This document shows positions 1 to 64,000 of a stretch of DNA of 64,000 bases, piece after piece. Positions within the stretch are counted from its first letter, which is position 1, and each line of letters begins with the position of its first letter. A program made the translations under genes and the position numbers. The notes under the pieces were generated by a model that searched no databases, was not told where the DNA came from, and worked only from the letters and a program-made list of their open reading frames with translations. This DNA comes from Limnothrix sp. BL-A-16. GTDB taxonomy: Bacteria > Cyanobacteriota > Cyanobacteriia > CACIAM-69d. The DNA lies in contig CP166615.1 in the NCBI GenBank assembly GCA_041937175.2, forward strand, positions 3,552,001 through 3,616,000. Reading direction: 5' to 3'.

Positions 1-2
1 TT

Positions 3-2009
3 TTGCGACCCGATGGCACGGTTTTAACCCATAGTTCCGGCTTCCTAGAAAACCAATCCTATGCTGCGAAATACCCTGCCCTGGCGGAACCAATTCAAGG
101 TGCGTCTGCCTCGGGGGTCGAAGCCAGTTACCCTCTGCAATTGCAGGGGCGATCGGTGTTGGTGAGCCTGATGCCTTTTAGCAGCACGCTCTTTCAGGTG
201 CAAGGGAAGCGAGGTTTGGCCGTGGTGATGCTTGATCAAGAGCAAACGGCCTTGGAAATTCGCCAGAGTTTTCTGACTTCCATGGTGACTTGGGGGGCTG
301 GCATCATTGGCATTTTGGGTTTGGGAACTCTGCTGTTGCAGCGCTTGGTGTTGCGGCCTTTGAATCAGCTTCAGCGGGCGATCGGGGTTAGCCAGGGGGG
401 CATGACTTTCACCTTGCCTCCGCAAATGCCTGACCACGAGATTGGCTTTTTGGCAAAGACATTTGAGCAGATTTTTACCCAAAATATTGCTTTGCTAAAT
501 CAAGCCCAACAGCAAACGGTGGATTTAGCCAAAGCCAAAGAAGCGGCGGATGTGGCAAACACGGCCAAGAGTGAATTTTTGGCCAATATGAGCCACGAAT
601 TGCGAACACCGCTGAACGGCGTTTTAGGCTATGCCCAAATTCTCCTGCGATCGCGCACCATGACCGAAAAGGAGAAGCATGGGTTAACAGTGATTTACCA
701 ATGTGGCTCTCATTTGCTGAATTTGATTAATGACATTTTAGATCTGTCCAAAATCGAAGCTCGCAAGCTAGAAATTCTGCCGGCTCCGGTGAATTTTCCG
801 GCCTTTTTGCAAAGCGTGATCGAAATTTGCAAAATCCGTGCTGAACAAAAGGAACTCAATTTTATCTATGAAGCCGATCGCCCTTTACCGGAAGGGTTGT
901 TGCTGGATGAAAAACGCCTGCGTCAGGTACTGATTAATTTGTTGGGAAATGCGATTAAGTTCACCGATGCGGGGTCGGTGACGTTGAAGGTGCAATGGGT
1001 CGATCGCCCCTCGGAATCCACTGCGCCACCCCACAACTCCCAACAGCTTTGCTTGCGGTTTGTGGTGCAAGACACGGGCATTGGCATGAGTGTTGATCAG
1101 TTGGGGCGCTTGTTCACCGCGTTTGAGCAGGTGGGCGATCGCCGCAGAAACGCGGAAGGAACTGGTTTGGGCTTGGCCATCAGCCAGCAAATGGTGCAGT
1201 TGATGGGAGGCAATATTCAGGTACAAAGCACCTTGGGGGTGGGGAGTATTTTTTCGTTCCAGTTATCATTCCCGGCAACCGATCGCTGGCAAGTGCCGTT
1301 GCTGGAGTCCCGCAATCAGTTGGTGGTGGGCTATGAGGGGGCGAAACTGAACCTGTTGATTGTGGACGATCGCCCCGAGAATCGATCGGTTCTGGTGGCA
1401 TTTCTAGAGCCATTGGGATTTGGTGTGACCGAAGCGGAAAATGGAAAAGTGGCTTTGAATGATTTGCGATCGCGGCTTCCCAATCAGCTTCCGGACTTGG
1501 TGATCACAGATTTAGCTATGCCTGTGATGGATGGCTTTGAAATGCTGAAACAAGTTCGTCAGGATCCGCTGCTCTGTCACCTAAAGATCTTGGTTTCTTC
1601 GGCTTCCGTGACGCAACTCGATCGCCAAACCAGCATTGAAGCGGGCGGTGATGATTTTTTGGTCAAGCCCGTGTTAATGGCCAATTTGTTGGAAAGTTTG
1701 CAGCGCCATTTGGGCGTGGTTTGGCGCTATGAATCGGAGGATGTTGCTGCGGGTTCTCAGCCCGAGGTAGCCCATTTAACAAATGAATTTGCCGAACAAA
1801 AAGCAATTCATTTACCCGATCGCACAACCCTAGAAAACCTGCTAGATCTGGCCCAGCGGGGACGCTTAAAACAGCTCTTAGCTGCCATTGACCTTCTGCA
1901 AACGCAAGATCCGCAAATGCAATCCTTTTTGAGTGAACTGCGATCTTTGGCGAAAACCTTCCAAGCGGAACGGATTGAAACTATTTTGCAGGCGGCACTG
2001 GACAGTTAA
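3..2009 (+). CDS. Hybrid sensor histidine kinase (TM-HAMP-HisKA-HATPase-REC), 5'-truncated by window edge
   Basis: [15 protein letters not shown]-box, [13 protein letters not shown]-box, DTGIG and GTGLGL G-boxes, C-terminal receiver (LIVDD...DLAMPVMDG...KP). Confidence 0.93.
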
Positions 2010-2098
2010 GAGCAATCGTTGTCTAGCGAAGATCATACTGAGCTGACCATTGCTGGGTCAGCAATTACCAGTCAGCCATCAACCTTTGGAGAGTTCTC

Positions 2099-3466
2099 AT
2101 GACCAATATGCTATCGGGTTTGATTTTGATTGTGGATGATACGCCCACCAATCTAGATGTGGTTTGTGAAGCGTTGAGCGATGCGGGATTTGAGGTGGCC
2201 ATTGCCACTAGCGGTGAACGGGCGCTGCAACAGGTGCAGCGGGAACTGCCGGATTTGATTCTTTTGGATGTGATGATGCCGGGAATCGACGGGTTTGAAA
2301 CTTGCCAGCGTTTGAAGGCCGATCCCTTGACTCGATCGGTTCCGATTATTTTTATGACCGCGCTTTCGGATACGGATAGCAAAATTAGGGCCTTAGATTT
2401 AGGAGCCGCCGATTACATCACGAAGCCCTTCCAAGAACAAGAAGTGCTCGCAAGGGTTAAAACCCATCTGCAAATTCGATCGCTGACCAAAGAATTAGAA
2501 CAGGATCTGGATCAAAAAAATGCGGCTCTGCAAGCTTCCCAGTTGCACCTGATTCAAAGCGAAAAAATGTCTGCGCTGGGAAACCTGGTGGCCGGAATTG
2601 CCCATGAGATTAATAACCCGATCGGGTTTTTACGCGGCAGCATTGAGCATATTCAAGACTATTTGGAAGATTTGATGGAGCATTTGGACTGTTATCAACA
2701 AACCTACTCGGAGGCGAGCGATAGGATCTTGAATCATGCGGAAGATATTGAGCTGGACTTGATTCGCGAGGACTTACCAAAAATTCTGGATTCTATGAAA
2801 TCCGCTAGTCATCGAATTGCGGAAATTAGCACCAGTTTGCGAACCTTTTCGCGATCGGACAGTAATAACGAAGATGCGCAGGTGATGGCGGATATCCACG
2901 AGGGTTTGGATAGTACGCTGTTGATTTTGAAATATCGCCTGAAAGCGAGCGATCACCGCCCAGAAATTTTGGTTCAAAAACTGTATGGGAACTTGCCGGA
3001 AGTGCCTTGCTTTCCGGGACAGCTCAACCAGGTTTTTATGAATTTGTTGGCCAACGCGATCGATGCCTTCGATGAAGCCACCCATCAACAATCCTTTGTG
3101 GAATTGGCAACTCGGCAGCCCGCCATCACGATCGAAACCCTCCTAGCACCCGATCAACAATCGGTGGAAATTTGGATTCGTGATAATGCCTTCGGGATGA
3201 GCGAGGCGGTGCGGCAGCGAGTTTTTGACTGGGCCTTCACCACCAAAGGGGTGGGGCGTGGCACGGGGCTGGGCTTGGCGATCGCCCGTCAAATTGTGGT
3301 CGATCGACATCAGGGCGAGCTGACGGTGGACTCAACTTTGGGGGAAGGCAGTCGTTTTTGTTTGCGGTTGCCGCTGTCCTCAACGCTCTCTGACTTGACT
3401 CGGGAAAGTGGCGCGATGATGGGGATATTGTCGCCCAGCCCGTTGGTAGAGTCCCATTGTTCTTGA
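2099..3466 (+). CDS. Response regulator / histidine kinase hybrid (REC-HisKA-HATPase)
   Basis: N-terminal REC (ILIVDD, DVMMPGIDG, KPF), AGIAHEINNP H-box, NQVFMNLLANAIDA, GTGLGL. Confidence 0.93.
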   Translation: MTNMLSGLILIVDDTPTNLDVVCEALSDAGFEVAIATSGERALQQVQRELPDLILLDVMMPGIDGFETCQRLKADPLTRSVPIIFMTALSDTDSKIRALDLGAADYITKPFQEQEVLARVKTHLQIRSLTKELEQDLDQKNAALQASQLHLIQSEKMSALGNLVAGIAHEINNPIGFLRGSIEHIQDYLEDLMEHLDCYQQTYSEASDRILNHAEDIELDLIREDLPKILDSMKSASHRIAEISTSLRTFSRSDSNNEDAQVMADIHEGLDSTLLILKYRLKASDHRPEILVQKLYGNLPEVPCFPGQLNQVFMNLLANAIDAFDEATHQQSFVELATRQPAITIETLLAPDQQSVEIWIRDNAFGMSEAVRQRVFDWAFTTKGVGRGTGLGLAIARQIVVDRHQGELTVDSTLGEGSRFCLRLPLSSTLSDLTRESGAMMGILSPSPLVESHCS

Positions 3467-3548
3467 GGGCCACCGTTCTTGCTCAATTAGCCGAAAATCG
3501 TCCCTGTGGATCTGGCTCAGATTGTTCAACGGGAATTGCCCAACCTTC

Positions 3549-4640
3549 CTAGATCTCCAGAGATTCCAGCACCCAGGGAGATTGCTTCGGGGGTTCCACC
3601 TGCGGATAGAGCGTTAGCACTTGCTCCAAGCCCAGACGCGATTGAGCAGCGGTGCTGAGGGGTGATTGTCGCTCCCGATCGAAATGTTCACCGGCCGCAC
3701 AGGCAATCATGGCCGCATTGTCTGTGCAAAACTTCATGGGCGGGAACAAAACCCGTAGCCCCAAGGGTTCCGCCGCTGCCGCCAGGGTTGCCCGCAAGCC
3801 CCGATTGGCCGCCACCCCACCCCCGATCGCGATCGTTGAAAACCCCAAATCCTGGGCCGCTGCGATCGCCCGCTTGGTGAGGGCATTCACCACCGCCGTT
3901 TGAAAGCTGGCGGCCAAATCCGCCAAAGGCAATTCAGGGGATTCCGCTTGCAGCTTTTGCACCAATCGCAACATGGCCGTTTTCAGGCCGCTGAAGCTGC
4001 AATCGTAGGGATGAAAGCCCCCGTCCGGCAACGAAACGCGCCCTTCCGGCAACTTGAAAGCCTTGGGATTGCCCTCGGCCGCCAGGCGATCGATCACGGG
4101 CCCGCCCGGATAGCCCAAGCCCATCAGCCGCGCCACCTTGTCAAAGGCCTCTCCCGCCGCATCATCCCGGGTTTGGCCCACCGTTTCATAGACACCCGAG
4201 TCGCGCACCGCAATCAAGCTGGTGTGGCCCCCAGAGACCAACAGGCACAGGAACGGCGGCTGCAACGTTGGCTCCATTAAATAGGAGGCGCAGATGTGAC
4301 CTTCCAGGTGATGTACCGCCAAAAAGGGTTTTTGGTGCAGCATGGCCAGAGTTTTGCCCGCCGTCAACCCCACCAACAGGGCCCCAACCAAACCGGGCGC
4401 ACTGGTGGCGGCCACCGCATCGATCGCCCTCCAGTCGAGACCCGATTCCTGGAGCGCTTGGGCGATTGTCCAATTAATCGTTTCCACATGGCCCCGGGAA
4501 GCCACCTCCGGCACAATGCCACCGTAGGGCTGGTGGAGGGCAATTTGCGACGAGACCACATTGGCTAGCACTTGACGATTCTTTACGATCGCCACCGCCG
4601 TCTCATCACAACTTGTTTCAATTGCTAAAGCAGTCGCCAT
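3549..4640 (-). CDS. tsaD: tRNA N6-threonylcarbamoyladenosine transferase TsaD
   Basis: [54 protein letters not shown] motifs. Confidence 0.97.
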
Positions 4641-4864
4641 CGTTGGGAATTTGGCTGATATGGTGAGGGGCAGTATTGGCCATTTGTTGAAGTCTAACTG
4701 GTTTCGGCCGAAGACTTCAAACGCGCCCTCTGCCTAGCCTTGCGCGGTCTGGTGTTCCTCCTTAAAGGGATCCAAACCCACGGGGCGATCGGGCAAAGTT
4801 CTCGCGACAAATTGCCGTGATTTGTAACAGAAACGTATTGTTTCATAAAGAAAGGAAACAATCT

Positions 4865-5347
4865 ATGCGTCAGTTGTTTGCAATTGCGCTAGCGGTTTGC
4901 CTCTGGTTTGGGTTTGCTGCCCCGGCTAAGGCAGATTACTACGCTAACCTGACCCCCTGCGGCCAGAACGCTGCCTTCGTGAAGCGCGCCAAAGCAGCCA
5001 CCACGCCCGAGGCGAAAGCTCGTTTTGAAAAGTATTCCACCCTGCTGTGCGGTGAAGAGGGTCTGCCTCACTTGATCACCGATGGCAACCTGTCTCACCT
5101 GGCAGAATTCACGATTCCGAGCTTGGCTTTCCTGTACATCGCTGGCTGGATTGGCTGGGCTGGTCGTTCGTACCTGCAAGCCGTCAAGAAGGGTGACAGC
5201 CCCGAAGAAAGCGAAATCATCATCAACGTGCCTTTGGCTGTGAAGTGCTCCTTGGGTGGTGCGGCTTGGCCCGCAGCGGCCTTGGCTGAATTCGGCAGCG
5301 GCAAGTTGTTGGCCAAAGAAAGCGAAATCACGGTTTCGCCTCGCTAA
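4865..5347 (+). CDS. psaF: Photosystem I subunit III PsaF
   Basis: Signal peptide, [31 protein letters not shown], ends ITVSPR; ATG 4865 chosen after AAGGA. Confidence 0.97.
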
Positions 5348-5604
5348 ACCCGGTTGGTTTACCGGGGTGCGGTAAGGGCACAGGTTTTATGGTGACAAAT
5401 CGGATGACGACCCCGATCGGTCAGCCTCCGTTGCTGGCAAACAACTGATTCTGTGAGCGATCGCCTGGGGCTGGGAGGCACAACCAACCGGTCCGGTGAT
5501 CGCTTCCCTGTTATCAGAGATCGCCCCGTTTCCGTTCCCGCCTGGGCCATGGCCGATCAACCCCCACTCCCCTGTTTTTAGAGATCTGGATTCGGAGACC
5601 ATCC

Positions 5605-5730
5605 ATGAAAGACTTGCAGCGCTATTTGTCCTCGGCTCCCGTGTTGGCAGCCGCTTGGGTTACCTTCACCGCTGGCCTGTTGATTGAATTCAACCGGTTC
5701 CATCCGGATTACTTGGTGCCGCCCTTCTAA
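5605..5730 (+). CDS. psaJ: Photosystem I subunit IX PsaJ (41 aa, absent from ORF track)
   Basis: Translates [45 protein letters not shown] upstream; follows psaF. Confidence 0.96.
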
Positions 5731-5866
5731 ACAAAGGGCGATCGCGGTTTGGGCGTTGGGTTGGGTCTGCCAAAGGGCAGCCAGAACACCGGCCCACGAT
5801 CCAAACAACCAGTTTTGAAAATGCTTTGTCCCGCTGATTGCACGCTTAACCTCTAGAGGGAAAACT

Positions 5867-6349
5867 ATGGCTTTGGACGTGGTTTCTCATAACGGCGATC
5901 CCCAGGTCGGCGATCTGGTGACTCCGATCTCCGGTTCTGGTTTTACGAAGGCTTTGATTCAAAATCTGCCGGCCTACCGCAAGGGTCTGTCGCCGATTCG
6001 TCGTGGTTTGGAAGTGGGCATGGCCCATGGTTATTTGCTGTTTGGGCCCTTTGCCTTCACGAGCCAATTCCGCAACACCAGCTACGGCACCTTGGTGGGC
6101 TTGATTGAAGCAATTATTTTGGTGACGATTCTGTCGCTGTGCCTGTCGGTCTATGGCAACGTGACGACCAAGGCTCCTTTGGCCTCCGTGGCCGTGTCCG
6201 AAGTGCCCGCTGAGTTGGGTACGAAGGAAGGCTGGAGCGAGTTCGCTGGCGGCTTCACGATCGGTGGCATCGGCGGCGCAGCCTTCGCTTACGCGGTCTA
6301 TTCCGTGGTGCAGTCGGGCGTGTTCCAAACCTTTGCGAACGGTCTGTAA
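5867..6349 (+). CDS. psaL: Photosystem I subunit XI PsaL
   Basis: GDLVTPIS, NLPAYRKGLSPIRRGLEVGMAHGYLLFGPF, GWSEFAGGF. Confidence 0.97.
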   Translation: MALDVVSHNGDPQVGDLVTPISGSGFTKALIQNLPAYRKGLSPIRRGLEVGMAHGYLLFGPFAFTSQFRNTSYGTLVGLIEAIILVTILSLCLSVYGNVTTKAPLASVAVSEVPAELGTKEGWSEFAGGFTIGGIGGAAFAYAVYSVVQSGVFQTFANGL

Positions 6350-6390
6350 TTGATCCGGCCCTTGGTTTTCAACCTGAACTTTTAAGCCCA

Positions 6391-6428
6391 AAAAGGCGGT
6401 GGTCTCAATGGCCATCGCCTTTTGGTTT
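6391..6428. terminator. Rho-independent (probably bidirectional) terminator after psaL
   Basis: AAAAGGCGGTGGTC-TCAAT-GGCCATCGCCTTTT stem-loop between convergent genes. Confidence 0.7.
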
Positions 6429-6504
6429 TGGGTGGTTATTGAATTTTGGGCCGCTTTTCTGGGCGCTGATTTCTGAATTTTCTGGATCTGGGTTTTCTGG
6501 ATCT

Positions 6505-8136
6505 TTAGGAGTCGATCGCGGCGGGCAAATCCGCCAGCCAGCCGGCCGCCTGTTGCCCATTGCTGGGGCCGCTGGCCAACCCCCAAGACCCGGTTCCCGT
6601 GATCACAAACCCATTGGGGCCACAGGGAGCCACCGTTGATTGCCCATCCGCATGAACCGGCCGCGCCCCCACCCAGGGTTGCAGAGCCGCCAACGCCGCC
6701 CAATCTGGGAATTCAGACTCCAAAGTGGGACAACCATAGAGCACCCACAGCTCCGGAAAGAACTGTGCCGCCGCCCTCAGTTGCGATCGCAGGGCCCACC
6801 GTGCGCCGGGATGTTGCAAATTGAGGGGCCGATCGACCCCGGGATAGAACTTGCAGCCGCCGATCCGAATTTCCCAATCTCCGGCGGCGGCTCCCAGGGC
6901 TTCCGGCTGGAATCGATCGAGCCGACGCGGATCCAAAAGATCCAGGGGAATGAGCCGATCGCCCCAGGCCGCGGCCCAGGTGCGATCGAGCCAATCGGTG
7001 GCCTCCCCACTCATATCCAACGCCAGGCGATCGAGCGCCCGCTGCTGATCCAACCAATCGAGAAAAGCCGCCGCCGGAATCAGGGTGGGGCTGATCACCA
7101 ACGGCCCGGCGCTGCCGTCCTGTTTCCAGGCCCGGCGGGGAAAAGTCAGGCCCTGGGCGATCGCCAATCGGGGAATGGCAAAGGTAATCGATGTGCCCGC
7201 GATCGGGAAGAGCGGTTGGCTCACCGCGCCGCTTTGCTCCAGCAGCGGATCAAACCCCGTGGCAAAGATAAACCGATCGGTGGCGCGGCCGAGGGTGATC
7301 GCTTTGCCCCCTTGGTGGGCCCGCAATTGCTGGATTTGCCCGCTCGCATCCCGATCGATGCCGGTAATGTCCGTGTTTAGTTGCCACTGAATCCGCCCCA
7401 TTTGATTCAGCCGATCGGTCAATTCCGCCACCAGCCGTCCCGCATGGATCGCGCCCCCCGGTTGGCGGGTGATTTGGCCCGCAAAATCCGCCGCCCCCAA
7501 GAAAGGAGCCAAACCGGGATTCAGGGTCAAGGCCTCCGCCACGGACACCAGGGCCGCCAGGTCGCGATCGCCCGTGGCCCGATGCAGCCGCGCCACTTCT
7601 TGGCTCGCTTTGGCAGCGGCTTGGGAACCCTGATAAACCCGCAGTTTTGCCCCCAGTTGCAAGCCGGTGCGAGCCGCCAAAGCGGGATCCTGTTCCGCCA
7701 ACTCGCGCCAGAGGTGCAAATTGCGGAACCCCAATTGCAGCATCGCCCGCTCCCGATCGGCCGCTGTGGGTTCCTGGGCCCGGGCCCGCTCCAAAAATGC
7801 CCCGATCGCCGTTCGATCGGCCCCTTGGGCCACAAACCCCGGATAGGCATAGCCCCCTTGATCCACGGGTGTTTCAAAGGCTTGGGCCAATTGCGCAGGG
7901 GTGAGACCCCCGGCCACCAGCCCTTCGGTGGCCGTCAAGCTGCGCCCATTGCCGGCCGTCAAACCAGCCCCCGGCGTGGCAGCGCGATCAACCATCACCA
8001 GGGGCAGTTCTGTTTGGCCCGCTTGGCGAATGGCCCAAGCGGTCAACAAACCCGCCACGCCCGCACCGACGATGTAGACACGACGGGCGCGGGGCCCGGT
8101 GGTGCGATCGACAGGATTCAACAGAACAGAGGACAT
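6505..8136 (-). CDS. FAD-dependent oxidoreductase (D-amino acid dehydrogenase / DAO-like)
   Basis: VYIVGAGVAG Rossmann motif, TAGNG, WVGARP and TGTGSWG C-terminal DAO-type motifs. Confidence 0.75.
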   Translation of the reverse strand: MSSVLLNPVDRTTGPRARRVYIVGAGVAGLLTAWAIRQAGQTELPLVMVDRAATPGAGLTAGNGRSLTATEGLVAGGLTPAQLAQAFETPVDQGGYAYPGFVAQGADRTAIGAFLERARAQEPTAADRERAMLQLGFRNLHLWRELAEQDPALAARTGLQLGAKLRVYQGSQAAAKASQEVARLHRATGDRDLAALVSVAEALTLNPGLAPFLGAADFAGQITRQPGGAIHAGRLVAELTDRLNQMGRIQWQLNTDITGIDRDASGQIQQLRAHQGGKAITLGRATDRFIFATGFDPLLEQSGAVSQPLFPIAGTSITFAIPRLAIAQGLTFPRRAWKQDGSAGPLVISPTLIPAAAFLDWLDQQRALDRLALDMSGEATDWLDRTWAAAWGDRLIPLDLLDPRRLDRFQPEALGAAAGDWEIRIGGCKFYPGVDRPLNLQHPGARWALRSQLRAAAQFFPELWVLYGCPTLESEFPDWAALAALQPWVGARPVHADGQSTVAPCGPNGFVITGTGSWGLASGPSNGQQAAGWLADLPAAIDS

Positions 8137-8354
8137 GGCAACGGCTTGAGGTTTAGGGGATGGGAGCAGACAGGTCGATCGGGCGGGCGATCGAGTGTAA
8201 TAAATTTAGAATAACTATTCAACGATGAATCGATAAAAGCTTCAAGGGCTAAACAGCGGTCACCATGACCGTTGGCAACGGCCGCTGTAGCCCGAAACTC
8301 ATTTTAAAAACGATCGCCCCAACGATCGCCCATTCACGCCGCTGCCCGATCGGC

Positions 8355-9236
8355 CTAAGGTTCCGGTTCCGTCGCCGGAGCGATCGCCGCAAACAGCGCC
8401 GAATAGTCCGTGTTGCCCAACCCCAGGGCGATCGCCCGTTCCACCACTGCCCGCACCGCCTGCACCGGAGCCGTATCAATTCCTTGGGCCCCCGCCGCCT
8501 GGGCAAACAAGTCCAGATCCTTCAGCAGATGCTTCGTGGGGAAATTGGGGCGATCGAAGTCCCGATCGAGCATCCGTTGCAGCTTCTTATCAAAGGTCGG
8601 CGCGTAGAGGGCGCTGGGTCGCAAAATCTGCAAAAAGGTCTCCACGGCAATCCCTTCCCGCTGCACCAGAGCCAAACTGGCCGCAAAGGCCGTGGTGAGC
8701 GACCCAATCAACTGATTCATGGCCAACTTCAACGCCGCCGCCGACCCCACGGGCCCCACCAACAGCGGCTCGGGGCCAAAGGTTTGCAACCAAGCCCGAT
8801 CGCGCTCAAACTGGGCCGGCGTGGCCCCCACCATCAACAACAACTTGCCCGCGCTCAGTTCGGGAATGCTGCCCAGGACGGGCGCTTCGTAATAGTCACA
8901 GCCCCAAGCGGTTAACTCAGTGCCGATCGCCCGGCTTTCTTCCGGAGCGATCGTGCCCATTTGCACCACGGTTTTGTCCACCAGCAGCGACCCGATCGCC
9001 CCCTCCAGCAGCACCGATCGAATGGCGGCCCCATCCGCCAGCCACAACACCACCCGATCGGCCGGGGCGATCGCCGCCGCCAAATCCGTTGTGGTGTTCA
9101 GGCGATCAATCCCCTGCAACAGTTCCAGGGCCTCGGGCGATCGGTTCCAAGCCACCACGTCTTCGCCCGTGGCCGCCAGCCGCCCGGCCGCGGCCCGACC
9201 CATTAACCCCATGCCCAACACGGCTACTACAGTCAT
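8355..9236 (-). CDS. NAD(P)-dependent oxidoreductase, 3-hydroxyisobutyrate dehydrogenase family
   Basis: LGMGLMG, WNRS, EAPVLGS, ALKLAMN, NFPTKHLLKDL. Confidence 0.92.
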   Translation of the reverse strand: MTVVAVLGMGLMGRAAAGRLAATGEDVVAWNRSPEALELLQGIDRLNTTTDLAAAIAPADRVVLWLADGAAIRSVLLEGAIGSLLVDKTVVQMGTIAPEESRAIGTELTAWGCDYYEAPVLGSIPELSAGKLLLMVGATPAQFERDRAWLQTFGPEPLLVGPVGSAAALKLAMNQLIGSLTTAFAASLALVQREGIAVETFLQILRPSALYAPTFDKKLQRMLDRDFDRPNFPTKHLLKDLDLFAQAAGAQGIDTAPVQAVRAVVERAIALGLGNTDYSALFAAIAPATEPEP

Positions 9237-9689
9237 TGCGCTTACTTTTGTTCTGAGCGATTAGTTTGCATGATCCTTAAGATCGCATCAAACTGCTCAG
9301 AAAATATGAATCCTTAAATGTCAATTATCAACTGAATCGATCATCCCGTAGGTTGAATGGAAGTAAGGCTAAATTGTTATGAAATGGTTGATTTTTCTCC
9401 CATACACCGAAAATTTTGACCACCCAACCGATCGGGGAAAGGGTTGGTTTGATCGATCGATGGCGGTGCATGGGAGATAAGGGAAAAGGGTTGTTGGCAA
9501 TCGAAAAACCCGTTACTTTTCGGGAGCGGTAGGGTTTGTGGGAGAACGCTTTCGGGGTAACGATTTGGCTTTTTGGTACTCCCACGCACCGTCGATCCCC
9601 TCTCGGGATCACGAGATCGTTTTTCTGCGTCCATGGCAGATGATTTCCCCGGTTAAATTGGAAGGGTTGATCGCCCTGCTCACAAATCT

Positions 9690-10058
9690 ATGCTGTTAAC
9701 CGCTGCCGAACTCGTGACCATGATCGTGGATGGCTTCATCGCCGCCGGAGCCGGAAAGCTGACCGAAGCGGCCCTGCCCAAGCTGCGAACCCTCTGGAGC
9801 AAAATTCGCGATCGCCTGGCCCGTCGCCCGGAGCTGCCTGCCCTGCCGGAAACGCCAACGGGGGTGATCGATCCGCAAGTGCTGCCGATCCTCGATGCGG
9901 AATTGGTGAATGATCCGCCCTTTGCTGAGGAAGTGCGGGCGATCGCTCAGGAATATCAACAACTGATCCAGCAACAAGCCCAAATGACCCAAAACAACTA
10001 CGGCAGCAACAACAAAAACTATCAAATCGGCTCAATCAACGAAGCAAACTTTTCCTAG
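9690..10058 (+). CDS. Bell-like helical protein with C-terminal N/Q-rich amyloid-like motif (putative NLR-paired effector)
   Basis: Hydrophobic N-terminus, LWSKIRDRL, DPPFAEEVRAIAQE, then QNNYGSNNKNYQIGSINEANF, which recurs in the downstream NLR. Confidence 0.7.
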   Translation: MLLTAAELVTMIVDGFIAAGAGKLTEAALPKLRTLWSKIRDRLARRPELPALPETPTGVIDPQVLPILDAELVNDPPFAEEVRAIAQEYQQLIQQQAQMTQNNYGSNNKNYQIGSINEANFS

Positions 10059-10070
10059 CTCATCATTCAA

Positions 10071-10154
10071 GTAGGTTGGGTTGAAGCATGAAACCCAACA
10101 CCGACAAAGTTCGCATTGATCGTGTTGGGTTTCGCACAGCTCAACCCAACCTAC
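10071..10154. repeat. GTAG-type REP doublet (REPIN-like inverted repeat)
   Basis: GTAGGTTGGGTTGA...TCAACCCAACCTAC outer arms; inner GAAACCCAACAC / GTGTTGGGTTTC arms. Confidence 0.8.
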
Positions 10155-10168
10155 TGAGGAAAGTTTCT

Positions 10169-10348
10169 ATGCAGATTCGTTATGACCCTGAAGCTGATGT
10201 GTTGATTTTGATTTTGCGGGATTTGCCCCCAATTGATTCGATCGCAGAACCCGGCGGAATGATTGTTAGCTACGGGGAAGGTGGGGAACCTGTTGCGATC
10301 GAGTTGTTGAATGCATCTCGATTCATCAAGCCAGACGACTTCAACTAA
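10169..10348 (+). CDS. DUF2283-family small protein (TA-associated)
   Basis: MQIRYDPEADVLILIL...YGEGGEPVAIELLNAS; GAGG RBS before ATG 10169. Confidence 0.8.
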   Translation: MQIRYDPEADVLILILRDLPPIDSIAEPGGMIVSYGEGGEPVAIELLNASRFIKPDDFN

Positions 10349-10351
10349 CCC

Positions 10352-12853
10352 TTGAGGCTGAGTGATCCAGTGATTCATGATGTGGTTTCGGTAGAAGTGC
10401 TGACCGGCTATTGTCTGAAGCTGGGTTTCGATGACGGCGTGATCGGAATTGTCGATATTAGCCAGCAGGTTCGCTTTCAAGGTGTTTTTGCACCTTTGGC
10501 CGATCGGGCATTTTTTGAACAAGTAACAGTCAATGCCGACATTGGATCAATTGCTTGGCCCAATGGTGCTGATCTTGATCCGTTGGTGTTGTATGCCGCT
10601 GTCGCTAAAAATCAGACGCAAAATAATTACGGCTCCCACAACAAGAACTATCAAATTGAGTCGATCGGCGTTGCGAACTTTTTCGGCAATCCGATCGAGC
10701 AAGCCTTTGACCAGTCGGATTTGTTGCCGGGGCGATCGGAGGAGGAGATTGAGCGGACGGCGGAGTTGGTGCAGCTCGATCGGTGGCGGCAAGAGTCGGG
10801 CGATCGCTGGGCGGTGATTGTGGGGCCCGGCGGGGCGGGCAAAAGCACCCTGGCTGCTCAATGGTTCGATCGCGACCAGAAGTCTCAAGCATGGGCGGGG
10901 CGACTCTGGACGGATTTGGGGCGGGGGCCGAGCTTTGCGGAAGTGGCGCGGCGGGCGATCGTCCAGTTTGGCGCGGCCAGCCAGGAACAGGCGGAACGGC
11001 TGGAGGAGTCGGAATTATTGCGGCGGCTGTTGGTGACGTTGCAGCAAAGCCCCTGTCTGTGGGTGCTGGATAACCTGGAAACGGTGCTGGAGGCGCGGGA
11101 ACTGCCCGCAGACTATCGGGCGTTTTGGCGGCAGTGGCGATCGTCGTGCCGGGGGGCGGCGGGTTGGGTGTTGTTCACCAGTCGCGATTTACCGACGGAG
11201 ATGGCGGCGCAGCGGCTTGACCTGACGGAGGGCTTTACGCCTGAGCAGGGAGCCAATTTCTTGCAAAAGCGGGGAATTCGGGGCGCTGAGGCAGATTTGC
11301 AGGCGTTTTCCAGGCGGGTGCATGGCTACCCCTTGGTTTTGGGGTTGGCGGCGGGTTTTCTGTGGGCGCAGTTTGGCGACGATCCGCACCTGTCTAAGCT
11401 ACCGGCGGATTTCTTTGCGATCGCGGATCAACACCGGGACGATCCGCAAGCGACGCTGGAAACGGTGTTGCGGTGGAGTTTTGAGCGGTTGTCGCCGGAG
11501 TTGCGGGACTGGTTGGGGCGGCTCTGTGCGTTGCGGGTGGCGTTTGCCTTTGAAACGGAGGATGACCCGCAGCTATTGCAGACGTTGGTGGGGCGATCGT
11601 TCCTAATCCAAGACCAAGACTGCTTGCCGCCGACCAATCCCGATGCGCCGCGCCAATTTGTCTACCGTTGGCAACCGATCGTCCAGCAATTTGTGCAGCG
11701 CCAACAACCCGATCTGATTGAGGCCCATCGATTCGCGATCGCTCATCATGATCAGTGGTATGTAGACCACGACAAATGGCAAACCAAGGCTGATATCGAC
11801 AATTACATCGAAGATTGGTATCACGAGGGCGAACTGGCCAAGCTGACGGGCGATCGACAAGGAGAAGCCAAATCCCTGGGCAATCTGGGCCTTGCCTACG
11901 ATTCCCTCGGGCAAGTCCAGCGGGCGATCGACTTTCACGAGCAACACCGGGCGATCTCTCGCGAGATCGGCGATCGACAAGGAGAAGCCGCCTCCCTGGG
12001 CAATCTGGGCAATGCCTACCGTTCCCTCGGGCAATTCCAGCGGGCGATCGACTTGCACGAGCAATCCCTGGCGATCAAACGCGAGATCGGCGATCGCCAA
12101 GGAGAAGCCGCCTCCCTGGGCAATCTGGGCCTTGCCTACCGTTCCCTCGGGCAATTCCAGCGGGCGATCGACTTGCATGAACAATCCCTGGCGATCGCTC
12201 GCGAGATCGGCGATCGCCAAGGAGAAGCCGCCTCCCTGGGCAATCTGGGCGCTGCCTACCAGTCCCTCGGGCAAGTCCAGCGGGCGATCGACTTGCACGA
12301 GCAATCCCTGGCGATCAAACGCGAGATCGGCGATCGCCAAGGAGAAGCCGACTCCCTGGGTAATCTGGGTGTTGCCTACCATTCCCTCGGGCAATTCCAG
12401 CGGGCGATCGACTTTCACGAGCAATCCCTGGCAATCGAACGCGAGATCGGCGATCGCAAAGGAGAAGCCAGCTCCCTGGGCAATCTGGGCAATGCCTACT
12501 ATTCCCTCGGGCAATTTCAGCAGGCGATCAACTTGCATGAGCAACACCGGGCGATCTCTCGCGAGATCGGCGATCAACAGGGAGAAGCCAACTCGCTCAA
12601 TAACCGTGGCGTAGCGCTGGAAAAACTTGATCGCCTAGCAGAAGCCCAAGCAGACTTTGCAATGGCTCGGGATTTATTTCGCCAACTGGGTCAACATCAC
12701 TATGCCAAAATAGCTGAGCAAAATTATCAGCGAGTCACCCAAGCCCTGCAAACACCCCCACCCATCCCCACCGAAAAGCCCCGATCTCCCTGGTGGGTAC
12801 GACTGTGGCAAGCTTGGCGGCGCTGGCTCCGTCGCCTCTTCGACGGCCCGTAA
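10352..12853 (+). CDS. NLR-like STAND protein: DUF2442 - amyloid-like motif - NB-ARC - TPR repeats
   Basis: N-terminal DUF2442-like segment (GFDDG...WPNGADLDP); P-loop GPGGAGKST, Walker B LWVLDNLE, TSR, GYPL; 40-aa TPRs. Confidence 0.85.
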   Translation: MRLSDPVIHDVVSVEVLTGYCLKLGFDDGVIGIVDISQQVRFQGVFAPLADRAFFEQVTVNADIGSIAWPNGADLDPLVLYAAVAKNQTQNNYGSHNKNYQIESIGVANFFGNPIEQAFDQSDLLPGRSEEEIERTAELVQLDRWRQESGDRWAVIVGPGGAGKSTLAAQWFDRDQKSQAWAGRLWTDLGRGPSFAEVARRAIVQFGAASQEQAERLEESELLRRLLVTLQQSPCLWVLDNLETVLEARELPADYRAFWRQWRSSCRGAAGWVLFTSRDLPTEMAAQRLDLTEGFTPEQGANFLQKRGIRGAEADLQAFSRRVHGYPLVLGLAAGFLWAQFGDDPHLSKLPADFFAIADQHRDDPQATLETVLRWSFERLSPELRDWLGRLCALRVAFAFETEDDPQLLQTLVGRSFLIQDQDCLPPTNPDAPRQFVYRWQPIVQQFVQRQQPDLIEAHRFAIAHHDQWYVDHDKWQTKADIDNYIEDWYHEGELAKLTGDRQGEAKSLGNLGLAYDSLGQVQRAIDFHEQHRAISREIGDRQGEAASLGNLGNAYRSLGQFQRAIDLHEQSLAIKREIGDRQGEAASLGNLGLAYRSLGQFQRAIDLHEQSLAIAREIGDRQGEAASLGNLGAAYQSLGQVQRAIDLHEQSLAIKREIGDRQGEADSLGNLGVAYHSLGQFQRAIDFHEQSLAIEREIGDRKGEASSLGNLGNAYYSLGQFQQAINLHEQHRAISREIGDQQGEANSLNNRGVALEKLDRLAEAQADFAMARDLFRQLGQHHYAKIAEQNYQRVTQALQTPPPIPTEKPRSPWWVRLWQAWRRWLRRLFDGP
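11849..12610 (+). repeat. Near-identical 120-bp intragenic TPR repeats (6 full copies plus a partial)
   Basis: GGCGATC..AGGAGAAGCC-type unit start recurs at 11849, 11969, 12089, 12209, 12329, 12449, 12569. Confidence 0.95.
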
Positions 12854-12890
12854 AATCCATCTTTTGGTTATTGGAAAACGGAGAATCGGC

Positions 12891-13145
12891 ATGAAAGCGA
12901 TCGCCCTAGCAGAAGTCCGCGCCAACTTTGAGCAATACCTTGACCTCGCCAAAACCCAACCGATCGCCATTGTCGATCAGGGAAAACCCGTTGGATTTTT
13001 GATTGGCTTACTCGACCCCGACAACTGGTGGGAAGAGTGCTTGCTACGACATCCCAAATTCTTGAGCCATGTGGCCGAACAACGCCGCCAACTGCGATCG
13101 GGCCAAGGCAAAACCCTCGAAGAAATTCGCGCACGTTACGAGTAG
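12891..13145 (+). CDS. Phd/YefM-family antitoxin-like protein
   Basis: MKAIALAEVRANFEQYLDLAKTQPIAIVDQGKPVG; GGAG RBS. Confidence 0.8.
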   Translation: MKAIALAEVRANFEQYLDLAKTQPIAIVDQGKPVGFLIGLLDPDNWWEECLLRHPKFLSHVAEQRRQLRSGQGKTLEEIRARYE

Positions 13146-13338
13146 GGCGACGCTCCCTTGATTCCCAGCGATCCTTTCATGCCCTACGCGATCGCTGCAA
13201 TGTCGCGGCCCAACGAACTCGTGGGGATTATCGTCGATCGCGTGGCGGTTGCTGCGCGTGGGAGATGAGCAGTGGATTGTTGTTGCGAAGATGGCATTCT
13301 CCCACACACCCTACGCGATCGCTGCAATATCGCGGCCC
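13142..13338. repeat. REP-like remnant with 30-bp direct repeat
   Basis: GTAGGGC...GCCCTAC inverted ends (13142-13187); CCCTACGCGATCGCTGCAAT(G/A)TCGCGGCCC at 13182 and 13309. Confidence 0.65.
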
Positions 13339-13408
13339 CAAGCAATTTCAGTAGAGCAATGGTTAGAAATGGGGTAACAGCTACAATCGCCATAGAGGAG
13401 GTAAAGTC

Positions 13409-13636
13409 ATGCAAATTAAAGACTTAACGATCGAAGAATTCACAGACTTATTCAAAAGCTTGCTGCGGGAAACCATTCAAGAAGTCCTCGCAGAAATGCT
13501 CACAGATTCCGAAGCCGATTTGCCGCTCAAACCCGGACTGGCCGAAGCACTCCTGAAACAGCGCGATCAGCGGCAAGCAGGCCAAACAACACCCCTCAGC
13601 ACCGAACAAGTCATGGCCCGTTTAGGACTCGACTAG
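13409..13636 (+). CDS. Putative antitoxin partner of RelE/ParE toxin
   Basis: MQIKDLTIEEF...PLSTEQVMARLGLD; ends 2 bp before the toxin gene; GAGGAGG RBS. Confidence 0.75.
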   Translation: MQIKDLTIEEFTDLFKSLLRETIQEVLAEMLTDSEADLPLKPGLAEALLKQRDQRQAGQTTPLSTEQVMARLGLD

Positions 13637-13638
13637 CC

Positions 13639-13902
13639 ATGAGTTATTCGGTTGAATACGACCCACAAGCCGTCATCGATCTTGAACAATTACCCAAAAC
13701 TATGCAGAAGCGAGTAATCAGCAAAATCCAATGGCTAGCTGATAACTTTGCCCAAATTCAACCCCTGCCCCTCTCTGCCAACCTCGCGGGTTTCTATAAG
13801 CTCCGAGTGGGTGACTATCGGATTATTTATGAAGTCGATCGCGTCATTCGAGTGATCACAGTCGATCGTATCGGCCACCGCCGCGACATTTATGAATCCT
13901 GA
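13639..13902 (+). CDS. RelE/ParE (RelE/StbE) family toxin
   Basis: YKLRVGDYRIIYE...IGHRRDIY. Confidence 0.93.
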   Translation: MSYSVEYDPQAVIDLEQLPKTMQKRVISKIQWLADNFAQIQPLPLSANLAGFYKLRVGDYRIIYEVDRVIRVITVDRIGHRRDIYES

Positions 13903-13993
13903 GCGATCGATAGGGTAAAACGCGCACCCGAAACCATCCATATCCCATCCAAAAGCGATCGCATCGCCTGGCTTCGGTACCTCTCCGGCAGCC

Positions 13994-14950
13994 CTACTGG
14001 CCGGATTCGTGGCGTTCGTAGGCGGTGACGATCCGTTGGACTAGCGGATGGCGCACCACATCGGCGCGGGTCAGTTCACAAAAGGCGATGCCCTCAACAT
14101 TTTTGAGGATCCGCTGGGCGATCGCCATGCCCGAGGTTTGGTGATCCGGCAAGTCGGTTTGGGTAATGTCGCCAGTCACGACCATGCGCGATCGAAACCC
14201 CAGCCGCGTCAACACCATCTTCATTTGGGCCGGCGTGGTGTTTTGGGCCTCATCCAAAATCACAAAGGCATTGTTTAGGGTGCGACCGCGCATATAAGCC
14301 AAGGGAGCCACTTCCACGATGCCCCGCTCCATCAGGTTGGCCACCTTTTCCGGGTCGATCAGTTCGTACAGCGCGTCGTAGAGGGGGCGCAGATACGGAT
14401 CAATTTTTTGTTGCAGGTCGCCGGGCAGGAACCCCAGCCGCTCACCGGCTTCCACGGCGGGACGGGTGAGGATCAGGCGCTCAAATTCGCCCGCGAGCAG
14501 CGCTTGCACAGCGATCAGAGCGGCGAGGAAGGTCTTGCCCGTGCCCGCCGGGCCGGTGCAGAAGATCAGGTCGTGATTGCGGATGGCTTTGATGTAGCGC
14601 TGTTGGCGAAAGGTTTTGGCGCGGATGTTGTCGCCGCGTCGGGTGCGGGCGATCGAGTCCTGGTGCAAATCCGCCAGCTCACCGAGCCGATCGGTTTCAA
14701 TCGCCCGTTTCGCCGTCAGCACATCCGCTTCATCAATCCGCTGGCCGGCGCTCCAATAGATTTCTAAGGCTTTGACGATTTGTTGGCACAGGGCGATCGC
14801 CTTGTCGGGCCCGGTAATCACCAGTTCTTGGCCGCGCATCACCAGGGTTGTGCCCGTGTGTTTGGCCAGGGCCTTGAGGGTTTCCTCGCGATGGCCCGCC
14901 AGGGTGACGGCGCTGGTGCTGTTGCCCAGGTCGATCGACAGGGGAGACAC
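13994..14950 (-). CDS. phoH: PhoH-family ATPase
   Basis: GPAGTGKT, RPAVEAGERLGFLPGD, AYMRGRTL, DEAQN, VVRHPLV. Confidence 0.95.
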   Translation of the reverse strand: MSPLSIDLGNSTSAVTLAGHREETLKALAKHTGTTLVMRGQELVITGPDKAIALCQQIVKALEIYWSAGQRIDEADVLTAKRAIETDRLGELADLHQDSIARTRRGDNIRAKTFRQQRYIKAIRNHDLIFCTGPAGTGKTFLAALIAVQALLAGEFERLILTRPAVEAGERLGFLPGDLQQKIDPYLRPLYDALYELIDPEKVANLMERGIVEVAPLAYMRGRTLNNAFVILDEAQNTTPAQMKMVLTRLGFRSRMVVTGDITQTDLPDHQTSGMAIAQRILKNVEGIAFCELTRADVVRHPLVQRIVTAYERHESGQ

Positions 14951-14952
14951 CG

Positions 14953-15327
14953 CTACCGCCCTCGGTTGGGTCGATCGGGTCGCGATCGCCGCCGGTCACC
15001 CCCGCGATCGCCCCGGCCTCGACCGTTACCCTCTTCCGAGGGGCCATCGCCCAAGCTATAGCCGCCATACACATCCAGGAAGGCCGCCCGGCCTTCGTGG
15101 TGGGCCGCCAAGTCCAAAACCGTGCGAATTGATTGAATAGTTTTGCCGCTGCGCCCAAACACCCGTCCCCGATCGGCCGGGTCAAAGGCCACCCGCAGCC
15201 AAACATTGTTGCCCGTATGCTCGCAGTCAATCCGCAAAGCGTCGGGCACTTCCAGCAACGGTTCAATCAGGTATTGCACAAGCCCCTCGTAGTCGATCGA
15301 GGGGCTGGGATTCGTCGAAGTTGTCAA
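14953..15327 (-). CDS. KH-domain RNA-binding protein (KhpA-like)
   Basis: DRGRVFGRSGKTIQSIR KH motif; conserved rpsP-KH-phoH order. Confidence 0.9.
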   Translation of the reverse strand: MTTSTNPSPSIDYEGLVQYLIEPLLEVPDALRIDCEHTGNNVWLRVAFDPADRGRVFGRSGKTIQSIRTVLDLAAHHEGRAAFLDVYGGYSLGDGPSEEGNGRGRGDRGGDRRRSRPDRPNRGR

Positions 15328-15493
15328 GCGGAACTCCGGCTACTCGAAAATGATTAGGGGCAAAGCCACCGGGGCGATGAACGCGATTCAGTGGGGCGAT
15401 CGCCCGAGCCTTGCCAAACAACAGGAGCAGGCTGCCGGCCAGTCGGGAAGGGAGAGGAATCTCGACAGACCAGAAAACTGCACCCTCAACCCA

Positions 15494-15751
15494 CTAGGCG
15501 TTAGCGGCCTTCAGTTGCTCAAAAATGTTGGCCTTTTCAAAGATGCTGCGCACGGTGTCGGTGGGTTGAGCACCAGACTTCAGGCGCTCGATGATCCGAG
15601 GGACTTCCAGGCGCGTTTCGTTCGTGCGGGGATTATAGAAACCCAGTTCTTCCAGGGCGCGACCATCGCGGCGCGAGGTACTTTGCATCACCACGATGCG
15701 ATAGCTGACTTCGCGTTTTTTGCCAAGGCGCTTGAGGCGAATCTTAACCAT
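15494..15751 (-). CDS. rpsP: 30S ribosomal protein S16
   Basis: [12 protein letters not shown]...[15 protein letters not shown]...GAQPTDTV. Confidence 0.98.
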
Positions 15752-16155
15752 GGGGGCTGTTGCAACCGAATCGAGTGTAACGACTGTCGTTTTTGGGAAT
15801 AAACGACAAAAGACAAAACTTGATTCTACGCGCTGAAGCCAGATCGAGGCTAGGGGGTGGCCAGGATTTTTTCAGCGATCGCGGCTGCGGGTCTCCCTAT
15901 AATCAAATGCGGCAATAAATTTTGCTCATTTGCGGCAATGAATTCGGTTCAGCCGTCGCGCAATGCAGCAGTCAATGATGGCAACCCATAACAGTCGCCA
16001 TCCGCCCATAGTTGCCTTACCCATGAGCGCCAATGGGTAACCACCAGCGCCACTGGTGAGGATCCACGCCGACCCACGGCCAGGCCCTGGCGACCATCCT
16101 GGCCCTTAGCATCCAACTTTTGAGATCACGCTACCCAAAATTTACGCAATCCCCT

Positions 16156-16860
16156 ATGAGCAGCGCCACCAGCAACAAGGGCAACGACAAAGCCATCGTC
16201 AAGGACTATTTCAACACCACCGGGTTCGATCGCTGGCGGCGCATCTATGGCGACGGCGACGTAAACAAGGTGCAACGCGACATCCGCGAAGGGCATCAAC
16301 GCACGGTGGATACGGTGGTCTATTGGCTGAAGCAAGGGAGCAAACTGGCGGGCCAAACCATCTGTGATGCCGGTTGCGGTGTGGGTTCCCTCAGTGTGCC
16401 GTTGGCGGAGTTGGGGGCGATCGTTTCGGGTAGTGACATTTCCGAGGCGATGATCGGTGAGGCCAAGGAGCGTGCGGCCAAGCTGAACCTGGGCGATCGC
16501 CTGAGTTTTGAGGTGAAGGATCTTGAGGCGATCGAGGGTTCCTACGACACCGTGATTTGTTTGGATGTGTTGATTCACTATCCCGACCAAGACATCGAAA
16601 AAATGATTGGGCATTTGGCCGGCCGTGCCCAGTCGAAGCTAATCCTCAGCTTTGCGCCCAAGAGTCCGGTTTATGTGCTGTTGAAAAAAATTGGCGAGCT
16701 GTTCCCCGGCCCCAGCAAAACCACGCGCGCCTATTTGCACCCGGTGCGGGATGTGGTGCGGATTTTGCGGGCCAATGGGTTTGAGGTTAATCGGCGGGAG
16801 TTCATTGGCTCCCAGTTCTATTTCTCGCAAATTCTAGAGGCTGTCCGCCCACAGGAATAG
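16156..16860 (+). CDS. chlM: Mg-protoporphyrin IX methyltransferase
   Basis: VKDYFNTTGFDRWRRIYG, CDAGCGVG, CLDVLIHYP, FPGPSKTTRAY. Confidence 0.96.
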   Translation: MSSATSNKGNDKAIVKDYFNTTGFDRWRRIYGDGDVNKVQRDIREGHQRTVDTVVYWLKQGSKLAGQTICDAGCGVGSLSVPLAELGAIVSGSDISEAMIGEAKERAAKLNLGDRLSFEVKDLEAIEGSYDTVICLDVLIHYPDQDIEKMIGHLAGRAQSKLILSFAPKSPVYVLLKKIGELFPGPSKTTRAYLHPVRDVVRILRANGFEVNRREFIGSQFYFSQILEAVRPQE

Positions 16861-17016
16861 ACGTGAGGATGTGATCAGTAGGCGTGATTGATCAGTGGAG
16901 TAACGGACAGTGCGGATCGATCGGGATGTGATTCACCATACATCCCACCCAGTGGCGTTCCAGCCGCTCAACCCCATCGACTACAACCCAGCAACCCGAT
17001 CGTAAATCGAAGTGGG

Positions 17017-17370
17017 GCAAGGGGCTGAGGGCTTGTCGTCCAATCGTCTGCAACCCTGATTTCAACCCGATAATCCCATGAGGGACAAGGGGCTGAGGGC
17101 TTGTTGTCCAATCGCCTGAACCCCTGATTTCAACCCGATAATCTCGTGAGGGACAAGGGGCTGAGGGATTGTTGTCCAATCGCCTGAACCCCTGGTTTCA
17201 ACCCGATAATCTCGTGAGGGACAAGGGGCTGAGGGCTTGTTGTCCAATCGCCTGAACCCCTGATTTCAACCCGATAATCCCATGAGGGACAAGGGGCTTA
17301 AGCCCCTTGTTACAACGACCGTGAGTGACGACTGCGGGCATGGAAAATCAACCGTCTCTCACTGATTCCA
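17017..17370 (-). repeat. Four 68-bp tandem copies of a MITE (family A) arm, then palindrome ACAAGGGGCTTAAGCCCCTTGT and a degenerate second arm
   Basis: Units start at 17017, 17085, 17153, 17221; palindrome 17289-17310; unit matches reverse complement of 58030-58107. Confidence 0.88.
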
Positions 17371-18380
17371 AGTTGCAAACTTTTTGCCAAAAACTGATCA
17401 TTCATTCACAAAATGCTTCGTGACCCTTTTGGGTGGAAATTCCCTAGAAAAGCTTAAGAAAACCAAAACTTTTAACAGAGATAAACAGAATTGAAGTTTC
17501 ATCAAAAGTAGGTAAAACAATATTAAGTAGAACACCGATCCCAATCTTGATCAGATCCCAACATTGCATTGACCCAGATCACAGATTTTTAGCTGCACCT
17601 TTGCCATGACGACCCGATCGAGTCAGTCATAGTTGCCGTCTGAACAGTTGCAGGCCGCCGCTTCTCTTCAGGGAAGAGTTTGCCGAAATGTCGTCTGAGT
17701 TTTGAGTGGGACTCACTTGGTATCAGAGGTAACCAATTAGGGATCGCGCCATTCGGAGGAACCGATGTCTTTAAATTGAAAGGAATTGTTGCTAAATTCC
17801 CCCGATCCCCGATCGGCTATTCCATAATGCTAAGAACGAGAATGAATTAGCCCCTCGATTCCATGATTGGTTTTGATCACCCTTGTTCCCTGCTCTCAAA
17901 ACCAGTCGCATCGCCTCTGAAATTGCTTTTTAAGGCATTCCTCCGTTGAGGTTTATGGCCGGTTGGCCGCCGGCTATTCACTGAATTTGTTGAAGTTATT
18001 GACAGTGCTATCTGCAAGGTCGTGAGGAGTCGAAAACGACGGAAATGCTCGAGAACAGCCCTTTCAGTCCCCTACTGCTTGAATTGGACTAATTGAATTG
18101 GGCTAATGGATATCGCACTCAAATGGATTCCGTCGTTTTTTGAGTTTTCTTGGTTAACGGGATGACTCAGCTCATATCGGTGTTGTTTTTCGTTGTTTTT
18201 CGTTTCTGATCGCGTTTTTTTATCACTGGATGTGAAGGATCGATCGCCCAGATCCGGTGCTCCCGCCGCAAATGCTCCTTGCATTGAGGGGGCGATCGCA
18301 CCTTCAGCCCATCCGCCGTTTAGACAAGCCAGTCGATGCCTCGGTTTAGTTCCTCAAATTTTTGCCAGATGGTGACCACA

Positions 18381-18569
18381 ATGCTGACCGTAGAAACGAT
18401 TTACTGCCCCAACTGTGGTTCGCGTGCAGAGCGTCATCGAATTCGCACGAGCAACGTGATTCGGACTCAGTGCCATGCTTGTGACTACTTGATGGTGACC
18501 TGCTCGCTCACGGCTCGGGTGCTGGAAGCCTACGCGCCAGGCATCGCGATCGCCCAACGATCGGCTTGA
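18381..18569 (+). CDS. Small cyanobacterial zinc-ribbon protein
   Basis: CPNCGS...TQCHACDYLM...EAYAPG, two CxxC pairs; start could be 18369. Confidence 0.8.
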   Translation: MLTVETIYCPNCGSRAERHRIRTSNVIRTQCHACDYLMVTCSLTARVLEAYAPGIAIAQRSA

Positions 18570-18637
18570 GTTTTTGCCCAATTCATTCCAAAACTTGGTG
18601 AATTGGGCTTGTTAATTGGAAGGGTTAATCTAGCTCG

Positions 18638-19141
18638 TTAATCTAGTCGGCGGGTGTTGCCGCTGCGAACCCAGCCCTCGGGGCCGCTTTCGCCCAGGCG
18701 CACCCGCTGCCAACGTCGATCGGGACTGTCTCCCAAGACAATGACCCGATCGTTGTAGTCCACGCTGCCCAGCCTTGCGCCCGATCGATTGGGAGTCGAT
18801 CGCAACACCAGCCCGATCGGTTGGGTCACCCGGGCCCGATAGGCACCGGGAGGCAAGGGCGACGGCGGTGGCAAAACTGGGGCTGGGGAAACTGCGCTGC
18901 TGGGCGGTGGGGGCGGGGTCACCACCGCGCCGGGCTTGGGATCGTTGGCAAAGCTGGGGCGCGGCGGGGCCGTGGCAATTTGGGTGACGATGTAGCGAAC
19001 GGCAATCACCCCTCCGGCAGCCAAAAAGGCGATCGCGATCGCGATGCCACTAATGAGGCTGACCAGCCCGCGCAATAGTTTCCACAGCCAACGCACGATC
19101 GTTTGCGACTCCCGATGAGGATCAACCACCAACCTGTCCAA
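18638..19141 (-). CDS. Membrane-anchored SH3b-domain protein
   Basis: N-terminal TM helix, Pro-rich linker, GLVLRSTP...WQRVR...EGWV; start uncertain. Confidence 0.8.
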   Translation of the reverse strand: MDRLVVDPHRESQTIVRWLWKLLRGLVSLISGIAIAIAFLAAGGVIAVRYIVTQIATAPPRPSFANDPKPGAVVTPPPPPSSAVSPAPVLPPPSPLPPGAYRARVTQPIGLVLRSTPNRSGARLGSVDYNDRVIVLGDSPDRRWQRVRLGESGPEGWVRSGNTRRLD

Positions 19142-19335
19142 AATATTTTGCTAACCGATCTAGCCCAGAGATTTCGCCAGCCTAGCTAGCCAGAGATTTC
19201 GCCAGATATCTAGCCAGGATATCCTGCGATTCAGCCCGTATTTTCCCTTAGAACCTGTTCTGGTCAGGGCGAAAATTTGGCTAATGCGGCTCGTTCAGCC
19301 CATTCAGCCCGATCGATCCAGAATTAGCCCGAGAA

Positions 19336-20847
19336 TTAGCCCGAGAAAGAAGACAAGCCGCCCAAGGTGGTCGATCGGGATGCTAACCGCGCTTTGCCCG
19401 CGGCCGCCCATTGTTGAAGGGCTTCGATTTGCTCACGGGCCGTGCGAGCCAGGGGCACAATTTGGCTAACGGCGGCCACGATGTCATCGGTGGTGAAATC
19501 GCGGTTTTCGCTGAAGCCAATGTGCATCGCTTCCACGATCGACTGTTCAATTTCGGCTCCGGAAAAGTCCGGCGTTTCGTAGGCCAGGCGATCGAGGTCG
19601 TAGGTCTTGAGGTTGTGGGGGCGCAGTCGGCTTAAATGCACCTCAAAAATTTCGCGGCGCTCTGGTTGGCTGGGCAATCCCACAAAGAAGATTTCGTCAA
19701 ATCGCCCTTTTCGCAACAGTTCTGGCGGCAAGGACTGGATATCGTTCGCCGTCGCCACCACAAAAACCGGCGATTGCTTTTCCGCCATCCAGGTGACAAA
19801 CGTGCCAAAAACCCGCGAGGCCGTGCCGCCGTCGCCCTTGCCGCCCAATCCGGCGAAGGCCTTGTCAATTTCATCAATCCACAGAATGCAGGGAGCCAGG
19901 GCTTCCGCGAGCTGAATGGTTTGGCGCGTGCGGGATTCAGACTCCCCCACCAAACCGCCAAACAAACGCCCCACATCCAACCGCAGCAAGGGCAAGTGCC
20001 AATGGTGGGCGATCGCCTTGGCCGTTAGGGATTTGCCAGTGCCCTGAATCCCCACCAACAACAGCCCCCGGGGATGGGGCAGGCCGTATTGGCGGGCCCG
20101 CTCCGAAAATGCGCCGCCGCGCCGCAGGAGCCAGGCTTTCAGGTTGTCTAGCCCGCCAATATCGGACATCTGTTCCGTGGCGGGGCAAAAGTCCAAAATT
20201 TGGGTTTGGCGGATCGATTGGCGCTTTTCTTCCAGGATCAGATCCATGGTTTCGGGGGGGAGGTTGCCGTTTTGGGCGATCGCCCGGCCCAACACCCGCC
20301 GCACCCGATCGAGCGAGAGGCCTTGGCTCGATCGCACCAAGTCTTCTAAGTCTCGTCCTGCCAGGGTTTGGCCCGTGGCTGCCGCCAGCCGTTGCACCTC
20401 CTGGCGCAGTTCATCGGCGGCGGGCAGGGGAAATTCCAGCACCGTCAGCACTTCGCTAAGGTCTTCGGGAATTTGCACCTGCGGGGAAAGGAGCACAATG
20501 TTTTTGGGTTGGGCCTTGAGCGATCGCGCCAAGTTACGCAACTTTCGGGCGATCGCAATATCATCCAAAAATCGATGAAAATCCCGTAAAACAAAGACTC
20601 CCGCCGCCGAATCGGGGAATTTTTCTAGAAACTCCAGGGCTTGCAGCGGATTGCGCTTACCTGCCCCCAAATCATTGGGACTGCCGCTGTAGCCTTCCAC
20701 AAAATCCCAAACATAAACCCCGCGATTGCCCTGGCTTTGGGCACATTGGGCGATCGCCTTTTCCACCCGCTCCTCTTCGGCGGTGGGGATATAAATCAGC
20801 GGATAGCGGGCCCGCAGGAGCAGCGAAAATTCCTGAAAAAAATCCAT
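19336..20847 (-). CDS. ycf46: Ycf46-family AAA+ ATPase
   Basis: LLRARYPLIY, GIQGTGKS Walker A, WIDEIDK Walker B, PPELLRKGRFDEIFFV. Confidence 0.9.
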   Translation of the reverse strand: MDFFQEFSLLLRARYPLIYIPTAEEERVEKAIAQCAQSQGNRGVYVWDFVEGYSGSPNDLGAGKRNPLQALEFLEKFPDSAAGVFVLRDFHRFLDDIAIARKLRNLARSLKAQPKNIVLLSPQVQIPEDLSEVLTVLEFPLPAADELRQEVQRLAAATGQTLAGRDLEDLVRSSQGLSLDRVRRVLGRAIAQNGNLPPETMDLILEEKRQSIRQTQILDFCPATEQMSDIGGLDNLKAWLLRRGGAFSERARQYGLPHPRGLLLVGIQGTGKSLTAKAIAHHWHLPLLRLDVGRLFGGLVGESESRTRQTIQLAEALAPCILWIDEIDKAFAGLGGKGDGGTASRVFGTFVTWMAEKQSPVFVVATANDIQSLPPELLRKGRFDEIFFVGLPSQPERREIFEVHLSRLRPHNLKTYDLDRLAYETPDFSGAEIEQSIVEAMHIGFSENRDFTTDDIVAAVSQIVPLARTAREQIEALQQWAAAGKARLASRSTTLGGLSSFSG

Positions 20848-21027
20848 ATTAATGACCGAATCACCAGCGGCCGAGTCCGAAATGCTGAAATTGGCTCTAG
20901 GGCGTATAAACGGCTTCTCTGCCCGCAATTCAGCATACCGCCTCTCTTGTTGAGGCGTGTGTTGCGGCCTGGGCAGGCGGCCAGATTCTGAGGTTGATTG
21001 TCAGATGATCCGAAACCCAATTCCACC

Positions 21028-21265
21028 GTTAGCAGATCGTGGGGGCGTTAGCAGATCAGATCGTGGGGTGTTAGCAGATCAGATCGTGGAGGTGTTAGCA
21101 GATCAGATCGTGGGGGCGTTAGCAGATCAGATCATGGGGGTGTTAGCAGATCAGATCGTGGGGGTGTTAGCAGATCAGATCGTGGGGGACAAGGGGCTTA
21201 AGCCCCTTGTCTTCATCAGTCGCTGGGGTAAGCTGCGTATCAACTTTGGCTTTTCAGACATCTTT
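21028..21265. repeat. Seven copies of about 24-bp GTTAGCAGATCAGATCGTGGGGG next to the palindrome (21189-21210); chimeric MITE A/B
   Basis: Units at 21028, 21047, 21070, 21094, 21118, 21142, 21166; right side ends in TCAGACATCTTT (family B end). Confidence 0.85.
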
Positions 21266-21319
21266 TTAGAAAGTCAATTCAATTTTTCAACCGTTGAGTT
21301 TACTTAAACTTGCTATCAG

Positions 21320-21982
21320 CTAGTCCACAATTAAACCATCTCGAATTTGAATTTTGCGCTGGGTGCGATCGGCGATCGCTAAGTCATGGGTAATCAACAC
21401 AATCGCGATGTTTTGTTCATGCAATTGATCAAATAAAGTCATCACCTCTTGGGTGGTTTGGCTATCGAGAGCACCGGTTGGCTCGTCCGCTAACAGTAGA
21501 GATGGCTGATTGATCAACGCTCGGGCGATCGCCACCCGTTGCTGTTGACCTCCCGACAGTTGATTGGGCCGGTTATGGAGTCGATCGCCTAACCCAACAC
21601 TCACCAAGGCGGCTTCGGCGCGGGCCCGGCGATCGGCTTTGGGGAGGCCCGCATAGACCGCTGGCAACATCACATTTTCCAGGGCTGTGGCACGGGGCAA
21701 CAGATTAAATTGCTGAAAAACAAAGCCAATGCGCTGATTGCGAATGTAGGCTAATTCTGTCGGATTCAGCGCGGTTAAGTTGCGATTTTCAAAGGTATAG
21801 ATTCCTTCTGTGGGGCGATCGAGGCAACCAATGATATTCATCAGGGTTGACTTGCCCGAACCTGAACTACCCACGATCGCCAAGTAGTCATTGGCAGGAA
21901 TATCTAAATCAATCCCCTTCAAAATGGGCACGGTATTTTCGCCCAGTTGATAGGTTTTGGTGATGTTTTTCAGGGTAATCAT
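21320..21982 (-). CDS. ABC transporter ATP-binding protein (MacB/LolD type)
   Basis: [35 protein letters not shown]. Confidence 0.95.
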   Translation of the reverse strand: MITLKNITKTYQLGENTVPILKGIDLDIPANDYLAIVGSSGSGKSTLMNIIGCLDRPTEGIYTFENRNLTALNPTELAYIRNQRIGFVFQQFNLLPRATALENVMLPAVYAGLPKADRRARAEAALVSVGLGDRLHNRPNQLSGGQQQRVAIARALINQPSLLLADEPTGALDSQTTQEVMTLFDQLHEQNIAIVLITHDLAIADRTQRKIQIRDGLIVD

Positions 21983-21993
21983 GGAAGGTTGCC

Positions 21994-23256
21994 TCACTCG
22001 CTACGCAGGGCGGCGATCGGGTCAAGTCGAGCGGCATTGCGCGCAGGAATGACCCCAGCCGCCAAACCCACCGCCGTCGATAATCCAACCCCAACTACCA
22101 CCGCACTGCCCGAAATCACTAAGGCAAATTGAAAGACCATTGATGCCACCACGGTCACGCCAATGCCCAAAATGATGCCGACGGTTCCTCCCAAAACAGA
22201 AATAGCCACGGACTCAACCAAAAACTGACTGAGAATAGCGCGATCCGTTGCTCCTACGGCTTTGCGCACACCAATTTCGCGGGTGCGTTCTACTACGGAA
22301 ACCAACATAATATTGGCGATGCCGATGCCGCCAACCACTAAAGAAATCGCCGCAACGGCCACAATCGTGGTTGTCAGTAACCCCAGAATGGTGGTCAAGG
22401 TTTTGAGGATATCGGCCTGGTTGGTAACGCGAAAATCATCATCGGTAGGCGACATGATTTTGTGGCGCAATCGCAGAATATTCGTGACTTGAAATTTCAG
22501 GGTTTCTAATTGCGATTCATGCTGACTTTTAATAAAAATGCCATTCACAGAAATACCCGTGAGCGCATTCCTGCCGATCGTGCGGGCTGACATGGTGGTC
22601 AGGGGAATATAAACCGCATCATCGCGATCTTGCGGCCCCTGGGAACCCTTGGCTTCCATCACGCCAATTACTTTGTATAGTTCACCGCGAATGCGAATTT
22701 TTTGGCCAATGGGATCGATGTCCGCCGGAAACAAATTCCGTTGCACCGTGGGGCCAATCACGACTACTGAAGCCGTTTCATCGAGTTCCGATTGGCGGAA
22801 AAAACGTCCCACTTGCGGATAGGTATTGCGTGCATCCGGAAAGCTCAAATCTGCGCCATAGGCCGTGGTGGATGTGTTGGTTTGGTTGTAAACCACCTGC
22901 ACGGGCCGTTGTAAATAGGCGGCAACGACGGTGGCTGAGGGGGCTTGTTGGGCGATCGCCTTGGCATCTTCCCAGGTGAGGGTGCTCACAGACCCCATGG
23001 CTTGCACCACGCCGCCACTTTTCGCCGAGCCAGACATCACTTGCAACACATCAGTTCCGAGGCTGCGAATGCTGTCTTCCGTAGACTTCTGCACGCCCTG
23101 CCCGATCGAGGTAATCGAAATCACCGATGAGATGCCAATAATCACCCCCAACATGGTTAAGGCGCTGCGGAGTTTGTTATTCCAAAGGGATTCGATCGCC
23201 ATTTCCATAATGTCGATCATTGAAATCGTTAAGCGATTAGGCTTTGCTTGGGTCAT
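21994..23256 (-). CDS. ABC transporter permease (MacB/FtsX type)
   Basis: RSALTMLGVIIGI, GGIGIANIMLVSVVERTREIGVRKAVGA, PARNAARLDPI. Confidence 0.95.
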   Translation of the reverse strand: MTQAKPNRLTISMIDIMEMAIESLWNNKLRSALTMLGVIIGISSVISITSIGQGVQKSTEDSIRSLGTDVLQVMSGSAKSGGVVQAMGSVSTLTWEDAKAIAQQAPSATVVAAYLQRPVQVVYNQTNTSTTAYGADLSFPDARNTYPQVGRFFRQSELDETASVVVIGPTVQRNLFPADIDPIGQKIRIRGELYKVIGVMEAKGSQGPQDRDDAVYIPLTTMSARTIGRNALTGISVNGIFIKSQHESQLETLKFQVTNILRLRHKIMSPTDDDFRVTNQADILKTLTTILGLLTTTIVAVAAISLVVGGIGIANIMLVSVVERTREIGVRKAVGATDRAILSQFLVESVAISVLGGTVGIILGIGVTVVASMVFQFALVISGSAVVVGVGLSTAVGLAAGVIPARNAARLDPIAALRSE

Positions 23257-23395
23257 TGCAATATTCACCAGCCATTGGATAGGATCAGTCGCTGTCGGTT
23301 GGTTGAGACCGGCCGAATTTCATTGAATAGAATCAGTCGCTGTCAGTTGGTTGAGAACTGTCGAATTTCAGCAGCCGAAATTGCAGCCTAAGATC

Positions 23396-24928
23396 CTAGG
23401 GAGGCGGTGGTGCTTTGGGCAGAATACTGAAGCCTTTTGAGCCAGAATCTAAATTGCTGGGCGGACTGACCAATACTTGCTCATTGCCCTGTAACCCGGT
23501 TTTCACTTCGGTGGAGCCTTCAACCGTCAAGCCCGTTTCAATCTTGCGAAAAACAGGGTTACGATCGGCTCCCAAAATATAAACACCTTCACCCTCGGCT
23601 CGGCGCACCACAGCCGCATTGGGCACGAGCAAAGCACTGGCAAGTTGCCCAATTTCAAACTCTGCTTCGACATTCATGCCTGCTTTTAACTGGTTCGACT
23701 GGGCATCATTAATTGCAATGTAAACTTCAAAGCTCGTCACATTTTGCGAGACCGTTGCCTTTGGTGCAATTCGAGCAACATAACCCCGAAATTGCTGACC
23801 AGGAAAGGCATCTACTTGAATGCTTACGGGCTGATTGAGGCGAATATTGCGAATTTGCGCTTCGGCTAAATTCACGACGACTTCTTGGCGATCGCTGGCC
23901 AAAATTAAAATTGAAGAAGAAGAAGCCGATTCGCTACCGCCCGCCACCGATGGGCTAACGAATGAACCCACATCGGCATATTTTTTAATCACAATTCCAT
24001 CAAAGGGAGCGGTGATTTTGGTGTCTTGCAGTTGGGTTTGAATCGATCGCAAATCACCGCGCGCCGACTGCACTTGGGCCTTGGCTTGGGCAACATCCTC
24101 CACACGACTACCCGCTTTGAGTAGGGCAACAGCTTGTTGCTGCTGACGCACGCGGGCGATCGCCTGGGCGATGTCTTCTGGGCGATTGCCAGCCCGTTGT
24201 AGTGCCAGGGCTTGGGCCGCCTCGATCGACTGGCGTTGCGCCACCTCGTAGTCTGTCCGTTTTTGGTCGAGGGTCTGCGCCGAAATTGCCCCATCCTGGA
24301 ATAGCTCTTGATAGCGCTGATAGTCGGACTCGCGCTGCTTTAAGGTGGCCTGGGCTTGCTGCGATCGGGCCACCGCTTGGGCAATTTCCTGGGGGCGATT
24401 GCCCGATCGCAGCATTTGTAACTGAGCTTGACTTTCCGCCAGTTGGGCCTCCGCTTGGGCAATTTCTTGGGGGCGATTACCCGCCGTCAAGCGTGCCAAG
24501 TTGGCCTGCTGTTGGGCGAGCTGGCCTTGGCGCTGCATGAGCTGGCCTTGTAAATCCGCATCGTCCATGAAGGCAACTACTTGGCCCTGACGCACCCGAT
24601 CGCCCTCCTTCACCAGCAGCGATTTGACGATGCCCGCCGTTTTGGGGCCGAGGTTAATCGATCGCTCCGCCGCGATCGTGCCATTGGCGGCGATCGTCAC
24701 GGTCACGGTTTGCCGTCGCACCGGCTGCGTCAACATCACCGTGGTGGAGCGATTGCCCCCCGTGAGTTGAGCCGCCACATTCCCGCCACCAAAGAGCAGC
24801 AGCGGCACGATCGGCAGCCCCCACTTCAGCCAACGCCCGCGATCGCGAGTCTGCATCACCACACCTGCTTGGCCAGAATGGGAAGCACCAGAAAGCCGAG
24901 ACCAAAGGTAGGAAAGGGAATTGGGCAT
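23396..24928 (-). CDS. Efflux periplasmic adaptor (MacA/HlyD family)
   Basis: VKEGDRVRQGQ, repeated AGNRPQEIAQA coiled coil, ITAPFDG; GGAGG RBS before ATG 24928. Confidence 0.92.
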   Translation of the reverse strand: MPNSLSYLWSRLSGASHSGQAGVVMQTRDRGRWLKWGLPIVPLLLFGGGNVAAQLTGGNRSTTVMLTQPVRRQTVTVTIAANGTIAAERSINLGPKTAGIVKSLLVKEGDRVRQGQVVAFMDDADLQGQLMQRQGQLAQQQANLARLTAGNRPQEIAQAEAQLAESQAQLQMLRSGNRPQEIAQAVARSQQAQATLKQRESDYQRYQELFQDGAISAQTLDQKRTDYEVAQRQSIEAAQALALQRAGNRPEDIAQAIARVRQQQQAVALLKAGSRVEDVAQAKAQVQSARGDLRSIQTQLQDTKITAPFDGIVIKKYADVGSFVSPSVAGGSESASSSSILILASDRQEVVVNLAEAQIRNIRLNQPVSIQVDAFPGQQFRGYVARIAPKATVSQNVTSFEVYIAINDAQSNQLKAGMNVEAEFEIGQLASALLVPNAAVVRRAEGEGVYILGADRNPVFRKIETGLTVEGSTEVKTGLQGNEQVLVSPPSNLDSGSKGFSILPKAPPPP

Positions 24929-25066
24929 GGGTGTTTTCCTCCACAAAAATGCCTGGTGAATGTCACGAGTTGGCGGCGGTTGGACGGAGCGATCGCCAAT
25001 GAACGAACAGCAGAATGAACAACAACGGACATCGATCAAGGGCGATCGCCCAGTCTTTTGATCAAA

Positions 25067-25082
25067 AAGTTAGTACTTACTT
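25067..25082. promoter_or_regulatory. Putative TetR operator upstream of efflux operon
   Basis: AAGTTAG-TA-CTTACTT near-palindrome matching the site at 25804. Confidence 0.7.
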
Positions 25083-25155
25083 ATTAATTACCTAAAAAAA
25101 TCCCACCAAACAGACGCGATCGCGGACGGCCACATGCTCGATCACTTTCCCGACT

Positions 25156-25800
25156 TCAGCCCGACGGCCGGCCCTCTGGCGCGATCCCTGGCCAAAGGAT
25201 GTCGATTAGACTGGCCACAAACTGTGAAGGTTCGATGCGGTGGCTCGGTCTTGGATCTGATGACTGGCCGAGCTGCGGCCCTTGGGAAATGGGTCGCAGT
25301 TCATTGGCAATGACGTAGTTGATGATGCTGCCCACCAGCAGATGCGCCAAGGCCGTTGGGTCGATCGCCCGTAACCAGCCCCCCGCCACGGCCCGCTCCA
25401 AAAACAGGGCCAACAAACGACTATCGCGCACCGGAGGCGGTGGCAAGTGAGGGGAGTGCGGCGGGTGAGGCATTTTTTTTTGCGCCATCATCATGAACAC
25501 CCGTGGCAAGCCTTCTTGATAGAACGCCAGCATTTCGTCACAGATTTCCGTCAGCTCTGCTTTGATATTGGCGGTCGGCTGTCGGTCTTGCAGGCGCTTC
25601 ACCCAGTCGGGCGTTTCCGTCACCCCCATCGCCGCCAAAAACAGGGCTTGTTTGGTGGGAAACCGCTTAAACACCGAGGCTTCGGAAATACCGGCGCGTC
25701 GGGCAATTTCCACCGTCGAAGCCTTCACGCCCTGCTCCAAAAACACCTGACGAGCGGCGATCAAGATGGCTTCGTTGGTGATTTTGGGCGGGCGAGGCAT
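25156..25800 (-). CDS. TetR/AcrR-family transcriptional regulator
   Basis: ILIAARQVFLEQG...EIARRAGISEASVFKRFPTKQALF HTH. Confidence 0.95.
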   Translation of the reverse strand: MPRPPKITNEAILIAARQVFLEQGVKASTVEIARRAGISEASVFKRFPTKQALFLAAMGVTETPDWVKRLQDRQPTANIKAELTEICDEMLAFYQEGLPRVFMMMAQKKMPHPPHSPHLPPPPVRDSRLLALFLERAVAGGWLRAIDPTALAHLLVGSIINYVIANELRPISQGPQLGQSSDPRPSHRIEPSQFVASLIDILWPGIAPEGRPSG

Positions 25801-25803
25801 AAA

Positions 25804-25819
25804 AAGTAAGCACTTACTT
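25804..25819. promoter_or_regulatory. Putative TetR autoregulatory operator
   Basis: Palindrome AAGTAAG-CA-CTTACTT directly upstream of the tetR start. Confidence 0.72.
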
Positions 25820-25928
25820 ACTCAAGAGTTTGCGCAATTTTCCCCGGCTCGTCAAGGCCCATGGGCGATCGCCTCTTGTTGTCCGGGGAGATCCATCCCG
25901 ATCGCCCGGGTTATGGCCGATCTAAGGA

Positions 25929-27695
25929 TCAATTGGCCAGGGTTCGCTCAAACCAGGCCTGGATAGTGGCAGCGATCGCCTCGGCCAGCCGCCCTTGCTC
26001 AGTCGGATCCGTAATCCACTCAGATTCGGTGGGGTGGCTCATAAAGCCCAATTCCATCAAAACGGCAGGGGCGATCGTGGGGCGCGCTAGGGCCAAGTTG
26101 CCCCAAAACACACCGTAGGAGGGTCGATCGAGCCGGCGGGTCAGCTCGTCATGCAAAAACTGCGCGAGGCCTTGGGCTTGGGGCTGATACCAAAACATGC
26201 CAATCCCCTGGGTGGTTTCGGCATTACCATCGTCGGGCAGGGCGTTGTAATGCACCGAGAGGGCGATCGTCGGTTCTAGCTCGGCAATTTGGGCCAGGCG
26301 ATCGGGAATCGGTAAATCTTGATCGGTCGATCGGGTCAGCACCACCCGCGCCCCGCGTCGCTCCAAGGCGGCTTGGAGTTTCAGGCTGGTTTCCAAGTTC
26401 GGGGTCTTTTCGGGGATGCCGGCCGCATTAATTGCGCCCGATTCCCGGCCCCCATGGCCCGGATCCAACAAAATCGTGATCCCCGCCAGAGGAGCCGACC
26501 CCGATCGCAAGGGGGGATGCTTGATCCGCCAATGGAGCACGTTGCCTTCATAGCGCAAAGTCCAGCCCCAGGCCTGGGCGGTGGCCAGTCGGGCCCGATA
26601 TTCCAAGCGATTCCCCGGCAACACTTGCCAAGTGAGTTGACTAATGGCCGGGTTGCGCTGCAAAAACAGGGTGTCCGTTTGGGCGATCGCCTGATGCAGC
26701 GTCAAGATCAAATCCTGGCCTTCCTGGCGCACTTCCACGGGCACGGGTTCGCTGAGGGGAAACTGCACTTCCACAGCCGTTCCCTGATTTTGGGCCCGAA
26801 TGCCTTGCACCACCGCTTGTAGGGGGGTGGAGCTGGGTTCAATCGCCACTTCGCTGGCCTGGATCCAAGCCCCATAGTCGAGGCGCAACCAATCGCCCCG
26901 ACGGCCAGTGATCGTGGCTTGGCTGCCTTGGGGCAAGGGCGTGAGGCGGCTGTGGTCAGTGCTGGGGCCCGTGCGGGCCACGCCCCAAGGAACCGTCACC
27001 CGGGCCCGATCGCGTCGATCGCGCGGCCAAACGGTGATTCGGCCGCGAGGGGTCATGGGCATTTCGCCATCGATGTAAAACCGCACCTGGCCCCAATCGT
27101 CGGGGCGATCGGGCGTGAAGCAGCCCTCATAGGTCGTCAAGGACGAAGGCGGCGGGAGATCGCTGCCCGTCAGTACCGAAGAGTTGGGCAACGGCGATCC
27201 ACCGGATGGCCGGGGCAACATCCGAAAGGTCTGTTCTGCCACCCGCGCATCAATGGTCAAGTTGGGCCGCCCCGTCACCCGCAGGCAAATTGGCTCCCCG
27301 ATCGGCCAGCCCCAATCGGCCATCGGCTCCAGGGCGGCCAGGGGCGTGCTCAACAACGGCTGATTGGAGATGCGGTTGATGGTGCGAATTTCCGTGCGAT
27401 CGGCCCAGCGGATTTCAAACCGGTTGGGGCCCAGTTGCAACGGAAAACTGGGGGCAAAATGCCCAAAAGCACTGCGATTCACCCCTTGGCCATTGATCGT
27501 GACCGAGCCGGTGGGTGGCGCAGTGCCCAGGAAAAAAATTCGATCGCTCGTAGTTTGGTGGCCATCGGGCGGATAGACCAGCCGCAATTCCGGGGAACTC
27601 GGGGCCGGTTGGGCGATCGCCACCCCCGCCCACAGCAACGGCGCGATCGCCCCCACCATCAGCCGGGAAGCGCCCCCCAGTTCCCACGGTCTCAT
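25929..27695 (-). CDS. N-acetylmuramoyl-L-alanine amidase (Amidase_3) with SH3-like domain
   Basis: Signal peptide; ILLDPGHGG, EK, LSVHYNA, AVLMELGF. Confidence 0.92.
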   Translation of the reverse strand: MRPWELGGASRLMVGAIAPLLWAGVAIAQPAPSSPELRLVYPPDGHQTTSDRIFFLGTAPPTGSVTINGQGVNRSAFGHFAPSFPLQLGPNRFEIRWADRTEIRTINRISNQPLLSTPLAALEPMADWGWPIGEPICLRVTGRPNLTIDARVAEQTFRMLPRPSGGSPLPNSSVLTGSDLPPPSSLTTYEGCFTPDRPDDWGQVRFYIDGEMPMTPRGRITVWPRDRRDRARVTVPWGVARTGPSTDHSRLTPLPQGSQATITGRRGDWLRLDYGAWIQASEVAIEPSSTPLQAVVQGIRAQNQGTAVEVQFPLSEPVPVEVRQEGQDLILTLHQAIAQTDTLFLQRNPAISQLTWQVLPGNRLEYRARLATAQAWGWTLRYEGNVLHWRIKHPPLRSGSAPLAGITILLDPGHGGRESGAINAAGIPEKTPNLETSLKLQAALERRGARVVLTRSTDQDLPIPDRLAQIAELEPTIALSVHYNALPDDGNAETTQGIGMFWYQPQAQGLAQFLHDELTRRLDRPSYGVFWGNLALARPTIAPAVLMELGFMSHPTESEWITDPTEQGRLAEAIAATIQAWFERTLAN

Positions 27696-28514
27696 TTACT
27701 TGCTGGCCCGCTCAAAGGCGGCCTTGAACGCCTCAGGGCTGGGCGCACCCTGCACCGGCTCACCGGCCATCAAAAAGGTGGGAGTCCCTTCCAAACCCAA
27801 GCTTTCCGCCAACTCCGCATCGGTGGTTACGGCTTTTTTGGCCGCCTCGCTGTTGCGATCACGCTCAAACCGGCTCAAATCCAATCCCAACTTCTTCGCC
27901 AATTCCCCATACAAGCCATCGGCCAGACGCGATTGGTTGGCAAACAGTTCATCGTGATATTCCCAGAACTTGCCCTGTTGCTGGGCAGCCCAAGCGGCCT
28001 GGGCGGCGGGAATCGCCTGGGGATGGATGCTGGTGAGGGGGAAATGCTTAAAGGTCAGAATCACCCGATCTTGATAGTCCTCCATGAACTGCTTCAGGGG
28101 AGCCAAGGCCCGGCCGCAGTAGGGACACTGAAAATCGGAAAACTCCACCAACAGCACTCGACCTTTGCCAAGGGTGGGAGAGTTGCCAATTACCTTTTTC
28201 GGGTCAGATTTGGCATCACGGGCGAAATTTTGCCGCAATTCCCGCTGCTTTTGGGACTGCTGTTGGTTATAGTCCGCCACAGATTCCAAAATCACTTGCG
28301 GATTTTTGCGGATTACGTCCAGCACTTTGGCTTCAAAATCCGCATCCACATTGCCCCCGGCGGACAGGGCGATCGGCTGGCAGGCCACCAAGAAGAGGGT
28401 GGTGGACAGGGCTAAGGCTCCGGCTCCGGCCCAAAAGCGCAGGGAAGAGGCCCGAAACAACCAATGGGCCAGGGTTTGAAAAAGAGTTTGGAGGGTCTGG
28501 AATGCCTTGAGCAT
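27696..28514 (-). CDS. DsbA-family thioredoxin-fold protein
   Basis: EFSDFQCPYC, KHFPL, GTPTF; start uncertain. Confidence 0.92.
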   Translation of the reverse strand: MLKAFQTLQTLFQTLAHWLFRASSLRFWAGAGALALSTTLFLVACQPIALSAGGNVDADFEAKVLDVIRKNPQVILESVADYNQQQSQKQRELRQNFARDAKSDPKKVIGNSPTLGKGRVLLVEFSDFQCPYCGRALAPLKQFMEDYQDRVILTFKHFPLTSIHPQAIPAAQAAWAAQQQGKFWEYHDELFANQSRLADGLYGELAKKLGLDLSRFERDRNSEAAKKAVTTDAELAESLGLEGTPTFLMAGEPVQGAPSPEAFKAAFERASK

Positions 28515-28691
28515 GGGCCTGAGCCTAAATGAAAGATCCTGAGAGCGATTAAAAAACAAACAGAGAACCGAAAAACGAGGGCCGAAAACCTCGACAGGGA
28601 CACAGTGACCCCAAATCAGTGGTCTAAGCAGCACCCGAGGGCGATCATCTATCCCCGCAAGGACTGACAGGGGAGGCCATTGGCCAGTTCC

Positions 28692-29225
28692 TTAGTCGGC
28701 GGCGTTGGGGCGATCGGGTCGTTGCAACATGGCAATCAACAGACAAATGATGCCCACATTAATCGACACATCCGCCAGATTAAACACCGGGAACCGAATC
28801 AGCCGGAAATCCAGAAAGTCAATGACGTGGCCCAGGGCAAAGCGATCGATCCCATTGCCCAACGCGCCCCCCAGCACAAACCCGTAGCCCCACTGTTCCC
28901 AGCGGTTCATGCGCGGGCTGCCCAGGGCCAGGGCCATCAGGGCCGCACTGACCGCCAACGAGAGCCACCGCAGCCAGCCGCTGCCCTGGAACAGGCTGAA
29001 GGCCGCGCCGGAGTTGACTACGTAGGTGAAGTGAAACCAACCGGGGATCAGCGGGATGGTCTGGGGCGGAATCGTGAGAGCGAAGGTGCTGGCCACCCAG
29101 GCTTTGGTGATGCGATCGACCCCGACGCTGGCAACGGCCACCACCCAAAACCAGCCATTTTTGGAGACCAGGCGGCCACAGGATTTGGCCCAGGCGGGAA
29201 TCGGTTTGGATCGAGACTCTGGCAC
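28692..29225 (-). CDS. lspA: Lipoprotein signal peptidase II
   Basis: DRITK, NSGAAFS, GGALGNGIDR, VIDFL, FNLADVSI; start uncertain (GTG 29225 used). Confidence 0.93.
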   Translation of the reverse strand: MPESRSKPIPAWAKSCGRLVSKNGWFWVVAVASVGVDRITKAWVASTFALTIPPQTIPLIPGWFHFTYVVNSGAAFSLFQGSGWLRWLSLAVSAALMALALGSPRMNRWEQWGYGFVLGGALGNGIDRFALGHVIDFLDFRLIRFPVFNLADVSINVGIICLLIAMLQRPDRPNAAD

Positions 29226-29295
29226 CGGACTATCCACAAAATTCAACGGTGGCGGCTCTCTGGGGGTGATGGGGTTCCCGCAGGATCGCCAACTT

Positions 29296-29853
29296 TCAGT
29301 AGAACACGAGATGTCGAAAAACTGAAGCGATCGTGGCGGCGGCGCAGGCGGCCACCAGTTGCCCCGGCAAGGCCGCTTGGGAGTACGTGGTGGCGATCGC
29401 CTCAAATTCGTTGGCTCGCAGGGCCATGGCATACACCAGCCCCACCCCATGGAGCACCGCCAGCCCGATCGCACAACCGATCGCCAACTGCTCCACCTTG
29501 GGCGGCCCCAAAAAGGCCCAGCGCCCGCAGAGCCACCCGGCTGGCACAAAGCCCAAGAGATAGCCAAAGCTGGGTTCTTGGATATATTGCCAACCGCCGC
29601 CCCCTTCAAAGATGGGCAACCCCGCCAAACCCAACAACAGGTAGGCAATCTGCGAGAGGGCCGCCGCCGTCCCCCCACCCAAGCAGGCCACCAGCAACAG
29701 TGCCGCCACTTGGTAGCGCGTGCCCAAAGACACCACCCGCACCCCCTCCTGGAGCCAATCCCAAGGGGCCGTGGGCACAAAAACTTCCACAAAGGAGGCG
29801 GCGATCGAGAGTAAGACCCCGATGGCCGCCCAAAGCAAGGTTTCTAGGCGCAT
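29296..29853 (-). CDS. bioY: Biotin transporter BioY
   Basis: AYLLLGLAGLPIF, GG, PSFGYLLGF; lies between bioB and lspA. Confidence 0.9.
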   Translation of the reverse strand: MRLETLLWAAIGVLLSIAASFVEVFVPTAPWDWLQEGVRVVSLGTRYQVAALLLVACLGGGTAAALSQIAYLLLGLAGLPIFEGGGGWQYIQEPSFGYLLGFVPAGWLCGRWAFLGPPKVEQLAIGCAIGLAVLHGVGLVYAMALRANEFEAIATTYSQAALPGQLVAACAAATIASVFRHLVFY

Positions 29854-29959
29854 GACGATCGCCCCATTAACGCCCCATGAATGCCCAAGGGAGCGCAACC
29901 GCCGGGGTCACCCCCCGAGCGATCGCACGCCCGATCGTTCACTTAACCCGATCGCCCAT

Positions 29960-31075
29960 TTAAATCGTTGCGGCCGTTGCGCCGACGACGGGCGCTTCGC
30001 CACCCACCAGGCCCAATTCCGCCAACATTTCATGATCCTTCTCGGGCGGTTGCCCCATGGTGGTCAGGTAATGGCCAATCAGCATGGCGTTCAATCCTGC
30101 TTTCAGTCCCAGGGCTTGCAGCTCACCCATCACCACTTCTCGGCCGCCCGCATAACGCAGGATTCGATCGGGCAAAATCATCCGGAAAATGGCGATTGCC
30201 TTGGCCGCTTCATAGGGATCCAGCTTGGGGCGATCGCCCATCGGCGTACCAGCCCGGGGGTTCAACAGGTTCAGCGGAATTGATTCCACCTCCAAATCCC
30301 GCAGCGCCAGGGCCAAGTCCACCCGGTCTTCCCAAGTTTCGCCCATGCCCAAAATGCCCCCAGTGCAGGCCTGGATGCCCGCCGCCTTCAGGGTTTTGAT
30401 GGTGGCAACGCGGTCTTGCCAGCTATGGGTGGTGGCCACGTTCGGGAAAAAGGCCTCCGACGCTTCCAGGTTGTGGTTATAGCGCGTCACGCCCGCTTCC
30501 TTGAGGGCTTGGGCCTGATCCGCATTCACTTCACCCAAGGCGCAGCAGGGCTTGATGTTGGTTTCGGCAATGATTTGCCGCACCGTTTCCAGAATTTGTT
30601 CAAATTCGCTTTCTTGGCGACCACCGTACTTGGGGCCGCGCCCTTGGCTCACCAGACAAAAGCGCTTGGCTCCGGCGGCTTCGGCGGCCTTGGCTTGGGC
30701 CAAAATTTCTTCGGGAGTCCGCAAACCATAGATCGGGGAATCCTGACCGGGGTGGTGAGCCGACTGGGCACAGAAGGAGCAATTTTCCGAGCAGGAGCCG
30801 GATTTCACGTTGCCGATGCTGCACAGGTCAACCACGTTGCCGCAACGGGCTTGGCGCACGCGATCGGCGGCGGCGCAAAGGGCCAAAATATCTGCCTGAT
30901 CATCAATTTGGGTCAGGATCAGGGCCGTGGCTCGCTCGATCGCCTCGCCGGCAATGACTCGATCGGCCAATTGATCTAACCACTGGCCGAGCGCCGCACC
31001 CGTGAGACCCTCAGACGCAGCAGACGGCTGCCAAGGGGTGGCCGATCGAACCGAAGACGGAAGCGCTTGAACCAC
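29960..31075 (-). CDS. bioB: Biotin synthase
   Basis: CSENCSFC radical-SAM motif, YNHNLE, GGILGMGE, RYAGGRE; GTG start after GGAGGAG. Confidence 0.96.
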   Translation of the reverse strand: MVQALPSSVRSATPWQPSAASEGLTGAALGQWLDQLADRVIAGEAIERATALILTQIDDQADILALCAAADRVRQARCGNVVDLCSIGNVKSGSCSENCSFCAQSAHHPGQDSPIYGLRTPEEILAQAKAAEAAGAKRFCLVSQGRGPKYGGRQESEFEQILETVRQIIAETNIKPCCALGEVNADQAQALKEAGVTRYNHNLEASEAFFPNVATTHSWQDRVATIKTLKAAGIQACTGGILGMGETWEDRVDLALALRDLEVESIPLNLLNPRAGTPMGDRPKLDPYEAAKAIAIFRMILPDRILRYAGGREVVMGELQALGLKAGLNAMLIGHYLTTMGQPPEKDHEMLAELGLVGGEAPVVGATAATI

Positions 31076-31425
31076 GGCTGACTCCTCCAACAAAGAAACC
31101 CAAAGAATTCCCAACGGCCCCATCCACCACCAGATCCATTTCGCCAGATCCATATTCGGAGTCGGTCATCAGCACAGGACGGCCGATGCCCTTCCCGAGT
31201 GGCGGAAAACAGGCCAGGGGTGACTCCAAATTGTACACGGTTGATTCGCTGCCCACCCTTGGCCCTCCGGGGCGATCGCCTCGATGGGGCGATCGGGCTG
31301 GCCATCCAGCACGGTAGGATAGGGCTTAGTTTGTCAAGCGCTCGGTCTGTGGCAATGGCTACCATCGATTCAGCCCGTGGCTCAAAGTCTTGGCATTAAA
31401 AGCACTAGCAGGTTTTTAACGTTTT

Positions 31426-31830
31426 ATGAAGCGATTTCTCTCTGGGCTACTGGCGCTGGTGATGGTGGTGTCGATCGGCCTGACGGGCTGTGCGGCGGGT
31501 GACTCGGCTAACGGCATCAGCGGCAACTACCAAGCTGATACCCTCGCCTTGGTCGGCAGCCTGCGGAACGCCATCACCCTGGCCGATAGCGATCCCGCAA
31601 AACGAGCAGCTCAAGCCGATGCTCGCGCCAAAATCAATTCCTATGCCTCCCACTACCGCCGGGATACCCGCGTGGCTGGGCTAAATTCCTACACCACCAT
31701 GCGCACGGCCTTGAATTCACTGGCTGCCCACTATTCGGCCTATCCCAACCGCCCCGTGCCTGAAAAGTTGCAAAAGCGTTTGGAAACTGAGTTCCGGCAG
31801 GTGGAAGCGGCCCTGAATCGAGGCGCTTAG
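31426..31830 (+). CDS. psb27: Photosystem II assembly lipoprotein Psb27
   Basis: Lipobox LTGC, GNYQADTL, SYTTMRTALNSLAAHY, RPVPEKL. Confidence 0.95.
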   Translation: MKRFLSGLLALVMVVSIGLTGCAAGDSANGISGNYQADTLALVGSLRNAITLADSDPAKRAAQADARAKINSYASHYRRDTRVAGLNSYTTMRTALNSLAAHYSAYPNRPVPEKLQKRLETEFRQVEAALNRGA

Positions 31831-31860
31831 GGAAGTTTCGATACACTCAATACACTGAGC

Positions 31861-31887
31861 ATGGGGCGGTTCGATCGCCCCATTTTT
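31861..31887 (+). terminator. Terminator after psb27
   Basis: ATGGGGCGG-TTCG-ATCGCCCCAT followed by T-run. Confidence 0.65.
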
Positions 31888-31976
31888 ATCGCCTTCGTTG
31901 ACCTAGCTCAATTAAATTCCCCCTAGTGTCACCCTTGGGGGGGTAGGAAGCCCGCCCTTGGTCGTGGGAGCTGAGA

Positions 31977-33554
31977 ATGCTGGAAGTTGAAGTCCACCAA
32001 CAGTTACGCGCGTTTTTGCGGGCCTGTGGCGATCGCCCCTGGCTGCATCACCTGACCTTGGCGCGGTTGGTGGCGCGGGTCTTGCGATCGGGCCGCAGTT
32101 CCCTGATCCAAGGGGGCACGGCCGTGGCCGCCGGCCGCCATCGCCTCAGTTATCTGGCTCCGGCCCTGCTCTGCGAGCAGGCGGTGGTGTTGGTGGTTCC
32201 CCCGGCGGTGCAACAGCGGCTTTTAGAGGTGGACTTGGCTCGGTTGCGGCTGTGGCTGGCCCAGAGCGATCGCCCCTTGCCGCCGGTGCATTGCCTGGTT
32301 GATCAGCCCCCGGAAGCCGCGCAGTCCCTGGCCGCAAGCCTGCGGGCCGATCAACCGGGCCTCTGGATTTTGTCCCCCACCCAATGGCTGGCCGATCGCC
32401 TGGAACTGTCGGGCCAGCGATCGCGCTTGGCCGGCCTGCCCACTCTGATTGATGGGGCCGATGATCTGGAGCGCTGGACCCAGGAAACCCTGCGATTGGC
32501 CATTAGCCCGGCCGATTGGCATCGGTGGCGTTTGGCCTGTCCCGATCGCGCCCAGGTGATCCATGACCTGGAAGTGGCGATCGCCCATGGACTGCTGCAA
32601 CATCCCCCCAATCCCTACGGCGCTTGGCTGTTGGATGAACCGGAAGCGGCGACCTTGCTGCAAACCTTGCGATTATTGGCGGCCCAACTGCCGCCCCTGT
32701 GGCGAACGTTGCTGCACCGGGCCGGAGACCAGCAATGGCCGATCCTGGCCCAGCCCGATCGACAAACGGGGCAATTTCACCTGCAATGCCAACCGATCGA
32801 TGTGGCCGAAATTTTGCGCCCCCTCTGGCAAGCCCAGCCGATCGCCCTGATTGGCAGCTTCCTGGACTTGGAAGTGGAGGCTCCCTTGTATCAAGCGCGG
32901 TTGGGGCTGGATAACGGCGATGAACAGCGGCTGACCTGCTTGAAATTCACGCCCGATCGACATCAAGAGGCGATCAGTTTCTACTTACCCGAACAGTTGC
33001 CCCTGCCCAACACCCCACAATTCCAAGCGGCCCTCATGCAACAGCTCTATGCCCTGTTGGCTTGGCAGGGGCCCACCGGCTTCACCGTGGTGTTAGTGGG
33101 AGATGTGCCCCTCAAGGGCCGGCTGGCGGCTCAACTGGCGGCGGAATTTGGCTCCCGTGTCCAACTGGAACGCACCGCCCCCGATGACAACGGCATTTTG
33201 GTCACCGGGTGGGACTTTTGGCGCAACCACAGCGATCGGCTGCCCGCTCCCCACCTGCTGGTGATTGCGGCCTTGCCCATTCCCTCCCTTGAAGATCCCC
33301 TGGTGGCCGCCCGGGTCAGCGCCTACAAGCGCCAGCGGCGGGACTGGTTCCGCTGGTATTTGTTGCCCTCGGCCCTTAGTGATCTGCAACGGTCGATCGC
33401 GCCGTTGCGGGAGCGATCGACCCCTGATCCCAATGCGCCCCCGCTGTTGGCCCTGCTGGACACCCGGGTGGTGCGCCGCAGCTATGGCTCCCAGGTGCTG
33501 GCGGCCTTGGATCCCGTGGAGCGGATAAACGACCTCGAACCCCGTTGGCTTTAA
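31977..33554 (+). CDS. Cyanobacterial DinG-like helicase C-terminal-domain protein
   Basis: MLEVEVHQQLRAFL, HHLTLARLVAR, LPIPSLEDPLV, DWFRWYLLP, LDTRV. Confidence 0.75.
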   Translation: MLEVEVHQQLRAFLRACGDRPWLHHLTLARLVARVLRSGRSSLIQGGTAVAAGRHRLSYLAPALLCEQAVVLVVPPAVQQRLLEVDLARLRLWLAQSDRPLPPVHCLVDQPPEAAQSLAASLRADQPGLWILSPTQWLADRLELSGQRSRLAGLPTLIDGADDLERWTQETLRLAISPADWHRWRLACPDRAQVIHDLEVAIAHGLLQHPPNPYGAWLLDEPEAATLLQTLRLLAAQLPPLWRTLLHRAGDQQWPILAQPDRQTGQFHLQCQPIDVAEILRPLWQAQPIALIGSFLDLEVEAPLYQARLGLDNGDEQRLTCLKFTPDRHQEAISFYLPEQLPLPNTPQFQAALMQQLYALLAWQGPTGFTVVLVGDVPLKGRLAAQLAAEFGSRVQLERTAPDDNGILVTGWDFWRNHSDRLPAPHLLVIAALPIPSLEDPLVAARVSAYKRQRRDWFRWYLLPSALSDLQRSIAPLRERSTPDPNAPPLLALLDTRVVRRSYGSQVLAALDPVERINDLEPRWL

Positions 33555-33769
33555 GTTTCCAGGGCAACGCTGACGGGCTAGAAATCTGAATCCAAAGTTG
33601 AAGAATTCTTGCGAAATGTTCGTCCAGGCTCATTTCTCTCGGGGGCGATCGGGCGAATTTTTGATCGCTCTGCTCCCCCATCGAACGGCCAGCCCAACCA
33701 TTTCGCGATCGTTTCAGGGTTAATTAACAGATATCCTTTATCTACAAAAAAACTGGGTGGAGATGAACA

Positions 33770-33985
33770 ATGGGTGAATCCAAACGCCGCAAATCCCTCC
33801 TTGGGGACGACTACGGCAAGGCTCAAGAAACGATTTTGCCCAACGTGCCAATTACCAAACAGCAAGCCGATCGGTTCGTGAAGATCACCAGTCGCGGGGC
33901 TTGGATTGGGATCGGTACGCTGTTGGCCGCTTGGCTCACCATTCGATTTGTGGGGCCGGCCTTTGGCTGGTGGCAGGTTAACTAA
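33770..33985 (+). CDS. DUF2839-family membrane protein
   Basis: MGESKRRK...RGAWIGIG...IRFVGPAFGWWQV. Confidence 0.85.
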   Translation: MGESKRRKSLLGDDYGKAQETILPNVPITKQQADRFVKITSRGAWIGIGTLLAAWLTIRFVGPAFGWWQVN

Positions 33986-34800
33986 AATCAGTGGGGGCGA
34001 TCGCCCCAGAATCGCGTCATCATTGCGCCATTATTGATACCCTTGGAAAATCTTTGGGAAACATCTGCTCTGCTCCATTGGGCAGCCGGCCCCTGTGACC
34101 TGTTGCGATCGAATCCTAAGAATTCTCAACGGTTGTTCCTATCCCCCCGGATCCGAATCAAACCATGGGAAGATCGCAATAGTCCCCATCATGTCGGACT
34201 TTGAGCGCTTCCTTGGCTCAAAATATCTGTGCCAAGATCCGCGCCAATCCGTTGCGAAGAAGCCCTCAGGCAGTTCCGCATCCACTGCCATTCCCCCCTA
34301 ACCTGCCATCCCCATCGTCCATTCCTCGGGGACGGTCAATGTAACAATCCGAACAACGTAGACAAAAGTTTGGATCAGGGTTTTCAGGGGCAATTTCTAA
34401 GGGCCCAAGTTCTAGGATCCTTGGGAATTGATGAGCGTTTCTTCAGTGATTTTTCCGGAAAATCTGCTCAATGCTGATCAAAGTTTGATCCCGAAACCAC
34501 TCGAAGCACTGTGTTCTTTCATACGGACTGGTGACACCGATTAGTGGGATCTTGCCAGCAGTTTACAGGTCACCGATGCCGCCCTTGCACTAGGGATAAC
34601 CATCCCAAGCCAAGCATGGGGCAGACTAGGGCCTTTATCGTCTTCCATTGTTAAGGGGCAGCCCCGGGCGATCGCCCCAAGCATCACATCAATCGAATCA
34701 GCGAAACCAATCAATCCGTTGATTGCTTGCTGAAATTCTTAAGAGACTATAAAAATCGTAATCAGCCTCTACAATGAAACCAGAAGATCGAGGGTAAGCC

Positions 34801-35193
34801 GTGTTTCTCAGACTTGCCGAGCAACATCGCCAGTTTGTCAGGGATCTCGTCATGAGCCTGCAGGCTTTGGCCAATGTTCTAGAACGCCGGGGCTATTTGG
34901 CCTCGTGCTATACCTGTGGCGATCGCATGAACAGCGCATCGTTTATGGTTAGTCTCGGCGATAATCACCTGATCCGGTTCCTGGTGTCCGACTATGGAAT
35001 TACCTGGACGGAGATGCGCGATGATCGCGAACTCATGAAAATTGAAGGGGCTGAGGCGATCGGGCAGCTCCAGGAACTGGCCAAGCTGCTGAAGGTTTCT
35101 GAAAATTCCCCATTGGCCGATCGTTCCGTTCCCCAATCCCCCGTCATGGGCACAACGGCTCCAAACGCTTCAACCCAGATGTTGGTGGGCTAA
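34801..35193 (+). CDS. DUF1815-family protein
   Basis: MFLRLAEQHRQFVRDLVMSLQALA...ASCYTC...IRFLVSDYGITWTE. Confidence 0.85.
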   Translation: MFLRLAEQHRQFVRDLVMSLQALANVLERRGYLASCYTCGDRMNSASFMVSLGDNHLIRFLVSDYGITWTEMRDDRELMKIEGAEAIGQLQELAKLLKVSENSPLADRSVPQSPVMGTTAPNASTQMLVG

Positions 35194-35414
35194 GGTAAAA
35201 CAGCAAACCGCGCTTGGTGGCCCGTACGCTGGGACGCTGCAAACGTTGCACCATGCAAACGTTGCACAATGGATGAGTCCAATTTCCCTCAGCGCGCCAT
35301 CAAGACCGGTGGCCAACCTGCGCGATCGCCCAGTCAGCACGCAGTCATGACTCAGTAATCACTCGGGTCGCTCAAGGTGCAGGTGGCAACTCAGGGGTGG
35401 TTGTGTGTATCGTT

Positions 35415-35450
35415 GGAATCCTCATGCCCCTAAGCTGAGGAGGGTGTCAA
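35415..35450 (+). mobile_element. Orphan IS200/IS605-like right end
   Basis: GGAATCCTCA-TGCCCCTAAGC-TGAGGA-GGGTGTCAA: subterminal hairpin ending in TCAA. Confidence 0.55.
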
Positions 35451-35506
35451 GTGTCTACCTCAACCTCTGCTCTTCGCGGTTGATTGCGTTTTAACATCCT
35501 GCCCCT

Positions 35507-36250
35507 ATGAACCCCCGCGCTGTCGATCCTCGCACTCCCGATCGCCCCCCGATCGATGCTGACGAGCATCGAGAGCAAGCCTATGAGCTGTTTCTAAAGC
35601 TTTACAACAACCATCGCGACTTCTTTGATGAGCTGCTTGATGCGGATCAGCAACAGGTGGGTGAACACCTCCGCAGCAGCCGTTATGTCCAAGGTATGGT
35701 GCGCGGTCAGCAAGCCTATCTGATCTCCAATCTGATTAACGGCAAAAGCCAATCCCTGCTGCAATACCAAATGATTTGGATGATGGGGCGCGATCCCCAA
35801 GCAGCATTGCCGATTCCCGATCAGCGCCTCTCCCGTCGTCATGCGGTGATTCAATATATTCCGCGCCGGGGTTTTTATTTGGTGGATCTGGGCAGCACCA
35901 ACGGCTCTTTCATTAACGGTCGGCTGGTGCGGGGTCGCCACCGGCTGCGGGATGGCGATCGACTGCGGTTGGGGGGCTTTTCGTTTGATTTCTTTATCTG
36001 CTATAGCTCCCAAACGGTGAATTCGGCCCCGGCCGATTTGATTGCCCAACTCCAAGCCATGCCGATTCCAGAGGAAACGGATTCCAGCTTGCGCTACAAG
36101 GATGCGTTATCCGTGCCGCTGGCGGAGAAGTTGGCGGCGGAGGAAACAATGCTGGCCAGTGGCGAAGGGGCCCGCGAGAACGATGCCCCGGTGGACAGTG
36201 AGGATGATTTAGGGCCGCCATTGCCGGATCCCGAGGGATTTGCGTTTTAA
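35507..36250 (+). CDS. FHA-domain protein
   Basis: GRD, LSRRHA, DLGSTNGSFING, LRDGDRLRLG. Confidence 0.92.
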   Translation: MNPRAVDPRTPDRPPIDADEHREQAYELFLKLYNNHRDFFDELLDADQQQVGEHLRSSRYVQGMVRGQQAYLISNLINGKSQSLLQYQMIWMMGRDPQAALPIPDQRLSRRHAVIQYIPRRGFYLVDLGSTNGSFINGRLVRGRHRLRDGDRLRLGGFSFDFFICYSSQTVNSAPADLIAQLQAMPIPEETDSSLRYKDALSVPLAEKLAAEETMLASGEGARENDAPVDSEDDLGPPLPDPEGFAF

Positions 36251-36307
36251 GTTCTTGTTTTCGGTTTTTTCGGCTGGTTGGTTGGATGGGTTGCGGCGGC
36301 CCCAAGG

Positions 36308-37957
36308 CTAGCAACCGCTGGGTTCCATGATTGTCACCAGATCCACGCTGAATTGGGTCTCGAAGATCGGACATTCACAGTCCAAACTCCACCGCTCGAT
36401 CGCGCAGTCATCGTGGCGATCGGCCGGTTCCAACAGCAATCGAAATTCGCGACTGGGGGGACGAAACTGGCATTGCACCCGGCGCACCGCTTGAATTTGA
36501 CGGCGATCGAGGGCGGCGGCCAGGCGCAAAATGGCGCTCAGCTCGTCCACCATTTGCCGATAGCGCTTGCCGGCCAGGGCCTGATAGCCCTCGTGGCGTT
36601 TTTTGGGAGCGCTCTTGCGGTGGTAGCGGGCCAGGTTGGCAATCACTTCAATTTCCGTTTCCGTGTAGCCCAGCAGTTGCCCGTGGCGGATCAGGTAATA
36701 GGCATGTTTGTGGTGGGCATCGTGGCCCACGTGATGGCCGCATTGGTGCAGGATAGCGGCGGCCCACAGCAGCTCGCGGCTATTGTCATCCCAGTTGTGC
36801 AAGAGACCTTGGGTTTGGTCAAACAGGGTGAGGGCCATGGCGGCCACATGCTCGGCGGAAGGTAGGTTCACCTGATATTTTTTGGCCAATGCCAGAACGC
36901 TGCGTTCGCGCACGGAGCTTTGGAACCGCAGGCGATCATCAATCAGTTGGTGCTGCAACATCCAGTCAACGATTACGCCTTCCCGAAGCGATCGCTCGCA
37001 CACCACCAGTCGATCGACCCCCAACAGATCCATGGCCTCTTGCAACACCACGGCTCCGGCCAGGATAATTTCCGCCCGCCGATCGCTCATTTCCGGCAGG
37101 GTCGATCGCTCCTCAATGTCCATGCGGCGCAGGCGATCGACCCATTCTCGCAAGGCCGCCAACGGCAACTCACAGCCCTGCAACGGGGAGGGAACATAGC
37201 CCGTGGTGTCCGCCGCATGGATGGCCGCCAAGCATTCCGCCGTGCCCGACGTGCCCACCAGGGTCAGTTGATCCGCGAGGGGATGTTTGACCAGTTCCCC
37301 ATGCAATTCTTCCACCGCCCGCTCCAACATGCCCCGGGCATAGGCCCGCAGCGCCTCGTAGTCCATGTCCGTGATCGGGTCGGTGCGGACAAATTCCGTG
37401 GTGAGCCGCACGGCCCCCACCTTGGTGCTGCTGAGATAAAGGGGTTCGCGCCCATCCCCCAAAATCAACTCCGTGGAGCCACCGCCAATGTCGATGATGG
37501 CGTGGGGCTTGCCATCCAGTTCCATGGCCGACAACACCCCCAGATAAATGCGGCGGGCTTCTTCGGGCCCGGCGATCGCATTCACCTTCATGCCCACATC
37601 CCGCGCCACCCGTCGCAAAAAGTCCCGACCGTTGGGAGCTTCCCGCACGGCACTGGTGGCCACGGCAATCACTTCATCCACCTGCAAACTCAGGGCCAGG
37701 TCATAGCACCGTTGCAGGGCGGCGATCGCCCGGTTCATGGCCGCCTCTGTCAAGTCACCGGTTTTAGGATCGCGCTCACCTAACCGCACCGTACTTTTCT
37801 CGCGGGAAATGATGTCGAAGGCGGGCAAACTGGGATCCACCCGCACAATCGCCATGTGAATGGAGTTTGTGCCGATGTCGATGGCGGCCACAACGGGGCG
37901 GCTCGATCGAAAAGCGAGCGGGGCAGGCGAAGGAGACAGGGTTTGCATGGTTTGCAT
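36308..37957 (-). CDS. ppx: Ppx/GppA exopolyphosphatase with HD domain
   Basis: AIDIGTNS, ATSAVREAPN, DIGGGSTE, GTSGT, LREG, ARYHRK. Confidence 0.93.
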   Translation of the reverse strand: MQTMQTLSPSPAPLAFRSSRPVVAAIDIGTNSIHMAIVRVDPSLPAFDIISREKSTVRLGERDPKTGDLTEAAMNRAIAALQRCYDLALSLQVDEVIAVATSAVREAPNGRDFLRRVARDVGMKVNAIAGPEEARRIYLGVLSAMELDGKPHAIIDIGGGSTELILGDGREPLYLSSTKVGAVRLTTEFVRTDPITDMDYEALRAYARGMLERAVEELHGELVKHPLADQLTLVGTSGTAECLAAIHAADTTGYVPSPLQGCELPLAALREWVDRLRRMDIEERSTLPEMSDRRAEIILAGAVVLQEAMDLLGVDRLVVCERSLREGVIVDWMLQHQLIDDRLRFQSSVRERSVLALAKKYQVNLPSAEHVAAMALTLFDQTQGLLHNWDDNSRELLWAAAILHQCGHHVGHDAHHKHAYYLIRHGQLLGYTETEIEVIANLARYHRKSAPKKRHEGYQALAGKRYRQMVDELSAILRLAAALDRRQIQAVRRVQCQFRPPSREFRLLLEPADRHDDCAIERWSLDCECPIFETQFSVDLVTIMEPSGC

Positions 37958-38152
37958 GGCGGGTCTAGGCCGATTTTAATACCGCAGTTGATCAGATGCG
38001 CATTCCAGTTCGTGGATTGGCTGAACAGCAGAGAAACTCCGGATTGGGCACTTGATTTTGCGAAGTGTATTGCAACGCTGCTTTACACCCTGCGAGTGCG
38101 TCCGATGCTGTTGTCTACTCTTCGATCGATTACAGCCCATAGCCAATTGTGG

Positions 38153-39685
38153 ATGAATCCGATGATGGATCAGGCGGCGGCCACCCACTCGCAGCCCGAT
38201 CGCGCCATTGTCCTCGGCGGAAGTTTGGCGGGTCTGTTGGCCGCCCGAGTTTTGGCCGACCGCTTCCAAACCGTCTTGGTTTTAGAACGAGATCCCCTGC
38301 CCACCCCCTGGGAACGACCAGAAACCCCGGACGAAACCTGGTGCAATCGTCGCCCTGGCACGCCCCAGGCTGATCACGTACATGTGCTGTTGGCTCGGGG
38401 ACAGCAGATTTTGGAATCGCTCTTTCCTGGATTCGCCAATGATTTGGCCACATCCGGAGCCGTGGAGGTTAACTGGACAGCAGACTGCGCCATGATGGGC
38501 CTCGGCAGTTGGAATCCAAGGGTTTCATCGGATTTGGTGACCCGCACCAGCAGCCGATCGCTCCTGGAAAGCCTGGTGCGGCGACGGTTACAGGCAATTC
38601 CCAACGTGATCTTTATGTCGGGGGTCGCGGTTCAAGGGTTAGTGGTGGCGGGCGATCGGGTCACGGGAGTGCGCCTAGAAGGGAACTCTGCCCAAAACCT
38701 GGTGAGCACCTTGGCCACGGAAACCCTCTTGGGGGCCCAATTGGTGGTGGATGCCATGGGGCGCAATTCCCAAATGCCCCGCTGGCTGCAACAGTTGGGC
38801 TATGGCTCCGTTCCGGAAGTGACGATCGATGCCAAGTTGGGTTACGCCAGCCGTTGGTATCAAATGCCCGCCGACTATTTGGCCCAGGTGGCTCAGGATC
38901 CGGAAAACACCTGGAAATCGATTTTGCTGTGGGCCAAGCCGCCCCACCAGCCCCGCGCCGGGGTGCTCTATCCGGTGGAGGGTAACCGCTGGGTGGTGAC
39001 GGTTTCGGGAACCAATGGCGACTATCCGCCGGCCGATGAGGAAGGGTTTTTGGCCTTTGTCCGCAGCTTGCGGGATCCGGCCATTGCGCGGGCGATCGCC
39101 TCGGCGCAGCCGATTTCAGACATCAAGCTCTATCGGGGCACGGCTAACCGCTGGCGACATTACGAACAGTTGGCCACGTTCCCGATCGGGCTGGCCCTGT
39201 TGGGGGATTCGGTTTGTACCTTCAACCCGCTCTATGGCCAGGGGATGACCGGAGCCGCGATCGGCGCGGTGACCTTGGGTGATTGTCTCGATCGGGCCCA
39301 ATCGGAACTGGGCCTAGATTGGGGACAATTTACCCACCTGTTCCGGCAAGAGTTGGCCCGTGTGATTCAGTTGCCTTGGTTGATGGCCACGGGGGAAGAT
39401 CTGCGTTGGCCCGCCACCGAAGGGCCGCGCCCCGATCGCCCCACACGCTGGATGCAAGCTTATCTGGAGCGAGTCTTGCATCTCACCGATGCCCACAAGG
39501 ACATCCATGAGATCGTCTGGAAAATCCAGCACATGATCCTCTCGCCCCAAGCCCTGTTTCATCCCTCGATCGTGATGCGGGTGGGGGGCGCTTGGATCTA
39601 TCAACGGCTGCTGGCCAATTGGTTTCCCACCTGGGGGCCCGAAAACCTGAACCTCACGCCCTCGTTCTTGGGGGCCCGGCGCTAG
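38153..39685 (+). CDS. FAD-dependent monooxygenase/oxidoreductase
   Basis: AIVLGGSLAGL, PQADHVH, VVDAMGR, LGDSVCTFNPLYGQGMT; start approximate. Confidence 0.88.
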   Translation: MNPMMDQAAATHSQPDRAIVLGGSLAGLLAARVLADRFQTVLVLERDPLPTPWERPETPDETWCNRRPGTPQADHVHVLLARGQQILESLFPGFANDLATSGAVEVNWTADCAMMGLGSWNPRVSSDLVTRTSSRSLLESLVRRRLQAIPNVIFMSGVAVQGLVVAGDRVTGVRLEGNSAQNLVSTLATETLLGAQLVVDAMGRNSQMPRWLQQLGYGSVPEVTIDAKLGYASRWYQMPADYLAQVAQDPENTWKSILLWAKPPHQPRAGVLYPVEGNRWVVTVSGTNGDYPPADEEGFLAFVRSLRDPAIARAIASAQPISDIKLYRGTANRWRHYEQLATFPIGLALLGDSVCTFNPLYGQGMTGAAIGAVTLGDCLDRAQSELGLDWGQFTHLFRQELARVIQLPWLMATGEDLRWPATEGPRPDRPTRWMQAYLERVLHLTDAHKDIHEIVWKIQHMILSPQALFHPSIVMRVGGAWIYQRLLANWFPTWGPENLNLTPSFLGARR

Positions 39686-39697
39686 GGGCCGATTTCC

Positions 39698-40300
39698 CTA
39701 ATCGTTCGTTACATCCGGCACATCCGAGAGCACTCGGCCGGGAGTCGAAGCCGCTGGGGCTGTTTCTGCCTCGGCGGCTTCGTTGTTGGGGGCATCGTTG
39801 GGGGCATCTTCCGCCGGGGCGGCATCTTCCGCATTCGACGCGGCTTCGCTTTCCGGGGCATTCTCCGCAGGCGTTGCCCATTCCTCCCCGATCGCCAGGG
39901 TGACCCGATCGGGGCCGGCGGCCCGCAGCTCACTGACCAACTGCAACACCTTTTCGTAGGGCAAGTTGCGATCGGGCTGAATCAGCACCACGCCCTTGGG
40001 ATTCTTGAGGTAGTTCTGAATATCCGCCTTGAGTTGATCCTTGGGAATGGCGCGATCGAGCACCACCGTTTGCCCCTGGCGATCCAGCTTAATCAACAAA
40101 GGCGGTGGCGGCGGCCCCTGATCGGGTTCCGCAGGTGCATCCTCACCGCTGGCGGGCAGGTTCACCTCCAAGCTGTTTTGGCTGCCCAACACCATGGACA
40201 AAATGATGAAAAAGGTAAGCACCGTCATCAACACGTCCAGCATCGGCACAAGGTTGACTTCCGGGGGCTTGTGGTGAGTCTGTCGATTGCGCGATCGCAT
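39698..40300 (-). CDS. exbD: ExbD/TolR-family protein with acidic tail
   Basis: EVNLVPMLDVLMTVLTFFI, PDRNLPYEKV. Confidence 0.9.
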   Translation of the reverse strand: MRSRNRQTHHKPPEVNLVPMLDVLMTVLTFFIILSMVLGSQNSLEVNLPASGEDAPAEPDQGPPPPPLLIKLDRQGQTVVLDRAIPKDQLKADIQNYLKNPKGVVLIQPDRNLPYEKVLQLVSELRAAGPDRVTLAIGEEWATPAENAPESEAASNAEDAAPAEDAPNDAPNNEAAEAETAPAASTPGRVLSDVPDVTND

Positions 40301-40394
40301 GGTTGGGGATCCACTCCGGTGAAGGGGGGCAAGAGTGCCGAGGACAAGGGTTAATCAACGGAAGCGACAGGCAGCGGCCGGCAAAACCAACCGG

Positions 40395-40805
40395 CTAACC
40401 CTGCTCGAAGGAGAGACCGACCCGATCGCCCCCCACGGCTTTCAGGAGCGTCAAGACTTCTTCAATCGATCGAAACGGCAAGGTGCGATCGGCCTTCAAC
40501 ACCACCATCCCATCCGGCTGTTTGGCAAAATAGTCCGCCACGGCTTGATCCAGTTCCGCCGGGGTCACCGGTTTGTCATTCAGCAAAATCTGTTTTTTTT
40601 GGTCTAGTCCCACCAGCAGCGGATCCTTGGGAACCGTCGCCGCCGCTGAGGTTTTGGCCTTGGGCAACTGCACGTTGGGCATCTGCGCCCCGGTCAGGGT
40701 CATCGACACCAAAATAAAGAACGTGAGCACCGTCATCAACACGTCCATCATCGGCACGAGGTTGACATCTGGGAGCTGATTGGCCGATCGGGTCTTGGGT
40801 CGCAT
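40395..40805 (-). CDS. exbD: ExbD/TolR-family protein
   Basis: DVNLVPMMDVLMTVLTFFI, LKADRTLPF. Confidence 0.9.
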   Translation of the reverse strand: MRPKTRSANQLPDVNLVPMMDVLMTVLTFFILVSMTLTGAQMPNVQLPKAKTSAAATVPKDPLLVGLDQKKQILLNDKPVTPAELDQAVADYFAKQPDGMVVLKADRTLPFRSIEEVLTLLKAVGGDRVGLSFEQG

Positions 40806-40834
40806 GGGGCCTGGTTTCCTGTCCTAATCCACTC

Positions 40835-41581
40835 CTAATCCACCAACGACGGCGGGCGATCGGCATAGGGTAAGGGGTCGAACCCATGGGTTGGCCGTTC
40901 CCCACCGGGCGATCGACCGCCACCGCTAGGCAAGTCCGGCGTGGGGAACAGGGGTTCATACCAAACCTGGCGATAGATCAGCTCCAAGCGACTGCCCACC
41001 TCGGTGAAATAGTCGATTTGCTGAGATTGCAGCACCACCAACACCCGAAACACCACCAGGGCCATAATCGCCACAATCATGCCAAAGGCCGTGGTCAACA
41101 GGGCTTCACCGATCCCCGCTGCGGCGGCCGTGGCGGCCTTGGTGTCGCCGCCCCCACCAATATTCAAGTTATTGAAGGTGGCAATTAGCCCCGTCACCGT
41201 TCCCAGCAGTCCCAGCAGGGGGGCAACAGCCACGATCGTTTCCAGCAATTTATCGCCCCGTCGCATTTTCACGAACTCCCGTTCGGCGGCCGTTTCCAGC
41301 GCCAAATTAAACGTTTCCGGGGTGGCTTGTTTCAACATCAAGGGAGCCAACAAAAATCGCCCGATCGGGAGGGTTTGGGCCTCGCGAGCCGTGATCGCCG
41401 CATCCTCTAGGCTATACTTCGCCGCCGCCAATACGTCATGGACAATCCGATCCTCCTGGGCCATTAACCGCACCCAAAACACCGTCCGCTCCAGGGTCAC
41501 GGCCACCGTCGCGATCGACATTCCCAGCAGGGGCCACATGACCGGCCCCCCTTTCACCAGCAAATCAAAAACCTGAGACAT
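40835..41581 (-). CDS. exbB: MotA/TolQ/ExbB proton channel
   Basis: GGPVMWPL, APLLGLLGTVTGLI, GIGEALLTTAFG. Confidence 0.9.
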   Translation of the reverse strand: MSQVFDLLVKGGPVMWPLLGMSIATVAVTLERTVFWVRLMAQEDRIVHDVLAAAKYSLEDAAITAREAQTLPIGRFLLAPLMLKQATPETFNLALETAAEREFVKMRRGDKLLETIVAVAPLLGLLGTVTGLIATFNNLNIGGGGDTKAATAAAAGIGEALLTTAFGMIVAIMALVVFRVLVVLQSQQIDYFTEVGSRLELIYRQVWYEPLFPTPDLPSGGGRSPGGERPTHGFDPLPYADRPPSLVD

Positions 41582-42460
41582 GGCCGCCCTAAAACCCAAA
41601 AGCGTTGTGATACTTAGCGTTGCCGATTCCCATTGATCCCGCTCGATCGCCCCCACCAGCCCCAAGCATCCCATTGGTTAGTCGATTTGGTCAGTCGATC
41701 GATGTCCTAACCGATCCCTGGGTAGCTGCAAGGTTCGATCGCACCCTTAACTCAAGACCATCGCTTGATCAGTTCAGCACGATGGCAGAGTCCGTAATCA
41801 ATCACAAAATATCAGAAAACATCAATCCTTCATCAGTTCATTCATGTCGTTGATTCACAGATCAATCAATTCACTGATCAACTCATCAACCAATGCAAGG
41901 AAAATCAAGAAATGAATGCGAGAAAAATCAGAAAATAAAATAAAAAATAATTGAAATTGATCCGAATTTCACCAGTACTGTTAAATGGACTTCTTAAATA
42001 AATTGACTTCTTAAACTAGTTTGCAATTTCTTGGCAATTCTTAGAAGAGAAATTTTTGAAAAAATGCTCTCTAGAATACCTCTTAAAATATTTTCTGAAG
42101 CGCCTTCTAAGAATCGTATGAAAGCTTTAGAAGTGCTCTGGCTTGGAAAAGTCTTGGAAGAAGCTCTCGAATCTGCTTTGATAGTTGCCTGTGAAATGCT
42201 CTTAACTCAGGCGATCCTATTCTGTCTTGCAGATTTTTAACTTGAAATGTGAATGTTGAGAGCTAATTAAGCACTTTGATCAATTGATTTAGACGTTCAG
42301 AGCTATTTGTTTAGACGTTTAGAGCTATTTTTGATTGCTCCTGCCTAAAGTCAATCTTGTTTAAATTAAGAAAAGTTTAAATGCAATTAAATTTTTGAAT
42401 AAGACGCAAAATTGCGTAGCTTTAGTCATTTTGTTAGGGGTTCACAACGAATCAGAATGA

Positions 42461-42490
42461 TTTAAATTTTCTTTAACCCATTCTTAATTC
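42461..42490 (+). promoter_or_regulatory. Cyanobacterial Pho box (SphR site) upstream of pstS
   Basis: Three YTTAA-core repeats at 11-bp period: TTTAAATT (42461), TTTAACCC (42472), CTTAATTC (42483). Confidence 0.72.
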
Positions 42491-42874
42491 AATAGCAGAC
42501 TTCTAATAACCGATTTCCGAAATAATGAGGCTGCTAAGTTGGAATTTTTTAACAACTTCTTGAAGTTTGCTTGCCTCTGATCACCCGCTTCAGACAGACA
42601 AGTGTTGAGTCGGTGATCCAACTGCCAGCAAATTTTCAATGAATTGCAAGCCAATCCAAGGCAATGTCGATGCTCTGTTGGCATCACACAAAATACTGAA
42701 TCGATTCCGCACCAATTGAGTGCGGCCAAGATCTGGGCCAGCAGTTCCAATCGCCAATGGTTTTAAGGTTTCGCTATTGGGCCAGAGCTTGGACATTGAC
42801 TGACGGCTGCGGGCTGGGTCTTGGGATGGGTTGCTGGTGTTCGTCATCAATCTTTGTGCTGGAGTGAAGTGTTT

Positions 42875-43852
42875 ATGATCTCTACGAAGTTGCGTCGTCG
42901 GAGCGCGATTTTGGCCGGAGCAGTGGCAGCGCTGGCATTTGTTACGAACTGGGGCACCCAAGCCGCTCAGTCCCAGAACAACACGATCGCCATTGATGGG
43001 TCGAGCACGGTGTTCCCCATTACAGAAGCAGTGGCCGAAGAGTTCCAAGCTTCCAAGCGGGGAGCTGTGCGGGTGACGGTTGGGATCTCGGGAACCGGCG
43101 GCGGTTTCAAGAAGTTCTGCAACGGTGAATTGGATATCAGCAACGCATCGCGGCCAATTAAGGAAAGCGAGCAACAGGCTTGCGCCGCTAAGGGAATTGA
43201 GTACGTGGAGCTGCCAGTTGCCTACGATGCGCTGACGGTGGTGGTGAACCCCCGCAACACTTGGGCCGCCAGCATGACCACCGCAGAATTGAAGGCCATG
43301 TGGGAGGGGGCTGCCGAAGGAAAAATTACGAAGTGGAGCCAAGTTCGTCCCGGCTGGCCGGATGTGAAGTTCACGCTGTTTGGCCCCGGTGCAGATTCGG
43401 GCACGTTTGACTATTTCAATGAAGTGATTTTGGGCAAGGACAACAAGAGCCGCACGGACTACACGCCCAGCGAAGATGACAACGTGTTGGTGCAGGGCGT
43501 TTCGCGCGATCAAAACGCCTTGGGCTATTTCGGCTTTGCCTACTATGACCTGAACAAGAGCCGCGTGAAGGCGGTGGCCATTGACTCGGGCAAGGGTGCT
43601 GTGATGCCGGCCGTCGCAACGGTGAATGATGGAACCTATACGCCGCTGTCGCGCCCTATCTACATTTACGTGAAGAAGTCGGCGCTCGATCGCGCTGAGG
43701 TGCGCGAGTTTTCGGAGTTTTACCTGAAGAATGCAACTCGTCTGGTGCGGGAAGTGGACTACGTGCCGCTGCCGGATGCGGACTACCGAGCGGCGACCCA
43801 GCGCCTGAGCCAACGGGAAGTGGGCCGCAAGCCGCTGCGGGCGGGCCTGTAG
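42875..43852 (+). CDS. pstS: Phosphate ABC transporter binding protein
   Basis: [35 protein letters not shown]. Confidence 0.95.
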
Positions 43853-44026
43853 GCCCAATCGCTGAGATAGCAAGCGGCGCTGGGCAACTGTGGATCGATC
43901 GAACCCCACTGGGGATCATGGGTCGATCGCGACGGTGGCCCAGCGCCTGAGCTAATCAAACTGAGTGAACTGGGGCAAGCGGTCTGCCAATGGGGTCGAT
44001 CGCTTGCTCCTTTGATATCAAGACCT

Positions 44027-44953
44027 ATGGCTTTGCGAGATTCAACTCCCCTCAACCCTTGGCGGCGATCGCGCGATCGACAGCGCTGGACTGAACGGGC
44101 GATCGAACTGTTGCTGTTGCTGGCGGCCCTCTCTTCGATCGCCACCCTGCTCGGCATTCTTTACGTTTTGGTGGGTGAATCCCTACAGTTTTTTCAGCAA
44201 GTTTCCCTTTGGGAATTCATCACTGGAACCCGCTGGACTCCCCTGTTTGGCGATCCCAAATATGGCATTTGGCCGCTGCTATCTGGAACCTTGACGACCA
44301 CCTTTGTGGCTTTGCTGATTGCCATTCCCTTTGGCACTGCGATCGCCATTTATTCCAGTGAATTTGCACCCACCATGGTGCGCGAAATTCTGAAACCGCT
44401 GCTGGAATTGTTAGCCGGTGTGCCCAGCGTTGTTTATGGCTACTTTGCCCTGTTGGTGGTCACGCCCCTATTGCAACAGGTGCTTCCTTGGCTCCCCGGC
44501 TTCAACATGATCAGCGCGGGCGCAGTCATGGGATTAGCCATTATTCCGTTGGTTAGTTCCATCAGTGAAGATGCCATGCAAGCCGTGCCCAATACCCTGC
44601 GCGAGGGATCCTATGCCATGGGGGCAACCAAGCTCCAAACGGCGTTGAAAGTGGTGTTTCCGTCGGCCATTTCTGGGATTATGTCCGCCTATATTTTGGG
44701 CACATCCCGCGCCTTGGGGGAAACCATGATCGTGACGATCGCGGCTGGTTTGCAACCCACCCTCACCTTCAATCCCTTTGAGCAAGCTGCCACGATCACG
44801 GCCTACATTGTGCAGGTCAGCATGGGCGATTTGCCCCACGGCACTTTGCAATATCAAACCATTTTTGCCGCAGGATTAACGCTGGTTCTTTTAACCCTTG
44901 TCCTGAACATTATTGGTCACTTACTGACAAAACGTTATCGCGAGCGTTACTGA
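44027..44953 (+). CDS. pstC: Phosphate ABC transporter permease
   Basis: ELLAGVPSVVYG, SRALGETM. Confidence 0.96.
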   Translation: MALRDSTPLNPWRRSRDRQRWTERAIELLLLLAALSSIATLLGILYVLVGESLQFFQQVSLWEFITGTRWTPLFGDPKYGIWPLLSGTLTTTFVALLIAIPFGTAIAIYSSEFAPTMVREILKPLLELLAGVPSVVYGYFALLVVTPLLQQVLPWLPGFNMISAGAVMGLAIIPLVSSISEDAMQAVPNTLREGSYAMGATKLQTALKVVFPSAISGIMSAYILGTSRALGETMIVTIAAGLQPTLTFNPFEQAATITAYIVQVSMGDLPHGTLQYQTIFAAGLTLVLLTLVLNIIGHLLTKRYRERY

Positions 44954-45894
44954 TGTTAGCTGCCAAGTTTTCAGACCTCATTACACCCCAACTGGGTCAC
45001 CAACTCCATCAACGTAAGCTGCTGAATTTGGGCTTTATGGTGATGGGCTTGGTGGCAATTTTGGTGGCATTGTTCACCCTGGCAGCCTTGATTATTCATA
45101 TGGCCATGAGTGGCTGGCCAAGGCTCAGTACCTGGGAGTTTTTCACGGCTTTTGCCAGCCGTCGCCCAGAACGCGCCGGTATTTTAGCCGCTTGGGTTGG
45201 CAGTTTGTTGGTGATTTCGGTTACTGCCATTGTTGCAGTGCCGATCGGGGTAGCAGCGGGTATTTATTTGGAAGAATATGCTCACAAGAATTGGCTTTCA
45301 GAATTGATTGAGATCAACGTCACCAACTTGGCTGGAGTTCCTTCCATTATTTATGGACTTTTGGCCTTGGGTGTGTTTGTCTATGAATTCAAGTTTGGGC
45401 GTAGTGTCTTAACGGCTGGTTGCACGCTGGCGCTGTTGATTTTGCCGATCGTAATTGTGACCACGCGAGAGTCCTTGCGATCGATTCCGCAAATGATTCG
45501 TGAGGCCGCCTATGCGGTGGGAGCCACCCAATGGCAGGTCATTTGGCATCATGTTTTGCCCTACTCGATCGGGGGCATTTTGACGGGAACCATCATTGGT
45601 TTGTCGCGGGCAATTGGTGAAACCTCCAGCTTGATTACGATTGGTGCTTTAACCTTTATTGCCTTTTTGCCCGAGTCTCCTTTTCAAGGCAAACCACCTT
45701 TTGTGTCCTGGGAATGGTTGAATTCTCCCTTCACCGTGATGCCAATCCAAATGTTCAATTGGGTTTCTCGGCCCAATCCTGAATTTCAGATCAACGCGGC
45801 AGCGGCAGGCACAGTGTTAATGACCATGACTTTGCTGATGAATGGCTTTGCAATTTATCTCCGCTATCGTCTGCGTCAAGGAATCAAATGGTAA
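44953..45894 (+). CDS. pstA: Phosphate ABC transporter permease
   Basis: [23 protein letters not shown]. Confidence 0.96.
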
Positions 45895-46691
45895 CCAGCA
45901 GCTCAGAGACTATGCAGCGACTTGATAGCCAATTTCCCATTAAAGCGGAAGTACGATCGCTTGATTTTTACTACGGTCAGTCCCAGGTGCTGAACGATAT
46001 CAACCTTGCGATTCCCGATCGGCAAATTACGGCCCTCATGGGGCCATCTGGGTGCGGTAAAACAACCTTATTGCGGTGTTTTAACCGAATGCATGACCTA
46101 TATCCTAACAATCGCTATCGGGGTGAAATTCTCTTAGATCAACGACATAATATTCTCAGTCCCAGCATTGACCCGATCGAGGTGCGGATGCGAATTGGGA
46201 TGGTTTTTCAAAAACCAAATCCCTTCCCAAAATCGGTTTATGAAAATGTAGCCTATGGTTTACGGGTTCAGGGTCGTACTCAGCGATCGGACTTGGATGA
46301 AAAGGTGGAAGCGGCCCTCAAGTCAGCCGCCCTCTGGCATGAGGTGAAAGATCGCCTAAAAGAACCAGCGTTTAATCTTTCCGGTGGCCAACAACAGCGA
46401 CTTTGTATTGCTCGTGCCCTCGTAACTAACCCCGATTTAGTGTTATTCGACGAGCCAACCTCTGCGTTGGATCCCATGTCCACAGCCCATATTGAAGAAT
46501 TAATGCGGCAACTGAAGGCCCAAGTCACGATTTTGATTGTGACCCACAGCTTGCAACAGGCAGCACGATTTTCAGACTATGCCGCTTTCATGTATTTGGG
46601 AAAACTTGTGGAATTTCAAAGAACGACAAAGCTGTTTGCTGAACCACAAGATCCACTCACCCAATCTTATTTATCAGGCAGTGTTGGCTAA
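45888..46691 (+). CDS. pstB: Phosphate ABC transporter ATPase
   Basis: [35 protein letters not shown]. Confidence 0.97.
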
Positions 46692-46806
46692 AGAGTTTTG
46701 AGATCCGAAGCATTCATTGCTCAACGGTTAATTAGCGTTGATTTTGATTTTGACTTTGATTGCTATTTAGACCGGTTGCCATTACTCATTTGGACGATCG
46801 CCTCCC

Positions 46807-47727
46807 ATGGGTTCTTCACCAATGCTGAACTTTAAACTTGATTCCCTACCCTGGGCTGCCAACCAGTGGAAACAGATTCAGCGATCGATTCCTTATTTGC
46901 TGAACCTTTGCAATCGGCCATTGCTGTTTGTGGCGATCGGGCTGCATGTGGCGGTGTTGATGTTGCCCACGCCCGATCGCACTGAAACCGAAAAACAGCC
47001 CCCCAAGGAAGTGATTAAGGTTTCCCAATTAAGCGCCGCGCCGCCAAAACCCAAGCCTCAAAAACCCAAAAACGCCAAGCCCAAACCCCAAAAACCCAAA
47101 CCCCAAAAACCCAAAGCCACGCCCCCCAGGCGCTCGCCCGCGTTGGTAGCCACGCCGCCCAAACCCAAGCCCACGGAACCAGCCAAGCCCACCCCCACCG
47201 CAAAGCCTGAACCCACCCCCAAGCCTGATCCCCAAGGCGAAGATCCCTTAGCCAATACGCCACCGGTCAACACGCCCCCCGTGAATCAAGCGGGCGGCGA
47301 CAGCACCGGCAGCGGCAAGGGATTGGTGGATGAATTAAGCAAAGAAATTCTGGCTAAATTGCTGGAAAGTGGCACTAATGATGAAGCCACGCTTCAGGAA
47401 TTTATGGTCAGTATTCCTGAAACCATTCCTGAGGGAATTTATGGTGATTTTGTGGGAGCCGATGGCCAAATTTTGGTCGATCGCGGGGCCTTTGCCTCGT
47501 TGGCGATTCCTCAAATGTCTGCCAGTGCTGCCTACTCGGACTACATTGAGCCAACCCTATCGCAAAAACTGGGATTTGAAGTCACGGAAATGGATCCCAA
47601 CTACGGTAGCTCTAAATTGTTTATGGCTAAAAATACCGGTGGCATTACTTTCTTTTTTAGCCTTGTGAAGCTGACCAATAGTAGTGGTGCTTTTATGGTG
47701 CTTTGGAAAACGGATCCAAGAACTTAG
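46807..47727 (+). CDS. Membrane-anchored Pro/Lys-rich protein (TonB-like N-terminal architecture)
   Basis: TM LFVAIGLHVAVLML with central His, long PKPKPQKPK linker, unrecognised C-terminal domain. Confidence 0.55.
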   Translation: MGSSPMLNFKLDSLPWAANQWKQIQRSIPYLLNLCNRPLLFVAIGLHVAVLMLPTPDRTETEKQPPKEVIKVSQLSAAPPKPKPQKPKNAKPKPQKPKPQKPKATPPRRSPALVATPPKPKPTEPAKPTPTAKPEPTPKPDPQGEDPLANTPPVNTPPVNQAGGDSTGSGKGLVDELSKEILAKLLESGTNDEATLQEFMVSIPETIPEGIYGDFVGADGQILVDRGAFASLAIPQMSASAAYSDYIEPTLSQKLGFEVTEMDPNYGSSKLFMAKNTGGITFFFSLVKLTNSSGAFMVLWKTDPRT

Positions 47728-47790
47728 AGGATGTCTGAGAGGTTACTTGGGATACTGGCAAAACACTAGTATTTGTGGAGACTGAGGGCC
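47727..47790 (+). mobile_element. Half MITE (family B left arm)
   Basis: GAGGATGTCTGAGA end followed by sequence alignable to 59779-59840. Confidence 0.55.
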
Positions 47791-47804
47791 GGTCGCCAGT
47801 TCGG

Positions 47805-48218
47805 TTAAAAGCGTTGCCAGTGGGCACGGCCCCGCCAAAACACACCGACTAAAATTGCCATCACCATCGGCTCGCTGAAGGAAATCAGCAACACCGGCAA
47901 CGGCAGCAGGCTCAAAAGACCCAGTTCGCCCCCCACACAGGCCACCAACGTCCACAGGCTGCCCCCATTGAGTCGCACTTGCGGAAACAGCCGCTCGGCA
48001 CAATGCACCGCCAAGGCTCCCAAGCCCAGCCCGATCGCCAGGATTAAAAAAATTGACCAGGATCCCAACCCCATCAACCCCGCTGCGAGGGGCGGCCAGG
48101 CTTCGGCCAAGATAATTACCCCTTGGTCGATCGCCATGGCCAGGGCGAGGCTGAGGGCCGCCGCACCGGCCATGGATCCCCAGGGTTGTTGGGTAATTTG
48201 TCGCCAGGGTTGGCTCAC
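47805..48218 (-). CDS. Hypothetical multi-TM membrane protein
   Basis: Four hydrophobic segments, GLGLGALAV, GSLWTLV; co-oriented with queF. Confidence 0.7.
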   Translation of the reverse strand: MSQPWRQITQQPWGSMAGAAALSLALAMAIDQGVIILAEAWPPLAAGLMGLGSWSIFLILAIGLGLGALAVHCAERLFPQVRLNGGSLWTLVACVGGELGLLSLLPLPVLLISFSEPMVMAILVGVFWRGRAHWQRF

Positions 48219-48239
48219 GCGATCGACTCCGAAATGGGG

Positions 48240-48653
48240 CTAGGCTTGGGCGGGTTTTTGGTGGCGCACTTCCACCACGGTGTGGACATTGCCACGGGGG
48301 TTAAAATCACCCACGATCGTCGCTTCCAACGGATCGGCGGCTGCCACAAAGTCGTCCAAAATTTGGTTAATGGATTCTTCGTGGGAAATGTAGCGATCGC
48401 GGTAGCTGTTGATATAGAGCTTGATCGCCTTCAGTTCCACAACTTTTTGATCGGGCACATAGTCGATCGAAATTTTGGCAAAGTCGGGATAGCCGGAAAA
48501 GGGGCATTTGCAGGTAAATTCCGGCAAGCTAATTTGCACATGATAGATCCGACCCGGCCGCGGATTGGGGAAGGTGATCAGTTGTCCTTCTTCGATTTGG
48601 CGCTCACCGTATTTCACGGGTTCGTGGGCGGTGTCGGCGGTGGCTTGGCTCAT
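48240..48653 (-). CDS. queF: preQ0 reductase QueF
   Basis: PEFTCKCPFSGYPDFA, VELKAIKLY, SHEE, PRG. Confidence 0.96.
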   Translation of the reverse strand: MSQATADTAHEPVKYGERQIEEGQLITFPNPRPGRIYHVQISLPEFTCKCPFSGYPDFAKISIDYVPDQKVVELKAIKLYINSYRDRYISHEESINQILDDFVAAADPLEATIVGDFNPRGNVHTVVEVRHQKPAQA

Positions 48654-48890
48654 GGCTGTGGCTCTGTGAGGTTGCGAGACTGGAGAACAGTTTACAAAAC
48701 TTGATGGATTCACTCCAGCCAACCAGCCCCATTTAGACCACGGGCGATCGGCCGCGCGATCGAGCCAGTCCCGATCGGGAAATCCAGATCACGTGAGTTC
48801 GCAACCCAGATTGGGGAGTCGATCCTAAGGGCGATCGTTGATAATGGCCGGGAGTCTTTGCCGTTATTCAACGTTGGGTTGGGTTGAGCT

Positions 48891-49586
48891 ATGGATAGCA
48901 ACGTTTCGCCGAAGTCCCTTGTGTCGTCCGGGCCAAGCGGTTCCCAAGGCACAATTCCCGTGGCGGTTTATCGCCAATTGGCTTCGGAACTGCAAGCTAC
49001 CCGCGCCATGTTGGAAGCAGTGCAAAAGCACAATGCCCAACTGACCCAGCAGCGCGATCGCCTGCGATCGGACTTGGATGCCTTGGCGGAAGCCGTGGCC
49101 ACCCTGCGGGCCAATGCCACGCCCCAGGATGCCCCACGCCCCTTAGATCCCAATCCCTTGAGTGTTGCGCCCAGCGCCCCGATCGCCTCGCCGCCGCCGA
49201 TGGTGGCCAGGCCGCCGCAGCCCGCTTTGGCCCCCAACGCCCCGATCGCGGGAGATCCGTTCCAGCAAGCGGCCGTGAGTGATTGGAACGCCTTGCCGGA
49301 CTTGGAACCCATGGCGGAATTTTATGGAGCCGCCAACGAACCGCAACCGACCCGGCTGGGAGGCTTGGGCAACTTTGGGCGATCGACCCCCAACGGCGGC
49401 TCCGGCGAGTCCAGCTCTGGCATTTGGCCCATTTTGGCGATCGCCCTGATTGCCATGACGGCCTTTGGCATTAGCTTTGCCCTGGTGCGGCCGATCATGG
49501 ACAGCAAGCAAAAACCCTTCCAGCCAGCCCAACCCCAAATTCAGCCCAACCCCAGCCCCAACGCAGCGCCCGCCAATCCCCGCTAG
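48891..49586 (+). CDS. Hypothetical coiled-coil / Pro-rich protein with C-terminal TM
   Basis: PVAVYRQLASELQA coiled coil; TM ending TAFGISFALVRP. Confidence 0.75.
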   Translation: MDSNVSPKSLVSSGPSGSQGTIPVAVYRQLASELQATRAMLEAVQKHNAQLTQQRDRLRSDLDALAEAVATLRANATPQDAPRPLDPNPLSVAPSAPIASPPPMVARPPQPALAPNAPIAGDPFQQAAVSDWNALPDLEPMAEFYGAANEPQPTRLGGLGNFGRSTPNGGSGESSSGIWPILAIALIAMTAFGISFALVRPIMDSKQKPFQPAQPQIQPNPSPNAAPANPR

Positions 49587-49612
49587 CCATCACAACCGGC
49601 CTCAGACATCCC

Positions 49613-50095
49613 CTAAGCAACGGTTTCCAAGAGAGCCACGGCATAGGCACAGATGCCCTCCTCGCGTCCCGTGGGGCCCAATTTTTCGTTGGTGGTGGCC
49701 TTCACGCCAACGCGATCAGGTTCAATGCCCAAAACTTCCGCAAGGCGCGATCGCATGGCGTTGATGTGGGGTTTCAGTTTGGGCCGTTCCGCCACCACCA
49801 CGGAATCAATATTGCTGACTTGCCAACCCCGATCGCTCAGGAGTTGGTTGACCTGAGCCAGAAGCTTCAGGCTGTCTGCTCCCTTCCATTGGGGATCCGT
49901 GGGCGGAAAGTAGTGACCAATATCGCCCAGGCTGAGGGCCCCCAACATCGCATCCATAATTGCGTGGGTCAGCACATCCGCATCGCTGTGGCCTTCTAAT
50001 CCCAACTCGTGATCGATTTTGATGCCGCCCAAAATCAAGTCCCGATCGGGCCCCAGGCGATGAATGTCATAGCCATTGCCAATCCGAATTGCCAT
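49613..50095 (-). CDS. ispF: 2-C-methyl-D-erythritol 2,4-cyclodiphosphate synthase
   Basis: [29 protein letters not shown]. Confidence 0.97.
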
Positions 50096-50137
50096 CGATT
50101 TTCCTCCTGTATTTGCATCCCTAACTCAGCCATCGTT

Positions 50138-50412
50138 GAGAATGTCTGAACCGCCAAAAGTGATCCGCAACTGACCCAATTAATCAACGAACACAAGTCA
50201 ACGAACACAAGGCAACCAAGACAAGGGGCTTAAGCCCCTTGCTCCCCGACTGCTGGTGTTCTCTTGTTCCCCGACTGCTGGTGTTCTCTTGTTCCCCGAC
50301 TGCTGGTGTTCTCTTGTTCCCCGACTGCTGGTGTTCCCTTGCCCCTGCGACGACTGGCATTTAGCCAGTGCTTCCAGACACTTTTCAGACATCCTTCCTT
50401 TCAGACATCCTT
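50138..50412. mobile_element. MITE family B with palindrome and four 25-bp tandem repeats
   Basis: Ends GAGAATGTCTGA and TCAGACATCCTT (twice); palindrome at 50221; CCCCGACTGCTGGTGTT at 50244, 50269, 50294, 50319. Confidence 0.75.
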
Positions 50413-52070
50413 TAAGATTGGGTGGGTTGAATCAGCGGCAATAGCTCCGATCGCCGTTGATTCCAAGCAGCCAAAGCCGTCGGATCCGAAGCCGTATTCA
50501 GCTTCAGCAAAACCACCCCATCTTCCACCATTTGCACCCCATAGTAGCCTTGGGCCAGCACGCGATCGGCTAAGGGCACAAACTCCCGCAATTCACCCCG
50601 TTCCTTACTGAAAGCCACCTGATAGCGGGCTAAATGCCAAGTATCGGCCAGCAAATAATCAGCGGAATAAACCTGTTGATTATCACGACGAATTTCCGTC
50701 CAAGGAAGGCGAATAATCGCTCGGCGGCTGGACAGGGGTGGAACTAAATAAGTTGTGGCCGCAACGCTCGCATCTTCAGGAATTTGCGCGAGCACCTTGC
50801 GCACATGACCCACATGGTTCCACTGTTCCGGCAGCGACACATAAACCCAAGGCTGCACCGAATCAGGAATTAGAAAATATAAAACCCGATGGGGATTAGA
50901 CGTGAAGGAAAACAGCAACGAGAGGGCAATGCAAGCGGCCCAAAACCGCCGAAACTTCGGTTGTTTGAATCGATCGCCATGGGACTTCCACCACAAAATC
51001 GCCCCATAAAACATCCCCGGCACGATCGTGATCGCATAGCGAATGTTAATAGACAGAGCCGATTCCCCTTGCTGCAAGAAAATCTTCAGCAATCCAAACC
51101 CAGAAATAATCCAACTGGCGGGAGACAGGGCCGGCACGAAAGCCAAGGGCAACCAATGACCTGCTAAATATTTCAAGGTTTCAAAGGGCGGATTCACTAG
51201 CTCCCAAATCAATAGCCAAGGCTGAGTCAGCATGGCTTTCAAAATGTCAATCGAGGAAGCTTCCTCTTCACCCACATATTGCCCAAAACGCTCAATCATG
51301 AATCGTTTGGAAATATCTGGCGAAAAGAAGGGCATGAATACATTAGTACAGGTCACCACATACAGAAACGACAGGGTGCAAAGCCCCAATCCTTGGGATG
51401 GAAACCGGCGACTCAAGACCATGTAAGCCCCAATGCCAAATAACCCAATTCCTTGATCTTCACGAACCAATAAACTGAGACCTGCCACCAGCCAAAACAA
51501 CCACCAAATCCGCCTTTCCATGGCCAACAAAATGGTGAAGAAAAAGAGCGGAATTTGGCACAGGTCGTGGAAGTTGGAAAAGGTGGGGCCAATGACGGCG
51601 TTGGCGGCATAGTAGCCCGTGACAATCCAAGCGGAAACGGGGCCACTGAGGTGTTGCCGGGCCAGGGCATACAGCACAAAACCAGCGGCGGTAATTAGCC
51701 CCACTTGCAAAAACACCAGGGTGACGGCCTGGGAATGGAGGGCATAAATCGGCAGCCACAGGAGCAAGGCGGGGGTAAAGTGTTGCCCCAGACGACGATA
51801 GAACACTTCGGCGGCTTGTCCATCTTGTTTGACGGCGCTGGAGAGGGAGGAGGACAGGGAACTTTCAAACCAGCGCCCGTGCAGGTTATTCCAAAAAACC
51901 TGGTTAAAGATGCCCTGGTCGTAGGAAGCGTAGAGGGTGAAGTAGCGGTGCAAACCCAGGATGAGGGTCACTGCGCCGAACAGGGCGGCCACGATGCAAA
52001 CATGGCGCAGATTGGGGCGATCGCGCAGGGTGTTGCGCCCGAGGGTGAACCATTGGTTAACGACTTGCAT
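50412..52070 (-). CDS. DUF2079-family membrane protein (GT-C-like)
   Basis: YDQGIFNQVFWN, LGQHFTP, NFHDL, REDQG, many TMs. Confidence 0.85.
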   Translation of the reverse strand: MQVVNQWFTLGRNTLRDRPNLRHVCIVAALFGAVTLILGLHRYFTLYASYDQGIFNQVFWNNLHGRWFESSLSSSLSSAVKQDGQAAEVFYRRLGQHFTPALLLWLPIYALHSQAVTLVFLQVGLITAAGFVLYALARQHLSGPVSAWIVTGYYAANAVIGPTFSNFHDLCQIPLFFFTILLAMERRIWWLFWLVAGLSLLVREDQGIGLFGIGAYMVLSRRFPSQGLGLCTLSFLYVVTCTNVFMPFFSPDISKRFMIERFGQYVGEEEASSIDILKAMLTQPWLLIWELVNPPFETLKYLAGHWLPLAFVPALSPASWIISGFGLLKIFLQQGESALSINIRYAITIVPGMFYGAILWWKSHGDRFKQPKFRRFWAACIALSLLFSFTSNPHRVLYFLIPDSVQPWVYVSLPEQWNHVGHVRKVLAQIPEDASVAATTYLVPPLSSRRAIIRLPWTEIRRDNQQVYSADYLLADTWHLARYQVAFSKERGELREFVPLADRVLAQGYYGVQMVEDGVVLLKLNTASDPTALAAWNQRRSELLPLIQPTQS

Positions 52071-52395
52071 GGTCGATCGCGCCTTGAGCCTGTTAATGGG
52101 GAACTGAAGCGAATGGGGAATCCGGGGGCTATTGTGCCACGCGGGGTTGTCCTTCGTGGGGATCGGGAAGCCAAACCGGTCTGGGGCGCGGCTGGGGGCG
52201 GGCGATCGGGCGATCTCGGGCGATCTCGGGCGATCGGTCTAGGGGATCACAAGATTCGCAGGGCCGCTTAAGGGATTGCTGGAACTCTTCAAAGAAACGT
52301 TAAATCTTGCAAACAAACTCCACCGTTCCCCAAGGTTTCGGTTCAAGATAGCCTCAAATTTGCTGTGTTTCGGGCGTTTCACCCCTTCAGAATCT

Positions 52396-52662
52396 ATGTT
52401 GAACGTTTCTTTGTCCCTGCTGGCGGCTGTACCCACGACCCTCGAATGGAGTCCGAAGGTGGGTGCGGTGATGATTGCTTGCAATGTGCTGGCGATCGCC
52501 ATCGGCAAATACTCGATCAAGTATCCCAGCGCGGCTCCGGCCCTGCCCTCGCCCGCTTTGTTCGGTGGGATGGGCTTCCCGGCCCTGCTGGCCACCACGA
52601 GCTTTGGCCACATTCTCGGGTTAGGGACAATCTTGGGCTTGTCCTATCTGGGCGCAATGTAA
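52396..52662 (+). CDS. psaK: Photosystem I subunit PsaK
   Basis: PTTLEWSPKVGAVMIACNVLAI, LATTSFGHILG. Confidence 0.95.
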   Translation: MLNVSLSLLAAVPTTLEWSPKVGAVMIACNVLAIAIGKYSIKYPSAAPALPSPALFGGMGFPALLATTSFGHILGLGTILGLSYLGAM

Positions 52663-52938
52663 GGGGCGATCGCCCGATTTTGAAACTACCTGGTCATTCA
52701 GGGTGCATTGAACTCACCCAGTTTTTGACAGAGCGCGCGCCCAAAGGAGACCTGCAATTTCGCAAGACTCGGGCCGCAATGTGCTAAAAATTGGTGTGCC
52801 AAAACTAGTTTCCACTCCTCGCACCGCCATCGTCTAGCAATCGTTTATGTGCCGATCGGGTAGGGTTGCGTTTTGAACTTCAAAGCGACTCCTCTAATCC
52901 AGAGCTTCTTCAGAACTGATTGATAACGAATGGTTGAA

Positions 52939-52985
52939 GCGCCAAACTTCGGGACAGCATCCCCTGGGTTTGGCGCATTTTTTTT
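52939..52985 (+). terminator. Rho-independent terminator
   Basis: GCGCCAAAC...GTTTGGCGC stem followed by A and an 8-T run. Confidence 0.75.
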
Positions 52986-53052
52986 GGCTGGCCAGGGCGA
53001 TCTGATCCCGCATCCACTGCGAGATCCCCAGGGATCACAGGATCCTTGGGGG

Positions 53053-53128
53053 CAAGGGGTTTAAACCCCTTGTCTGGTGTTCTGGTGTTCTGGTGTTCTG
53101 GTGCTCTGGTGCTCTGGTGCTGGGGTGC
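53053..53128. repeat. Variant palindrome CAAGGGGTTTAAACCCCTTG plus 8-bp tandem repeat (TCTGGTGY x6, one degenerate)
   Basis: Read directly; repeat starts at 53073 right after the palindrome. Confidence 0.85.
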
Positions 53129-53149
53129 TCGGAGCAGCAGGGCAAATGC

Positions 53150-54961
53150 TTAGTGGGTGAGGCGATCGATCACGGCCGGTAGCCATTGGCCGGGAATGCT
53201 GGAGAGGGCGCGGCTTTGTCCCTCAAGGCCCAGGTGTTGATAGATGGCGCGAATGGTGGCGATCGCCCCGCTGAGGGCCCGATCGCGCAGGGGGGGCTGA
53301 TCCCCATGGGCGGTCAGAATCTGCACATAGGTCGCAAGGGCCCGATCAAGCTGGACTGCCCGATCACTCCCCGTCAAGGGCAAGTAAGAATCGATGCCCA
53401 ACTGTAGGTAAATCCAGGCCAACTGGCTGGCGGCGGCGGCGCGATCGAACCCAAGAGGAATAGCGGGATCAATAGCCAAAGCTTGGGCATAGGCTTGGGC
53501 CGCCCGTTGCCAGCAGTCTCGCCGCCGCTGAGGATCCAGCGGTTGCAGTTGTCGCCCCAGTTGCCAATAGGTTGTGCCCAGGTTGTTTTGGGTGGCCGCA
53601 TAGGCGGCGGGGCGATCGGCCGGGTTGCGATAGGGCAAGGCCGCTTCAAAGGCGCTGGCGGCCAGCAGCAACCACTGTTCTTGGACATCCACTTGGGCCA
53701 AGTTTAGGTAAGCGGTTCCCAAATTCGCCTGCACCGTGCCGTAGAGCAGGTCGGGTTGCAGGCGATCGTCACCGGGATGCGATCGCCCGGCGGCCGGTTC
53801 AGTCCCCAAAGATTCTGCATATTCTGCCAAAGCCGCTCGGTAACTGTCGATCGCCCCCTGCAACCGGGTCACCGAGTCGCCATAGCGGGCCCAACTCCAA
53901 AGGGCCGTACCCAAATTATTTCGCGCCGCCACTCGCCAAGCCCGATCGCCGCCGGAACAATCCCCGATCGCCGCTCGGTAGGCCAACACTGCCCGCTCCC
54001 AAGCCTCGGCCGGATCGCCCCAGCGCACCCAATCGCCATAAACTCCGCCCAGGTCGTAGTACAGCGATCGCAGGGCGGCCGGCTCCCCGTGGGTTTGCAC
54101 CCAGTCGATCGCCCGTTGATAGCATTGGGCCGCCGTTTCCAAGCTGGCTCGGGCCACTTCCGCCGTCACCCCCTTGGCCGCAGCTTTGGCGCGGGCCGCC
54201 GTGGCTTCCATCACCCACCGCTCCCAAACCGTCGGCGCGGGCGGACAGGGCGGCACAATCGGCTTGGCTCCTTCGTTGGGCCGGGGCAACACCGTCAGGG
54301 TCGGCCGTCCCCGATCGCGCCCACCAATCCAAGATCCAGCCCGATCGACTCCCGACAAGGGATTCAGCAACACCGCTGGCTGGCCTTCAAACTCAAACGT
54401 GCCCGTACAACAGGCCCAAAACTGCGGAGCCGATTCCCGAATCGTGTAGAGCCAAGGGCGGGGAACCCACAATAACAGACTCAAATTTCCGTTGGCCCAA
54501 TTGCTGGCCAGCGCTTCCAATTCCGCTAAAAATTGCCGTTGCAGTCGGGCCGCTTGCCGGGTCAGTTGTTCCACCCCCAACAGTTGCACCGTGGTTTCGG
54601 AAAGGGACTCGATCGCCCCGGAGAGGGTGGGTTGATGGGGTTCCAGGCGCAAGGTGGTGAGCTGCGGCGCGGGCAACTCCTGGGCCAACCGTCCCGCCAG
54701 TCGATCGCGCAGGGGCAAATCATCACAAACCACCAAAAACACCTGCCGCCGCAACCCCAACCCCAGGGACAGCCGCAACCGTTGATATAGCTCTTGGTTC
54801 CAACTGCCGGCTGCAGCGGAACGGGCGATCGAGCGGCTGGCCCGAGGGCGATCGGTCAAACTCTGGCTCGATCGACGGGCAGACCGAGCAACCCCCGGCA
54901 CCTCCAGCAAGGACGAACCGGAATCGGCAAAACTTGACAGGATAGGCAGCAAAGTGGGCAT
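53150..54961 (-). CDS. TPR-repeat protein
   Basis: NNLGTALW, ANLGTAY, YAATQNNLGTTYW; start uncertain. Confidence 0.85.
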   Translation of the reverse strand: MPTLLPILSSFADSGSSLLEVPGVARSARRSSQSLTDRPRASRSIARSAAAGSWNQELYQRLRLSLGLGLRRQVFLVVCDDLPLRDRLAGRLAQELPAPQLTTLRLEPHQPTLSGAIESLSETTVQLLGVEQLTRQAARLQRQFLAELEALASNWANGNLSLLLWVPRPWLYTIRESAPQFWACCTGTFEFEGQPAVLLNPLSGVDRAGSWIGGRDRGRPTLTVLPRPNEGAKPIVPPCPPAPTVWERWVMEATAARAKAAAKGVTAEVARASLETAAQCYQRAIDWVQTHGEPAALRSLYYDLGGVYGDWVRWGDPAEAWERAVLAYRAAIGDCSGGDRAWRVAARNNLGTALWSWARYGDSVTRLQGAIDSYRAALAEYAESLGTEPAAGRSHPGDDRLQPDLLYGTVQANLGTAYLNLAQVDVQEQWLLLAASAFEAALPYRNPADRPAAYAATQNNLGTTYWQLGRQLQPLDPQRRRDCWQRAAQAYAQALAIDPAIPLGFDRAAAASQLAWIYLQLGIDSYLPLTGSDRAVQLDRALATYVQILTAHGDQPPLRDRALSGAIATIRAIYQHLGLEGQSRALSSIPGQWLPAVIDRLTH

Positions 54962-55389
54962 GGCCAGCGTCCAGAAGCACGAGCGTAATCTCCTCTTCAA
55001 GACGGGTCACGCCGCTTCGGGATTTCCCAGGGCGATCGCCCGCCAATCGCCATTCAATTGTCATTCAATAGAAAATATTGGCGAAAATTGGCGAGAATTG
55101 GCGAAAAGATATTGGCGCGTCGGCCACAGCCCCTGAACGTTTCGCGATACTTTGATCGCAGGACTCGATCGCGCCGCTTTTCTGTTTCCCTGCCTCAAGC
55201 CGTCCCTGTAACAATACTTACCTCCAACTGGGCCGCCTAGATCCTGCCTTTTCTGTCACGATTTCAACAGAGTGCCCCGAGGAAACCGCCAGTCAGCCGC
55301 AGCAAAGTAATCACTGCTTGATCACTGTTTGATCATTGTCTAGCCCCTGTTCAATTCCTGTTCAATCGCTGTTGATTGGCCCCCTTGGC

Positions 55390-57966
55390 ATGAAACTTTC
55401 GCCCAGCAACCGTTTACTATTTGCCATTGCCCTTCGCAATTGGCTTTGGATTCTTGGGACTGTGATTCTAAGTTTCTGGAGCGGCATCTTTAACGGTGTC
55501 AGCATTGCCCTTTTGGTTCCGGGCATCCTGGCTTTTTTGGGTCGCAAAATTGACCTCGGAGCCGATGCCCCAGAACTGGTGCGCAACCTTCTTTCCACCT
55601 TTGATGCATTGCCCGAAGAGCAGCGGGGTGCTGCCATGGTGGCCACCATCGTGGGAGCCATTCTGATTAAAAACGTCCTGGCTTTTTTGAGCACTGCCGT
55701 TGGGGGGCACTTGTCCCGGGCCCTGGTCAATGACGGCACATTTCAAGGAATTCGGATGCTCCTCGGGGTGGGTTTGGATTTTTATAGCCGCACCAAAGCT
55801 GGCGATTTAATTCAACGCCTTGGCTCGGAAATGAGCGGAGCCGTGGGCACAATCAACACCGTGGTGCAAATTGTGGCCACGATGGTCACCTTGCTCACCT
55901 TCATTGGTTTATTGGTGGCCATTTCCTGGCAGCTCACGATTATTTCTAGTATTTTTGCCCTGTTGGTGGTGCTGAGTAACCAACGATTTGCCAAAAAACT
56001 CAAGGAATATGGCAAACGGGGGGTGCAGCTCAGTCGGCTTTACACCAGTCAACTTCTGGAGGCGATCGGGGGGATTCGGTTAATCAAGGCCACCAGCAGC
56101 GAGGATTTGGAATATAACCGCTTAACGGGCACGTTGCTGAAGCGGCAACGGGTGGATTTACATTCCCAAACCTTCAGCTCTTTTGTGGCTTCGGTGAATG
56201 AATTTTTAGTAGTGGCTTCGTTGCTCTCGATCGTCTGGATTGGACGATTTGTGTTTCCCGGATCCCTCGAAGCCTATGCGGCCATTCTATTAACTTACCT
56301 ATTCTTAATTTCGCGAGTTTTTGCCTTTGTCACCACCCTCGGGAAGGCGCTCAATAACTTAGCCCTTTGCTCGGCGGCCGTGGATGCCATGGTGCGTTTT
56401 TTAAGCCGCCAAGGCAAACATTTTGTGCCCGATGGGGCAGTGCCCTTTCCCGGTCTGCGGCAAGAAATTCGATTTGAAAATGTGTCCTTTGCTTACCCCA
56501 GCCGCGACAAAAGCCGGGTGCTCGATCGGGTTAATTTGCGCATTCCTCGGGGGACAACCCTGGCCCTGGTTGGTTCCTCAGGGGCCGGCAAGTCCACCCT
56601 GGCGGATTTGATGATTCGGTTTTATGACCCCACGGGCGGCCGGATCACGATCGATGGTCAGGATTTGCGCACGTTTTCCCTCCGCAGTTTGCACCAGTCC
56701 ATGGGCATCGTTAGCCAAGACACCTTTTTGTTTAACGACACGGTGCGGGCCAATATTGCCTATGGCTGCGAGGAGTTAACAGACAAGGCGGTGATGGAGG
56801 CGGCCAGGCGGGCCAATGCCTATGACTTCATCATGGATTTGCCGGAGCAGTTTGAAACCATGCTGGGCGATCGGGGGGTGCGCCTGTCTGGGGGCCAACA
56901 GCAGCGAATTGCGATCGCCCGGGCCCTGTTGCGCAACCCCGACATTTTGATTTTGGATGAGGCCACCAGCGCCCTGGATACGGTCTCGGAGCGCCAGGTG
57001 CAACAGGCCATTAACGAATTAAGCCGCGATCGCACCACGATCGTGATTGCTCACCGCCTGTCCACGGTGCAAAATGCCGACCAAATCGCCGTGCTCGATA
57101 AGGGGCAGGTGGTGGAGGTAGGAACCCATGCGGAGTTGTTGAGCAAGCGGGGTTACTATGCTCGCCTTTACGCGGTGCAGTTTTCCGAAAGCGCCACGAA
57201 AACCCCCGTCCGCTGCGAAAACGCCATGGAAAAACTGGTGATGGAGGAAACCATTTCCCAGTTGGGGGCACTGGAAGCGGAGGGGATCAAGATTGCCTTC
57301 GATCCGGGCAGTGTGATGGCTTGGGCCCTGAACCGATTGCCATCGCTCTATGCGGCCACCCAAGAGGGGGCTGCATTCCAGCGCTATGTGGCGGAAGATG
57401 TGTGGCGATCGACAGTCAGCGATCGGGTGGCGGAGGCGATCGAGCAAGTCCAGCAATCCCATTGGGAGGATGAGCGACATCCCCTGATTGAACAAATTCG
57501 GATGCGATCGGCGGTATTGGTGGAGCGGTTGTCCTATGAGGGACGGTTGCGGTTGAATGCGGTGATTGGCACGTTGGCGCTGTTGGCGGATGGGTTGGTG
57601 GAGTCGCCCCAGGAGGAATACGAGTCCCTGAAGGAGGCCTATCGAGCCACCATGCAGTTGCTGGCCACGCTGGAGTTGTTGGAGGATGCCACCGGGGGGC
57701 TGGAGTTCAAACCCCGATCGGGCAAAAAGGGCGATCGCGATGAGGCGCAAACCTCCATTTCCCGCGCGGTTTATCCACAGGTGAAACAGTTGGCGGAAAT
57801 GCTGGAGATTTTGGCCAGTGAGCTGATTGATGAATTACTGCCCGATCAGTCCATTTCCCAACAGGTCAGCCGCCAAACCGACTATCGCGCGGCCTACGAT
57901 GTGTCGATTTCGCTGCTCGATCGACTAGCGGCCATTGAAACCCGCGCCACGTCCTTAAGTGCTTAG
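55390..57966 (+). CDS. ABC exporter (HepA/MsbA-like TMD-NBD) with C-terminal ComFB-like and degenerate HisKA-like helical domains
   Basis: [25 protein letters not shown]; then NAMEKLV...ALNRLPSLY; then LSYEGRLRLNAVIG. Confidence 0.88.
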   Translation: MKLSPSNRLLFAIALRNWLWILGTVILSFWSGIFNGVSIALLVPGILAFLGRKIDLGADAPELVRNLLSTFDALPEEQRGAAMVATIVGAILIKNVLAFLSTAVGGHLSRALVNDGTFQGIRMLLGVGLDFYSRTKAGDLIQRLGSEMSGAVGTINTVVQIVATMVTLLTFIGLLVAISWQLTIISSIFALLVVLSNQRFAKKLKEYGKRGVQLSRLYTSQLLEAIGGIRLIKATSSEDLEYNRLTGTLLKRQRVDLHSQTFSSFVASVNEFLVVASLLSIVWIGRFVFPGSLEAYAAILLTYLFLISRVFAFVTTLGKALNNLALCSAAVDAMVRFLSRQGKHFVPDGAVPFPGLRQEIRFENVSFAYPSRDKSRVLDRVNLRIPRGTTLALVGSSGAGKSTLADLMIRFYDPTGGRITIDGQDLRTFSLRSLHQSMGIVSQDTFLFNDTVRANIAYGCEELTDKAVMEAARRANAYDFIMDLPEQFETMLGDRGVRLSGGQQQRIAIARALLRNPDILILDEATSALDTVSERQVQQAINELSRDRTTIVIAHRLSTVQNADQIAVLDKGQVVEVGTHAELLSKRGYYARLYAVQFSESATKTPVRCENAMEKLVMEETISQLGALEAEGIKIAFDPGSVMAWALNRLPSLYAATQEGAAFQRYVAEDVWRSTVSDRVAEAIEQVQQSHWEDERHPLIEQIRMRSAVLVERLSYEGRLRLNAVIGTLALLADGLVESPQEEYESLKEAYRATMQLLATLELLEDATGGLEFKPRSGKKGDRDEAQTSISRAVYPQVKQLAEMLEILASELIDELLPDQSISQQVSRQTDYRAAYDVSISLLDRLAAIETRATSLSA

Positions 57967-58107
57967 GGCTTGTCGTCATTTCCTAGGACCAGACGGAAAC
58001 AATTGATTTTCCATGTCCCAGTCGTTGTAACAAGGGGCTTGAGCATCTTGTCCCCCACGATCTACTAACGGCGGAATCAGGGTTTCAGGCGATTTGACGA
58101 CACACCC
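57966..58107. mobile_element. MITE family A (142 bp), TA-flanked
   Basis: TIRs GGGCTTGTCGTCA / TGACGACACACCC, TA on both sides, degenerate central palindrome. Confidence 0.8.
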
Positions 58108-58143
58108 TAGGAGAAGAAGGTTGTTGGGTCTTGCGGATTTGAG

Positions 58144-59109
58144 TTAGCTGAATCTGGACAAACCCGATCGCGACCACAGGCGATCGAACCGCGTTGGCCC
58201 CAAGAGGATCGTGAGGCCAATCTTGCCGCCGAGGATTGCCAAAAAGCGCCATTCTCGCCACAGGTGCGGCCCAAACCACAGGGCCAACAACAGCAACCGA
58301 GCCGATCGCCACCCACGCCCCCGATCGCGCGGCCCCGCCGTCAGGGCTTTGCAGGCTAACCCTTTGTAAAACCGCGATCGCGCCGATCGCCCCACAGCCT
58401 GAGACCTTGGCCCCGCCTTGGCCAAATGGCACTCTAACACCGCATTACAAGCCCGCTCCAGCCGCCGCAAATTGGCCGAGGACGATCGATCCGAAACCCG
58501 GTAGCGCACTTGGGCCTCGGGAATCAGCACAAATTCACCCAACCCAGCCAGGCGCAACCACAAATCCCAGTCTTCCGCCGGAATGAGTTCCGTTTGGAAG
58601 CCCCCCACCTGCTCCAGGGCCGATCGACGAATCAGGGGATTGGAGCCATTTTCAATGAAATTATTCAGCAACAGGGCGGTGAACACCTGGCCCTGATGGC
58701 GATCGCGAAAGCCCGGGTGACGCAGTTGATTGTCATCATCCACATAGTCCGTCCAACTGTAGGCCAACACAGCGGCCGGGTTGTCCGCCAAGGCAGCCAC
58801 CCGATCGGCCAAGGCCGTTGGAGTCCACCAATCATCCGCATCCAAAAAGGCAATCAGGGATCCCCGAGCCGCCGCCAAGCCGCAATTTCGGGCGATCGCC
58901 TGACCCCCGTTGGTCTGTCGCAACACCCGAATTCGCGGATCAGCCGTTTGCAGGGCAATCTCCCCCGTCTGATCCGTGGAGCCATCATCCACCACGATCG
59001 CTTCCCAGTCCGCCCAAGTCTGCGATCGCAAGGCGGCGAGGGTTTCGGGCAAAGTGGCCGCCGCGTTATAGGCCGGAATGATGACTGAAACCTTAGGGCC
59101 TGTCGTCAT
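58144..59109 (-). CDS. GT2-family glycosyltransferase
   Basis: VSVIIPAYN, VDDGSTD, ARN, FLDADD, EDWDLWLR. Confidence 0.95.
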   Translation of the reverse strand: MTTGPKVSVIIPAYNAAATLPETLAALRSQTWADWEAIVVDDGSTDQTGEIALQTADPRIRVLRQTNGGQAIARNCGLAAARGSLIAFLDADDWWTPTALADRVAALADNPAAVLAYSWTDYVDDDNQLRHPGFRDRHQGQVFTALLLNNFIENGSNPLIRRSALEQVGGFQTELIPAEDWDLWLRLAGLGEFVLIPEAQVRYRVSDRSSSANLRRLERACNAVLECHLAKAGPRSQAVGRSARSRFYKGLACKALTAGPRDRGRGWRSARLLLLALWFGPHLWREWRFLAILGGKIGLTILLGPTRFDRLWSRSGLSRFS

Positions 59110-59239
59110 TTCCTGGGATCCAGTAAAAATAGTTGATCTTCCATACCCTAACCACCCCAGACAAGGGGCTTAAGCCCCTTGCCCCCCCATGATCTCGTCC
59201 CGATGGAATCCAGGTTTCAGCTAATTTGACGACACCCCC
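59096..59239. mobile_element. MITE family A (144 bp), TA-flanked
   Basis: TIRs GGGCCTGTCGTCA / TGACGACACCCCC, TA at 59094 and 59240, intact palindrome at 59161. Confidence 0.8.
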
Positions 59240-59293
59240 TAGGGATGATCTACTCATACCAGGAATCAATTCAGAAATTAACGTTATGGGCGA

Positions 59294-59751
59294 TTATGGG
59301 CGATCGCTCCATTCCGCAAAATCTACAGTCATAGCCTGTTCAAAGTTTAAGACTGGGGCGGTTGGGAACTGGTCGATCGGCAGATCGGTTTCAGCTTCTG
59401 CCTGCGAGCCTTCGCATAGGCTTTATCGACGAACTCCGAGAGTCGAGCTTGCAGGCTGGGATTATCGGTTAGCAGGTCTTCAATCTCGATCCGTGCATTT
59501 TTGATCGAAATTGACCATGAGCGCGATCGCCTGTGAGCTTGATAGTGCCACTTCAGGAGATGCAGATAGAGGCGTGCAAGCTGATTAACGAGTGCGTCTC
59601 GTTTCGATGCCCCCAAGCTCTCGATCTCCTCAATCAGATTTTCTAGATCAATATCTGCCAAACGACCGGATTTCAGCAACTCAACTTGCTGCTGAATCCA
59701 GCCGTGGTAATCCGTTTCGTAGGTGTTGGCGGCAATGGTTTTGGCTGTCAT
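59294..59751 (-). pseudogene. DUF29-family protein, frameshifted near C-terminus
   Basis: YETDYHGW, NLIEEIESLG, HLLKWHYQ, NPSL; expected tail AEAETDLPIDQFP continues in another frame from about 59402. Confidence 0.8.
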
Positions 59752-59778
59752 GGGCGATCGCTCCTAAACCCGCTTTCA

Positions 59779-59956
59779 GAGGATGTTTGAGCAGGAACTG
59801 GGGCTACTAGCAAGATACGAGTAGTCGTAGGGGCAAGGGGCTTAAGCCCCTTGTCTTCGTCGATCGAGGCAACCCGCAAGGTAACAACTTTGGCTTTAGG
59901 GCAGACCACGATCGCGCGGTTGGGGCCGTCACCATCAACGTTGTTTTGACATCCTC
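59779..59956. mobile_element. MITE family B
   Basis: GAGGATGTTTGA...TTTGACATCCTC ends; palindrome at 59834-59853; arms alignable with 50138-50412. Confidence 0.65.
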
Positions 59957-59987
59957 TCCAGTTTAAGCGGTGTCAGAGTTGCCAACC

Positions 59988-60173
59988 CTAATTGCCGCAA
60001 TTCGTACAGGTACAGTTCGCGCCGCAGGTACAGGAACCGGAACCACCACAACCACAGCCTGAAGCATAGGCAGCGGTCGGCGCGATCACGGTCAAAGCAG
60101 CAGCCACAGCACCCAAAATCTTGATCGTGCGGCGACCTTTGGACGATTGCGATGTCGAAGTCTGTTGAGTCAT
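59988..60173 (-). CDS. Exported metallothionein-like peptide (signal peptide plus 7-Cys tail)
   Basis: MTQQ...KGRRTIKILGAVAAALTVIAPTAAYA / SGCGCGGSGSCTCGANCTCTNCGN; AGGAG RBS about 9 nt upstream. Confidence 0.78.
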   Translation of the reverse strand: MTQQTSTSQSSKGRRTIKILGAVAAALTVIAPTAAYASGCGCGGSGSCTCGANCTCTNCGN

Positions 60174-60220
60174 GGGTTTGTTCTCCTGCTTGCACAAGGG
60201 CAAGTTTGACTAATAATTCA

Positions 60221-60252
60221 ACTCTATTCTCTCTAGTAAGCTATAGAGTCAA
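60221..60252 (-). promoter_or_regulatory. MerR-family (PbrR/CadR/ZntR-type) operator-promoter
   Basis: Minus strand TTGACT-CTATAGCTTACTAGAGAGAA(20 bp)-TAGAGT with CTCTA...TAGAG dyad. Confidence 0.72.
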
Positions 60253-60314
60253 GAGGCGGCGCGATCGAGTAAGACAATGGGAATGAAGCAGCCAGTTTTG
60301 ATGGAGCAGCCCCC

Positions 60315-60896
60315 GTGACTTCGGGAAATTTGACCCAACAACCCAATCACCCAACCGAGTCCGCCATTCCGCCTCACTGGGTGTTCACTCAGGTCGATCG
60401 CCCGGAACAGCCCGAGACCCAAACCCAGGATGCCGCCGCTGCCGATCATGGCCTGCGCCAGTTGGCCCTGGTGGCCGAGGATCGGGTGAAGGTGCGCCGA
60501 CAGGTCACCCTTGATGATGGGACGGTGGCTTGGTTGCAACTGGCCCGGGGCACAGTGCTGCGGCCGGGCGATCGACTGCGCACCGTCCAGGGAGACTGTT
60601 GCCGGGTGGTGGCGCAACCGGAACCGGTGCTGACGGTGCGATCGCCCGATCGACTGTCCCTGTTGCAAGCGGCCTATCATTTGGGCAACCGCCATGCGCC
60701 CCTGGAAATCACGATCGATTATTTGCGGCTCGCGCCGGATCCAACCCTGAAAGATTTGCTGGAACGACGCGGCCTCCAAGTGATTGAGGAAATCGCCCCC
60801 TTTGTGCCGGATCCGGGAGCCTATTCAACGGTCGATCGCGCCCACCATACCCACCACCATCACCACGACCACGCCAATTCCCATCACCATGAGTGA
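60315..60896 (+). CDS. ureE: Urease accessory Ni chaperone UreE
   Basis: RGTVLRPGD, AAYHLGNRHAPL, PFVPDPGAY, His-rich tail; start uncertain. Confidence 0.93.
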   Translation: MTSGNLTQQPNHPTESAIPPHWVFTQVDRPEQPETQTQDAAAADHGLRQLALVAEDRVKVRRQVTLDDGTVAWLQLARGTVLRPGDRLRTVQGDCCRVVAQPEPVLTVRSPDRLSLLQAAYHLGNRHAPLEITIDYLRLAPDPTLKDLLERRGLQVIEEIAPFVPDPGAYSTVDRAHHTHHHHHDHANSHHHE

Positions 60897-61581
60897 GCCA
60901 TTGTCCCGATCGCTTGCCCTGTTGCAATTGGCTAGCCCGGCCTTGCCCGTGGGAGCCTTTAGCTATTCCGAGGCGATCGAAACCTTGGTGGACAAGGGCC
61001 AGGTGAGATCGGCTGCCGATTTGACCGACTGGTTGCGACAGGAGTTACGGGTGGGCAGCATCCGTCTGGAAGCGGCGGCCCTGCTGAAGGCGCGACAGGC
61101 GATCGATCAGGGCAATCGGGACTCCATTCACCACTGGAATCAATGGATTTCGGCCTTGCGAGAAACGGAAGAATTGCGGTTACAAAGTTGGCAAATGGGG
61201 CGATCGTTGGTCACCTTGGCCAAGGATCTCAACCCAGCCGATACCACCTTAGTGACGCTGAATCTGCAACCAGTGAACTATGCGATCGCCTTTGCCAGTT
61301 TGGCTGCCCATTGGCAACTGAGCCACGCGGAAATGTTGACCGCCTATCTACAATCTTGGGCCAGCAATTTGGTGAGCGCTGGGGTTCGTTCCATCCCGAT
61401 CGGTCAAACCCAAGGTCAGCAAACATTACTCAATTTATGGTCTGACTTAACCGCCGCCATCACTGAAATTCAGCAACTCGCCACCGCTGATACGGATGAT
61501 GATTGGTTTGCTTGTGGTTGGGGCCTCTCGATCGCCAGCATGACCCACGAAACCCAATACAGCCGCCTCTTCAGAAGCTAG
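60889..61581 (+). CDS. ureF: Urease accessory protein UreF
   Basis: LQLASPALPVGAFSYS, QMGRSL, PIGQTQGQ, HETQYSRLFRS. Confidence 0.95.
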   Translation: MSEPLSRSLALLQLASPALPVGAFSYSEAIETLVDKGQVRSAADLTDWLRQELRVGSIRLEAAALLKARQAIDQGNRDSIHHWNQWISALRETEELRLQSWQMGRSLVTLAKDLNPADTTLVTLNLQPVNYAIAFASLAAHWQLSHAEMLTAYLQSWASNLVSAGVRSIPIGQTQGQQTLLNLWSDLTAAITEIQQLATADTDDDWFACGWGLSIASMTHETQYSRLFRS

Positions 61582-61657
61582 TTAGCCGCTTGGCTGATGT
61601 TTTTCTCATCGACCTGAAGCACAATAGAATTAGCTCGAAAATACCAGAGGAAAAAGA

Positions 61658-62230
61658 ATGGTTGCCGCCAGAGAGAATCAGCCCCATTTCACACCGGAAG
61701 CCTATTTTGAGTGGGAAGCCCAACAGCTCGAACGGCATGAGCTAATCGATGGTCATGTCTACGCCATGAGTGGCGGCACAAAAAACCACAGCGAGATCGC
61801 TAGCAACATTCTCATGATCATCAAGCCTCATTTACGAGGTGGTCAATGCCGAGTTTTTAATTCTGATGTAAAGATCAACATTCTTAATACATCTAACTAT
61901 ACCTATCCAGATCTCAGCGTGACTTGCGATGATCGAGACCAGAAAACTCCCCTTTACAGTACTTATCCTTGCTTGATTGTTGAAGTTCTCTCCCCCAGTA
62001 CTGAGTCCTACGATCGCTGGAAAAAGTTTGAAAAATATCGCCGCAATCCAAATCTGATTGACTACGTGTTAGTTAGTTCCGAAGAGGTGGCGGTTGATAT
62101 CTACCACAGGAATAGTGCGGGAGATTGGGTGATTTTGAGCTATCGATCGGGCGATCAGGTTGAACTGCAAAGTATTGGGCTAACCGTGGCGATCGAGGAA
62201 TTCTATGAAGGAATTATGTTTGAAGAATAG
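61658..62230 (+). CDS. Uma2-family PD-(D/E)xK endonuclease
   Basis: RHELIDG, YPDLSV, VEVLSPST, YVLVS. Confidence 0.93.
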   Translation: MVAARENQPHFTPEAYFEWEAQQLERHELIDGHVYAMSGGTKNHSEIASNILMIIKPHLRGGQCRVFNSDVKINILNTSNYTYPDLSVTCDDRDQKTPLYSTYPCLIVEVLSPSTESYDRWKKFEKYRRNPNLIDYVLVSSEEVAVDIYHRNSAGDWVILSYRSGDQVELQSIGLTVAIEEFYEGIMFEE

Positions 62231-62251
62231 TCAAAGTCCACCGACACGAAA

Positions 62252-62285
62252 TCATGAGGGTAAGGGGCTTAAGTCCCTTGTAACA
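62252..62285. repeat. Degenerate copy of the AAGGGGCTTAAGCCCCTTG palindrome
   Basis: CATGAGGGTAAGGGGCTTAAGTCCCTTGTAAC, with flanks resembling 17281-17316. Confidence 0.6.
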
Positions 62286-62335
62286 AAGCCTGAGAGCAAG
62301 ACAATCAATCACTCTATTTTTACCAGGAGTGTTGA

Positions 62336-62695
62336 ATGATTAATTCATCGATTCGTCTGATTACCGATCAACAGATTTCAGAAATTTGCCAGACTATTGT
62401 TGAGCAGTTTCAACCTGAAAAAATTATCTTGTTTGGTTCCTATGCCTACGGTCAGCCCCACGAGTGGAGTGATCTAGACTTATTAATCATCATGGACTTT
62501 GAGGAACGGGCGATCGATTTAGCAGTGGAGCTTTGGCAAGCAACAAAGCCAGAATTTCCAGTAGATTTTATTGTCAAAACCTCTTATGAAATTCGATGGC
62601 GATATCAACAGTTTGATCCGCTAGTACGAGTGGCAATTGATCAAGGCAAGGTTCTTTATGACGCAAGTTCTTCAAGAGTGGCTGAAGCGATCTGA
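62336..62695 (+). CDS. Minimal nucleotidyltransferase (MNT) antitoxin
   Basis: IILFGSYAYG...SDLDL; overlaps the HEPN gene. Confidence 0.9.
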   Translation: MINSSIRLITDQQISEICQTIVEQFQPEKIILFGSYAYGQPHEWSDLDLLIIMDFEERAIDLAVELWQATKPEFPVDFIVKTSYEIRWRYQQFDPLVRVAIDQGKVLYDASSSRVAEAI

Positions 62696-63032
62696 AGAAG
62701 ATTGGCAAATTGCAAGCCTTCTCATTCAGTCAGATTTAGATAGCTACGGATCAATTTGCTTTCATGCACAATAATGTATTGAAAAGTTGATGAAAGCACT
62801 CTTAATTCAAGCTGAAGTTGTGCCGCCCTACAGCCATGACTTATCGACACTCGATCGAATGCTCAGTTCCAGTTATCCAAACTGGCAAGTTAACACCCAG
62901 GACTTAGCCTTTTTGACTCAATATGCTGTTGCGGCGCGATATCCAGGGCTGGAGGTTGATCGCAAAGATGCTCTAGATTGCATCAGTAAGTGTGCCAAAT
63001 TACGATCAACTGCTTTAACTTTCTTGCAATGA
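62658..63032 (+). pseudogene. HEPN-domain protein with premature stop
   Basis: MTQVLQEWLKRSEEDWQIA...CFHAQ*CIEKLMKA...HDL...ARYP; TAA at 62772-62774. Confidence 0.85.
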
Positions 63033-63485
63033 TTTAATGACTGTGAGCGTTGCTTGCAAATTGCTGCACAGATACAGCCCTACTAACTTTGATTCACCAA
63101 TATTTAACGATTGTTCCAGTAATCTCTTCAACCTCAGTTGTCAAAATACTCCGCTAGCTCGATCGCGCGGAATTTGTGGAGAGTGGGTTCCCTGAGGGTG
63201 GGTAGTTCATAAACAGGAAGTACCCCCACGATCGGGTAGAGCATGGGCCGCATACTGGATTTATTCGCGATCCGGCGTTCTGCCAAGTTTTGAAGGCCCG
63301 GCTGCTCACCATCAGGAGATGCTGCCATGAAAACCAACCGATTTTTCTCGATTTTGACCGCCAGCCTGGCGATCGTTACGATCGTGCCTTGGGCAGCGCC
63401 AGGCCAGGCCGAAAGGAGTTGTATTTGAAGTGTAAGATATGATTTGCTCAGAACCCCAAATAACATTAACTAAAAAGACACAAGC

Positions 63486-63728
63486 ATGACTTTATTGGAG
63501 CTTCGTGAGGCAACCTTAGCCTTGCCATGGCGAGATCGGTGGTTACTTCTTTGGACTGTCATTCGATCACTCTTCAGTTTCAAACAACAGGAAATGCCAC
63601 CGACGATCCTTGAGCGCATGGGTGGATTACCAGAGCATTGGCTGCATGATGGTGACTTGGCTGATCGAGATTTAAGGCGAGTAGCCTTGGCCGATCGACT
63701 CCATCAATCCACTACAGATCAATCATGA
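63486..63728 (+). CDS. Putative antitoxin upstream of PIN toxin
   Basis: ATGA overlap with PIN gene; small size. Confidence 0.6.
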   Translation: MTLLELREATLALPWRDRWLLLWTVIRSLFSFKQQEMPPTILERMGGLPEHWLHDGDLADRDLRRVALADRLHQSTTDQS

Positions 63729-64000
63729 AGCCAGCAAAAGTGCTAGTGGACTCAGGCGTTTTAATTGCTTTTTATAATGCTGAGGATCGATACCACAGTC
63801 GAGTTGTTGATTTCTTTGGCGCTTGTCGAAGTGAACTGATTACAACTTTGGCTTGTGTCACGGAAGTACTTTGGTTATTGAATAAAAGTTGGCAAGTTCA
63901 AAATATTTTTCTGAACCATTTAGCACAGAATATTGATCGCTGTGAGTCATTAAATCGTCATGATTTTCAAAGAATTGTAGAACTCAATGAACAATACTCA
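63725..64000 (+). CDS. PIN-domain (VapC-like) toxin, 3'-truncated by window edge (absent from ORF track)
   Basis: MKPAKVLVDSGVLIAFYNAEDRYH...LITTLACVTEVLWLL. Confidence 0.88.
   Translation, partial: MKPAKVLVDSGVLIAFYNAEDRYHSRVVDFFGACRSELITTLACVTEVLWLLNKSWQVQNIFLNHLAQNIDRCESLNRHDFQRIVELNEQYS

Follow-up and report, generated by a model that had tools for sequence, protein, structure and literature searches.

In Podospora anserina, a motif of the NLR protein NWD2 templates the C-terminal prion-forming region of the neighbouring pore-forming helical effector HET-S. The logic that we propose for a locus of the cyanobacterium Limnothrix sp. BL-A-16 is the same, but the two systems belong to different kingdoms and show no sequence relation, the fungal motif being HRAM, and the fungal effector carries two pseudo-repeats where the effector analyzed here has a single copy. 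The bacterial counterparts are the published Bell/NLR pairs of the BASS9 class (10.1101/2020.01.06.895854; PMC8086366). Like them, the locus, situated in a window of 64 kb (the whole stretch of DNA analyzed), encodes a helical protein of 122 aa with a C-terminal N/Q/G-rich motif of ~21-25 residues and, within 5 kb, a collinear NB-ARC/TPR protein with the motif ahead of its NTPase, and the host is a filamentous cyanobacterium. Collinear Bell/NLR pairs are mostly separated by at most 10 bp or overlapping (57% and 42%; Dyrka 2020, 10.1101/2020.01.06.895854), whereas here ~300 bp, one extra gene and one fused gene intervene and the NLR start codon is deleted. A further parallel is Bab/Agp of E. 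coli (10.1101/2024.11.07.622273), an abortive infection system with a BASS11 motif, in which the sensor is reported to activate a Bell-like killer via a shared amyloid motif. Both systems combine a small Bell-like helical protein ending in an amyloid motif (putative in our case) with an adjacent TPR-containing sensor bearing an N-terminal motif, the mechanism being experimentally shown there and proposed here. The Bab/Agp sensor, however, is of the TPR-GreA/B-C-PIN type and not an NB-ARC NLR, and the killer domain is shorter, ~80 aa ('Babybell'). BASS1 and BASS3 motifs are also reported to form fibrils and prions; in the portions of the literature covered, experiments were found for BASS1, BASS3 and BASS11 motifs and none for BASS9.

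The locus comprises the effector ORF (9690-10058) and a long ORF (10352-12853), both on the + strand, with 294 bp between the stop of the former and the start of the latter and a DUF2283 ORF (10088-10348) in between. A sequence-only reading of the window had proposed a Bell/BASS-like layout of adjacent effector and NLR genes. As to layout, the effector gene indeed encodes a small helical protein that ends in the motif, and the collinear NB-ARC/TPR protein has its copy upstream of the NTPase; as to adjacency, the genes are collinear but a hairpin repeat, the DUF2283 gene and DUF2442 separate the pair. On the left, a conserved leader and the module edge (9651..9689, + strand) were delimited by DNA homology to related loci, which starts at 9651-9652 in all three loci compared (L007, L011, L010), while the upstream flanks of these loci map elsewhere in the Limnothrix sp. 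BL-A-16 genome. In three RNA-labelled runs, 0.07-0.13 of the sampled words were present and none of the runs provided usable RNA coverage.

The two genes share a motif. The effector-side copy is MTQNNYGSNNKNYQIGSINEANFS (9981..10055, + strand), and its core as first noticed (9990-10052) translates to QNNYGSNNKNYQIGSINEANF, effector residues 101-121. The receptor-side copy, QNNYGSHNKNYQIESIGVANF (10619..10681, + strand), occupies residues 90-110 of the fusion ORF. The match was reproduced exactly: 17 of the 21 residues are identical, as are 48 of the 63 bases. Among the 21 codons, 10 are identical, seven differ synonymously and four non-synonymously, and the synonymous pairs listed in the earlier reading (AGC/TCC, AAC/AAT, AAA/AAG, GCA/GCG) are all present, so that conservation acts at the protein level. 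The Smith-Waterman score between the last 40 residues of the effector and the first 150 of the long ORF was 93, a value reached by none of 5000 shuffles in either test (maxima 54 for the effector side and 50 for the other side). When the whole 4.56-Mb genome was searched in six frames for matches to the effector (E <= 10), the receptor motif was the only one besides the gene itself (E = 9e-5, 75% identity, query residues 98-121). The motif was also correctly placed just before NB-ARC, as the NB-ARC match begins at residue 148. The effector motif contains six N, two Q and two G in 21 residues, and enrichment in Q, N and G has been reported for BASS motifs (Dyrka et al. 2020, 10.1101/2020.01.06.895854). 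A complex prediction of effector residues 86-122 (three copies) with receptor residues 84-120, run without controls, scored 0.01 against a mark of 0.34 and speaks neither for nor against binding.

It had been left open which described BASS family the motif belongs to, and comparison with the published set answers this. Effector residues 90-119, the C-terminal 30-mer, are identical to Ccya03_s038 of the Bell-side BASS set (PMC8086366 supplementary file 1), whose training sets consist of Bell-side motifs and whose archive README equates Cya03 with BASS9 (PMC8086366). Since this 30-mer stands in the published BASS9 set, the locus is read as a Bell-type effector with an NB-ARC/TPR NLR. BASS9 is among the cyanobacteria-specific families (Dyrka 2020, 10.1101/2020.01.06.895854), and it is the worst-modelled and most heterogeneous class, with an average precision of 0.42-0.63 (PMC8086366). 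In this class the partner is an NB-ARC or NACHT protein, usually collinear, and here the same motif is found N-terminally in a collinear NB-ARC protein within 5 kb; in the window strain it is not at the extreme N-terminus, as it is in G002 and other orthologues, and residues 90-110 lie inside the 150-residue N-terminal window used by the authors for their additional motif pairs (PMC8086366). The NLR-side peptide (NYQIE) had no occurrence in the portion of the PMC8086366 supplement that was searched, the main text of Dyrka 2020 (10.1101/2020.01.06.895854) does not mention Limnothrix, and we found no literature linking Limnothrix with amyloid signaling. Membership in RHIM/BASS3 was considered as well and rejected: the effector core reads N-Y-Q-I-G and the NLR core N-Y-Q-I-E, compared with the G-phi-Q-phi-G signature reported for RHIM/PP/BASS3, and the published class is BASS9. 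Of the resemblance of YQIG to the RHIM core that had been suggested, a short Q-centred beta-strand core on the effector remains; the defining signature is absent and the likeness is weak.

The effector (9690..10058, + strand) is a probable Bell-type protein of 122 aa with a helical N-domain (~1-103) and a disordered tail carrying the motif. Its AF2 model (mean pLDDT 80.3) shows helices at residues 5-20, 28-44, 64-74 and 76-103, while residues 104-120 fall below a pLDDT of 50 and are predicted to be disordered. Bell proteins have an alpha-helical N-domain of ~100 aa in a protein of ~120-140 aa, and in size and modelled helicity the effector corresponds to this. Their N-terminal helix is also described as hydrophobic, position 2 or 3 being occupied by an acidic residue. 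The N-terminal segment MLLTAAELVTMIVDGFIAAGAG is modelled as a helix and is hydrophobic, but the first acidic residue of helix 1 is E7 (E4 in most alleles). No match was obtained for the effector in Pfam, NCBIfam or PADLOC, none of which includes a Bell model, and its C-terminus is identical to an entry of the authors' Bell-side motif set (PMC8086366). Bell domains are expected to be related in fold to HeLo, MLKL or CC-type cell-death domains. Foldseek returned no PDB match to the model at E <= 0.001. VIA-align placed the ZAR1 resistosome (6j5t_G) at the top, with 75 residues aligned at an rmsd of 2.7 Å, but its Z of 6.9 does not set it apart from many helical bundles that are unrelated, and no HeLo, MLKL or Bab structure was among the matches listed. 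Homologues of ~113-153 aa have the N-domain in common and variable Q/N-rich tails. The dN/dS of the effector against the same-genus copy in G002 was 0.09, a rough two-sequence estimate.

The receptor is part of a fusion ORF, DUF2442::BASS9::NB-ARC::TPR (10352..12853, + strand; 833 aa from TTG 10352). It contains an NB-ARC NTPase (10793..11281, + strand; Pfam PF00931, E 2.8e-8, residues 148-310) with the P-loop GPGGAGKST, followed by C-terminal repeats, as in NLR-like STAND proteins. The TPR sensor array (11849..12589, + strand) consists of 6.2 tandem copies of a 120-nt unit (TRF, 89% matches, score 1111), and the Pfam model TPR_12 matches the ORF in eight stretches (E 5.8e-85). Orthologous NLRs range from 562 to 833 aa and start with MTQNNYG, MTQSNYG or MQNNSG. 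In the window strain the motif is internal, at residues 90-110 of the DUF2442 fusion ORF, because an in-frame deletion of 123 bp relative to G002 (junction 10614..10615, + strand) removed the start codon of the NLR: pairwise DNA alignment revealed that the 3' end and stop of DUF2442, a 33-nt spacer and the 'AT' of the NLR ATG are missing. BLAST end points at the junction are 3877|4001 in L007 and 3562614|3562615 in C1. Contigs from four public runs of four studies bridge the junction with no gaps, and all four carry a C>T change at 10617, which turns ACG into ATG directly before the motif. Between the start region of DUF2442 and the motif, the only in-frame starts are TTG 10583, GTG 10586 and TTG 10589, none with an obvious Shine-Dalgarno sequence. 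As a result of the lost ATG and the joining of the two genes, the receptor would be made as a DUF2442 fusion or from one of these weak internal starts. In rough two-sequence comparisons with G002, dN/dS was 0.22 for the DUF2442 part and 0.37 for that part of the NLR which precedes the TPR array; together with the effector value, this tentatively suggests purifying selection on effector and NLR. The Bell/NLR pair is known in kind, and the local rearrangement in this strain is unusual.

The elements between the two genes appear to be of a different nature. The spacer after the effector gene holds a palindromic repeat of ~85 nt (10071..10156, no strand assigned), a MITE/REP-like hairpin with 8-12 partial or full copies in the genome, whose predicted RNA fold (-50.3 kcal/mol, z = -7.9) was matched in stability by none of 200 shuffles. 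In metagenome runs, contig depth at this repeat was ~30-fold higher. The single row from an Rfam search of 9300-10700, SNORD71 with E 0.51, is at chance level and misses the gathering score. In the DUF2283 ORF of 86 aa, residues 30-77 match Pfam PF10049 (E 6.7e-11). Although the frame is open as far back as 10088, its initial 27 codons fall inside the repeat, so the likely start is ATG 10169 (gene 10169..10348, + strand); the relative in L011 starts with MQIRYDPE. The DUF2442 part (10352..10614, + strand) covers residues 1-87 of the fusion (Pfam PF10387, E 6e-11, residues 11-83). In the public annotation, the fusion protein (P0029) has 827 aa and starts with MIHDVV at GTG 10370, while in G002 DUF2442 forms a gene by itself, of 116 aa and with a stop codon of its own. 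A type II toxin-antitoxin system (BECR-fold toxin with DUF2283) was considered and dismissed, given that DUF2283 is flanked by the hairpin and DUF2442 and no toxin family was matched. The partners of DUF2283 are DUF4258 in L011 and PBECR2 at a second locus of this genome. Rather than belonging to the switch, the DUF2283 and DUF2442 genes and the hairpin are most likely small mobile cassettes that have hitch-hiked.

Related loci have a homologous NLR and an effector of the same domain, at 82-94% identity within the genus and 46% in G004, and the motif differs between loci but matches that of its own partner gene. Type A is found in the window and in G002. Type B is represented by an effector contig and an NLR contig which are both 567,897 long, the sole support for their co-location. 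Type C occurs in L011 and in strain FACHB-881, in which the accessions of the two proteins lie three apart on one contig, and type D in G004, with effector and NLR genes directly adjacent. Cognate Smith-Waterman scores were 93, 67, 46-55 and 57, compared with 14-40 for non-cognate combinations. Absence of the motif pair from homologous loci, which the earlier reading had named as grounds for abandoning the idea, was therefore not observed, since the pair co-occurs and co-varies there. The related Limnothrix loci strengthen the case for a functional link between effector and NLR. Other copies are incomplete: the contig of L010 has the effector with no NLR beside it, G001 holds a truncated remnant, and the effectors P0027 and P0028 have replaced N-termini. 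By eye, type B looks similar to BASS2 entries and type C to some BASS9/BASS10 entries, which is an impression only.

On the whole, we consider it probable that the locus is a BASS9-class module of a Bell effector and an NB-ARC/TPR NLR, the bacterial counterpart of fungal HET-S/NWD2. By analogy with the described systems, the TPR array would sense a trigger, most plausibly phage infection, upon which NB-ARC would oligomerise and gather the receptor-side motifs into a cross-beta fold. The effector's disordered C-terminal tail may then be templated into this fold, and the templating would free the hydrophobic N-terminal helix of the effector for membrane attack and cell death. Amyloid formation or prion behaviour, templating, membrane killing and the nature of the trigger are inferred here.

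A module of this kind could have been crippled in this strain. The receptor motif lacks a free N-terminus and the NLR ATG is lost, so this copy may be impaired; the missing ATG and the 87-residue DUF2442 in front of the motif would block expression or templating, and the locus would be an early-stage relic. Removal of the start codon by the 123-bp deletion and the fact that the only in-frame starts lack an obvious Shine-Dalgarno sequence fit such decay, the ACG>ATG change at 10617 in 4/4 runs looks like a repair that the window strain is missing, and relatives show decay of their own (the orphan effector of L010, the remnant in G001, the N-termini of P0027 and P0028). Nevertheless, we regard impairment as unlikely, given that no stop interrupts the 833 codons of the frame, the P-loop is intact and TPR_12 matches eight stretches, that dN/dS against G002 is below 1 for both DUF2442 and the NLR part, and that, in published work, BASS motif-GFP fusions still formed foci, indicating that a flanking folded domain need not block assembly.

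The shared motif might instead be a non-amyloid docking element, such as a beta-zipper or a short heterodimer interface, by which the NLR recruits the effector without prion-like templating. Co-variation would be compatible with this, as it shows that the copies must match and not how they interact, and BASS9 fibril data were not found in the literature covered. However, the N/Q/G-rich composition is typical of BASS and fungal motifs, the effector tail is predicted to be disordered, and all tested motifs of the same gene layout formed amyloid in the reports covered, which makes docking alone quite improbable. That the similarity merely resulted from gene conversion or a recent duplication at the locus and has no function is suggested by the two copies being only ~630 bp apart on the same strand, but seems hardly credible: seven of the 11 differing codons are synonymous, other loci repeat the pairing with motifs of unrelated sequence, the motif lies exactly at the effector terminus and at the start of orthologous NLR proteins, and the pairwise match does not reach beyond the coding motif, the flanking non-coding DNA not being duplicated.

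As a BASS9-class Bell/NLR module, the locus re-discovers a published system and therefore adds no new principle. A bolder proposal, to which we give a rather low probability, is that it belongs to a natural specificity-cassette system, in which motif types that are not cognate to one another, at least three of them (A, B and C), have been exchanged in both genes together on a conserved backbone within one genus, and in which the receptor motif of this strain still works from its internal position behind a captured DUF2442 domain. Selection for pathway insulation or escape from phage-encoded amyloid decoys are possible drivers. If this were true, a working internal motif would mean that templating either does without a free N-terminus or is gated by DUF2442. 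The genus presents one backbone with three or four co-varying motif types, and thus a panel for the specificity of amyloid templating. In addition, the N-terminus of the receptor occurs in three natural states, namely a free MTQNNYG start, a fusion with the ATG restored and a fusion without it, which bear on whether the motif requires a terminal position.

Our analysis confirmed that the 122-aa ORF at 9690-10058 (the effector) and the ORF at 10352-12853 (the long ORF, an NLR) share a motif. The effector ends in ...MTQNNYGSNNKNYQIGSINEANFS, while ...TQNNYGSHNKNYQIESIGVANF occupies residues 89-110 of the long ORF. The sequence-only reading had matched the two at 17 of 21 residues, and over the same stretch we found identity at 17/21 residues and 48/63 bases. 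Aligned locally against residues 1-150 of the long ORF, the final 40 residues of the effector score 93, a value reached by none of 5000 shuffles per side (maxima 54 and 50). Furthermore, when the entire 4.56-Mb genome was searched in six frames with the effector, nothing beyond the gene itself and the long-ORF motif (E 9e-5) matched at E <= 10. Ten of the 21 motif codons are identical, seven differ synonymously and four non-synonymously, so the motifs are conserved at the protein level, as had been claimed.

The long ORF comprises DUF2442 (residues 11-83, E 6e-11), the shared motif (residues 90-110), NB-ARC (residues 148-310, E 2.8e-8) and eight TPR_12 stretches (E 5.8e-85). The TPR region consists of a 120-nt unit repeated 6.2 times in tandem, at 89% identity. 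TPR copy number varies among the window's protein and its homologues (P0029-P0037; total 562-833 aa). Their C-terminal tails (window 12700-12853) are of two kinds, a W/R-rich end (...PWWVRLWQAWRRWLRRLF), which is the window's, and, in P0030 and P0031, a hydrophobic one that resembles a membrane anchor (...VAAGLLAFPVALVWFLALLLWRQLARLWRR). A DUF2283 ORF (E 6.7e-11) lies between effector and long ORF.

Pfam, NCBIfam and PADLOC had no match for the effector. With HMMER, 1.84 billion representatives were searched in full and 40 proteins were retrieved at E <= 0.001, mostly of 95-153 aa, with a common N-terminal part of ~95 residues and varied, Q/N/G-rich tails. Judging from how its close homologues are named, the organism belongs to Limnothrix, a filamentous cyanobacterium. 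The AlphaFold2 model, based on an alignment of 34 of them (P0028, whose N-terminus is replaced, and five long proteins that matched in several stretches were left out), has helices at residues 5-20, 28-44, 64-74 and 76-103 (mean pLDDT 80.3), and the tail residues 104-120, that is the motif, fall below pLDDT 50.

By text search, effector residues 90-119 were found verbatim as entry Ccya03_s038 in supplementary file 1 of PMC8086366 (Dyrka et al., 2021), and the README of that archive equates Cya03 with BASS9. The training sets of that study are Bell-side motifs (n=38 sequences for BASS9) from an earlier preprint, which defines Bell/NLR pairs with common motifs and reports BASS7-10 as cyanobacteria-specific (Dyrka et al., 2020; 10.1101/2020.01.06.895854). 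The question of the BASS family, left open by the sequence-only reading, is thus answered: it is BASS9, in a protein classed as Bell by those authors. The receptor-side peptide had no match in the portion of the supplementary archive that the search covered. Judged by sequence, the locus is of a kind already published, and its effector belongs to a published data set. The proposed likeness to the RHIM core was not supported as membership, since the motif does not have the G-phi-Q-phi-G signature.

Homologous loci were compared for the two motifs. Of 53 candidates from the effector search, 28 proteins reached E <= 0.01, and 18 of these were aligned; their N-domain is almost constant, and their tails fall into three types, namely A (the window's form), B (...AGVNIQTGA.STVKVVRDIH...NVSF) and C (...AGVNVIASDQSTVKAIGSIQADG.VNINF). 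The NLR search yielded 13 proteins at E <= 1e-10 among 8000 candidates scored; nine are orthologues (72-100% identity), with N-termini in the same three types. In the same-genus genome G002, a type A effector is accompanied by an NLR starting with MTQNNYGPGNKNYQIESIETANF. Type C effectors are paired with an NLR starting with MTEPTGDHSFTINTDGRSTVQAIQTITAGRDVTVNF in the Limnothrix contig L011, and with the C-type NLR P0084 in strain FACHB-881, where the effector (P0024) and the NLR have accessions three apart on one contig. For type B, effector P0080 and NLR P0033 are linked solely by the equal size of their contigs (567,897). A fourth common motif, type D (GVQIAGDVNELNL with GIQIAGDVGNLTI), was found in G004, a genome from another genus of the family, where the effector is 46-48% identical and directly followed by the NLR. 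In a 7 x 7 matrix, cognate motifs scored 93 (A), 67 (B), 46-55 (C) and 57 (D), compared to 14-40 for non-cognate ones, B and C being nearest each other. Lack of co-occurrence in homologous loci had been named as the refuting outcome; given that cognate scores exceed non-cognate ones, the pairing was not refuted.

There are also counter-examples. Contig L010 carries an orphan type A effector (3305-3679) with no NLR alongside, in the same flanks as the complete type C locus L011; types A and C therefore occupy one chromosomal site in different strains. Genome G001 has only a truncated remnant (L009 5191-5607, minus strand), its N-terminus replaced and its homology limited to effector residues 40-61. 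The adjoining ORF (4888-5382) is presumably a small transposase. The N-terminus is also replaced in P0027 and P0028. Any effector match was found in four of the eight genomes of the order, this one counted. In G004, a 122-aa ORF with a G/N-rich tail end (...GGGDNVGGSKTVINNYYGGR; L008 2399-2767, plus strand) lies ~3 kb past the 3' end of the type D NLR, on the opposite strand, and could by its sequence be another signalling-motif protein.

The DUF2442 part of the long ORF appears as a separate gene in G002: the effector is followed there by a hairpin repeat, DUF2283, a 116-aa DUF2442 gene ending in its own stop and, after a 33-nt spacer, the NLR ATG. The window is without 123 bp present in G002 (site 10614|10615), namely the last 88 nt of DUF2442 including the stop, the spacer and the 'AT' of the NLR ATG. 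The deletion is in frame, and DUF2442 residues 1-87 thus continue through the junction codon Q88 to T2 of the former NLR. The junction is no assembly artefact: in four public runs, each from a different study, contigs cross it without gaps. Three of the runs are metagenomes from lake water and the fourth bears an organism code; one of the four could be the source sample. The organism-code run provides an 8,584-nt contig differing at 44 of 1,522 positions. All four runs carry C>T at 10617, by which the ACG (Thr) codon that immediately precedes the motif becomes ATG (...Q-M-QNNYG...), which we read as a probable restored start codon absent from the window's strain. In the window, in-frame starts close to the motif are limited to TTG 10583, GTG 10586 and TTG 10589.

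Among three hits in which DUF2442 matches proteins longer than DUF2442, the window's own protein is the sole DUF2442-NLR fusion, and another is a 160-aa DUF2283-DUF2442 fusion. The annotated start of P0030 (MDAADVAKTQSP before MTQNNYG...) is similar to the C-terminus of DUF2442, which in the window reads AAVAKNQ, and for this reason the junction may have been remodelled differently in its strain. Relative to G002, dN/dS is 0.09 for the effector, 0.22 for the DUF2442 part, 0.37 for the part of the NLR before the TPR array and 0.73, from 11 changes only, for DUF2283. In two-sequence estimates against G002, effector dS is 0.40 (9690-10058 vs L007 2947-3321), 2.5-5 times the 0.08-0.16 of its neighbours, a hint that the locus has a mosaic history.

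The cassette between or beside effector and NLR varies by locus: DUF2283 with DUF2442 in the window and G002, DUF4258 with DUF2283 between the pair in L011, none in G004, and DUF29 at a second Bell-like/NLR locus of this genome. Such intervening genes are probably passengers. The second locus (G000:C1:605502-609194; L019 1003-4695) is outside the window and encodes a 135-aa protein ending in IENWKGINVKGGQNTISGNTFQF and a 954-aa NB-ARC/TPR protein with ENWQGLNIKGGTNDIHDNAF near its start, motifs which by eye resemble BASS7 entries of the PMC8086366 supplement. The DUF29 gene stands between the two, and PBECR2, DUF2283, XisH and XisI genes follow. Both DUF2283 matches of the genome are at Bell/NLR loci (window 10169-10348; G000:C1:609613-609750), which may mean no more than that small toxin-antitoxin-like cassettes cluster in defence islands. 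Directly 3' of the NLR are Phd/YefM antitoxin-family (12864-13145, E 7.8e-8) and ParE toxin-family (13639-13902, E 1.7e-12) ORFs, the latter preceded by a 75-aa ORF (13409-13636) with no family match.

The spacer after the effector contains an ~85-nt palindromic hairpin repeat (10071-10156; fold -50.3 kcal/mol, z -7.9). It occurs 8-12 times in the genome, including at ~100 nt from two further NB-ARC genes (C1:2328374-2328492, C1:2524479-2524562), and the homology of L010 to the window stops inside the repeat, where the NLR is missing. The effector-NLR module has a common left edge, with homology starting at window 9651-9652 in L007, L010 and L011, and stands in differing chromosomal contexts in G002, in L011/L010 and in the window. 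On C1, the flanks of the G002 copy map at 4.38 Mb and 2.98 Mb; for L011/L010 the corresponding sites are 3.78-3.81 Mb and 4.03 Mb. The differing neighbours could mean that the unit is mobile or recombines, or that the genomes were rearranged.

Concerning mechanism, prion and fibril behaviour is reported for BASS1 and BASS3, and Bab/Agp is presented as an abortive-infection system acting via amyloid signalling, with a helix-1 release model (10.1101/2024.11.07.622273). The BASS9 locus studied here is known by its sequence features, architecture and co-variation, and we infer all biochemical steps from these analogues. Most likely, the TPR array would sense a trigger, NB-ARC oligomerisation would let the receptor motifs fold into a cross-beta seed, the seed would template the effector tail, and the hydrophobic first helix of the effector would be freed to damage the membrane.

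Finally, neither the A/B/C series, which co-varies on a single backbone in a single genus, nor the DUF2442 fusion with its apparent ATG repair in other strains is described in the literature found on these systems. They imply no new principle, and we consider both to be useful experimental handles.

Follow-up and report, generated by a model that had tools for sequence, protein, structure and literature searches.

What makes unrelated tandem arrays arise beside copies of one short palindrome? The question is raised by the window, as we call the whole 64,000-nucleotide stretch of DNA analyzed here, in which an initial annotation had placed eight copies of a palindromic "hub", four of them directly abutting arrays.

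Results

All eight palindromes were confirmed, five of them exact, two with two mismatches and one with three; 0.01 matches to the 20-mer were expected in the window, and none of 100 shuffles reached eight. The genome containing the window (G000, 4.56 Mb) carries 326 exact copies and 512 with ≤3 mismatches. The core extends to 24 nt once the flanking purine and pyrimidine pairs are counted, and no conserved GTAG or CGTC tag adjoined it across the genomes compared. For the 20-mer as DNA, a fold of −9.0 kcal/mol (z −3.4) is predicted, with the stem retained in a compensated variant. Intergenic copies are enriched between convergent genes (148/470, compared with 17% of intergenic bases) and depleted between divergent genes (58/470, compared with 27%). 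The host is a HIP1-rich cyanobacterium.

At least three families of MITEs, which are non-autonomous transposons, share the palindrome as their conserved core. The arms read outward from the 512 palindromes paired by clustering as A/B (96 elements), C/D (74) and E/F (24), and paired termini enclosed the palindrome in 106/114 F1, 89/93 F2 and 9/9 F3 cases. F1 is ~144 bp long, ends in GGGCCTGTCGTC and duplicates TA. F2 duplicates TNA, the bases preceding 255 termini being C (73%), T (93%), N and A (94%), while F3 duplicates the TA within CTAG. Element orientation showed no regional or strand bias. The hub is a real focus of local reiteration, as had been claimed, though not a free-standing one, since it forms the centre of MITEs.

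Comparison with a sister genome (G002; 93–95% identical, independently assembled) showed filled and empty sites at which F1 inserts cleanly. Clean TA duplications against empty sites in G002 or G000 were found for F1 at 57966–58107, 59096–59239 and L074; additionally, L076 contains F3 with the TA inside CTAG, and L066 contains F2 with a duplication of roughly TNA. In six cases (L067, L069, L075, L088, L070 and locus 2460855), F1 has inserted at the central TA of another palindrome, which is intact in the other genome; like the other filled/empty pairs, these were compared without an outgroup, and each could in principle be read as a deletion. Half-palindromes stand outside both ends of 13/46 full F1 copies, and an outer half-palindrome accompanies 23/84 arm-A units and 44/90 arm-B units adjoining a full palindrome. 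Palindrome centres make up only about 335–512 of the 29,696 non-coding TA sites. The ends of non-nested F1 copies are flanked by T (90%), A (85%), R (90%), G (50%), S and C (50%). The F1 MITE integrates preferentially at the central TA of the palindrome.

All six alignment breaks across 21.5 kb of the window coincide with these elements. Only 6/39 orthologous 200-bp segments centred on a palindrome are equal in length, and 16 differ by >100 bp. The 24-nt core alone was never found present in one genome and absent from the other among these 39 pairs.

We then turned to the arrays, for which a genome-wide palindrome count and an enrichment test had been proposed. The test bore the association out. 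Among the arrays of G000 with a period of at least 8 bp and at least 4 copies, 20/107 abut a palindrome within 5 bp. An array boundary lies ≤12 bp from the centre at 26/512 palindromes, compared with 6.24 ± 2.54 positions (maximum 16; 1000 draws) in a random non-coding control. The enrichment is located exactly at the centre: 13 of the 43 array ends ≤60 bp away fall at −1 to +1, and control positions 35, 70, 105 and 140 bp off centre gave 7, 17, 17 and 15 of 1024 (0.7–1.7% overall). At F2 termini, 3/246 positions had an array boundary. Genome position did not robustly predict on which side of the palindrome an array lies (z −0.45 for 60 arrays; z −1.66 for 29); the GC skew of G000 is too weak for defining replichores.

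The four annotated arrays of the window were all recovered by TRF. The largest interrupts an older, outer palindrome, whose left half (CAAGGGGCT), followed by GA, occupies 17018..17026 and is separated from its right half by inserted material. Four tandem 68-bp F1 half-elements follow on the + strand (17029..17298; TRF 17014–17298, ×4.2, 94% matches), with units starting at 17029, 17097, 17165 and 17233 and joints of GA or TA. Each unit consists of the terminal repeat (GGGCTTGTCGTC), arm B and a half-palindrome. The exact palindrome at 17290..17309 is composed of the half-palindrome of the last unit, TA and the right half of the outer palindrome, and a degenerate arm A of the outer F1-type element continues from it (17310..17375, + strand), identified by the arm A consensus and orthologous to an arm in G002. 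The array is missing from G002, where another element, also with F1 ends, interrupts the orthologous half-palindrome at the identical position.

At 21033..21188 (+ strand), a 24-bp ×6.5 array (TRF) derives from the inner part of an F1 arm B (GTTAGCAGATC..GATCGTGGGGG). One contig of run X14 lacks 23 bases at 21047, which is weak evidence. The array meets an exact palindrome (21190..21209), followed on the + strand by an arm that resembles F2 arm C and ends in CTTTTCAGACATC (21210..21270). The exact palindrome at 50222..50241 is the centre of an F2-type element and has arrays on both sides. A 14-bp ×3 array on its left (50185..50226, + strand; TRF), overlooked earlier, is the fifth in the window to abut a palindrome; on its right lies a 25-bp ×4.2 array from the inner F2 arm D (50238..50341, + strand; TRF), the unit of which begins with CTTG, the last four bases of the palindrome. 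The entire ~240-bp block is missing from G002. A palindrome variant with two mismatches, which form a compensated pair around a TTTAAA centre (53053..53072; predicted fold −8.6 kcal/mol), is also present in G002. It adjoins an 8-bp ×7.2 array (TCTGGTGY; 53073..53130, + strand; TRF), at the place of which G002 has a different array with 16-bp units. The derivation of three arrays from element sequence also held: the 68-bp unit is a whole F1 arm plus half a palindrome, the 24-bp unit comes from an F1 arm and the 25-bp unit from an F2 arm.

The copies at 58031 and 59162 are the cores of complete F1 elements, a point that the initial annotation overlooked. The first element (57966..58107, + strand) has 142 bp, comprising arm A, a degenerate palindrome with three mismatches (58031–58050) and arm B; it is flanked by the TA duplication 57964–57965 and 58108–58109, and the empty site in G002 has a single TA. 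The second (59096..59239, + strand; predicted fold −22.4 kcal/mol, z −3.2) has 144 bp, an exact palindrome (59162–59181) and the TA duplication 59094–59095 and 59240–59241; its site is likewise empty in G002. A degenerate F2-like element with an exact palindrome at 59834–59853 (59779..59897, + strand) corresponds to unrelated sequence in G002. The last copy, a degenerate stand-alone palindrome with two mismatches (62261..62280) between a Uma2-like ORF and a nucleotidyltransferase ORF, is conserved in G002.

The 68-bp design recurs elsewhere. G000 contains 17 whole-arm B arrays with a period of 68–69 bp and two whole-arm A arrays, and the array-internal units number 27 for arm B and three for arm A. 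In eight arrays printed in register, the unit boundaries are the terminal repeat and the central TA. Units within one array share array-specific variants, indicating local copying. The arrays at 327306 and 2787814 begin at a plain TA, with no outer half-palindrome. The 68-bp arrays are recent, and their copy number differs between the two genomes: one locus has four units in G000 and one in G002, and another has a five-unit array in one genome and an empty, intact palindrome in the other. In the shorter arrays, arm sequence recurs in phase with the palindrome centre, and in many of them repeats of NA + flank + half-palindrome precede a TA and the remaining half-palindrome; the short array at L085 has three units in one genome and two in the other.

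A search of G000 for autonomous elements bearing F1, F2 or F3 ends was negative; termini that pair over long distances enclose ordinary genes. Nor did any such element lie next to DDE_3 matches in five relatives. The IS630-like, IS5-like and TnpB elements resident in G000 end in different sequences. The window indeed encodes no candidate enzyme, as the Y1, DDE_3, DDE_Tnp_1, DDE_Tnp_1_2 and TnpB-type matches of G000 all lie elsewhere. RAYT or IS transposases flanked by the palindrome had been envisaged, and none was found: the sole RAYT-like gene of G000 (Y1_Tnp, 1.6e-17 in a genome search; motifs NHVH, WE and YIHGNP) lies more than 1.5 kb from any palindrome and lacks obvious hairpins on either side, and no transposase with matching ends was detected in G000 or the five relatives. 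Duplication of a TA or TNA target is typical of DDE transposases. Among the proposed triggers of reiteration, an HUH/RAYT nuclease is disfavoured by the unlinked gene and by the TA and TNA duplications, while a transposase gains support in another form, as F1 integration at the palindrome centre, seen in the six filled/empty pairs; slippage was the third.

Discussion

We propose, with a probability of roughly 0.7, that palindrome-cored MITEs nest through F1 insertion at palindrome centres and that arrays arise by slippage between the half-palindrome repeats thus formed. F1 prefers targets of the form GSCY-TA-RGSC, which the palindrome centre, GCT-TA-AGC, matches perfectly, so that F1 often lands in the palindromes of other elements. 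Such an insertion halves the old palindrome and brings in a new intact one, causing the elements to nest. A nested F1 arm is then flanked by 11–13-nt direct repeats, one being the old half-palindrome and the other its counterpart in the new palindrome, and slipped or unequal pairing between them could gain or lose whole half-elements, yielding 68-bp arrays that each terminate in one intact palindrome. An array-bearing element retains both outer ends and so could still move to TA sites of the ordinary kind. In the short arrays (8–25 bp), arm sequence has expanded locally from an anchor at the palindrome centre. Slippage is most likely the way in which arrays grow; for the 68-bp arrays in particular, we place this step at a little better than even, and the hairpin may stimulate it. 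Two observations fit it poorly: symmetric slippage leaves the amplification of arm B over arm A (17 arrays vs two) unexplained, and the arrays at 327306 and 2787814 call for the extra assumption that an element already bearing an array transposed.

Those two observations would be accommodated if the half-element itself, comprising the terminal repeat, arm B and the half-palindrome with GACAAGGGGCT as a surrogate second end, were mobilized into the central TA. Each integration would rebuild an adjoining intact palindrome that could be hit again, and the array would grow unit by unit. TA (or inherited GA) does occur at every junction with exact boundaries, even in the two arrays without an outer half-palindrome, and many short arrays share the layout; arm B is strongly favoured, and by eye its inner end (GACAAGG) resembles the terminal GACAGG, while that of arm A reads AACAAGG. 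Furthermore, at L084 in G000 and L093 in G002 a lone half-element (a B and an A unit, respectively) is unlike the local arms, with the sister palindrome intact, although the same state could also result if a full element nested and one of its halves was later lost between half-palindrome repeats. However, 0/5 candidate half-elements lie at a non-palindromic TA, compared with 61/84 full-element arm-A ends at ordinary sites, which argues against half-elements moving on their own. The units of an array are also mutual closest relatives, and cut-and-paste alone adds no copies. We regard this explanation as rather unlikely. Slightly less doubtful is a role of the hairpin alone, in which the palindrome would fold in single-stranded DNA and stall the fork, or have its tip cleaved by a hairpin nuclease of the host, so that faulty restart recopies the flank and the MITE context is incidental. 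The predicted fold, the stem-preserving variant, the peak of array ends at −1 to +1 and the specificity of the enrichment for the centre over the surrounding element are consistent with it, as are the 8–25 bp arrays, which are impossible as transposition products and vary between the sister genomes. Nevertheless, just 26/512 palindromes bear such an array, the array side lacks robust chromosomal clustering, and whole-arm units bounded by the terminal repeat are left unexplained, together with the nested TA-duplicating insertions.

The palindrome could also be taken for a REP nicked by an HUH tyrosine transposase, its flanks being amplified as in BIME clusters. Its high copy number, extragenic position and bias towards convergent genes agree with this reading, as does the single RAYT-like gene, and REP clusters are described as reiterating in tandem together with flanking DNA (PMC3733652, in part). 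The isolation of that gene, the terminal inverted repeats and TA or TNA duplications of the carriers, the lack of regional orientation bias and the missing GTAG/CGTC tag largely refute it; compared by eye, the gene's motifs look like those of a RAYT subclass listed as without REPs (PMC6006769, in part). This leaves it very improbable. Even less credible is that the arrays are assembly artefacts. Contigs from four public short-read runs do stop at the arrays with none bridging them, and therefore provide no independent check of copy number. Against this stand a two-contig assembly with no N, 17 arrays that share one design but occupy different loci and carry variants specific to each, and the related but different arrays at orthologous sites of the independently assembled G002.

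Among the closest known systems are MITEs of the IS630/Tc1-mariner type, one example being the Correia elements of Neisseria. Like such MITEs, for instance the cyanobacterial Nezha (PMC3184786, in part), F1 and F3 are small, non-coding, high-copy and intergenic, and have terminal inverted repeats, a TA duplication and recent movement between close genomes. They differ in that no transposase with matching ends was found, their own best target lies at their centre, they nest in themselves and in other families, and their halves form tandem arrays. With REP, BIME and REPIN sequences, the palindrome shares a short, G+C-rich, extragenic form, hundreds of copies and tandem clusters with flanks. Unlike these, it has no linked RAYT and no GTAG/CGTC tag, travels in target-duplicating elements, and forms arrays of direct half-palindrome repeats, not of alternating whole palindromes. 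IS1397 and the IS110 family exemplify insertion sequences that target REPs. Such targeting, described for some insertion sequences (PMC3184786, in part), likewise involves a mobile element choosing the centre of a repeated palindrome; here, however, the invader is itself a MITE and supplies a further copy of that palindrome.

The SDRs of Nostocaceae are reportedly 21–27-nt modules with hairpin potential, found in minitransposons and tandem repeats and nested in themselves (Elhai et al. 2008). Judged by this general description, our core is a hairpin-capable module of similar length that also occurs in minitransposons and tandem repeats and in nested form; the host here is not obviously a member of the Nostocaceae, and the core never came or went alone in the 39 orthologous pairs. 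A search for SDR-like repeats outside this family is described as negative (PMC5861425, in part). Finally, BrickBuilt of Porphyromonas gingivalis (PMC4596501, in part) and the BOX elements of pneumococcus (PMC3184786, in part) likewise hold variable tandem units in a MITE frame, whereas the repeated unit here is a half-element ending at the palindrome centre, bounded by a transposon end and its target. Beside these systems, the palindrome-cored MITEs belong to an established class of selfish DNA, of which their self-nesting form is unusual.

Palindromes and Tandem Arrays in the Window

A 20-mer search allowing up to three mismatches identified exactly eight palindromes in the window (chance expectation 0.01), at the places reported in the initial annotation. 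Five copies are exact (17290, 21190, 50222, 59162, and 59834), two carry two mismatches (53053 and 62261), and one carries three (58031). All eight sites are intergenic and lie amid ordinary genes, including those for Mg-protoporphyrin methyltransferase, IspF, ABC transporters, a glycosyltransferase, DUF29, and Uma2. Tandem Repeats Finder recovered the four arrays described earlier, 68 bp × 4.2 (17014–17298), 24 bp × 6.5 (21033–21188), 25 bp × 4.2 (50238–50341), and 8 bp × 7.2 (53073–53130), and a fifth, 14 bp × 3 (50185–50226), on the opposite side of the 50222 palindrome. Reading of the sequence confirmed that each array touches its own palindrome.

An Rfam scan of the whole window at gathering thresholds returned no matches. 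We rejected the palindromes as intrinsic terminators, defined by a G+C-rich hairpin and a T run; one of the six in window 49000–63000 passed the scan, with a weak tail. Elsewhere in the window, a 120-bp × 6.2 tandem repeat (11849–12589) lies inside a long ORF (10352–12853) and is probably a 40-residue protein repeat. The G+C content of 62001–64000 is 0.44, compared with about 0.55 before it, and ORFs for a Uma2-like nuclease (61658–62230) and a nucleotidyltransferase (62336–62695) are located at the edge of this low-G+C region.

Enrichment of Array Boundaries at the Palindrome Centre

The whole Limnothrix assembly (G000; 4.56 Mb, two contigs) contains 326 exact palindromes, and 512 with up to three mismatches, spread evenly along the chromosome. 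HIP1 (GCGATCGC) occurs 5226 times in the genome, against about 101 expected; together with the chlorophyll gene, this high count identifies the host as a cyanobacterium. The palindrome is abutted by 20 of the 107 arrays with a period of at least 8 and at least four copies, and by 34 of the 350 arrays with at least three copies. The suspected enrichment of tandem repeats beside the palindrome was borne out genome-wide: 26 of the 512 palindromes have an array boundary no more than 12 bp from the centre, compared with 6.24 ± 2.54 random non-coding positions (maximum 16 in 1000 draws), with ratios that are approximate given the crude non-coding mask (greedy ORFs of at least 100 aa). A control that also counted array-internal positions gave a smaller enrichment (27 vs 11.0, maximum 22) and was superseded by the boundary-only test. 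At fixed distances from the centre, boundaries within 12 bp numbered 7/1024 (35 bp), 17/1024 (70 bp), 17/1024 (105 bp), and 15/1024 (140 bp), and the termini of the F2 elements described below gave 3/246. Array ends are most frequent right at the centre: of the 43 within 60 bp, 13 fall at −1 to +1.

On a crude ORF map, palindromes were enriched in convergent intergenic regions (148 of 470 intergenic palindromes vs 17% of intergenic bases) and depleted in divergent ones (58 of 470 vs 27%). The side on which arrays lie showed no robust pattern along the chromosome (scripted test, z = −0.45, −1.66, and −0.93 for n = 60, 29, and 18), and the GC skew is lopsided and too weak for placing the replication origin.

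Many short arrays are in register with the centre, repeating a dinucleotide (often TA or GA), several arm bases, and a half-palindrome, and ending in TA and the other half. The window arrays beginning at 21033, 50238, and 53073 repeat arm sequence only, beside the palindrome. Short arrays also differ between G000 and G002, a sister genome of the same genus: the unit structure at 53053 is not the same in the two, and at the paired locus L085 they carry three and two units. Anchoring to the centre is what was observed; it may be caused by a stall at the hairpin, a break at the hairpin tip, or transposase activity at the target.

Three MITE-Like Families Share the Palindrome as Their Core

Arm types read outward from the palindromes pair up as A+B (96 palindromes; F1), C+D (74; F2), and E+F (24; F3), while neither arm clustered in 163 palindromes. 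Every arm pair has a distinct terminal inverted repeat, located about 66–76 bp from the centre. The F1 terminus is GGGCCTGTCGTC, and the terminal inverted repeats GGGCCTGTCGTC ... GACGACAGGCCC are 80–99% conserved in an alignment of 96 copies. F3 has the ends GTAGCGTG ... CACGCTAC and F2 the terminus GAGGATGTCTGAAAAG, preceded by C (73%), T (93%), N, and A (94%; n = 255). Paired termini enclose the palindrome in 106 of 114 F1, 89 of 93 F2, and 9 of 9 F3 cases. The palindrome is the core common to these three MITE-like families. In the window, 58031 and 59162 lie within complete F1 elements, 21190, 50222, and 59834 have F2-type arms, and 62261 stands alone.

F1 elements are small (142–144 bp), non-coding, and multi-copy, with 114 terminus pairs less than 420 bp apart. 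Among the eight F1-end pairs without the palindrome, which comprise about six copies of a different, ~190-bp variant plus a few deletions, we found no clear copy lacking the palindrome alone, the sign expected if the core inserted by itself. A 68-copy F1 subfamily carries a broken palindrome (−3.9 kcal/mol, z = −0.9), so F1 can spread without the stem.

In the ~190-bp variant, the core consists of two inverted GTAG-tagged, REPIN-like hairpins instead of the palindrome. It occurs in G000 at C1:725207–725386, 914899–915047, 1215565–1215766, 1896935–1897124, 1980992–1981182, and 4527049–4527239, and in G002 at the orthologues of window 17029–17298 and C1:327306. At the latter two loci, the variant in G002 corresponds in G000 to a palindrome-type element bearing a 68-bp array, which suggests that cores are exchanged between copies with common ends.

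F1 Inserts at TA and Nests in the Palindrome Centre

The G002 genome is 93–95% identical to the window and collinear with it. Across 21.5 kb of the window, the alignment with G002 is interrupted six times, each time at an element that bears the palindrome. We took 40 G002 palindromes with their flanks and placed 39 in G000; only six of the 39 orthologous segments had equal length in both genomes, and palindrome sites are the main source of structural difference between the two. No indel of the core alone was detected in the 39 pairs.

The F1 elements at window 57966–58107 and 59096–59239 are flanked by TA on both sides, and the G002 site is empty, with one TA. Empty sites in the other genome were also observed for an F1 at an ordinary TA (L074) and an F3 at the TA of CTAG (L076). 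L066 is the sole F2 empty site, and a 3-bp duplication fits it roughly (TAA/TCA vs AA). In six cases (L067, L069, L070, L075, L088, and locus 2460855), one genome has a full F1 in the central TA where the other has an intact palindrome. Genome-wide, half-palindromes lie outside both ends of 13 of 46 full F1 copies, and outside the end of 23 of 84 arm-A units adjoining a full palindrome; palindrome centres make up about 1–2% of the 29,696 non-coding TA sites. The F1 flank at ordinary sites, TA-R-G-S-C, is the half-site of the palindrome centre, indicating that F1 prefers a symmetric target of which the palindrome is the best copy. Among AAGGGGC...GCCCCTT pairs in G000, no excision footprints were found at palindrome centres. 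Of 364 such pairs, 363 have a 4-nt loop, and the lone exception has a longer spacer rather than a small central insertion.

Two loci also differ by duplications that include the whole palindrome. G000 carries a 112-bp tandem duplication at C1:2268755 (paired with L104), extending over the 3′ end of a coding region, and a 76-bp tandem duplication (×3) at C1:1648974 (paired with L088). Both are single copies in G002.

Origin of the 68-bp Arrays

The 68-bp unit comprises the F1 terminal repeat, arm B, and the left half-palindrome, in that order; TA (or GA) joins the units, and each array closes with one intact palindrome followed by arm A. We found 17 arm-B arrays with a period of 68–69, including 11 with at least three copies (maximum 6.7), and only two arm-A arrays, of about two copies each. 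Array-internal units were 27 for arm B and three for arm A.

Judged by the differences between G000 and G002, the 68-bp arrays are young. The window array is absent from G002, where a different ~190-bp element with F1 ends interrupts the same outer palindrome at its centre. Locus 2500131 has four units in G000 vs one in G002, locus 2460855 a nested F1 with five units vs an intact palindrome, and locus 327306 four units vs the ~190-bp variant at the same TA. For the array at 2787814, the orthologous G002 contigs end there. In public data, 17 runs from 14 studies cover the stretch, all as short-read contigs that end at arrays; palindrome elements account for the breaks between contigs in short-read assemblies from this group. 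In runs X10 and X14, a contig joint skips 221 bases of the 68-bp array but has just 24 bases on one side, and in X14 a contig is 23 bases short within the 24-bp array; neither is strong enough to indicate length variation.

We favor slippage as the origin of the 68-bp arrays, with a probability of about 0.55. Nesting leaves a half-palindrome and TA (11–13 nt) outside the F1 end, as a direct repeat of the matching half within F1; with half-palindromes inside and outside F1, each arm is therefore bracketed by short direct repeats. Whole half-elements could be gained or lost when these repeats slip or pair unequally, and after the first duplication, the 68-bp homology could drive further change. 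Slippage fits the array-specific variants common to the units of one array, the occurrence of both gains and losses (the inner arm A is missing from the window array), and the single half-elements at L084 and L093. The rival explanation, in which a half-element is inserted again and again into a palindrome that each insertion rebuilds, is somewhat unlikely in our estimation. It accounts for the exact unit boundaries and for the arm-B bias, the latter a preference that slippage does not account for. Of five candidates, no half-element sits away from the palindrome, which fits slippage and weakens repeated insertion, as half-elements are missing from ordinary sites.

Slippage alone also leaves unaccounted for the arrays at 327306 and 2787814, which begin at a plain TA without an outer half-palindrome; there, an array-bearing element is assumed to have transposed via its outermost end. 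A broader reading would treat the palindrome as a self-propagating landing pad, kept letter-perfect across many cyanobacterial orders in otherwise unrelated MITEs because a putative enzyme recognizes it and cuts the central TA. Carriers would make their own safe targets, and half-elements would rebuild the site on integration, so that arrays would grow by target-regenerating insertion. We consider this reading unlikely; if true, it would be a way of making minisatellites that has not been described before.

The initial annotation had suggested that the hairpin may be a nicking or stalling site at which, for example, an HUH/RAYT nuclease, a transposase, or slippage triggers local copying. The results support a transposase acting at the site and make slippage likely, and they argue against a RAYT origin, as set out below.

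Conservation of the Core

The exact 20-mer was present in 14 of 41 related genomes, G000 included, with counts of 272, 94, and 28 among members of the G000 family and 1–38 in other families; a reversed control pattern was never found in the 41 genomes. A scan of public genomes, one per species, returned at least 116 stretches with the exact 20-mer, where the chance expectation, by our own arithmetic from the collection size, is near one. Most of the 80 matches listed came from a wide range of cyanobacterial orders, and about 20 belonged to MAGs assigned to other phyla or simply to uncultured bacteria. In other families, the palindrome stands alone or inside unrelated small elements with TATAGC...GCTATA ends. 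The two pyrimidines beside the 20-mer are conserved in 160 arms from these families, defining a 24-nt core.

In 15 orthologous G000/G002 pairs with both flanks alignable, 7 of 300 palindrome sites differed, compared with 123 of 900 sites in the 30-nt flanks; the choice of exact G002 copies biases this test about twofold, and the gap remains. On this comparative evidence, the low divergence points to constraint or conversion between copies, and hence to a putative protein partner. At L068, G002 has an exact palindrome and G000 has the 68-copy, three-mismatch variant (near C1:4069416) between similar flanks, a pattern that looks more like conversion between copies than three independent point mutations. 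A compensated two-sided variant (10 copies) outnumbers the one-sided forms, and its fold is kept.

Candidate Enzymes

As noted earlier, the window contains no transposase gene. The HUH/RAYT proposal is not supported at the genome level: the single Y1_Tnp match in G000 is a RAYT-like gene encoding 265 aa (C1:1721486–1722283; 1459–2256 of region L001), and the 3.3 kb around it contain no palindrome. Reading of its flanks revealed no obvious hairpins, and GTAGGGGYKGGG occurs at only 17 sites in G000, the nearest 175 kb from the gene. Compared by eye, its motifs resemble those of a subclass that PMC6006769 lists as without REPs. A GTAG/CGTC tag at the stem foot is not conserved in the 160 arms from other genomes, where only the two pyrimidines are kept beside the 20-mer, and among the G000 arm types GTAG is confined to arm C. 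Element orientation showed no regional runs (z = −0.8 to −0.4, with the replication origin unplaced and the GC skew weak), a lack of bias more in keeping with double-strand DDE transposition than with single-strand HUH spread. We also rejected a BIME-like mosaic, as the arrays are direct repeats with half-palindromes ending in one full palindrome rather than alternating whole units.

The initial annotation had suggested looking for IS transposases flanked by the palindrome. The elements resident in G000, namely three IS630-like (DDE_3) copies, about ten IS5-like matches (nine of them mutually similar full copies), and five TnpB genes, all have ends unlike those of F1, F2, and F3. One of the nine similar IS5-like copies (about 912 bp) directly adjoins a palindrome at C1:280498 (about 1031–1052 of region L014). 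No autonomous partner with F1, F2, or F3 ends was found in G000, and distant terminus pairs enclose ordinary genes. None of the 13 DDE_3 loci in five relatives contains the F1 terminal repeat, and one of these relatives has 28 palindromes and no DDE_3 match.

Comparison with Known Systems

The small dispersed repeats of Nostocaceae are reportedly nested in themselves, as attributed to Elhai et al. in 2008. By their terminal inverted repeats, the TA duplication at empty sites, and their small multi-copy size, F1 and F3 resemble MITEs of the IS630/Tc1-mariner type; no autonomous element with the same ends was found in G000 or, for F1, at the DDE_3 loci of the five relatives. F2 resembles MITEs of the IS5/Harbinger type by its 3-bp TNA duplication. 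PMC3184786 describes MITEs as common in cyanobacteria and insertion sequences as targeting REP sequences, PMC3733652 reports REP clusters reiterated along with flanking DNA, and one MITE with an internal minisatellite is described in PMC4596501.

The central 12-mer and 14-mer of the palindrome gave no match in the literature searched, and 10-mer matches were unrelated. We have not seen described the combination of an exact core common to families with different ends and duplications, one family aiming at that core, and half-element arrays ending at the target. The conservation of the palindrome makes its putative protein partner worth finding. The findings offer a concrete explanation for the clustering of tandem repeats at a single dispersed palindrome: a MITE that brings along the target it prefers nests in its kin, and this nesting creates short direct repeats out of which minisatellites would arise.

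Follow-up and report, generated by a model that had tools for sequence, protein, structure and literature searches.

A predicted exported, metallothionein-type peptide behind a MerR-type promoter in the cyanobacterium Limnothrix

Bacterial metallothioneins are described as rare in reviews (PMC11672702, PMC7558416), and metallothioneins have been reported from cyanobacterial exoproteomes and from the cell surface of Pseudomonas, having arrived there by no known route (PMC4894872, PMC11237414). A short locus in the freshwater cyanobacterium Limnothrix sp. BL-A-16 raises the question of whether a bacterium may carry a metallothionein with an export signal of its own, and if so for which metal. 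The locus was studied within a stretch of 64,000 nucleotides (contig CP166615.1, positions 3,552,001 to 3,616,000), which at its full length is called the window here and to which all plain coordinates refer. From the comparisons set out below it is held probable, at about 0.55, that the product is a peptide of metallothionein type which is induced by metal and exported, with copper as the likeliest metal.

The gene and its Cys-rich precursor

The gene is read on the minus strand from an ATG at 60173-60171 to a TAG stop at 59990-59988, giving a product of 61 aa, and the features that belong to it are the following.

59988..60173, minus strand: ORF of 61 codons plus stop for the Cys-rich peptide precursor, from reading-frame translation and comparison with relatives
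60183..60187, minus strand: ribosome binding site AGGAG, 9 nt 5' of the ATG, kept in 3 of 3 genomes
60063..60173, minus strand: residues 1-37, predicted export signal, from charge, hydropathy and the motif A-Y-A a cleavable signal peptide, possibly an uncleaved signal anchor
59991..60062, minus strand: residues 38-61, metallothionein-like tail of 24 aa with 7 Cys, from a PDB phmmer search and composition
59834..59853, no strand: perfect 20-bp palindrome CAAGGGGCTTAAGCCCCTTG within a dispersed repeat, ~135 nt 3' of the stop

The ATG is taken as the start because a longer form of 71 aa, which would begin at a TTG (to 60203), is unconserved in the 75%-identical relative. An overlapping frame of 86 aa is broken in both relatives. 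The peptide is present in all three of the three genomes of the genus and its ORF is a real gene under purifying selection, with dN of 0.137 and dS of 0.528 (dN/dS ~0.26) against the 75% relative, and with 7 synonymous changes and 1 non-synonymous change against the 98% relative. In these two same-genus genomes gene order is kept and all 7 Cys and their spacing are retained, with Cys codons swapping between TGT and TGC and 8 of the 17 non-Cys tail positions differing in the 75% relative. The ribosome binding site, promoter and synteny are conserved with the peptide ORF among the genomes of the genus.

Contigs from RNA libraries match the locus with 0 mismatches, spanning 59833-60179 and 59891-60160 and including the peptide ORF, with strand and transcript start not readable from them and DNA carry-over possible. 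The contigs (runs X11 to X13) have no coverage of 60212-60325, from which nothing is concluded because contigs cannot reveal a transcript start. Contig depth spikes at 59820-59867, where there are also many loose ends, and the palindrome is a possible transcript end for the peptide gene; a terminator scan 3' of the ORF reported nothing.

The N-terminal part of the precursor has the build of an export signal. Its n-region (residues 1-18) has a net charge of +4, residues 17-36 are hydrophobic, with the most hydrophobic 15-mer at residues 17-31 (mean Kyte-Doolittle value 2.23), and the predicted cut falls after A-Y-A at positions -3 to -1 and before S-G at +1 and +2, with a Pro at -6. The basic n-region, the hydrophobic h-region and the small residues at -3 and -1 are those of a Sec-type signal cut by signal peptidase I, as judged from residue composition and not from a trained predictor. 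There is an RR pair in the N-terminus (G-R-R-T-I-K), and no Tat-signal family matched the peptide at E<=1 in scans of NCBIfam and Pfam, both of which libraries we take to contain Tat-signal models. Lipoproteins are marked by a lipobox with the pattern [LVI][ASTVI][GAS]C, in which Ala at -3 is atypical; the corresponding region reads A-S-G-C here and A-A-G-C in the relative, so that positions -2, -1 and +1 fit and -3 is Ala. The mature tail may be released, or may stay held by an uncleaved signal anchor or a lipid.

The tail itself, SGCGCGGSGSCTCGANCTCTNCGN, is 29% Cys (7 of 24 residues) and has zero aromatic, His or charged residues, with the Cys spaced C-x-C-x5-C-x-C-x3-C-x-C-x2-C. Low mass, richness in Cys arranged as C-x-C and C-x-x-C and the lack of aromatics and His, all of which the tail shows, are together with the formation of metal-thiolate clusters the features by which a metallothionein is recognised in practice. 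When the tail was compared by phmmer with 177,635 distinct PDB sequences only two matches were found at E<=10 and both are metallothioneins, the better being 1t2y_A (25 aa, E 0.031, ungapped over residues 2-24, 7 of 7 Cys aligned) and the other the chain 1m0j_A (E 0.25). We take 1t2y to be the copper metallothionein of Neurospora crassa, of fungal family 8, the seven-Cys spacing of which the tail reproduces. The two have in common this spacing, the placing of Gly, Ser and Asn among the Cys, an ungapped alignment of 23 residues, a similar mature size and the lack of aromatic residues and His, but two Ser positions of the fungal family pattern are missing in the present tail. The fungal copper metallothionein is leaderless and cytosolic, a product of 25 residues in 1t2y, whereas the Cys part here is preceded by a signal-like N-terminus of 37 residues and comes with a cyanobacterial host and MerR-type control. 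Convergence and common descent with 1t2y are equally likely because an E of 0.031 was obtained from a small database of short, low-complexity sequences. The odd number of Cys and the adjacent C-x-C pairs would suit metal clusters better than disulfide knots, and the apo-peptide is expected to be disordered.

No Pfam or NCBIfam family matches the peptide, and this includes the SmtA/BmtA family (Pfam Metallothio_Pro, no match at E<=1). The first-pass annotation had proposed a 61-aa ORF with an AGGAG site, an N-terminus with a basic n-region, an h-region and an A-Y-A site, and a seven-Cys spacing known from metallothioneins and unlike that of the cytoplasmic cyanobacterial SmtA/BmtA. The gene is borne out by its frame, by the site at 60187-60183 and by purifying selection, and a signal-peptide-like N-terminus by its charge, its hydropathy and the motif A-Y-A|S. 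The spacing was read identically from the tail and is common to 1t2y and 1m0j, the sole PDB matches, and the distinction from SmtA/BmtA agrees with the missing family match and the missing His.

By these searches the peptide appears to be confined to one genus. Its back-translated Cys spacing has matches in 31 of 301 cyanobacterial genomes, of which the source genus (three of three genomes) and one other genus were read as non-repeat. The match in that other genus was rejected as a frame without a start codon, and the remaining ones look like simple repeats, judged from the matched letters alone. A stricter Cys motif run over 185,579 species genomes gave 2 records only. Among 61 relatives the two same-genus matches are genuine; of the weak matches two were inspected and rejected, one (L002) lying inside a long tRNA-synthetase-like ORF and one (L007) antisense to a long membrane-protein ORF, and the others have E >= 0.006. 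A phmmer search against 1.84 billion representatives found the cluster of the peptide itself and no further homologues, a word-indexed protein search for relatives gave 1 protein among 2 candidates, an ESM Atlas search gave no usable match and no paralogue was found in the same genome. A metagenome scan with a relaxed Cys pattern gave at least 118 stretches (80 with DNA), nearly all of them TGC/TGT repeats and none a relative. The negatives of the phmmer, word-indexed and ESM Atlas searches are weak because the query is short and of low complexity.

A MerR-type promoter and its operator family

Upstream of the gene, and before the divergent genes on the plus strand, the following features were found.

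60247..60252, minus strand: -35 hexamer TTGACT, read directly, the same as in E. coli zntA and at 47 of 47 cyanobacterial sites
60229..60248, minus strand: MerR-type operator dyad CTCTATAG-CTTA-CTAGAGAG, overlapping the -35 hexamer and kept in both same-genus genomes
60221..60226, minus strand: -10 hexamer TAGAGT, 20 nt after the -35 hexamer
60315..60896, plus strand: ureE (NCBIfam NF009751, 152.4 bits against a cut-off of 144; Pfam UreE_N and UreE_C)
60784-61581, plus strand: ureF, after ureE (Pfam UreF)

The arms of the dyad are 8 nt long and complementary at 7 of 8 positions around a centre of 4 nt, and the dyad lies between the hexamers and overlaps the -35. The spacer of 20 nt is within the 19-20 expected of a MerR-type promoter, and a scan for a canonical promoter with a 16-18-nt spacer found none at the peptide gene. 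The zntA promoter, read for comparison from the E. coli K-12 record, likewise combines TTGACT with a spacer of 20 nt and, in the same register, with a dyad (ACTCTnnAG-N4-CTnnAGAGT) running into the -35 hexamer, and by manual count it matches the present promoter at 21 of 33 positions. In a comparative study the heavy-metal (HMRTR) subfamily of MerR, which has members in cyanobacteria, is described with sites that measure 21-22 bp and spacers that measure 19-20 bp (PMC5045206). The promoter at 60221-60252 contains the only full operator in its own genome; a second, operator-like site at G000:C1:1489548 was set aside. It falls within the final codons of a RuvB-like gene, its spacer is shorter and no credible gene follows it. 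The start codon of ureE is 63 nt from the -35 hexamer, and this divergent arrangement is kept in the 75% relative. A literature look-up of the operator strings gave nothing relevant.

It is apparent that the operator is not peculiar to Limnothrix. Matches to the 24-nt pattern TTGACTCTNNAGNNNNCTNNAGAG number 47 and are spread over 39 of 301 cyanobacterial genomes, where the reversed pattern gives 1. The register of the dyad is the same at these sites, and at 20-nt spacing the -10 hexamer is TAnnnT in 30 of the 47 and nAnnnT in 39. The earlier claim of the gene having its own MerR-type promoter stands, both by the hexamers, spacer and dyad of the promoter itself and by its membership of this widespread cyanobacterial family. 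The first ORFs downstream of the 47 sites, assigned to classes by reading, are 19 MerR genes, 9 P1B ATPases, 4 CopZ-like HMA proteins, 4 glutaredoxin-fused membrane proteins (glutaredoxin-MauE), 1 thioredoxin-like protein, 5 other small Cys/Met-rich membrane or exported peptides, 2 copies of the present peptide and 3 that are unclear.

The genes behind these sites point to copper. For all six of the operator-linked P1B ATPases that were scanned, copper models give better scores than Cd/Zn models. The ATPase of a Nostoc plasmid reaches 668.6 bits on TIGR01511, for which the cut-off is 397, and 419 on TIGR01512, and by annotation the regulator on that plasmid is grouped with a cupredoxin protein and a copper-binding protein of the four-helix-bundle kind. 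Behind the operator in other cyanobacteria no pump of ZntA type was seen. Several of the co-regulated small peptides are Met-rich, which is the style of periplasmic Cu(I)/Ag(I) ligands. No fewer than 39 of the 301 genomes have a copper regulon marked by the operator, and by analogy copper is the likely metal of the present promoter. This link to copper rests on other genomes because in the present one no operator was seen in the ~250-300 nt 5' of either the P1B ATPase with the highest score or the HMA gene that stands alone.

The regulator of the peptide promoter is likely to be the single MerR-family gene of the genome (G000:C1:786409-786993, outside the window; the HMMs PF13411 and PF00376 agree), elsewhere on the chromosome. 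Its product is 44-51% identical to 12 regulators that lie directly behind the operator in other cyanobacteria, and orthologues of 90% and 70% identity are present in both genomes that carry the peptide, whereas in three further members of the family matches reach only 38-40% or are missing. No operator of its own was found 5' of the gene. The protein scores 91.1 bits on the CueR model (TIGR02044) against a cut-off of 147.4 and reaches no equivalog cut-off, the NCBIfam models of CueR, MerR, ZntR and CadR all scoring near-equally at 82-91 bits. Its first CueR loop Cys is absent, leaving one loop Cys where CueR has two, it has a C-terminal extension of ~50 residues, and in the alignment it has a Cys at the position of the CueR Ser, a substitution that marks sensors of divalent metals. 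It differs from the ZntR-zntA pair of E. coli and from HMRTR in this one loop Cys as opposed to two or more, and in that the gene is far from its presumed target. The best PDB match is the chain 4ua1 (E 3.9e-21), which we take to be the Hg-responsive MerR.

What the peptide may do

A copper buffer outside the cytoplasm is probable because likeness to a Cu-metallothionein, an export signal and a MerR promoter of a type that fronts copper pumps elsewhere come together in one gene. It may be supposed that, when Cu(I) or a comparable soft metal is in excess in the cytosol, it is bound by the sole MerR-family regulator, which from the dyad within the overlong spacer (20 nt) of the promoter would activate transcription by distorting the DNA, as at the zntA and copA promoters. 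The 61-aa precursor would then be inserted by its signal sequence with the N-terminus in and the C-terminus out, probably by Sec, and probably be cut after A-Y-A. In the periplasm or the thylakoid lumen the 24-aa tail with its 7 Cys could bind several Cu(I) in a thiolate cluster, and so buffer the copper that P1B ATPases pump out.

The same architecture could serve a different metal, the sensor and the peptide answering to Zn, Cd, Pb, Hg or another soft or divalent metal that the tail buffers. The extent of the match with zntA, which responds to Zn, Cd and Pb, would suit this, as would the regulator with its Cys in place of the CueR Ser, its presumed Hg-MerR relative in the PDB and its almost equal scores on the four sensor models, and the gene is divergent from those for the nickel chaperones ureE and ureF. 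However, the operator elsewhere precedes copper-type ATPases and CopZ-like chaperones with no ZntA-type pump seen, several peptides under it are Met-rich and the best structural match of the tail is the presumed copper metallothionein, hence a metal other than copper is thought unlikely. It is rather improbable, too, that the product is a secreted disulfide-rich or redox peptide (a thiol buffer, a signal or an antimicrobial) whose metallothionein likeness is compositional. Exported Cys-rich peptides mostly end up disulfide-bonded, the likeness to 1t2y is statistically weak, and since genes for glutaredoxin-MauE and thioredoxin-like proteins are likewise under operators of this family a thiol-redox theme is suggested; an oxidising compartment would favour disulfides, and 7 Cys being an odd number can also be held against a metal cluster. 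Yet that odd number together with the adjacent C-x-C pairs speaks against a disulfide peptide, the tail has no hydrophobic or charged residues from which to make a folded core and the promoter is of the metal-sensor type.

Two further readings are given very little weight. The peptide might be the precursor of a RiPP or glycopeptide, with an N-terminal leader and a core that, being rich in Cys, Ser, Thr and Gly, is like those of azole peptides or lanthipeptides, modified for instance through glycosylation by the GT2 gene product at 58144-59109 and exported by the ABC exporter at 55336-57966. The GT2 gene is downstream on the same strand as the peptide gene and directly adjacent to it in the 75% relative, and the exporter adjoins the GT2 gene in both genomes. 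No maturase family (cyclodehydratase, lanthionine synthetase, radical-SAM or peptidase) was found, though, among the main ORFs scanned at 44-64 kb, the exporter carries a ComFB domain and no C39 peptidase, and GT2 matches only polysaccharide-type models, far under their cut-offs. The N-terminus resembles a general export signal and not a leader, no RiPP precursor family in NCBIfam or Pfam matches the peptide, and RiPP genes would not usually lie behind a metal promoter of MerR type, so this origin is most improbable. It is just as hard to credit that a young, genus-specific ORF of little or no function has landed behind a pre-existing MerR promoter. Its presence in one genus only, its shortness and its low complexity fit such an origin, but not the purifying selection, the retention of every Cys at 25% protein divergence, the conserved ribosome binding site, promoter and synteny or the presence of the sequence in RNA libraries.

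Other small metal-binding proteins and the wider operator family

The preferred reading, of an exported copper-binding metallothionein-type peptide, sets the present gene apart from the small metal-binding proteins already known in bacteria. SmtA is controlled by the repressor SmtB and not by a MerR-type activator, whereas the present peptide lies behind a MerR-type promoter and its tail has no His ligand; the zinc-finger fold of SmtA/BmtA is excluded for the tail because 24 residues leave no room for it. SmtA and BmtA are described as small Cys-rich metal-binding proteins of cyanobacteria (PMC7558416), and SmtA-type proteins as having no signal peptide, PmtA being the one for which this was checked in print (PMC11237414). 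MymT, the mycobacterial Cu(I) metallothionein, is a very small, initially unannotated and copper-induced Cys-rich peptide with a predicted capacity of up to six Cu(I) (PMC7558416), placed in a cytoplasmic copper-sequestering group, some members of which are under copper-sensing repressors (PMC11672702). It is alike in its tiny size and Cys richness, and no sequence relation to the present peptide was found.

Thiolate-rich stores of Cu(I) that leave the cytoplasm are represented by the Csp1 copper storage proteins, which are Tat-exported to the periplasm or internal membranes (PMC7558416). Csp1 proteins are large, pre-folded four-helix bundles in tetramers, whereas the present tail has 24 residues and the peptide no Tat HMM match. 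CueP, itself CueR-controlled, and CopM, which is under the two-component system CopRS and not a MerR regulator, are folded proteins of families other than that of the present peptide. Copper-CueP is named as a major periplasmic metal complex in the title of a study of Salmonella, an organism with copper ATPases under MerR-family sensors (PMC2919089), and CopM of Synechocystis is a copper protein with a cleaved signal peptide that is also found outside the cell (PMC4894872). The titles and abstracts of the literature searched gave no report of an exported or signal-peptide metallothionein.

More tentatively, with chances somewhat short of even, the present peptide may be the first case of a metallothionein whose export signal is genuine, a Cu(I)-thiolate mini-peptide exported by Sec and convergent on the fungal design, and one case of a wider, unannotated class of exported Cys/Met-rich peptides that, under a copper-responsive MerR-type operator, would buffer the copper of the periplasm or thylakoid lumen. 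If true, it would provide a genetic basis for thiolate-based copper buffering outside the cytoplasm, and the idea is directly testable with one synthetic peptide of 24 residues and one promoter.

The small exported Cys/Met-rich peptides behind the operator in other cyanobacteria are unrelated to the present one. The three operator-linked mini-peptides scanned all lack a Pfam match, and at least one such ORF is absent from the reference annotation of a plasmid (pCC7120beta of Nostoc PCC 7120). An operator-marked copper regulon with several families of tiny Cys/Met-rich peptides may outweigh the single peptide in importance.

The peptide gene and its promoter

The first-pass annotation had described a small ORF with a ribosome binding site, a signal-like N-terminus, a seven-Cys tail and a MerR-type promoter, and re-reading of the sequence found this accurate, adding that the gene runs right to left and that the interval reported for it covers ORF and promoter together. 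The observation is confirmed, and its interpretation as an exported metallothionein-like peptide with a MerR-type promoter is supported. The elements, in window positions, are:

60252-60221, minus strand: MerR-style promoter, TTGACT, 20 nt holding the dyad, TAGAGT
within the 20-nt spacer of promoter 60252-60221, minus strand: imperfect dyad, CTCTATAG-CTTA-CTAGAGAG
60187-60183, minus strand: RBS AGGAG, 9 nt ahead of the ATG at 60173
60173 (ATG) to 59990-59988 (stop TAG), minus strand: peptide ORF, 61 residues

Residues 1-18 of the precursor have a net charge of +4, the hydropathy peak lies at residues 17-31 (best 15-mer, mean Kyte-Doolittle 2.23) and the predicted cleavage region has a Pro at -6 and A-Y-A directly before S38. 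The tail of 24 residues is made up of 7 Cys, 7 Gly, 3 Ser, 3 Thr, 3 Asn and 1 Ala.

The MerR-type promoter is the strongest part of the case. A scan upstream of the ORF for promoters with spacers of 16-18 nt found none, and the -35, 20-nt spacer and dyad register are the same as in the E. coli K-12 zntA promoter as read from its record, the dyad of which is the ZntR site. The promoter core is intact in both same-genus relatives that carry the peptide. Within its own genome the full operator, with one mismatch allowed, is found only before the peptide gene; no copy lies in the roughly 250-300 nt read upstream of the stand-alone HMA gene or of the P1B ATPase with the best score, nor in the upstream region of the MerR gene. 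The divergent ureE starts only 63 nt from the -35, and that the operator might also act on ureEF is speculation. A second operator-like site outside the window (G000:C1:1489548-1489571, read as L024 4049-4072) consists of TTGACTCTCTAC-TGGA-CTAGAGAA followed by TAGAGA; it falls in the final codons of a RuvB-like gene, has a shorter spacer and no credible gene behind it, and may be chance, a relic or a small-RNA promoter.

Metallothionein likeness, conservation and distribution

When the tail is compared with all PDB sequences (phmmer, E<=10) there are two matches, both metallothioneins. The better is 1t2y_A, presumably the copper metallothionein of Neurospora crassa, a chain of 25 residues that aligns ungapped (E 0.031) with all seven Cys, and with Gly, Ser and Asn positions also in common; the other is 1m0j_A (E 0.25), which we take to be a fish metallothionein domain. 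The peptide is unmatched in Pfam and NCBIfam profile searches, its genome contains no paralogue, and of 61 related genomes only two carry it, both of the same genus, with protein identities of 98% and 75%. In the 75% relative all seven Cys and their spacing are intact, 8 of the 17 non-Cys tail positions are changed, and the RBS and divergent ureE-ureF neighbours are retained. Compared with this relative the ORF has a dN of 0.137 and a dS of 0.528 (Nei-Gojobori), whilst the 98% relative differs by seven synonymous changes and one non-synonymous change; TGT and TGC are swapped at Cys codons among the relatives, and an 86-aa frame overlapping the ORF is broken in both. In the 75% relative the -10 and the RBS are also ~92 bases further apart (about 1390-1480 of its locus, L006), giving the gene a longer 5' leader.

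In one study, two metatranscriptome runs gave contigs that match the ORF with zero mismatches (59833-60179 and 59891-60160), and the contigs from a further study correspond to a diverged strain. This support for expression is modest, because contigs carry no information on strand or start and may stem from residual DNA. Downstream lies a dispersed repeat (59813-59869) bearing a perfect 20-bp palindrome (59834-59853), at which the depth of RNA-library contigs spikes, reaching 571, and many loose ends run into unrelated sequence; in a related strain (RNA-library runs X13 and X14) 82 different letters replace 59781-59900.

The exact Cys spacing, back-translated, is matched in 31 of 301 cyanobacterial genomes. 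Among these, non-repeat matches were read in the genus of the window and one other genus, and the remaining matches look like simple repeats, judged by the matched letters alone. In the other genus the matching frame, 23 codons long with 8 Cys and 2 His (L036 1498-1569 and L037, from G027 and G087), lacks a start codon; it comes directly after a TGA, coincides with the 5' end of a longer ORF that is read in a different frame, and is kept in two genomes. A stricter motif, the Cys spacing plus residues common to the tail and 1t2y, was run on 185,579 species genomes and matched only two records, titled Limnothrix redekei and an Oscillatoriales MAG. Exhaustive phmmer, word-indexed and Atlas searches gave no relatives of the peptide outside its own cluster. 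It appears confined to one genus so far as these searches reach, and convergence with fungal metallothioneins is at least as likely as common descent. Two metagenome contigs also contain the spacing. An ORF on L153 (388-852, minus strand) ends in 24 metallothionein-like residues with one extra Cys, its body resembling by eye the C-terminal part of histidyl-tRNA synthetase; a GC-rich 180-aa ORF on L162 (238-780, minus strand), with a hydrophobic segment and then a long Cys-rich region, may be another exported Cys-rich protein.

The regulator and the operator across cyanobacteria

The genome has one MerR-family gene only (194 aa, L004 1450-2034, G000:C1:786409-786993). Its product is ~50% identical to those of cyanobacterial plasmid genes annotated as heavy-metal-responsive regulators, the neighbours of which (Nostoc PCC 7120 pCC7120beta, Leptolyngbya boryana) are a P-type ATPase, HMA proteins, a cupredoxin protein and a four-helix-bundle copper-binding protein. 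The best PDB match is chain 4ua1 (titled 'Regulatory protein', E 3.9e-21), presumably Hg-MerR, with CueR next. The Cys aligned with that of 4ua1 ahead of the dimerisation helix and the last loop Cys (I-C-P-I-V-E) are retained, whereas the first loop Cys is missing here and in the Nostoc and Leptolyngbya homologues. The protein is below every NCBIfam equivalog cut-off, with the CueR, MerR, ZntR and CadR models scoring alike. Its identity is 44-51% to 12 operator-adjacent regulators that share its loop type, and 34-41% to six of a second type. It also has an extension of ~50 residues after the metal-binding loop, which is missing from the Nostoc and Leptolyngbya homologues of 137 aa. Orthologues occur at 90% and 70% identity in both peptide-bearing relatives, and three other genomes of the family have matches at 38-40% or none; this co-occurrence is weak evidence, because there are five genomes only, all related. 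The simplest reading would be a circuit of one sensor and one target, with the MerR protein presumed to bind before the peptide gene.

The 24-nt pattern TTGACTCTNNAGNNNNCTNNAGAG gave 47 sites in 39 of 301 cyanobacterial genomes (1 for the reversed control), two of the sites being palindromes counted on both strands. At exactly 20-nt spacing the -10 is TAnnnT in 30 sites and nAnnnT in 39.

First plausible ORF behind each of the 47 operator sites
MerR-family genes (one a fragment): 19 of 47
P1B ATPases with N-terminal M-x-C-x-x-C domain: 9 of 47
Small CopZ-like proteins (by reading translations): 4 of 47
Glutaredoxin-fused membrane proteins: 4 of 47
Thioredoxin-like protein: 1 of 47
Other small peptides, membrane or exported, with tails rich in Cys or Met (by reading translations): 5 of 47
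The present peptide: 2 of 47
Unclear downstream ORF: 3 of 47

Family scans took in five of the nine ATPases and the Nostoc plasmid ATPase, and in six out of six copper models scored higher than Cd/Zn models. The full-length Nostoc protein alone exceeds the TIGR01511 cut-off (668.6 against 397), the others falling below it because their loci are cut short. The one glutaredoxin fusion scanned has Glutaredoxin and MauE domains, and the thioredoxin-like protein matches Thioredoxin_3. Fusions of the glutaredoxin-MauE type, of 264-281 aa, stand behind the operator in four genomes (L072, L074, L104, L105), and may supply transmembrane thiol-redox capacity in the copper response. The operator also stands before several metal genes of the Nostoc PCC 7120 and Leptolyngbya boryana plasmid clusters, and the operator-linked genes are, by their predicted products, a copper homeostasis set.

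The small ORFs seen behind the operator are as follows. On the Nostoc plasmid (L056 6931-7309) an operator-like promoter precedes a 102-aa ORF absent from the annotation of the record, with a predicted signal peptide, a G-C-K-C-C-Q-A-M-M-N-H motif and no matching Pfam family. Two paralogous ORFs of 57-62 aa in one genome, G218 (L091 1265-1453, minus strand, and the 57-aa ORF of L099), have a predicted signal peptide and then a similar G-C-A-C-C-E-x-M-G-Q-M, and, together with the Nostoc ORF, might make up a small family of Cys/Met peptides that are exported. Those at L093 1237-1398 (plus), L094 1219-1485 (minus) and L073 1093-1464 (minus) have one hydrophobic segment and tails that are Met-rich (G-G-M-M-x-x-G-G-M-M type) or contain G-M-G-C-H-A-M-M-G, and resemble Cu(I)/Ag(I) binders tethered to the membrane.

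A published comparative study (PMC5045206) had already set apart an HMRTR branch among MerR regulators, which includes cyanobacterial proteins and has its sites between -35 and -10 boxes 19-20 bp apart, therefore the regulator-operator family is not new; the peptide as its target is. No experimental work on this MerR regulon of cyanobacteria came up in our literature search.

A possible copper circuit and its rivals

It is proposed that the cytosolic MerR-type sensor would load Cu(I) or another soft metal and switch on the over-spaced promoter, and that the precursor would insert N-in, C-out, with signal peptidase I probably cutting after A-Y-A and the seven-Cys tail, now in the periplasm or thylakoid lumen, binding several Cu(I) ions. 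The tail might be released, lipid-anchored (A-S-G-C would be an atypical lipobox) or kept by an uncleaved anchor. An RR pair in the N-terminus is relevant to Sec or Tat routing, and no Tat profile matched the precursor in the Pfam/NCBIfam scans. The operator-linked glutaredoxin-MauE and thioredoxin-like proteins of other genomes may bear on extracytoplasmic thiol reduction. For the regulatory half of the model the precedent is CueP, a periplasmic copper binder under a cytosolic copper sensor (CueR). For the export half it is Csp1, described in PMC7558416 as an exported thiolate-rich copper store.

Bacterial metallothioneins are described as rare, and MymT is placed with cytoplasmic copper-sequestering proteins, in PMC7558416 and PMC11672702. 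Metallothioneins have been reported outside cells (PMC4894872; PMC11237414), and the Pseudomonas metallothionein PmtA was checked in PMC11237414 and is without a signal peptide. Judged by titles and abstracts, no metallothionein with a signal peptide came up in the literature searches. The reach of the claim is limited by the restriction to one genus, and it rests on sequence analysis.

A divalent-metal version of the same peptide-sensor design is possible because of the Cys pattern of the regulator and the zntA-like operator site; it is also possible that the product is a disulfide or redox peptide. That the ORF is a functionless orphan is unlikely because of the selection pattern it displays among its relatives. 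A RiPP or glycopeptide precursor, rather than an exported metal binder, is suggested by the co-directional glycosyltransferase gene (GT2, 58144-59109) and a nearby ABC exporter; no maturase gene was seen among the main ORFs scanned at 44-64 kb, no leader family matched, and the exporter carries ComFB and no peptidase domain. This exporter (55336-57966, plus strand, 876 aa) is convergent with the GT2 gene, and its ComFB domain is C-terminal (Pfam PF10719, E 3.8e-13).
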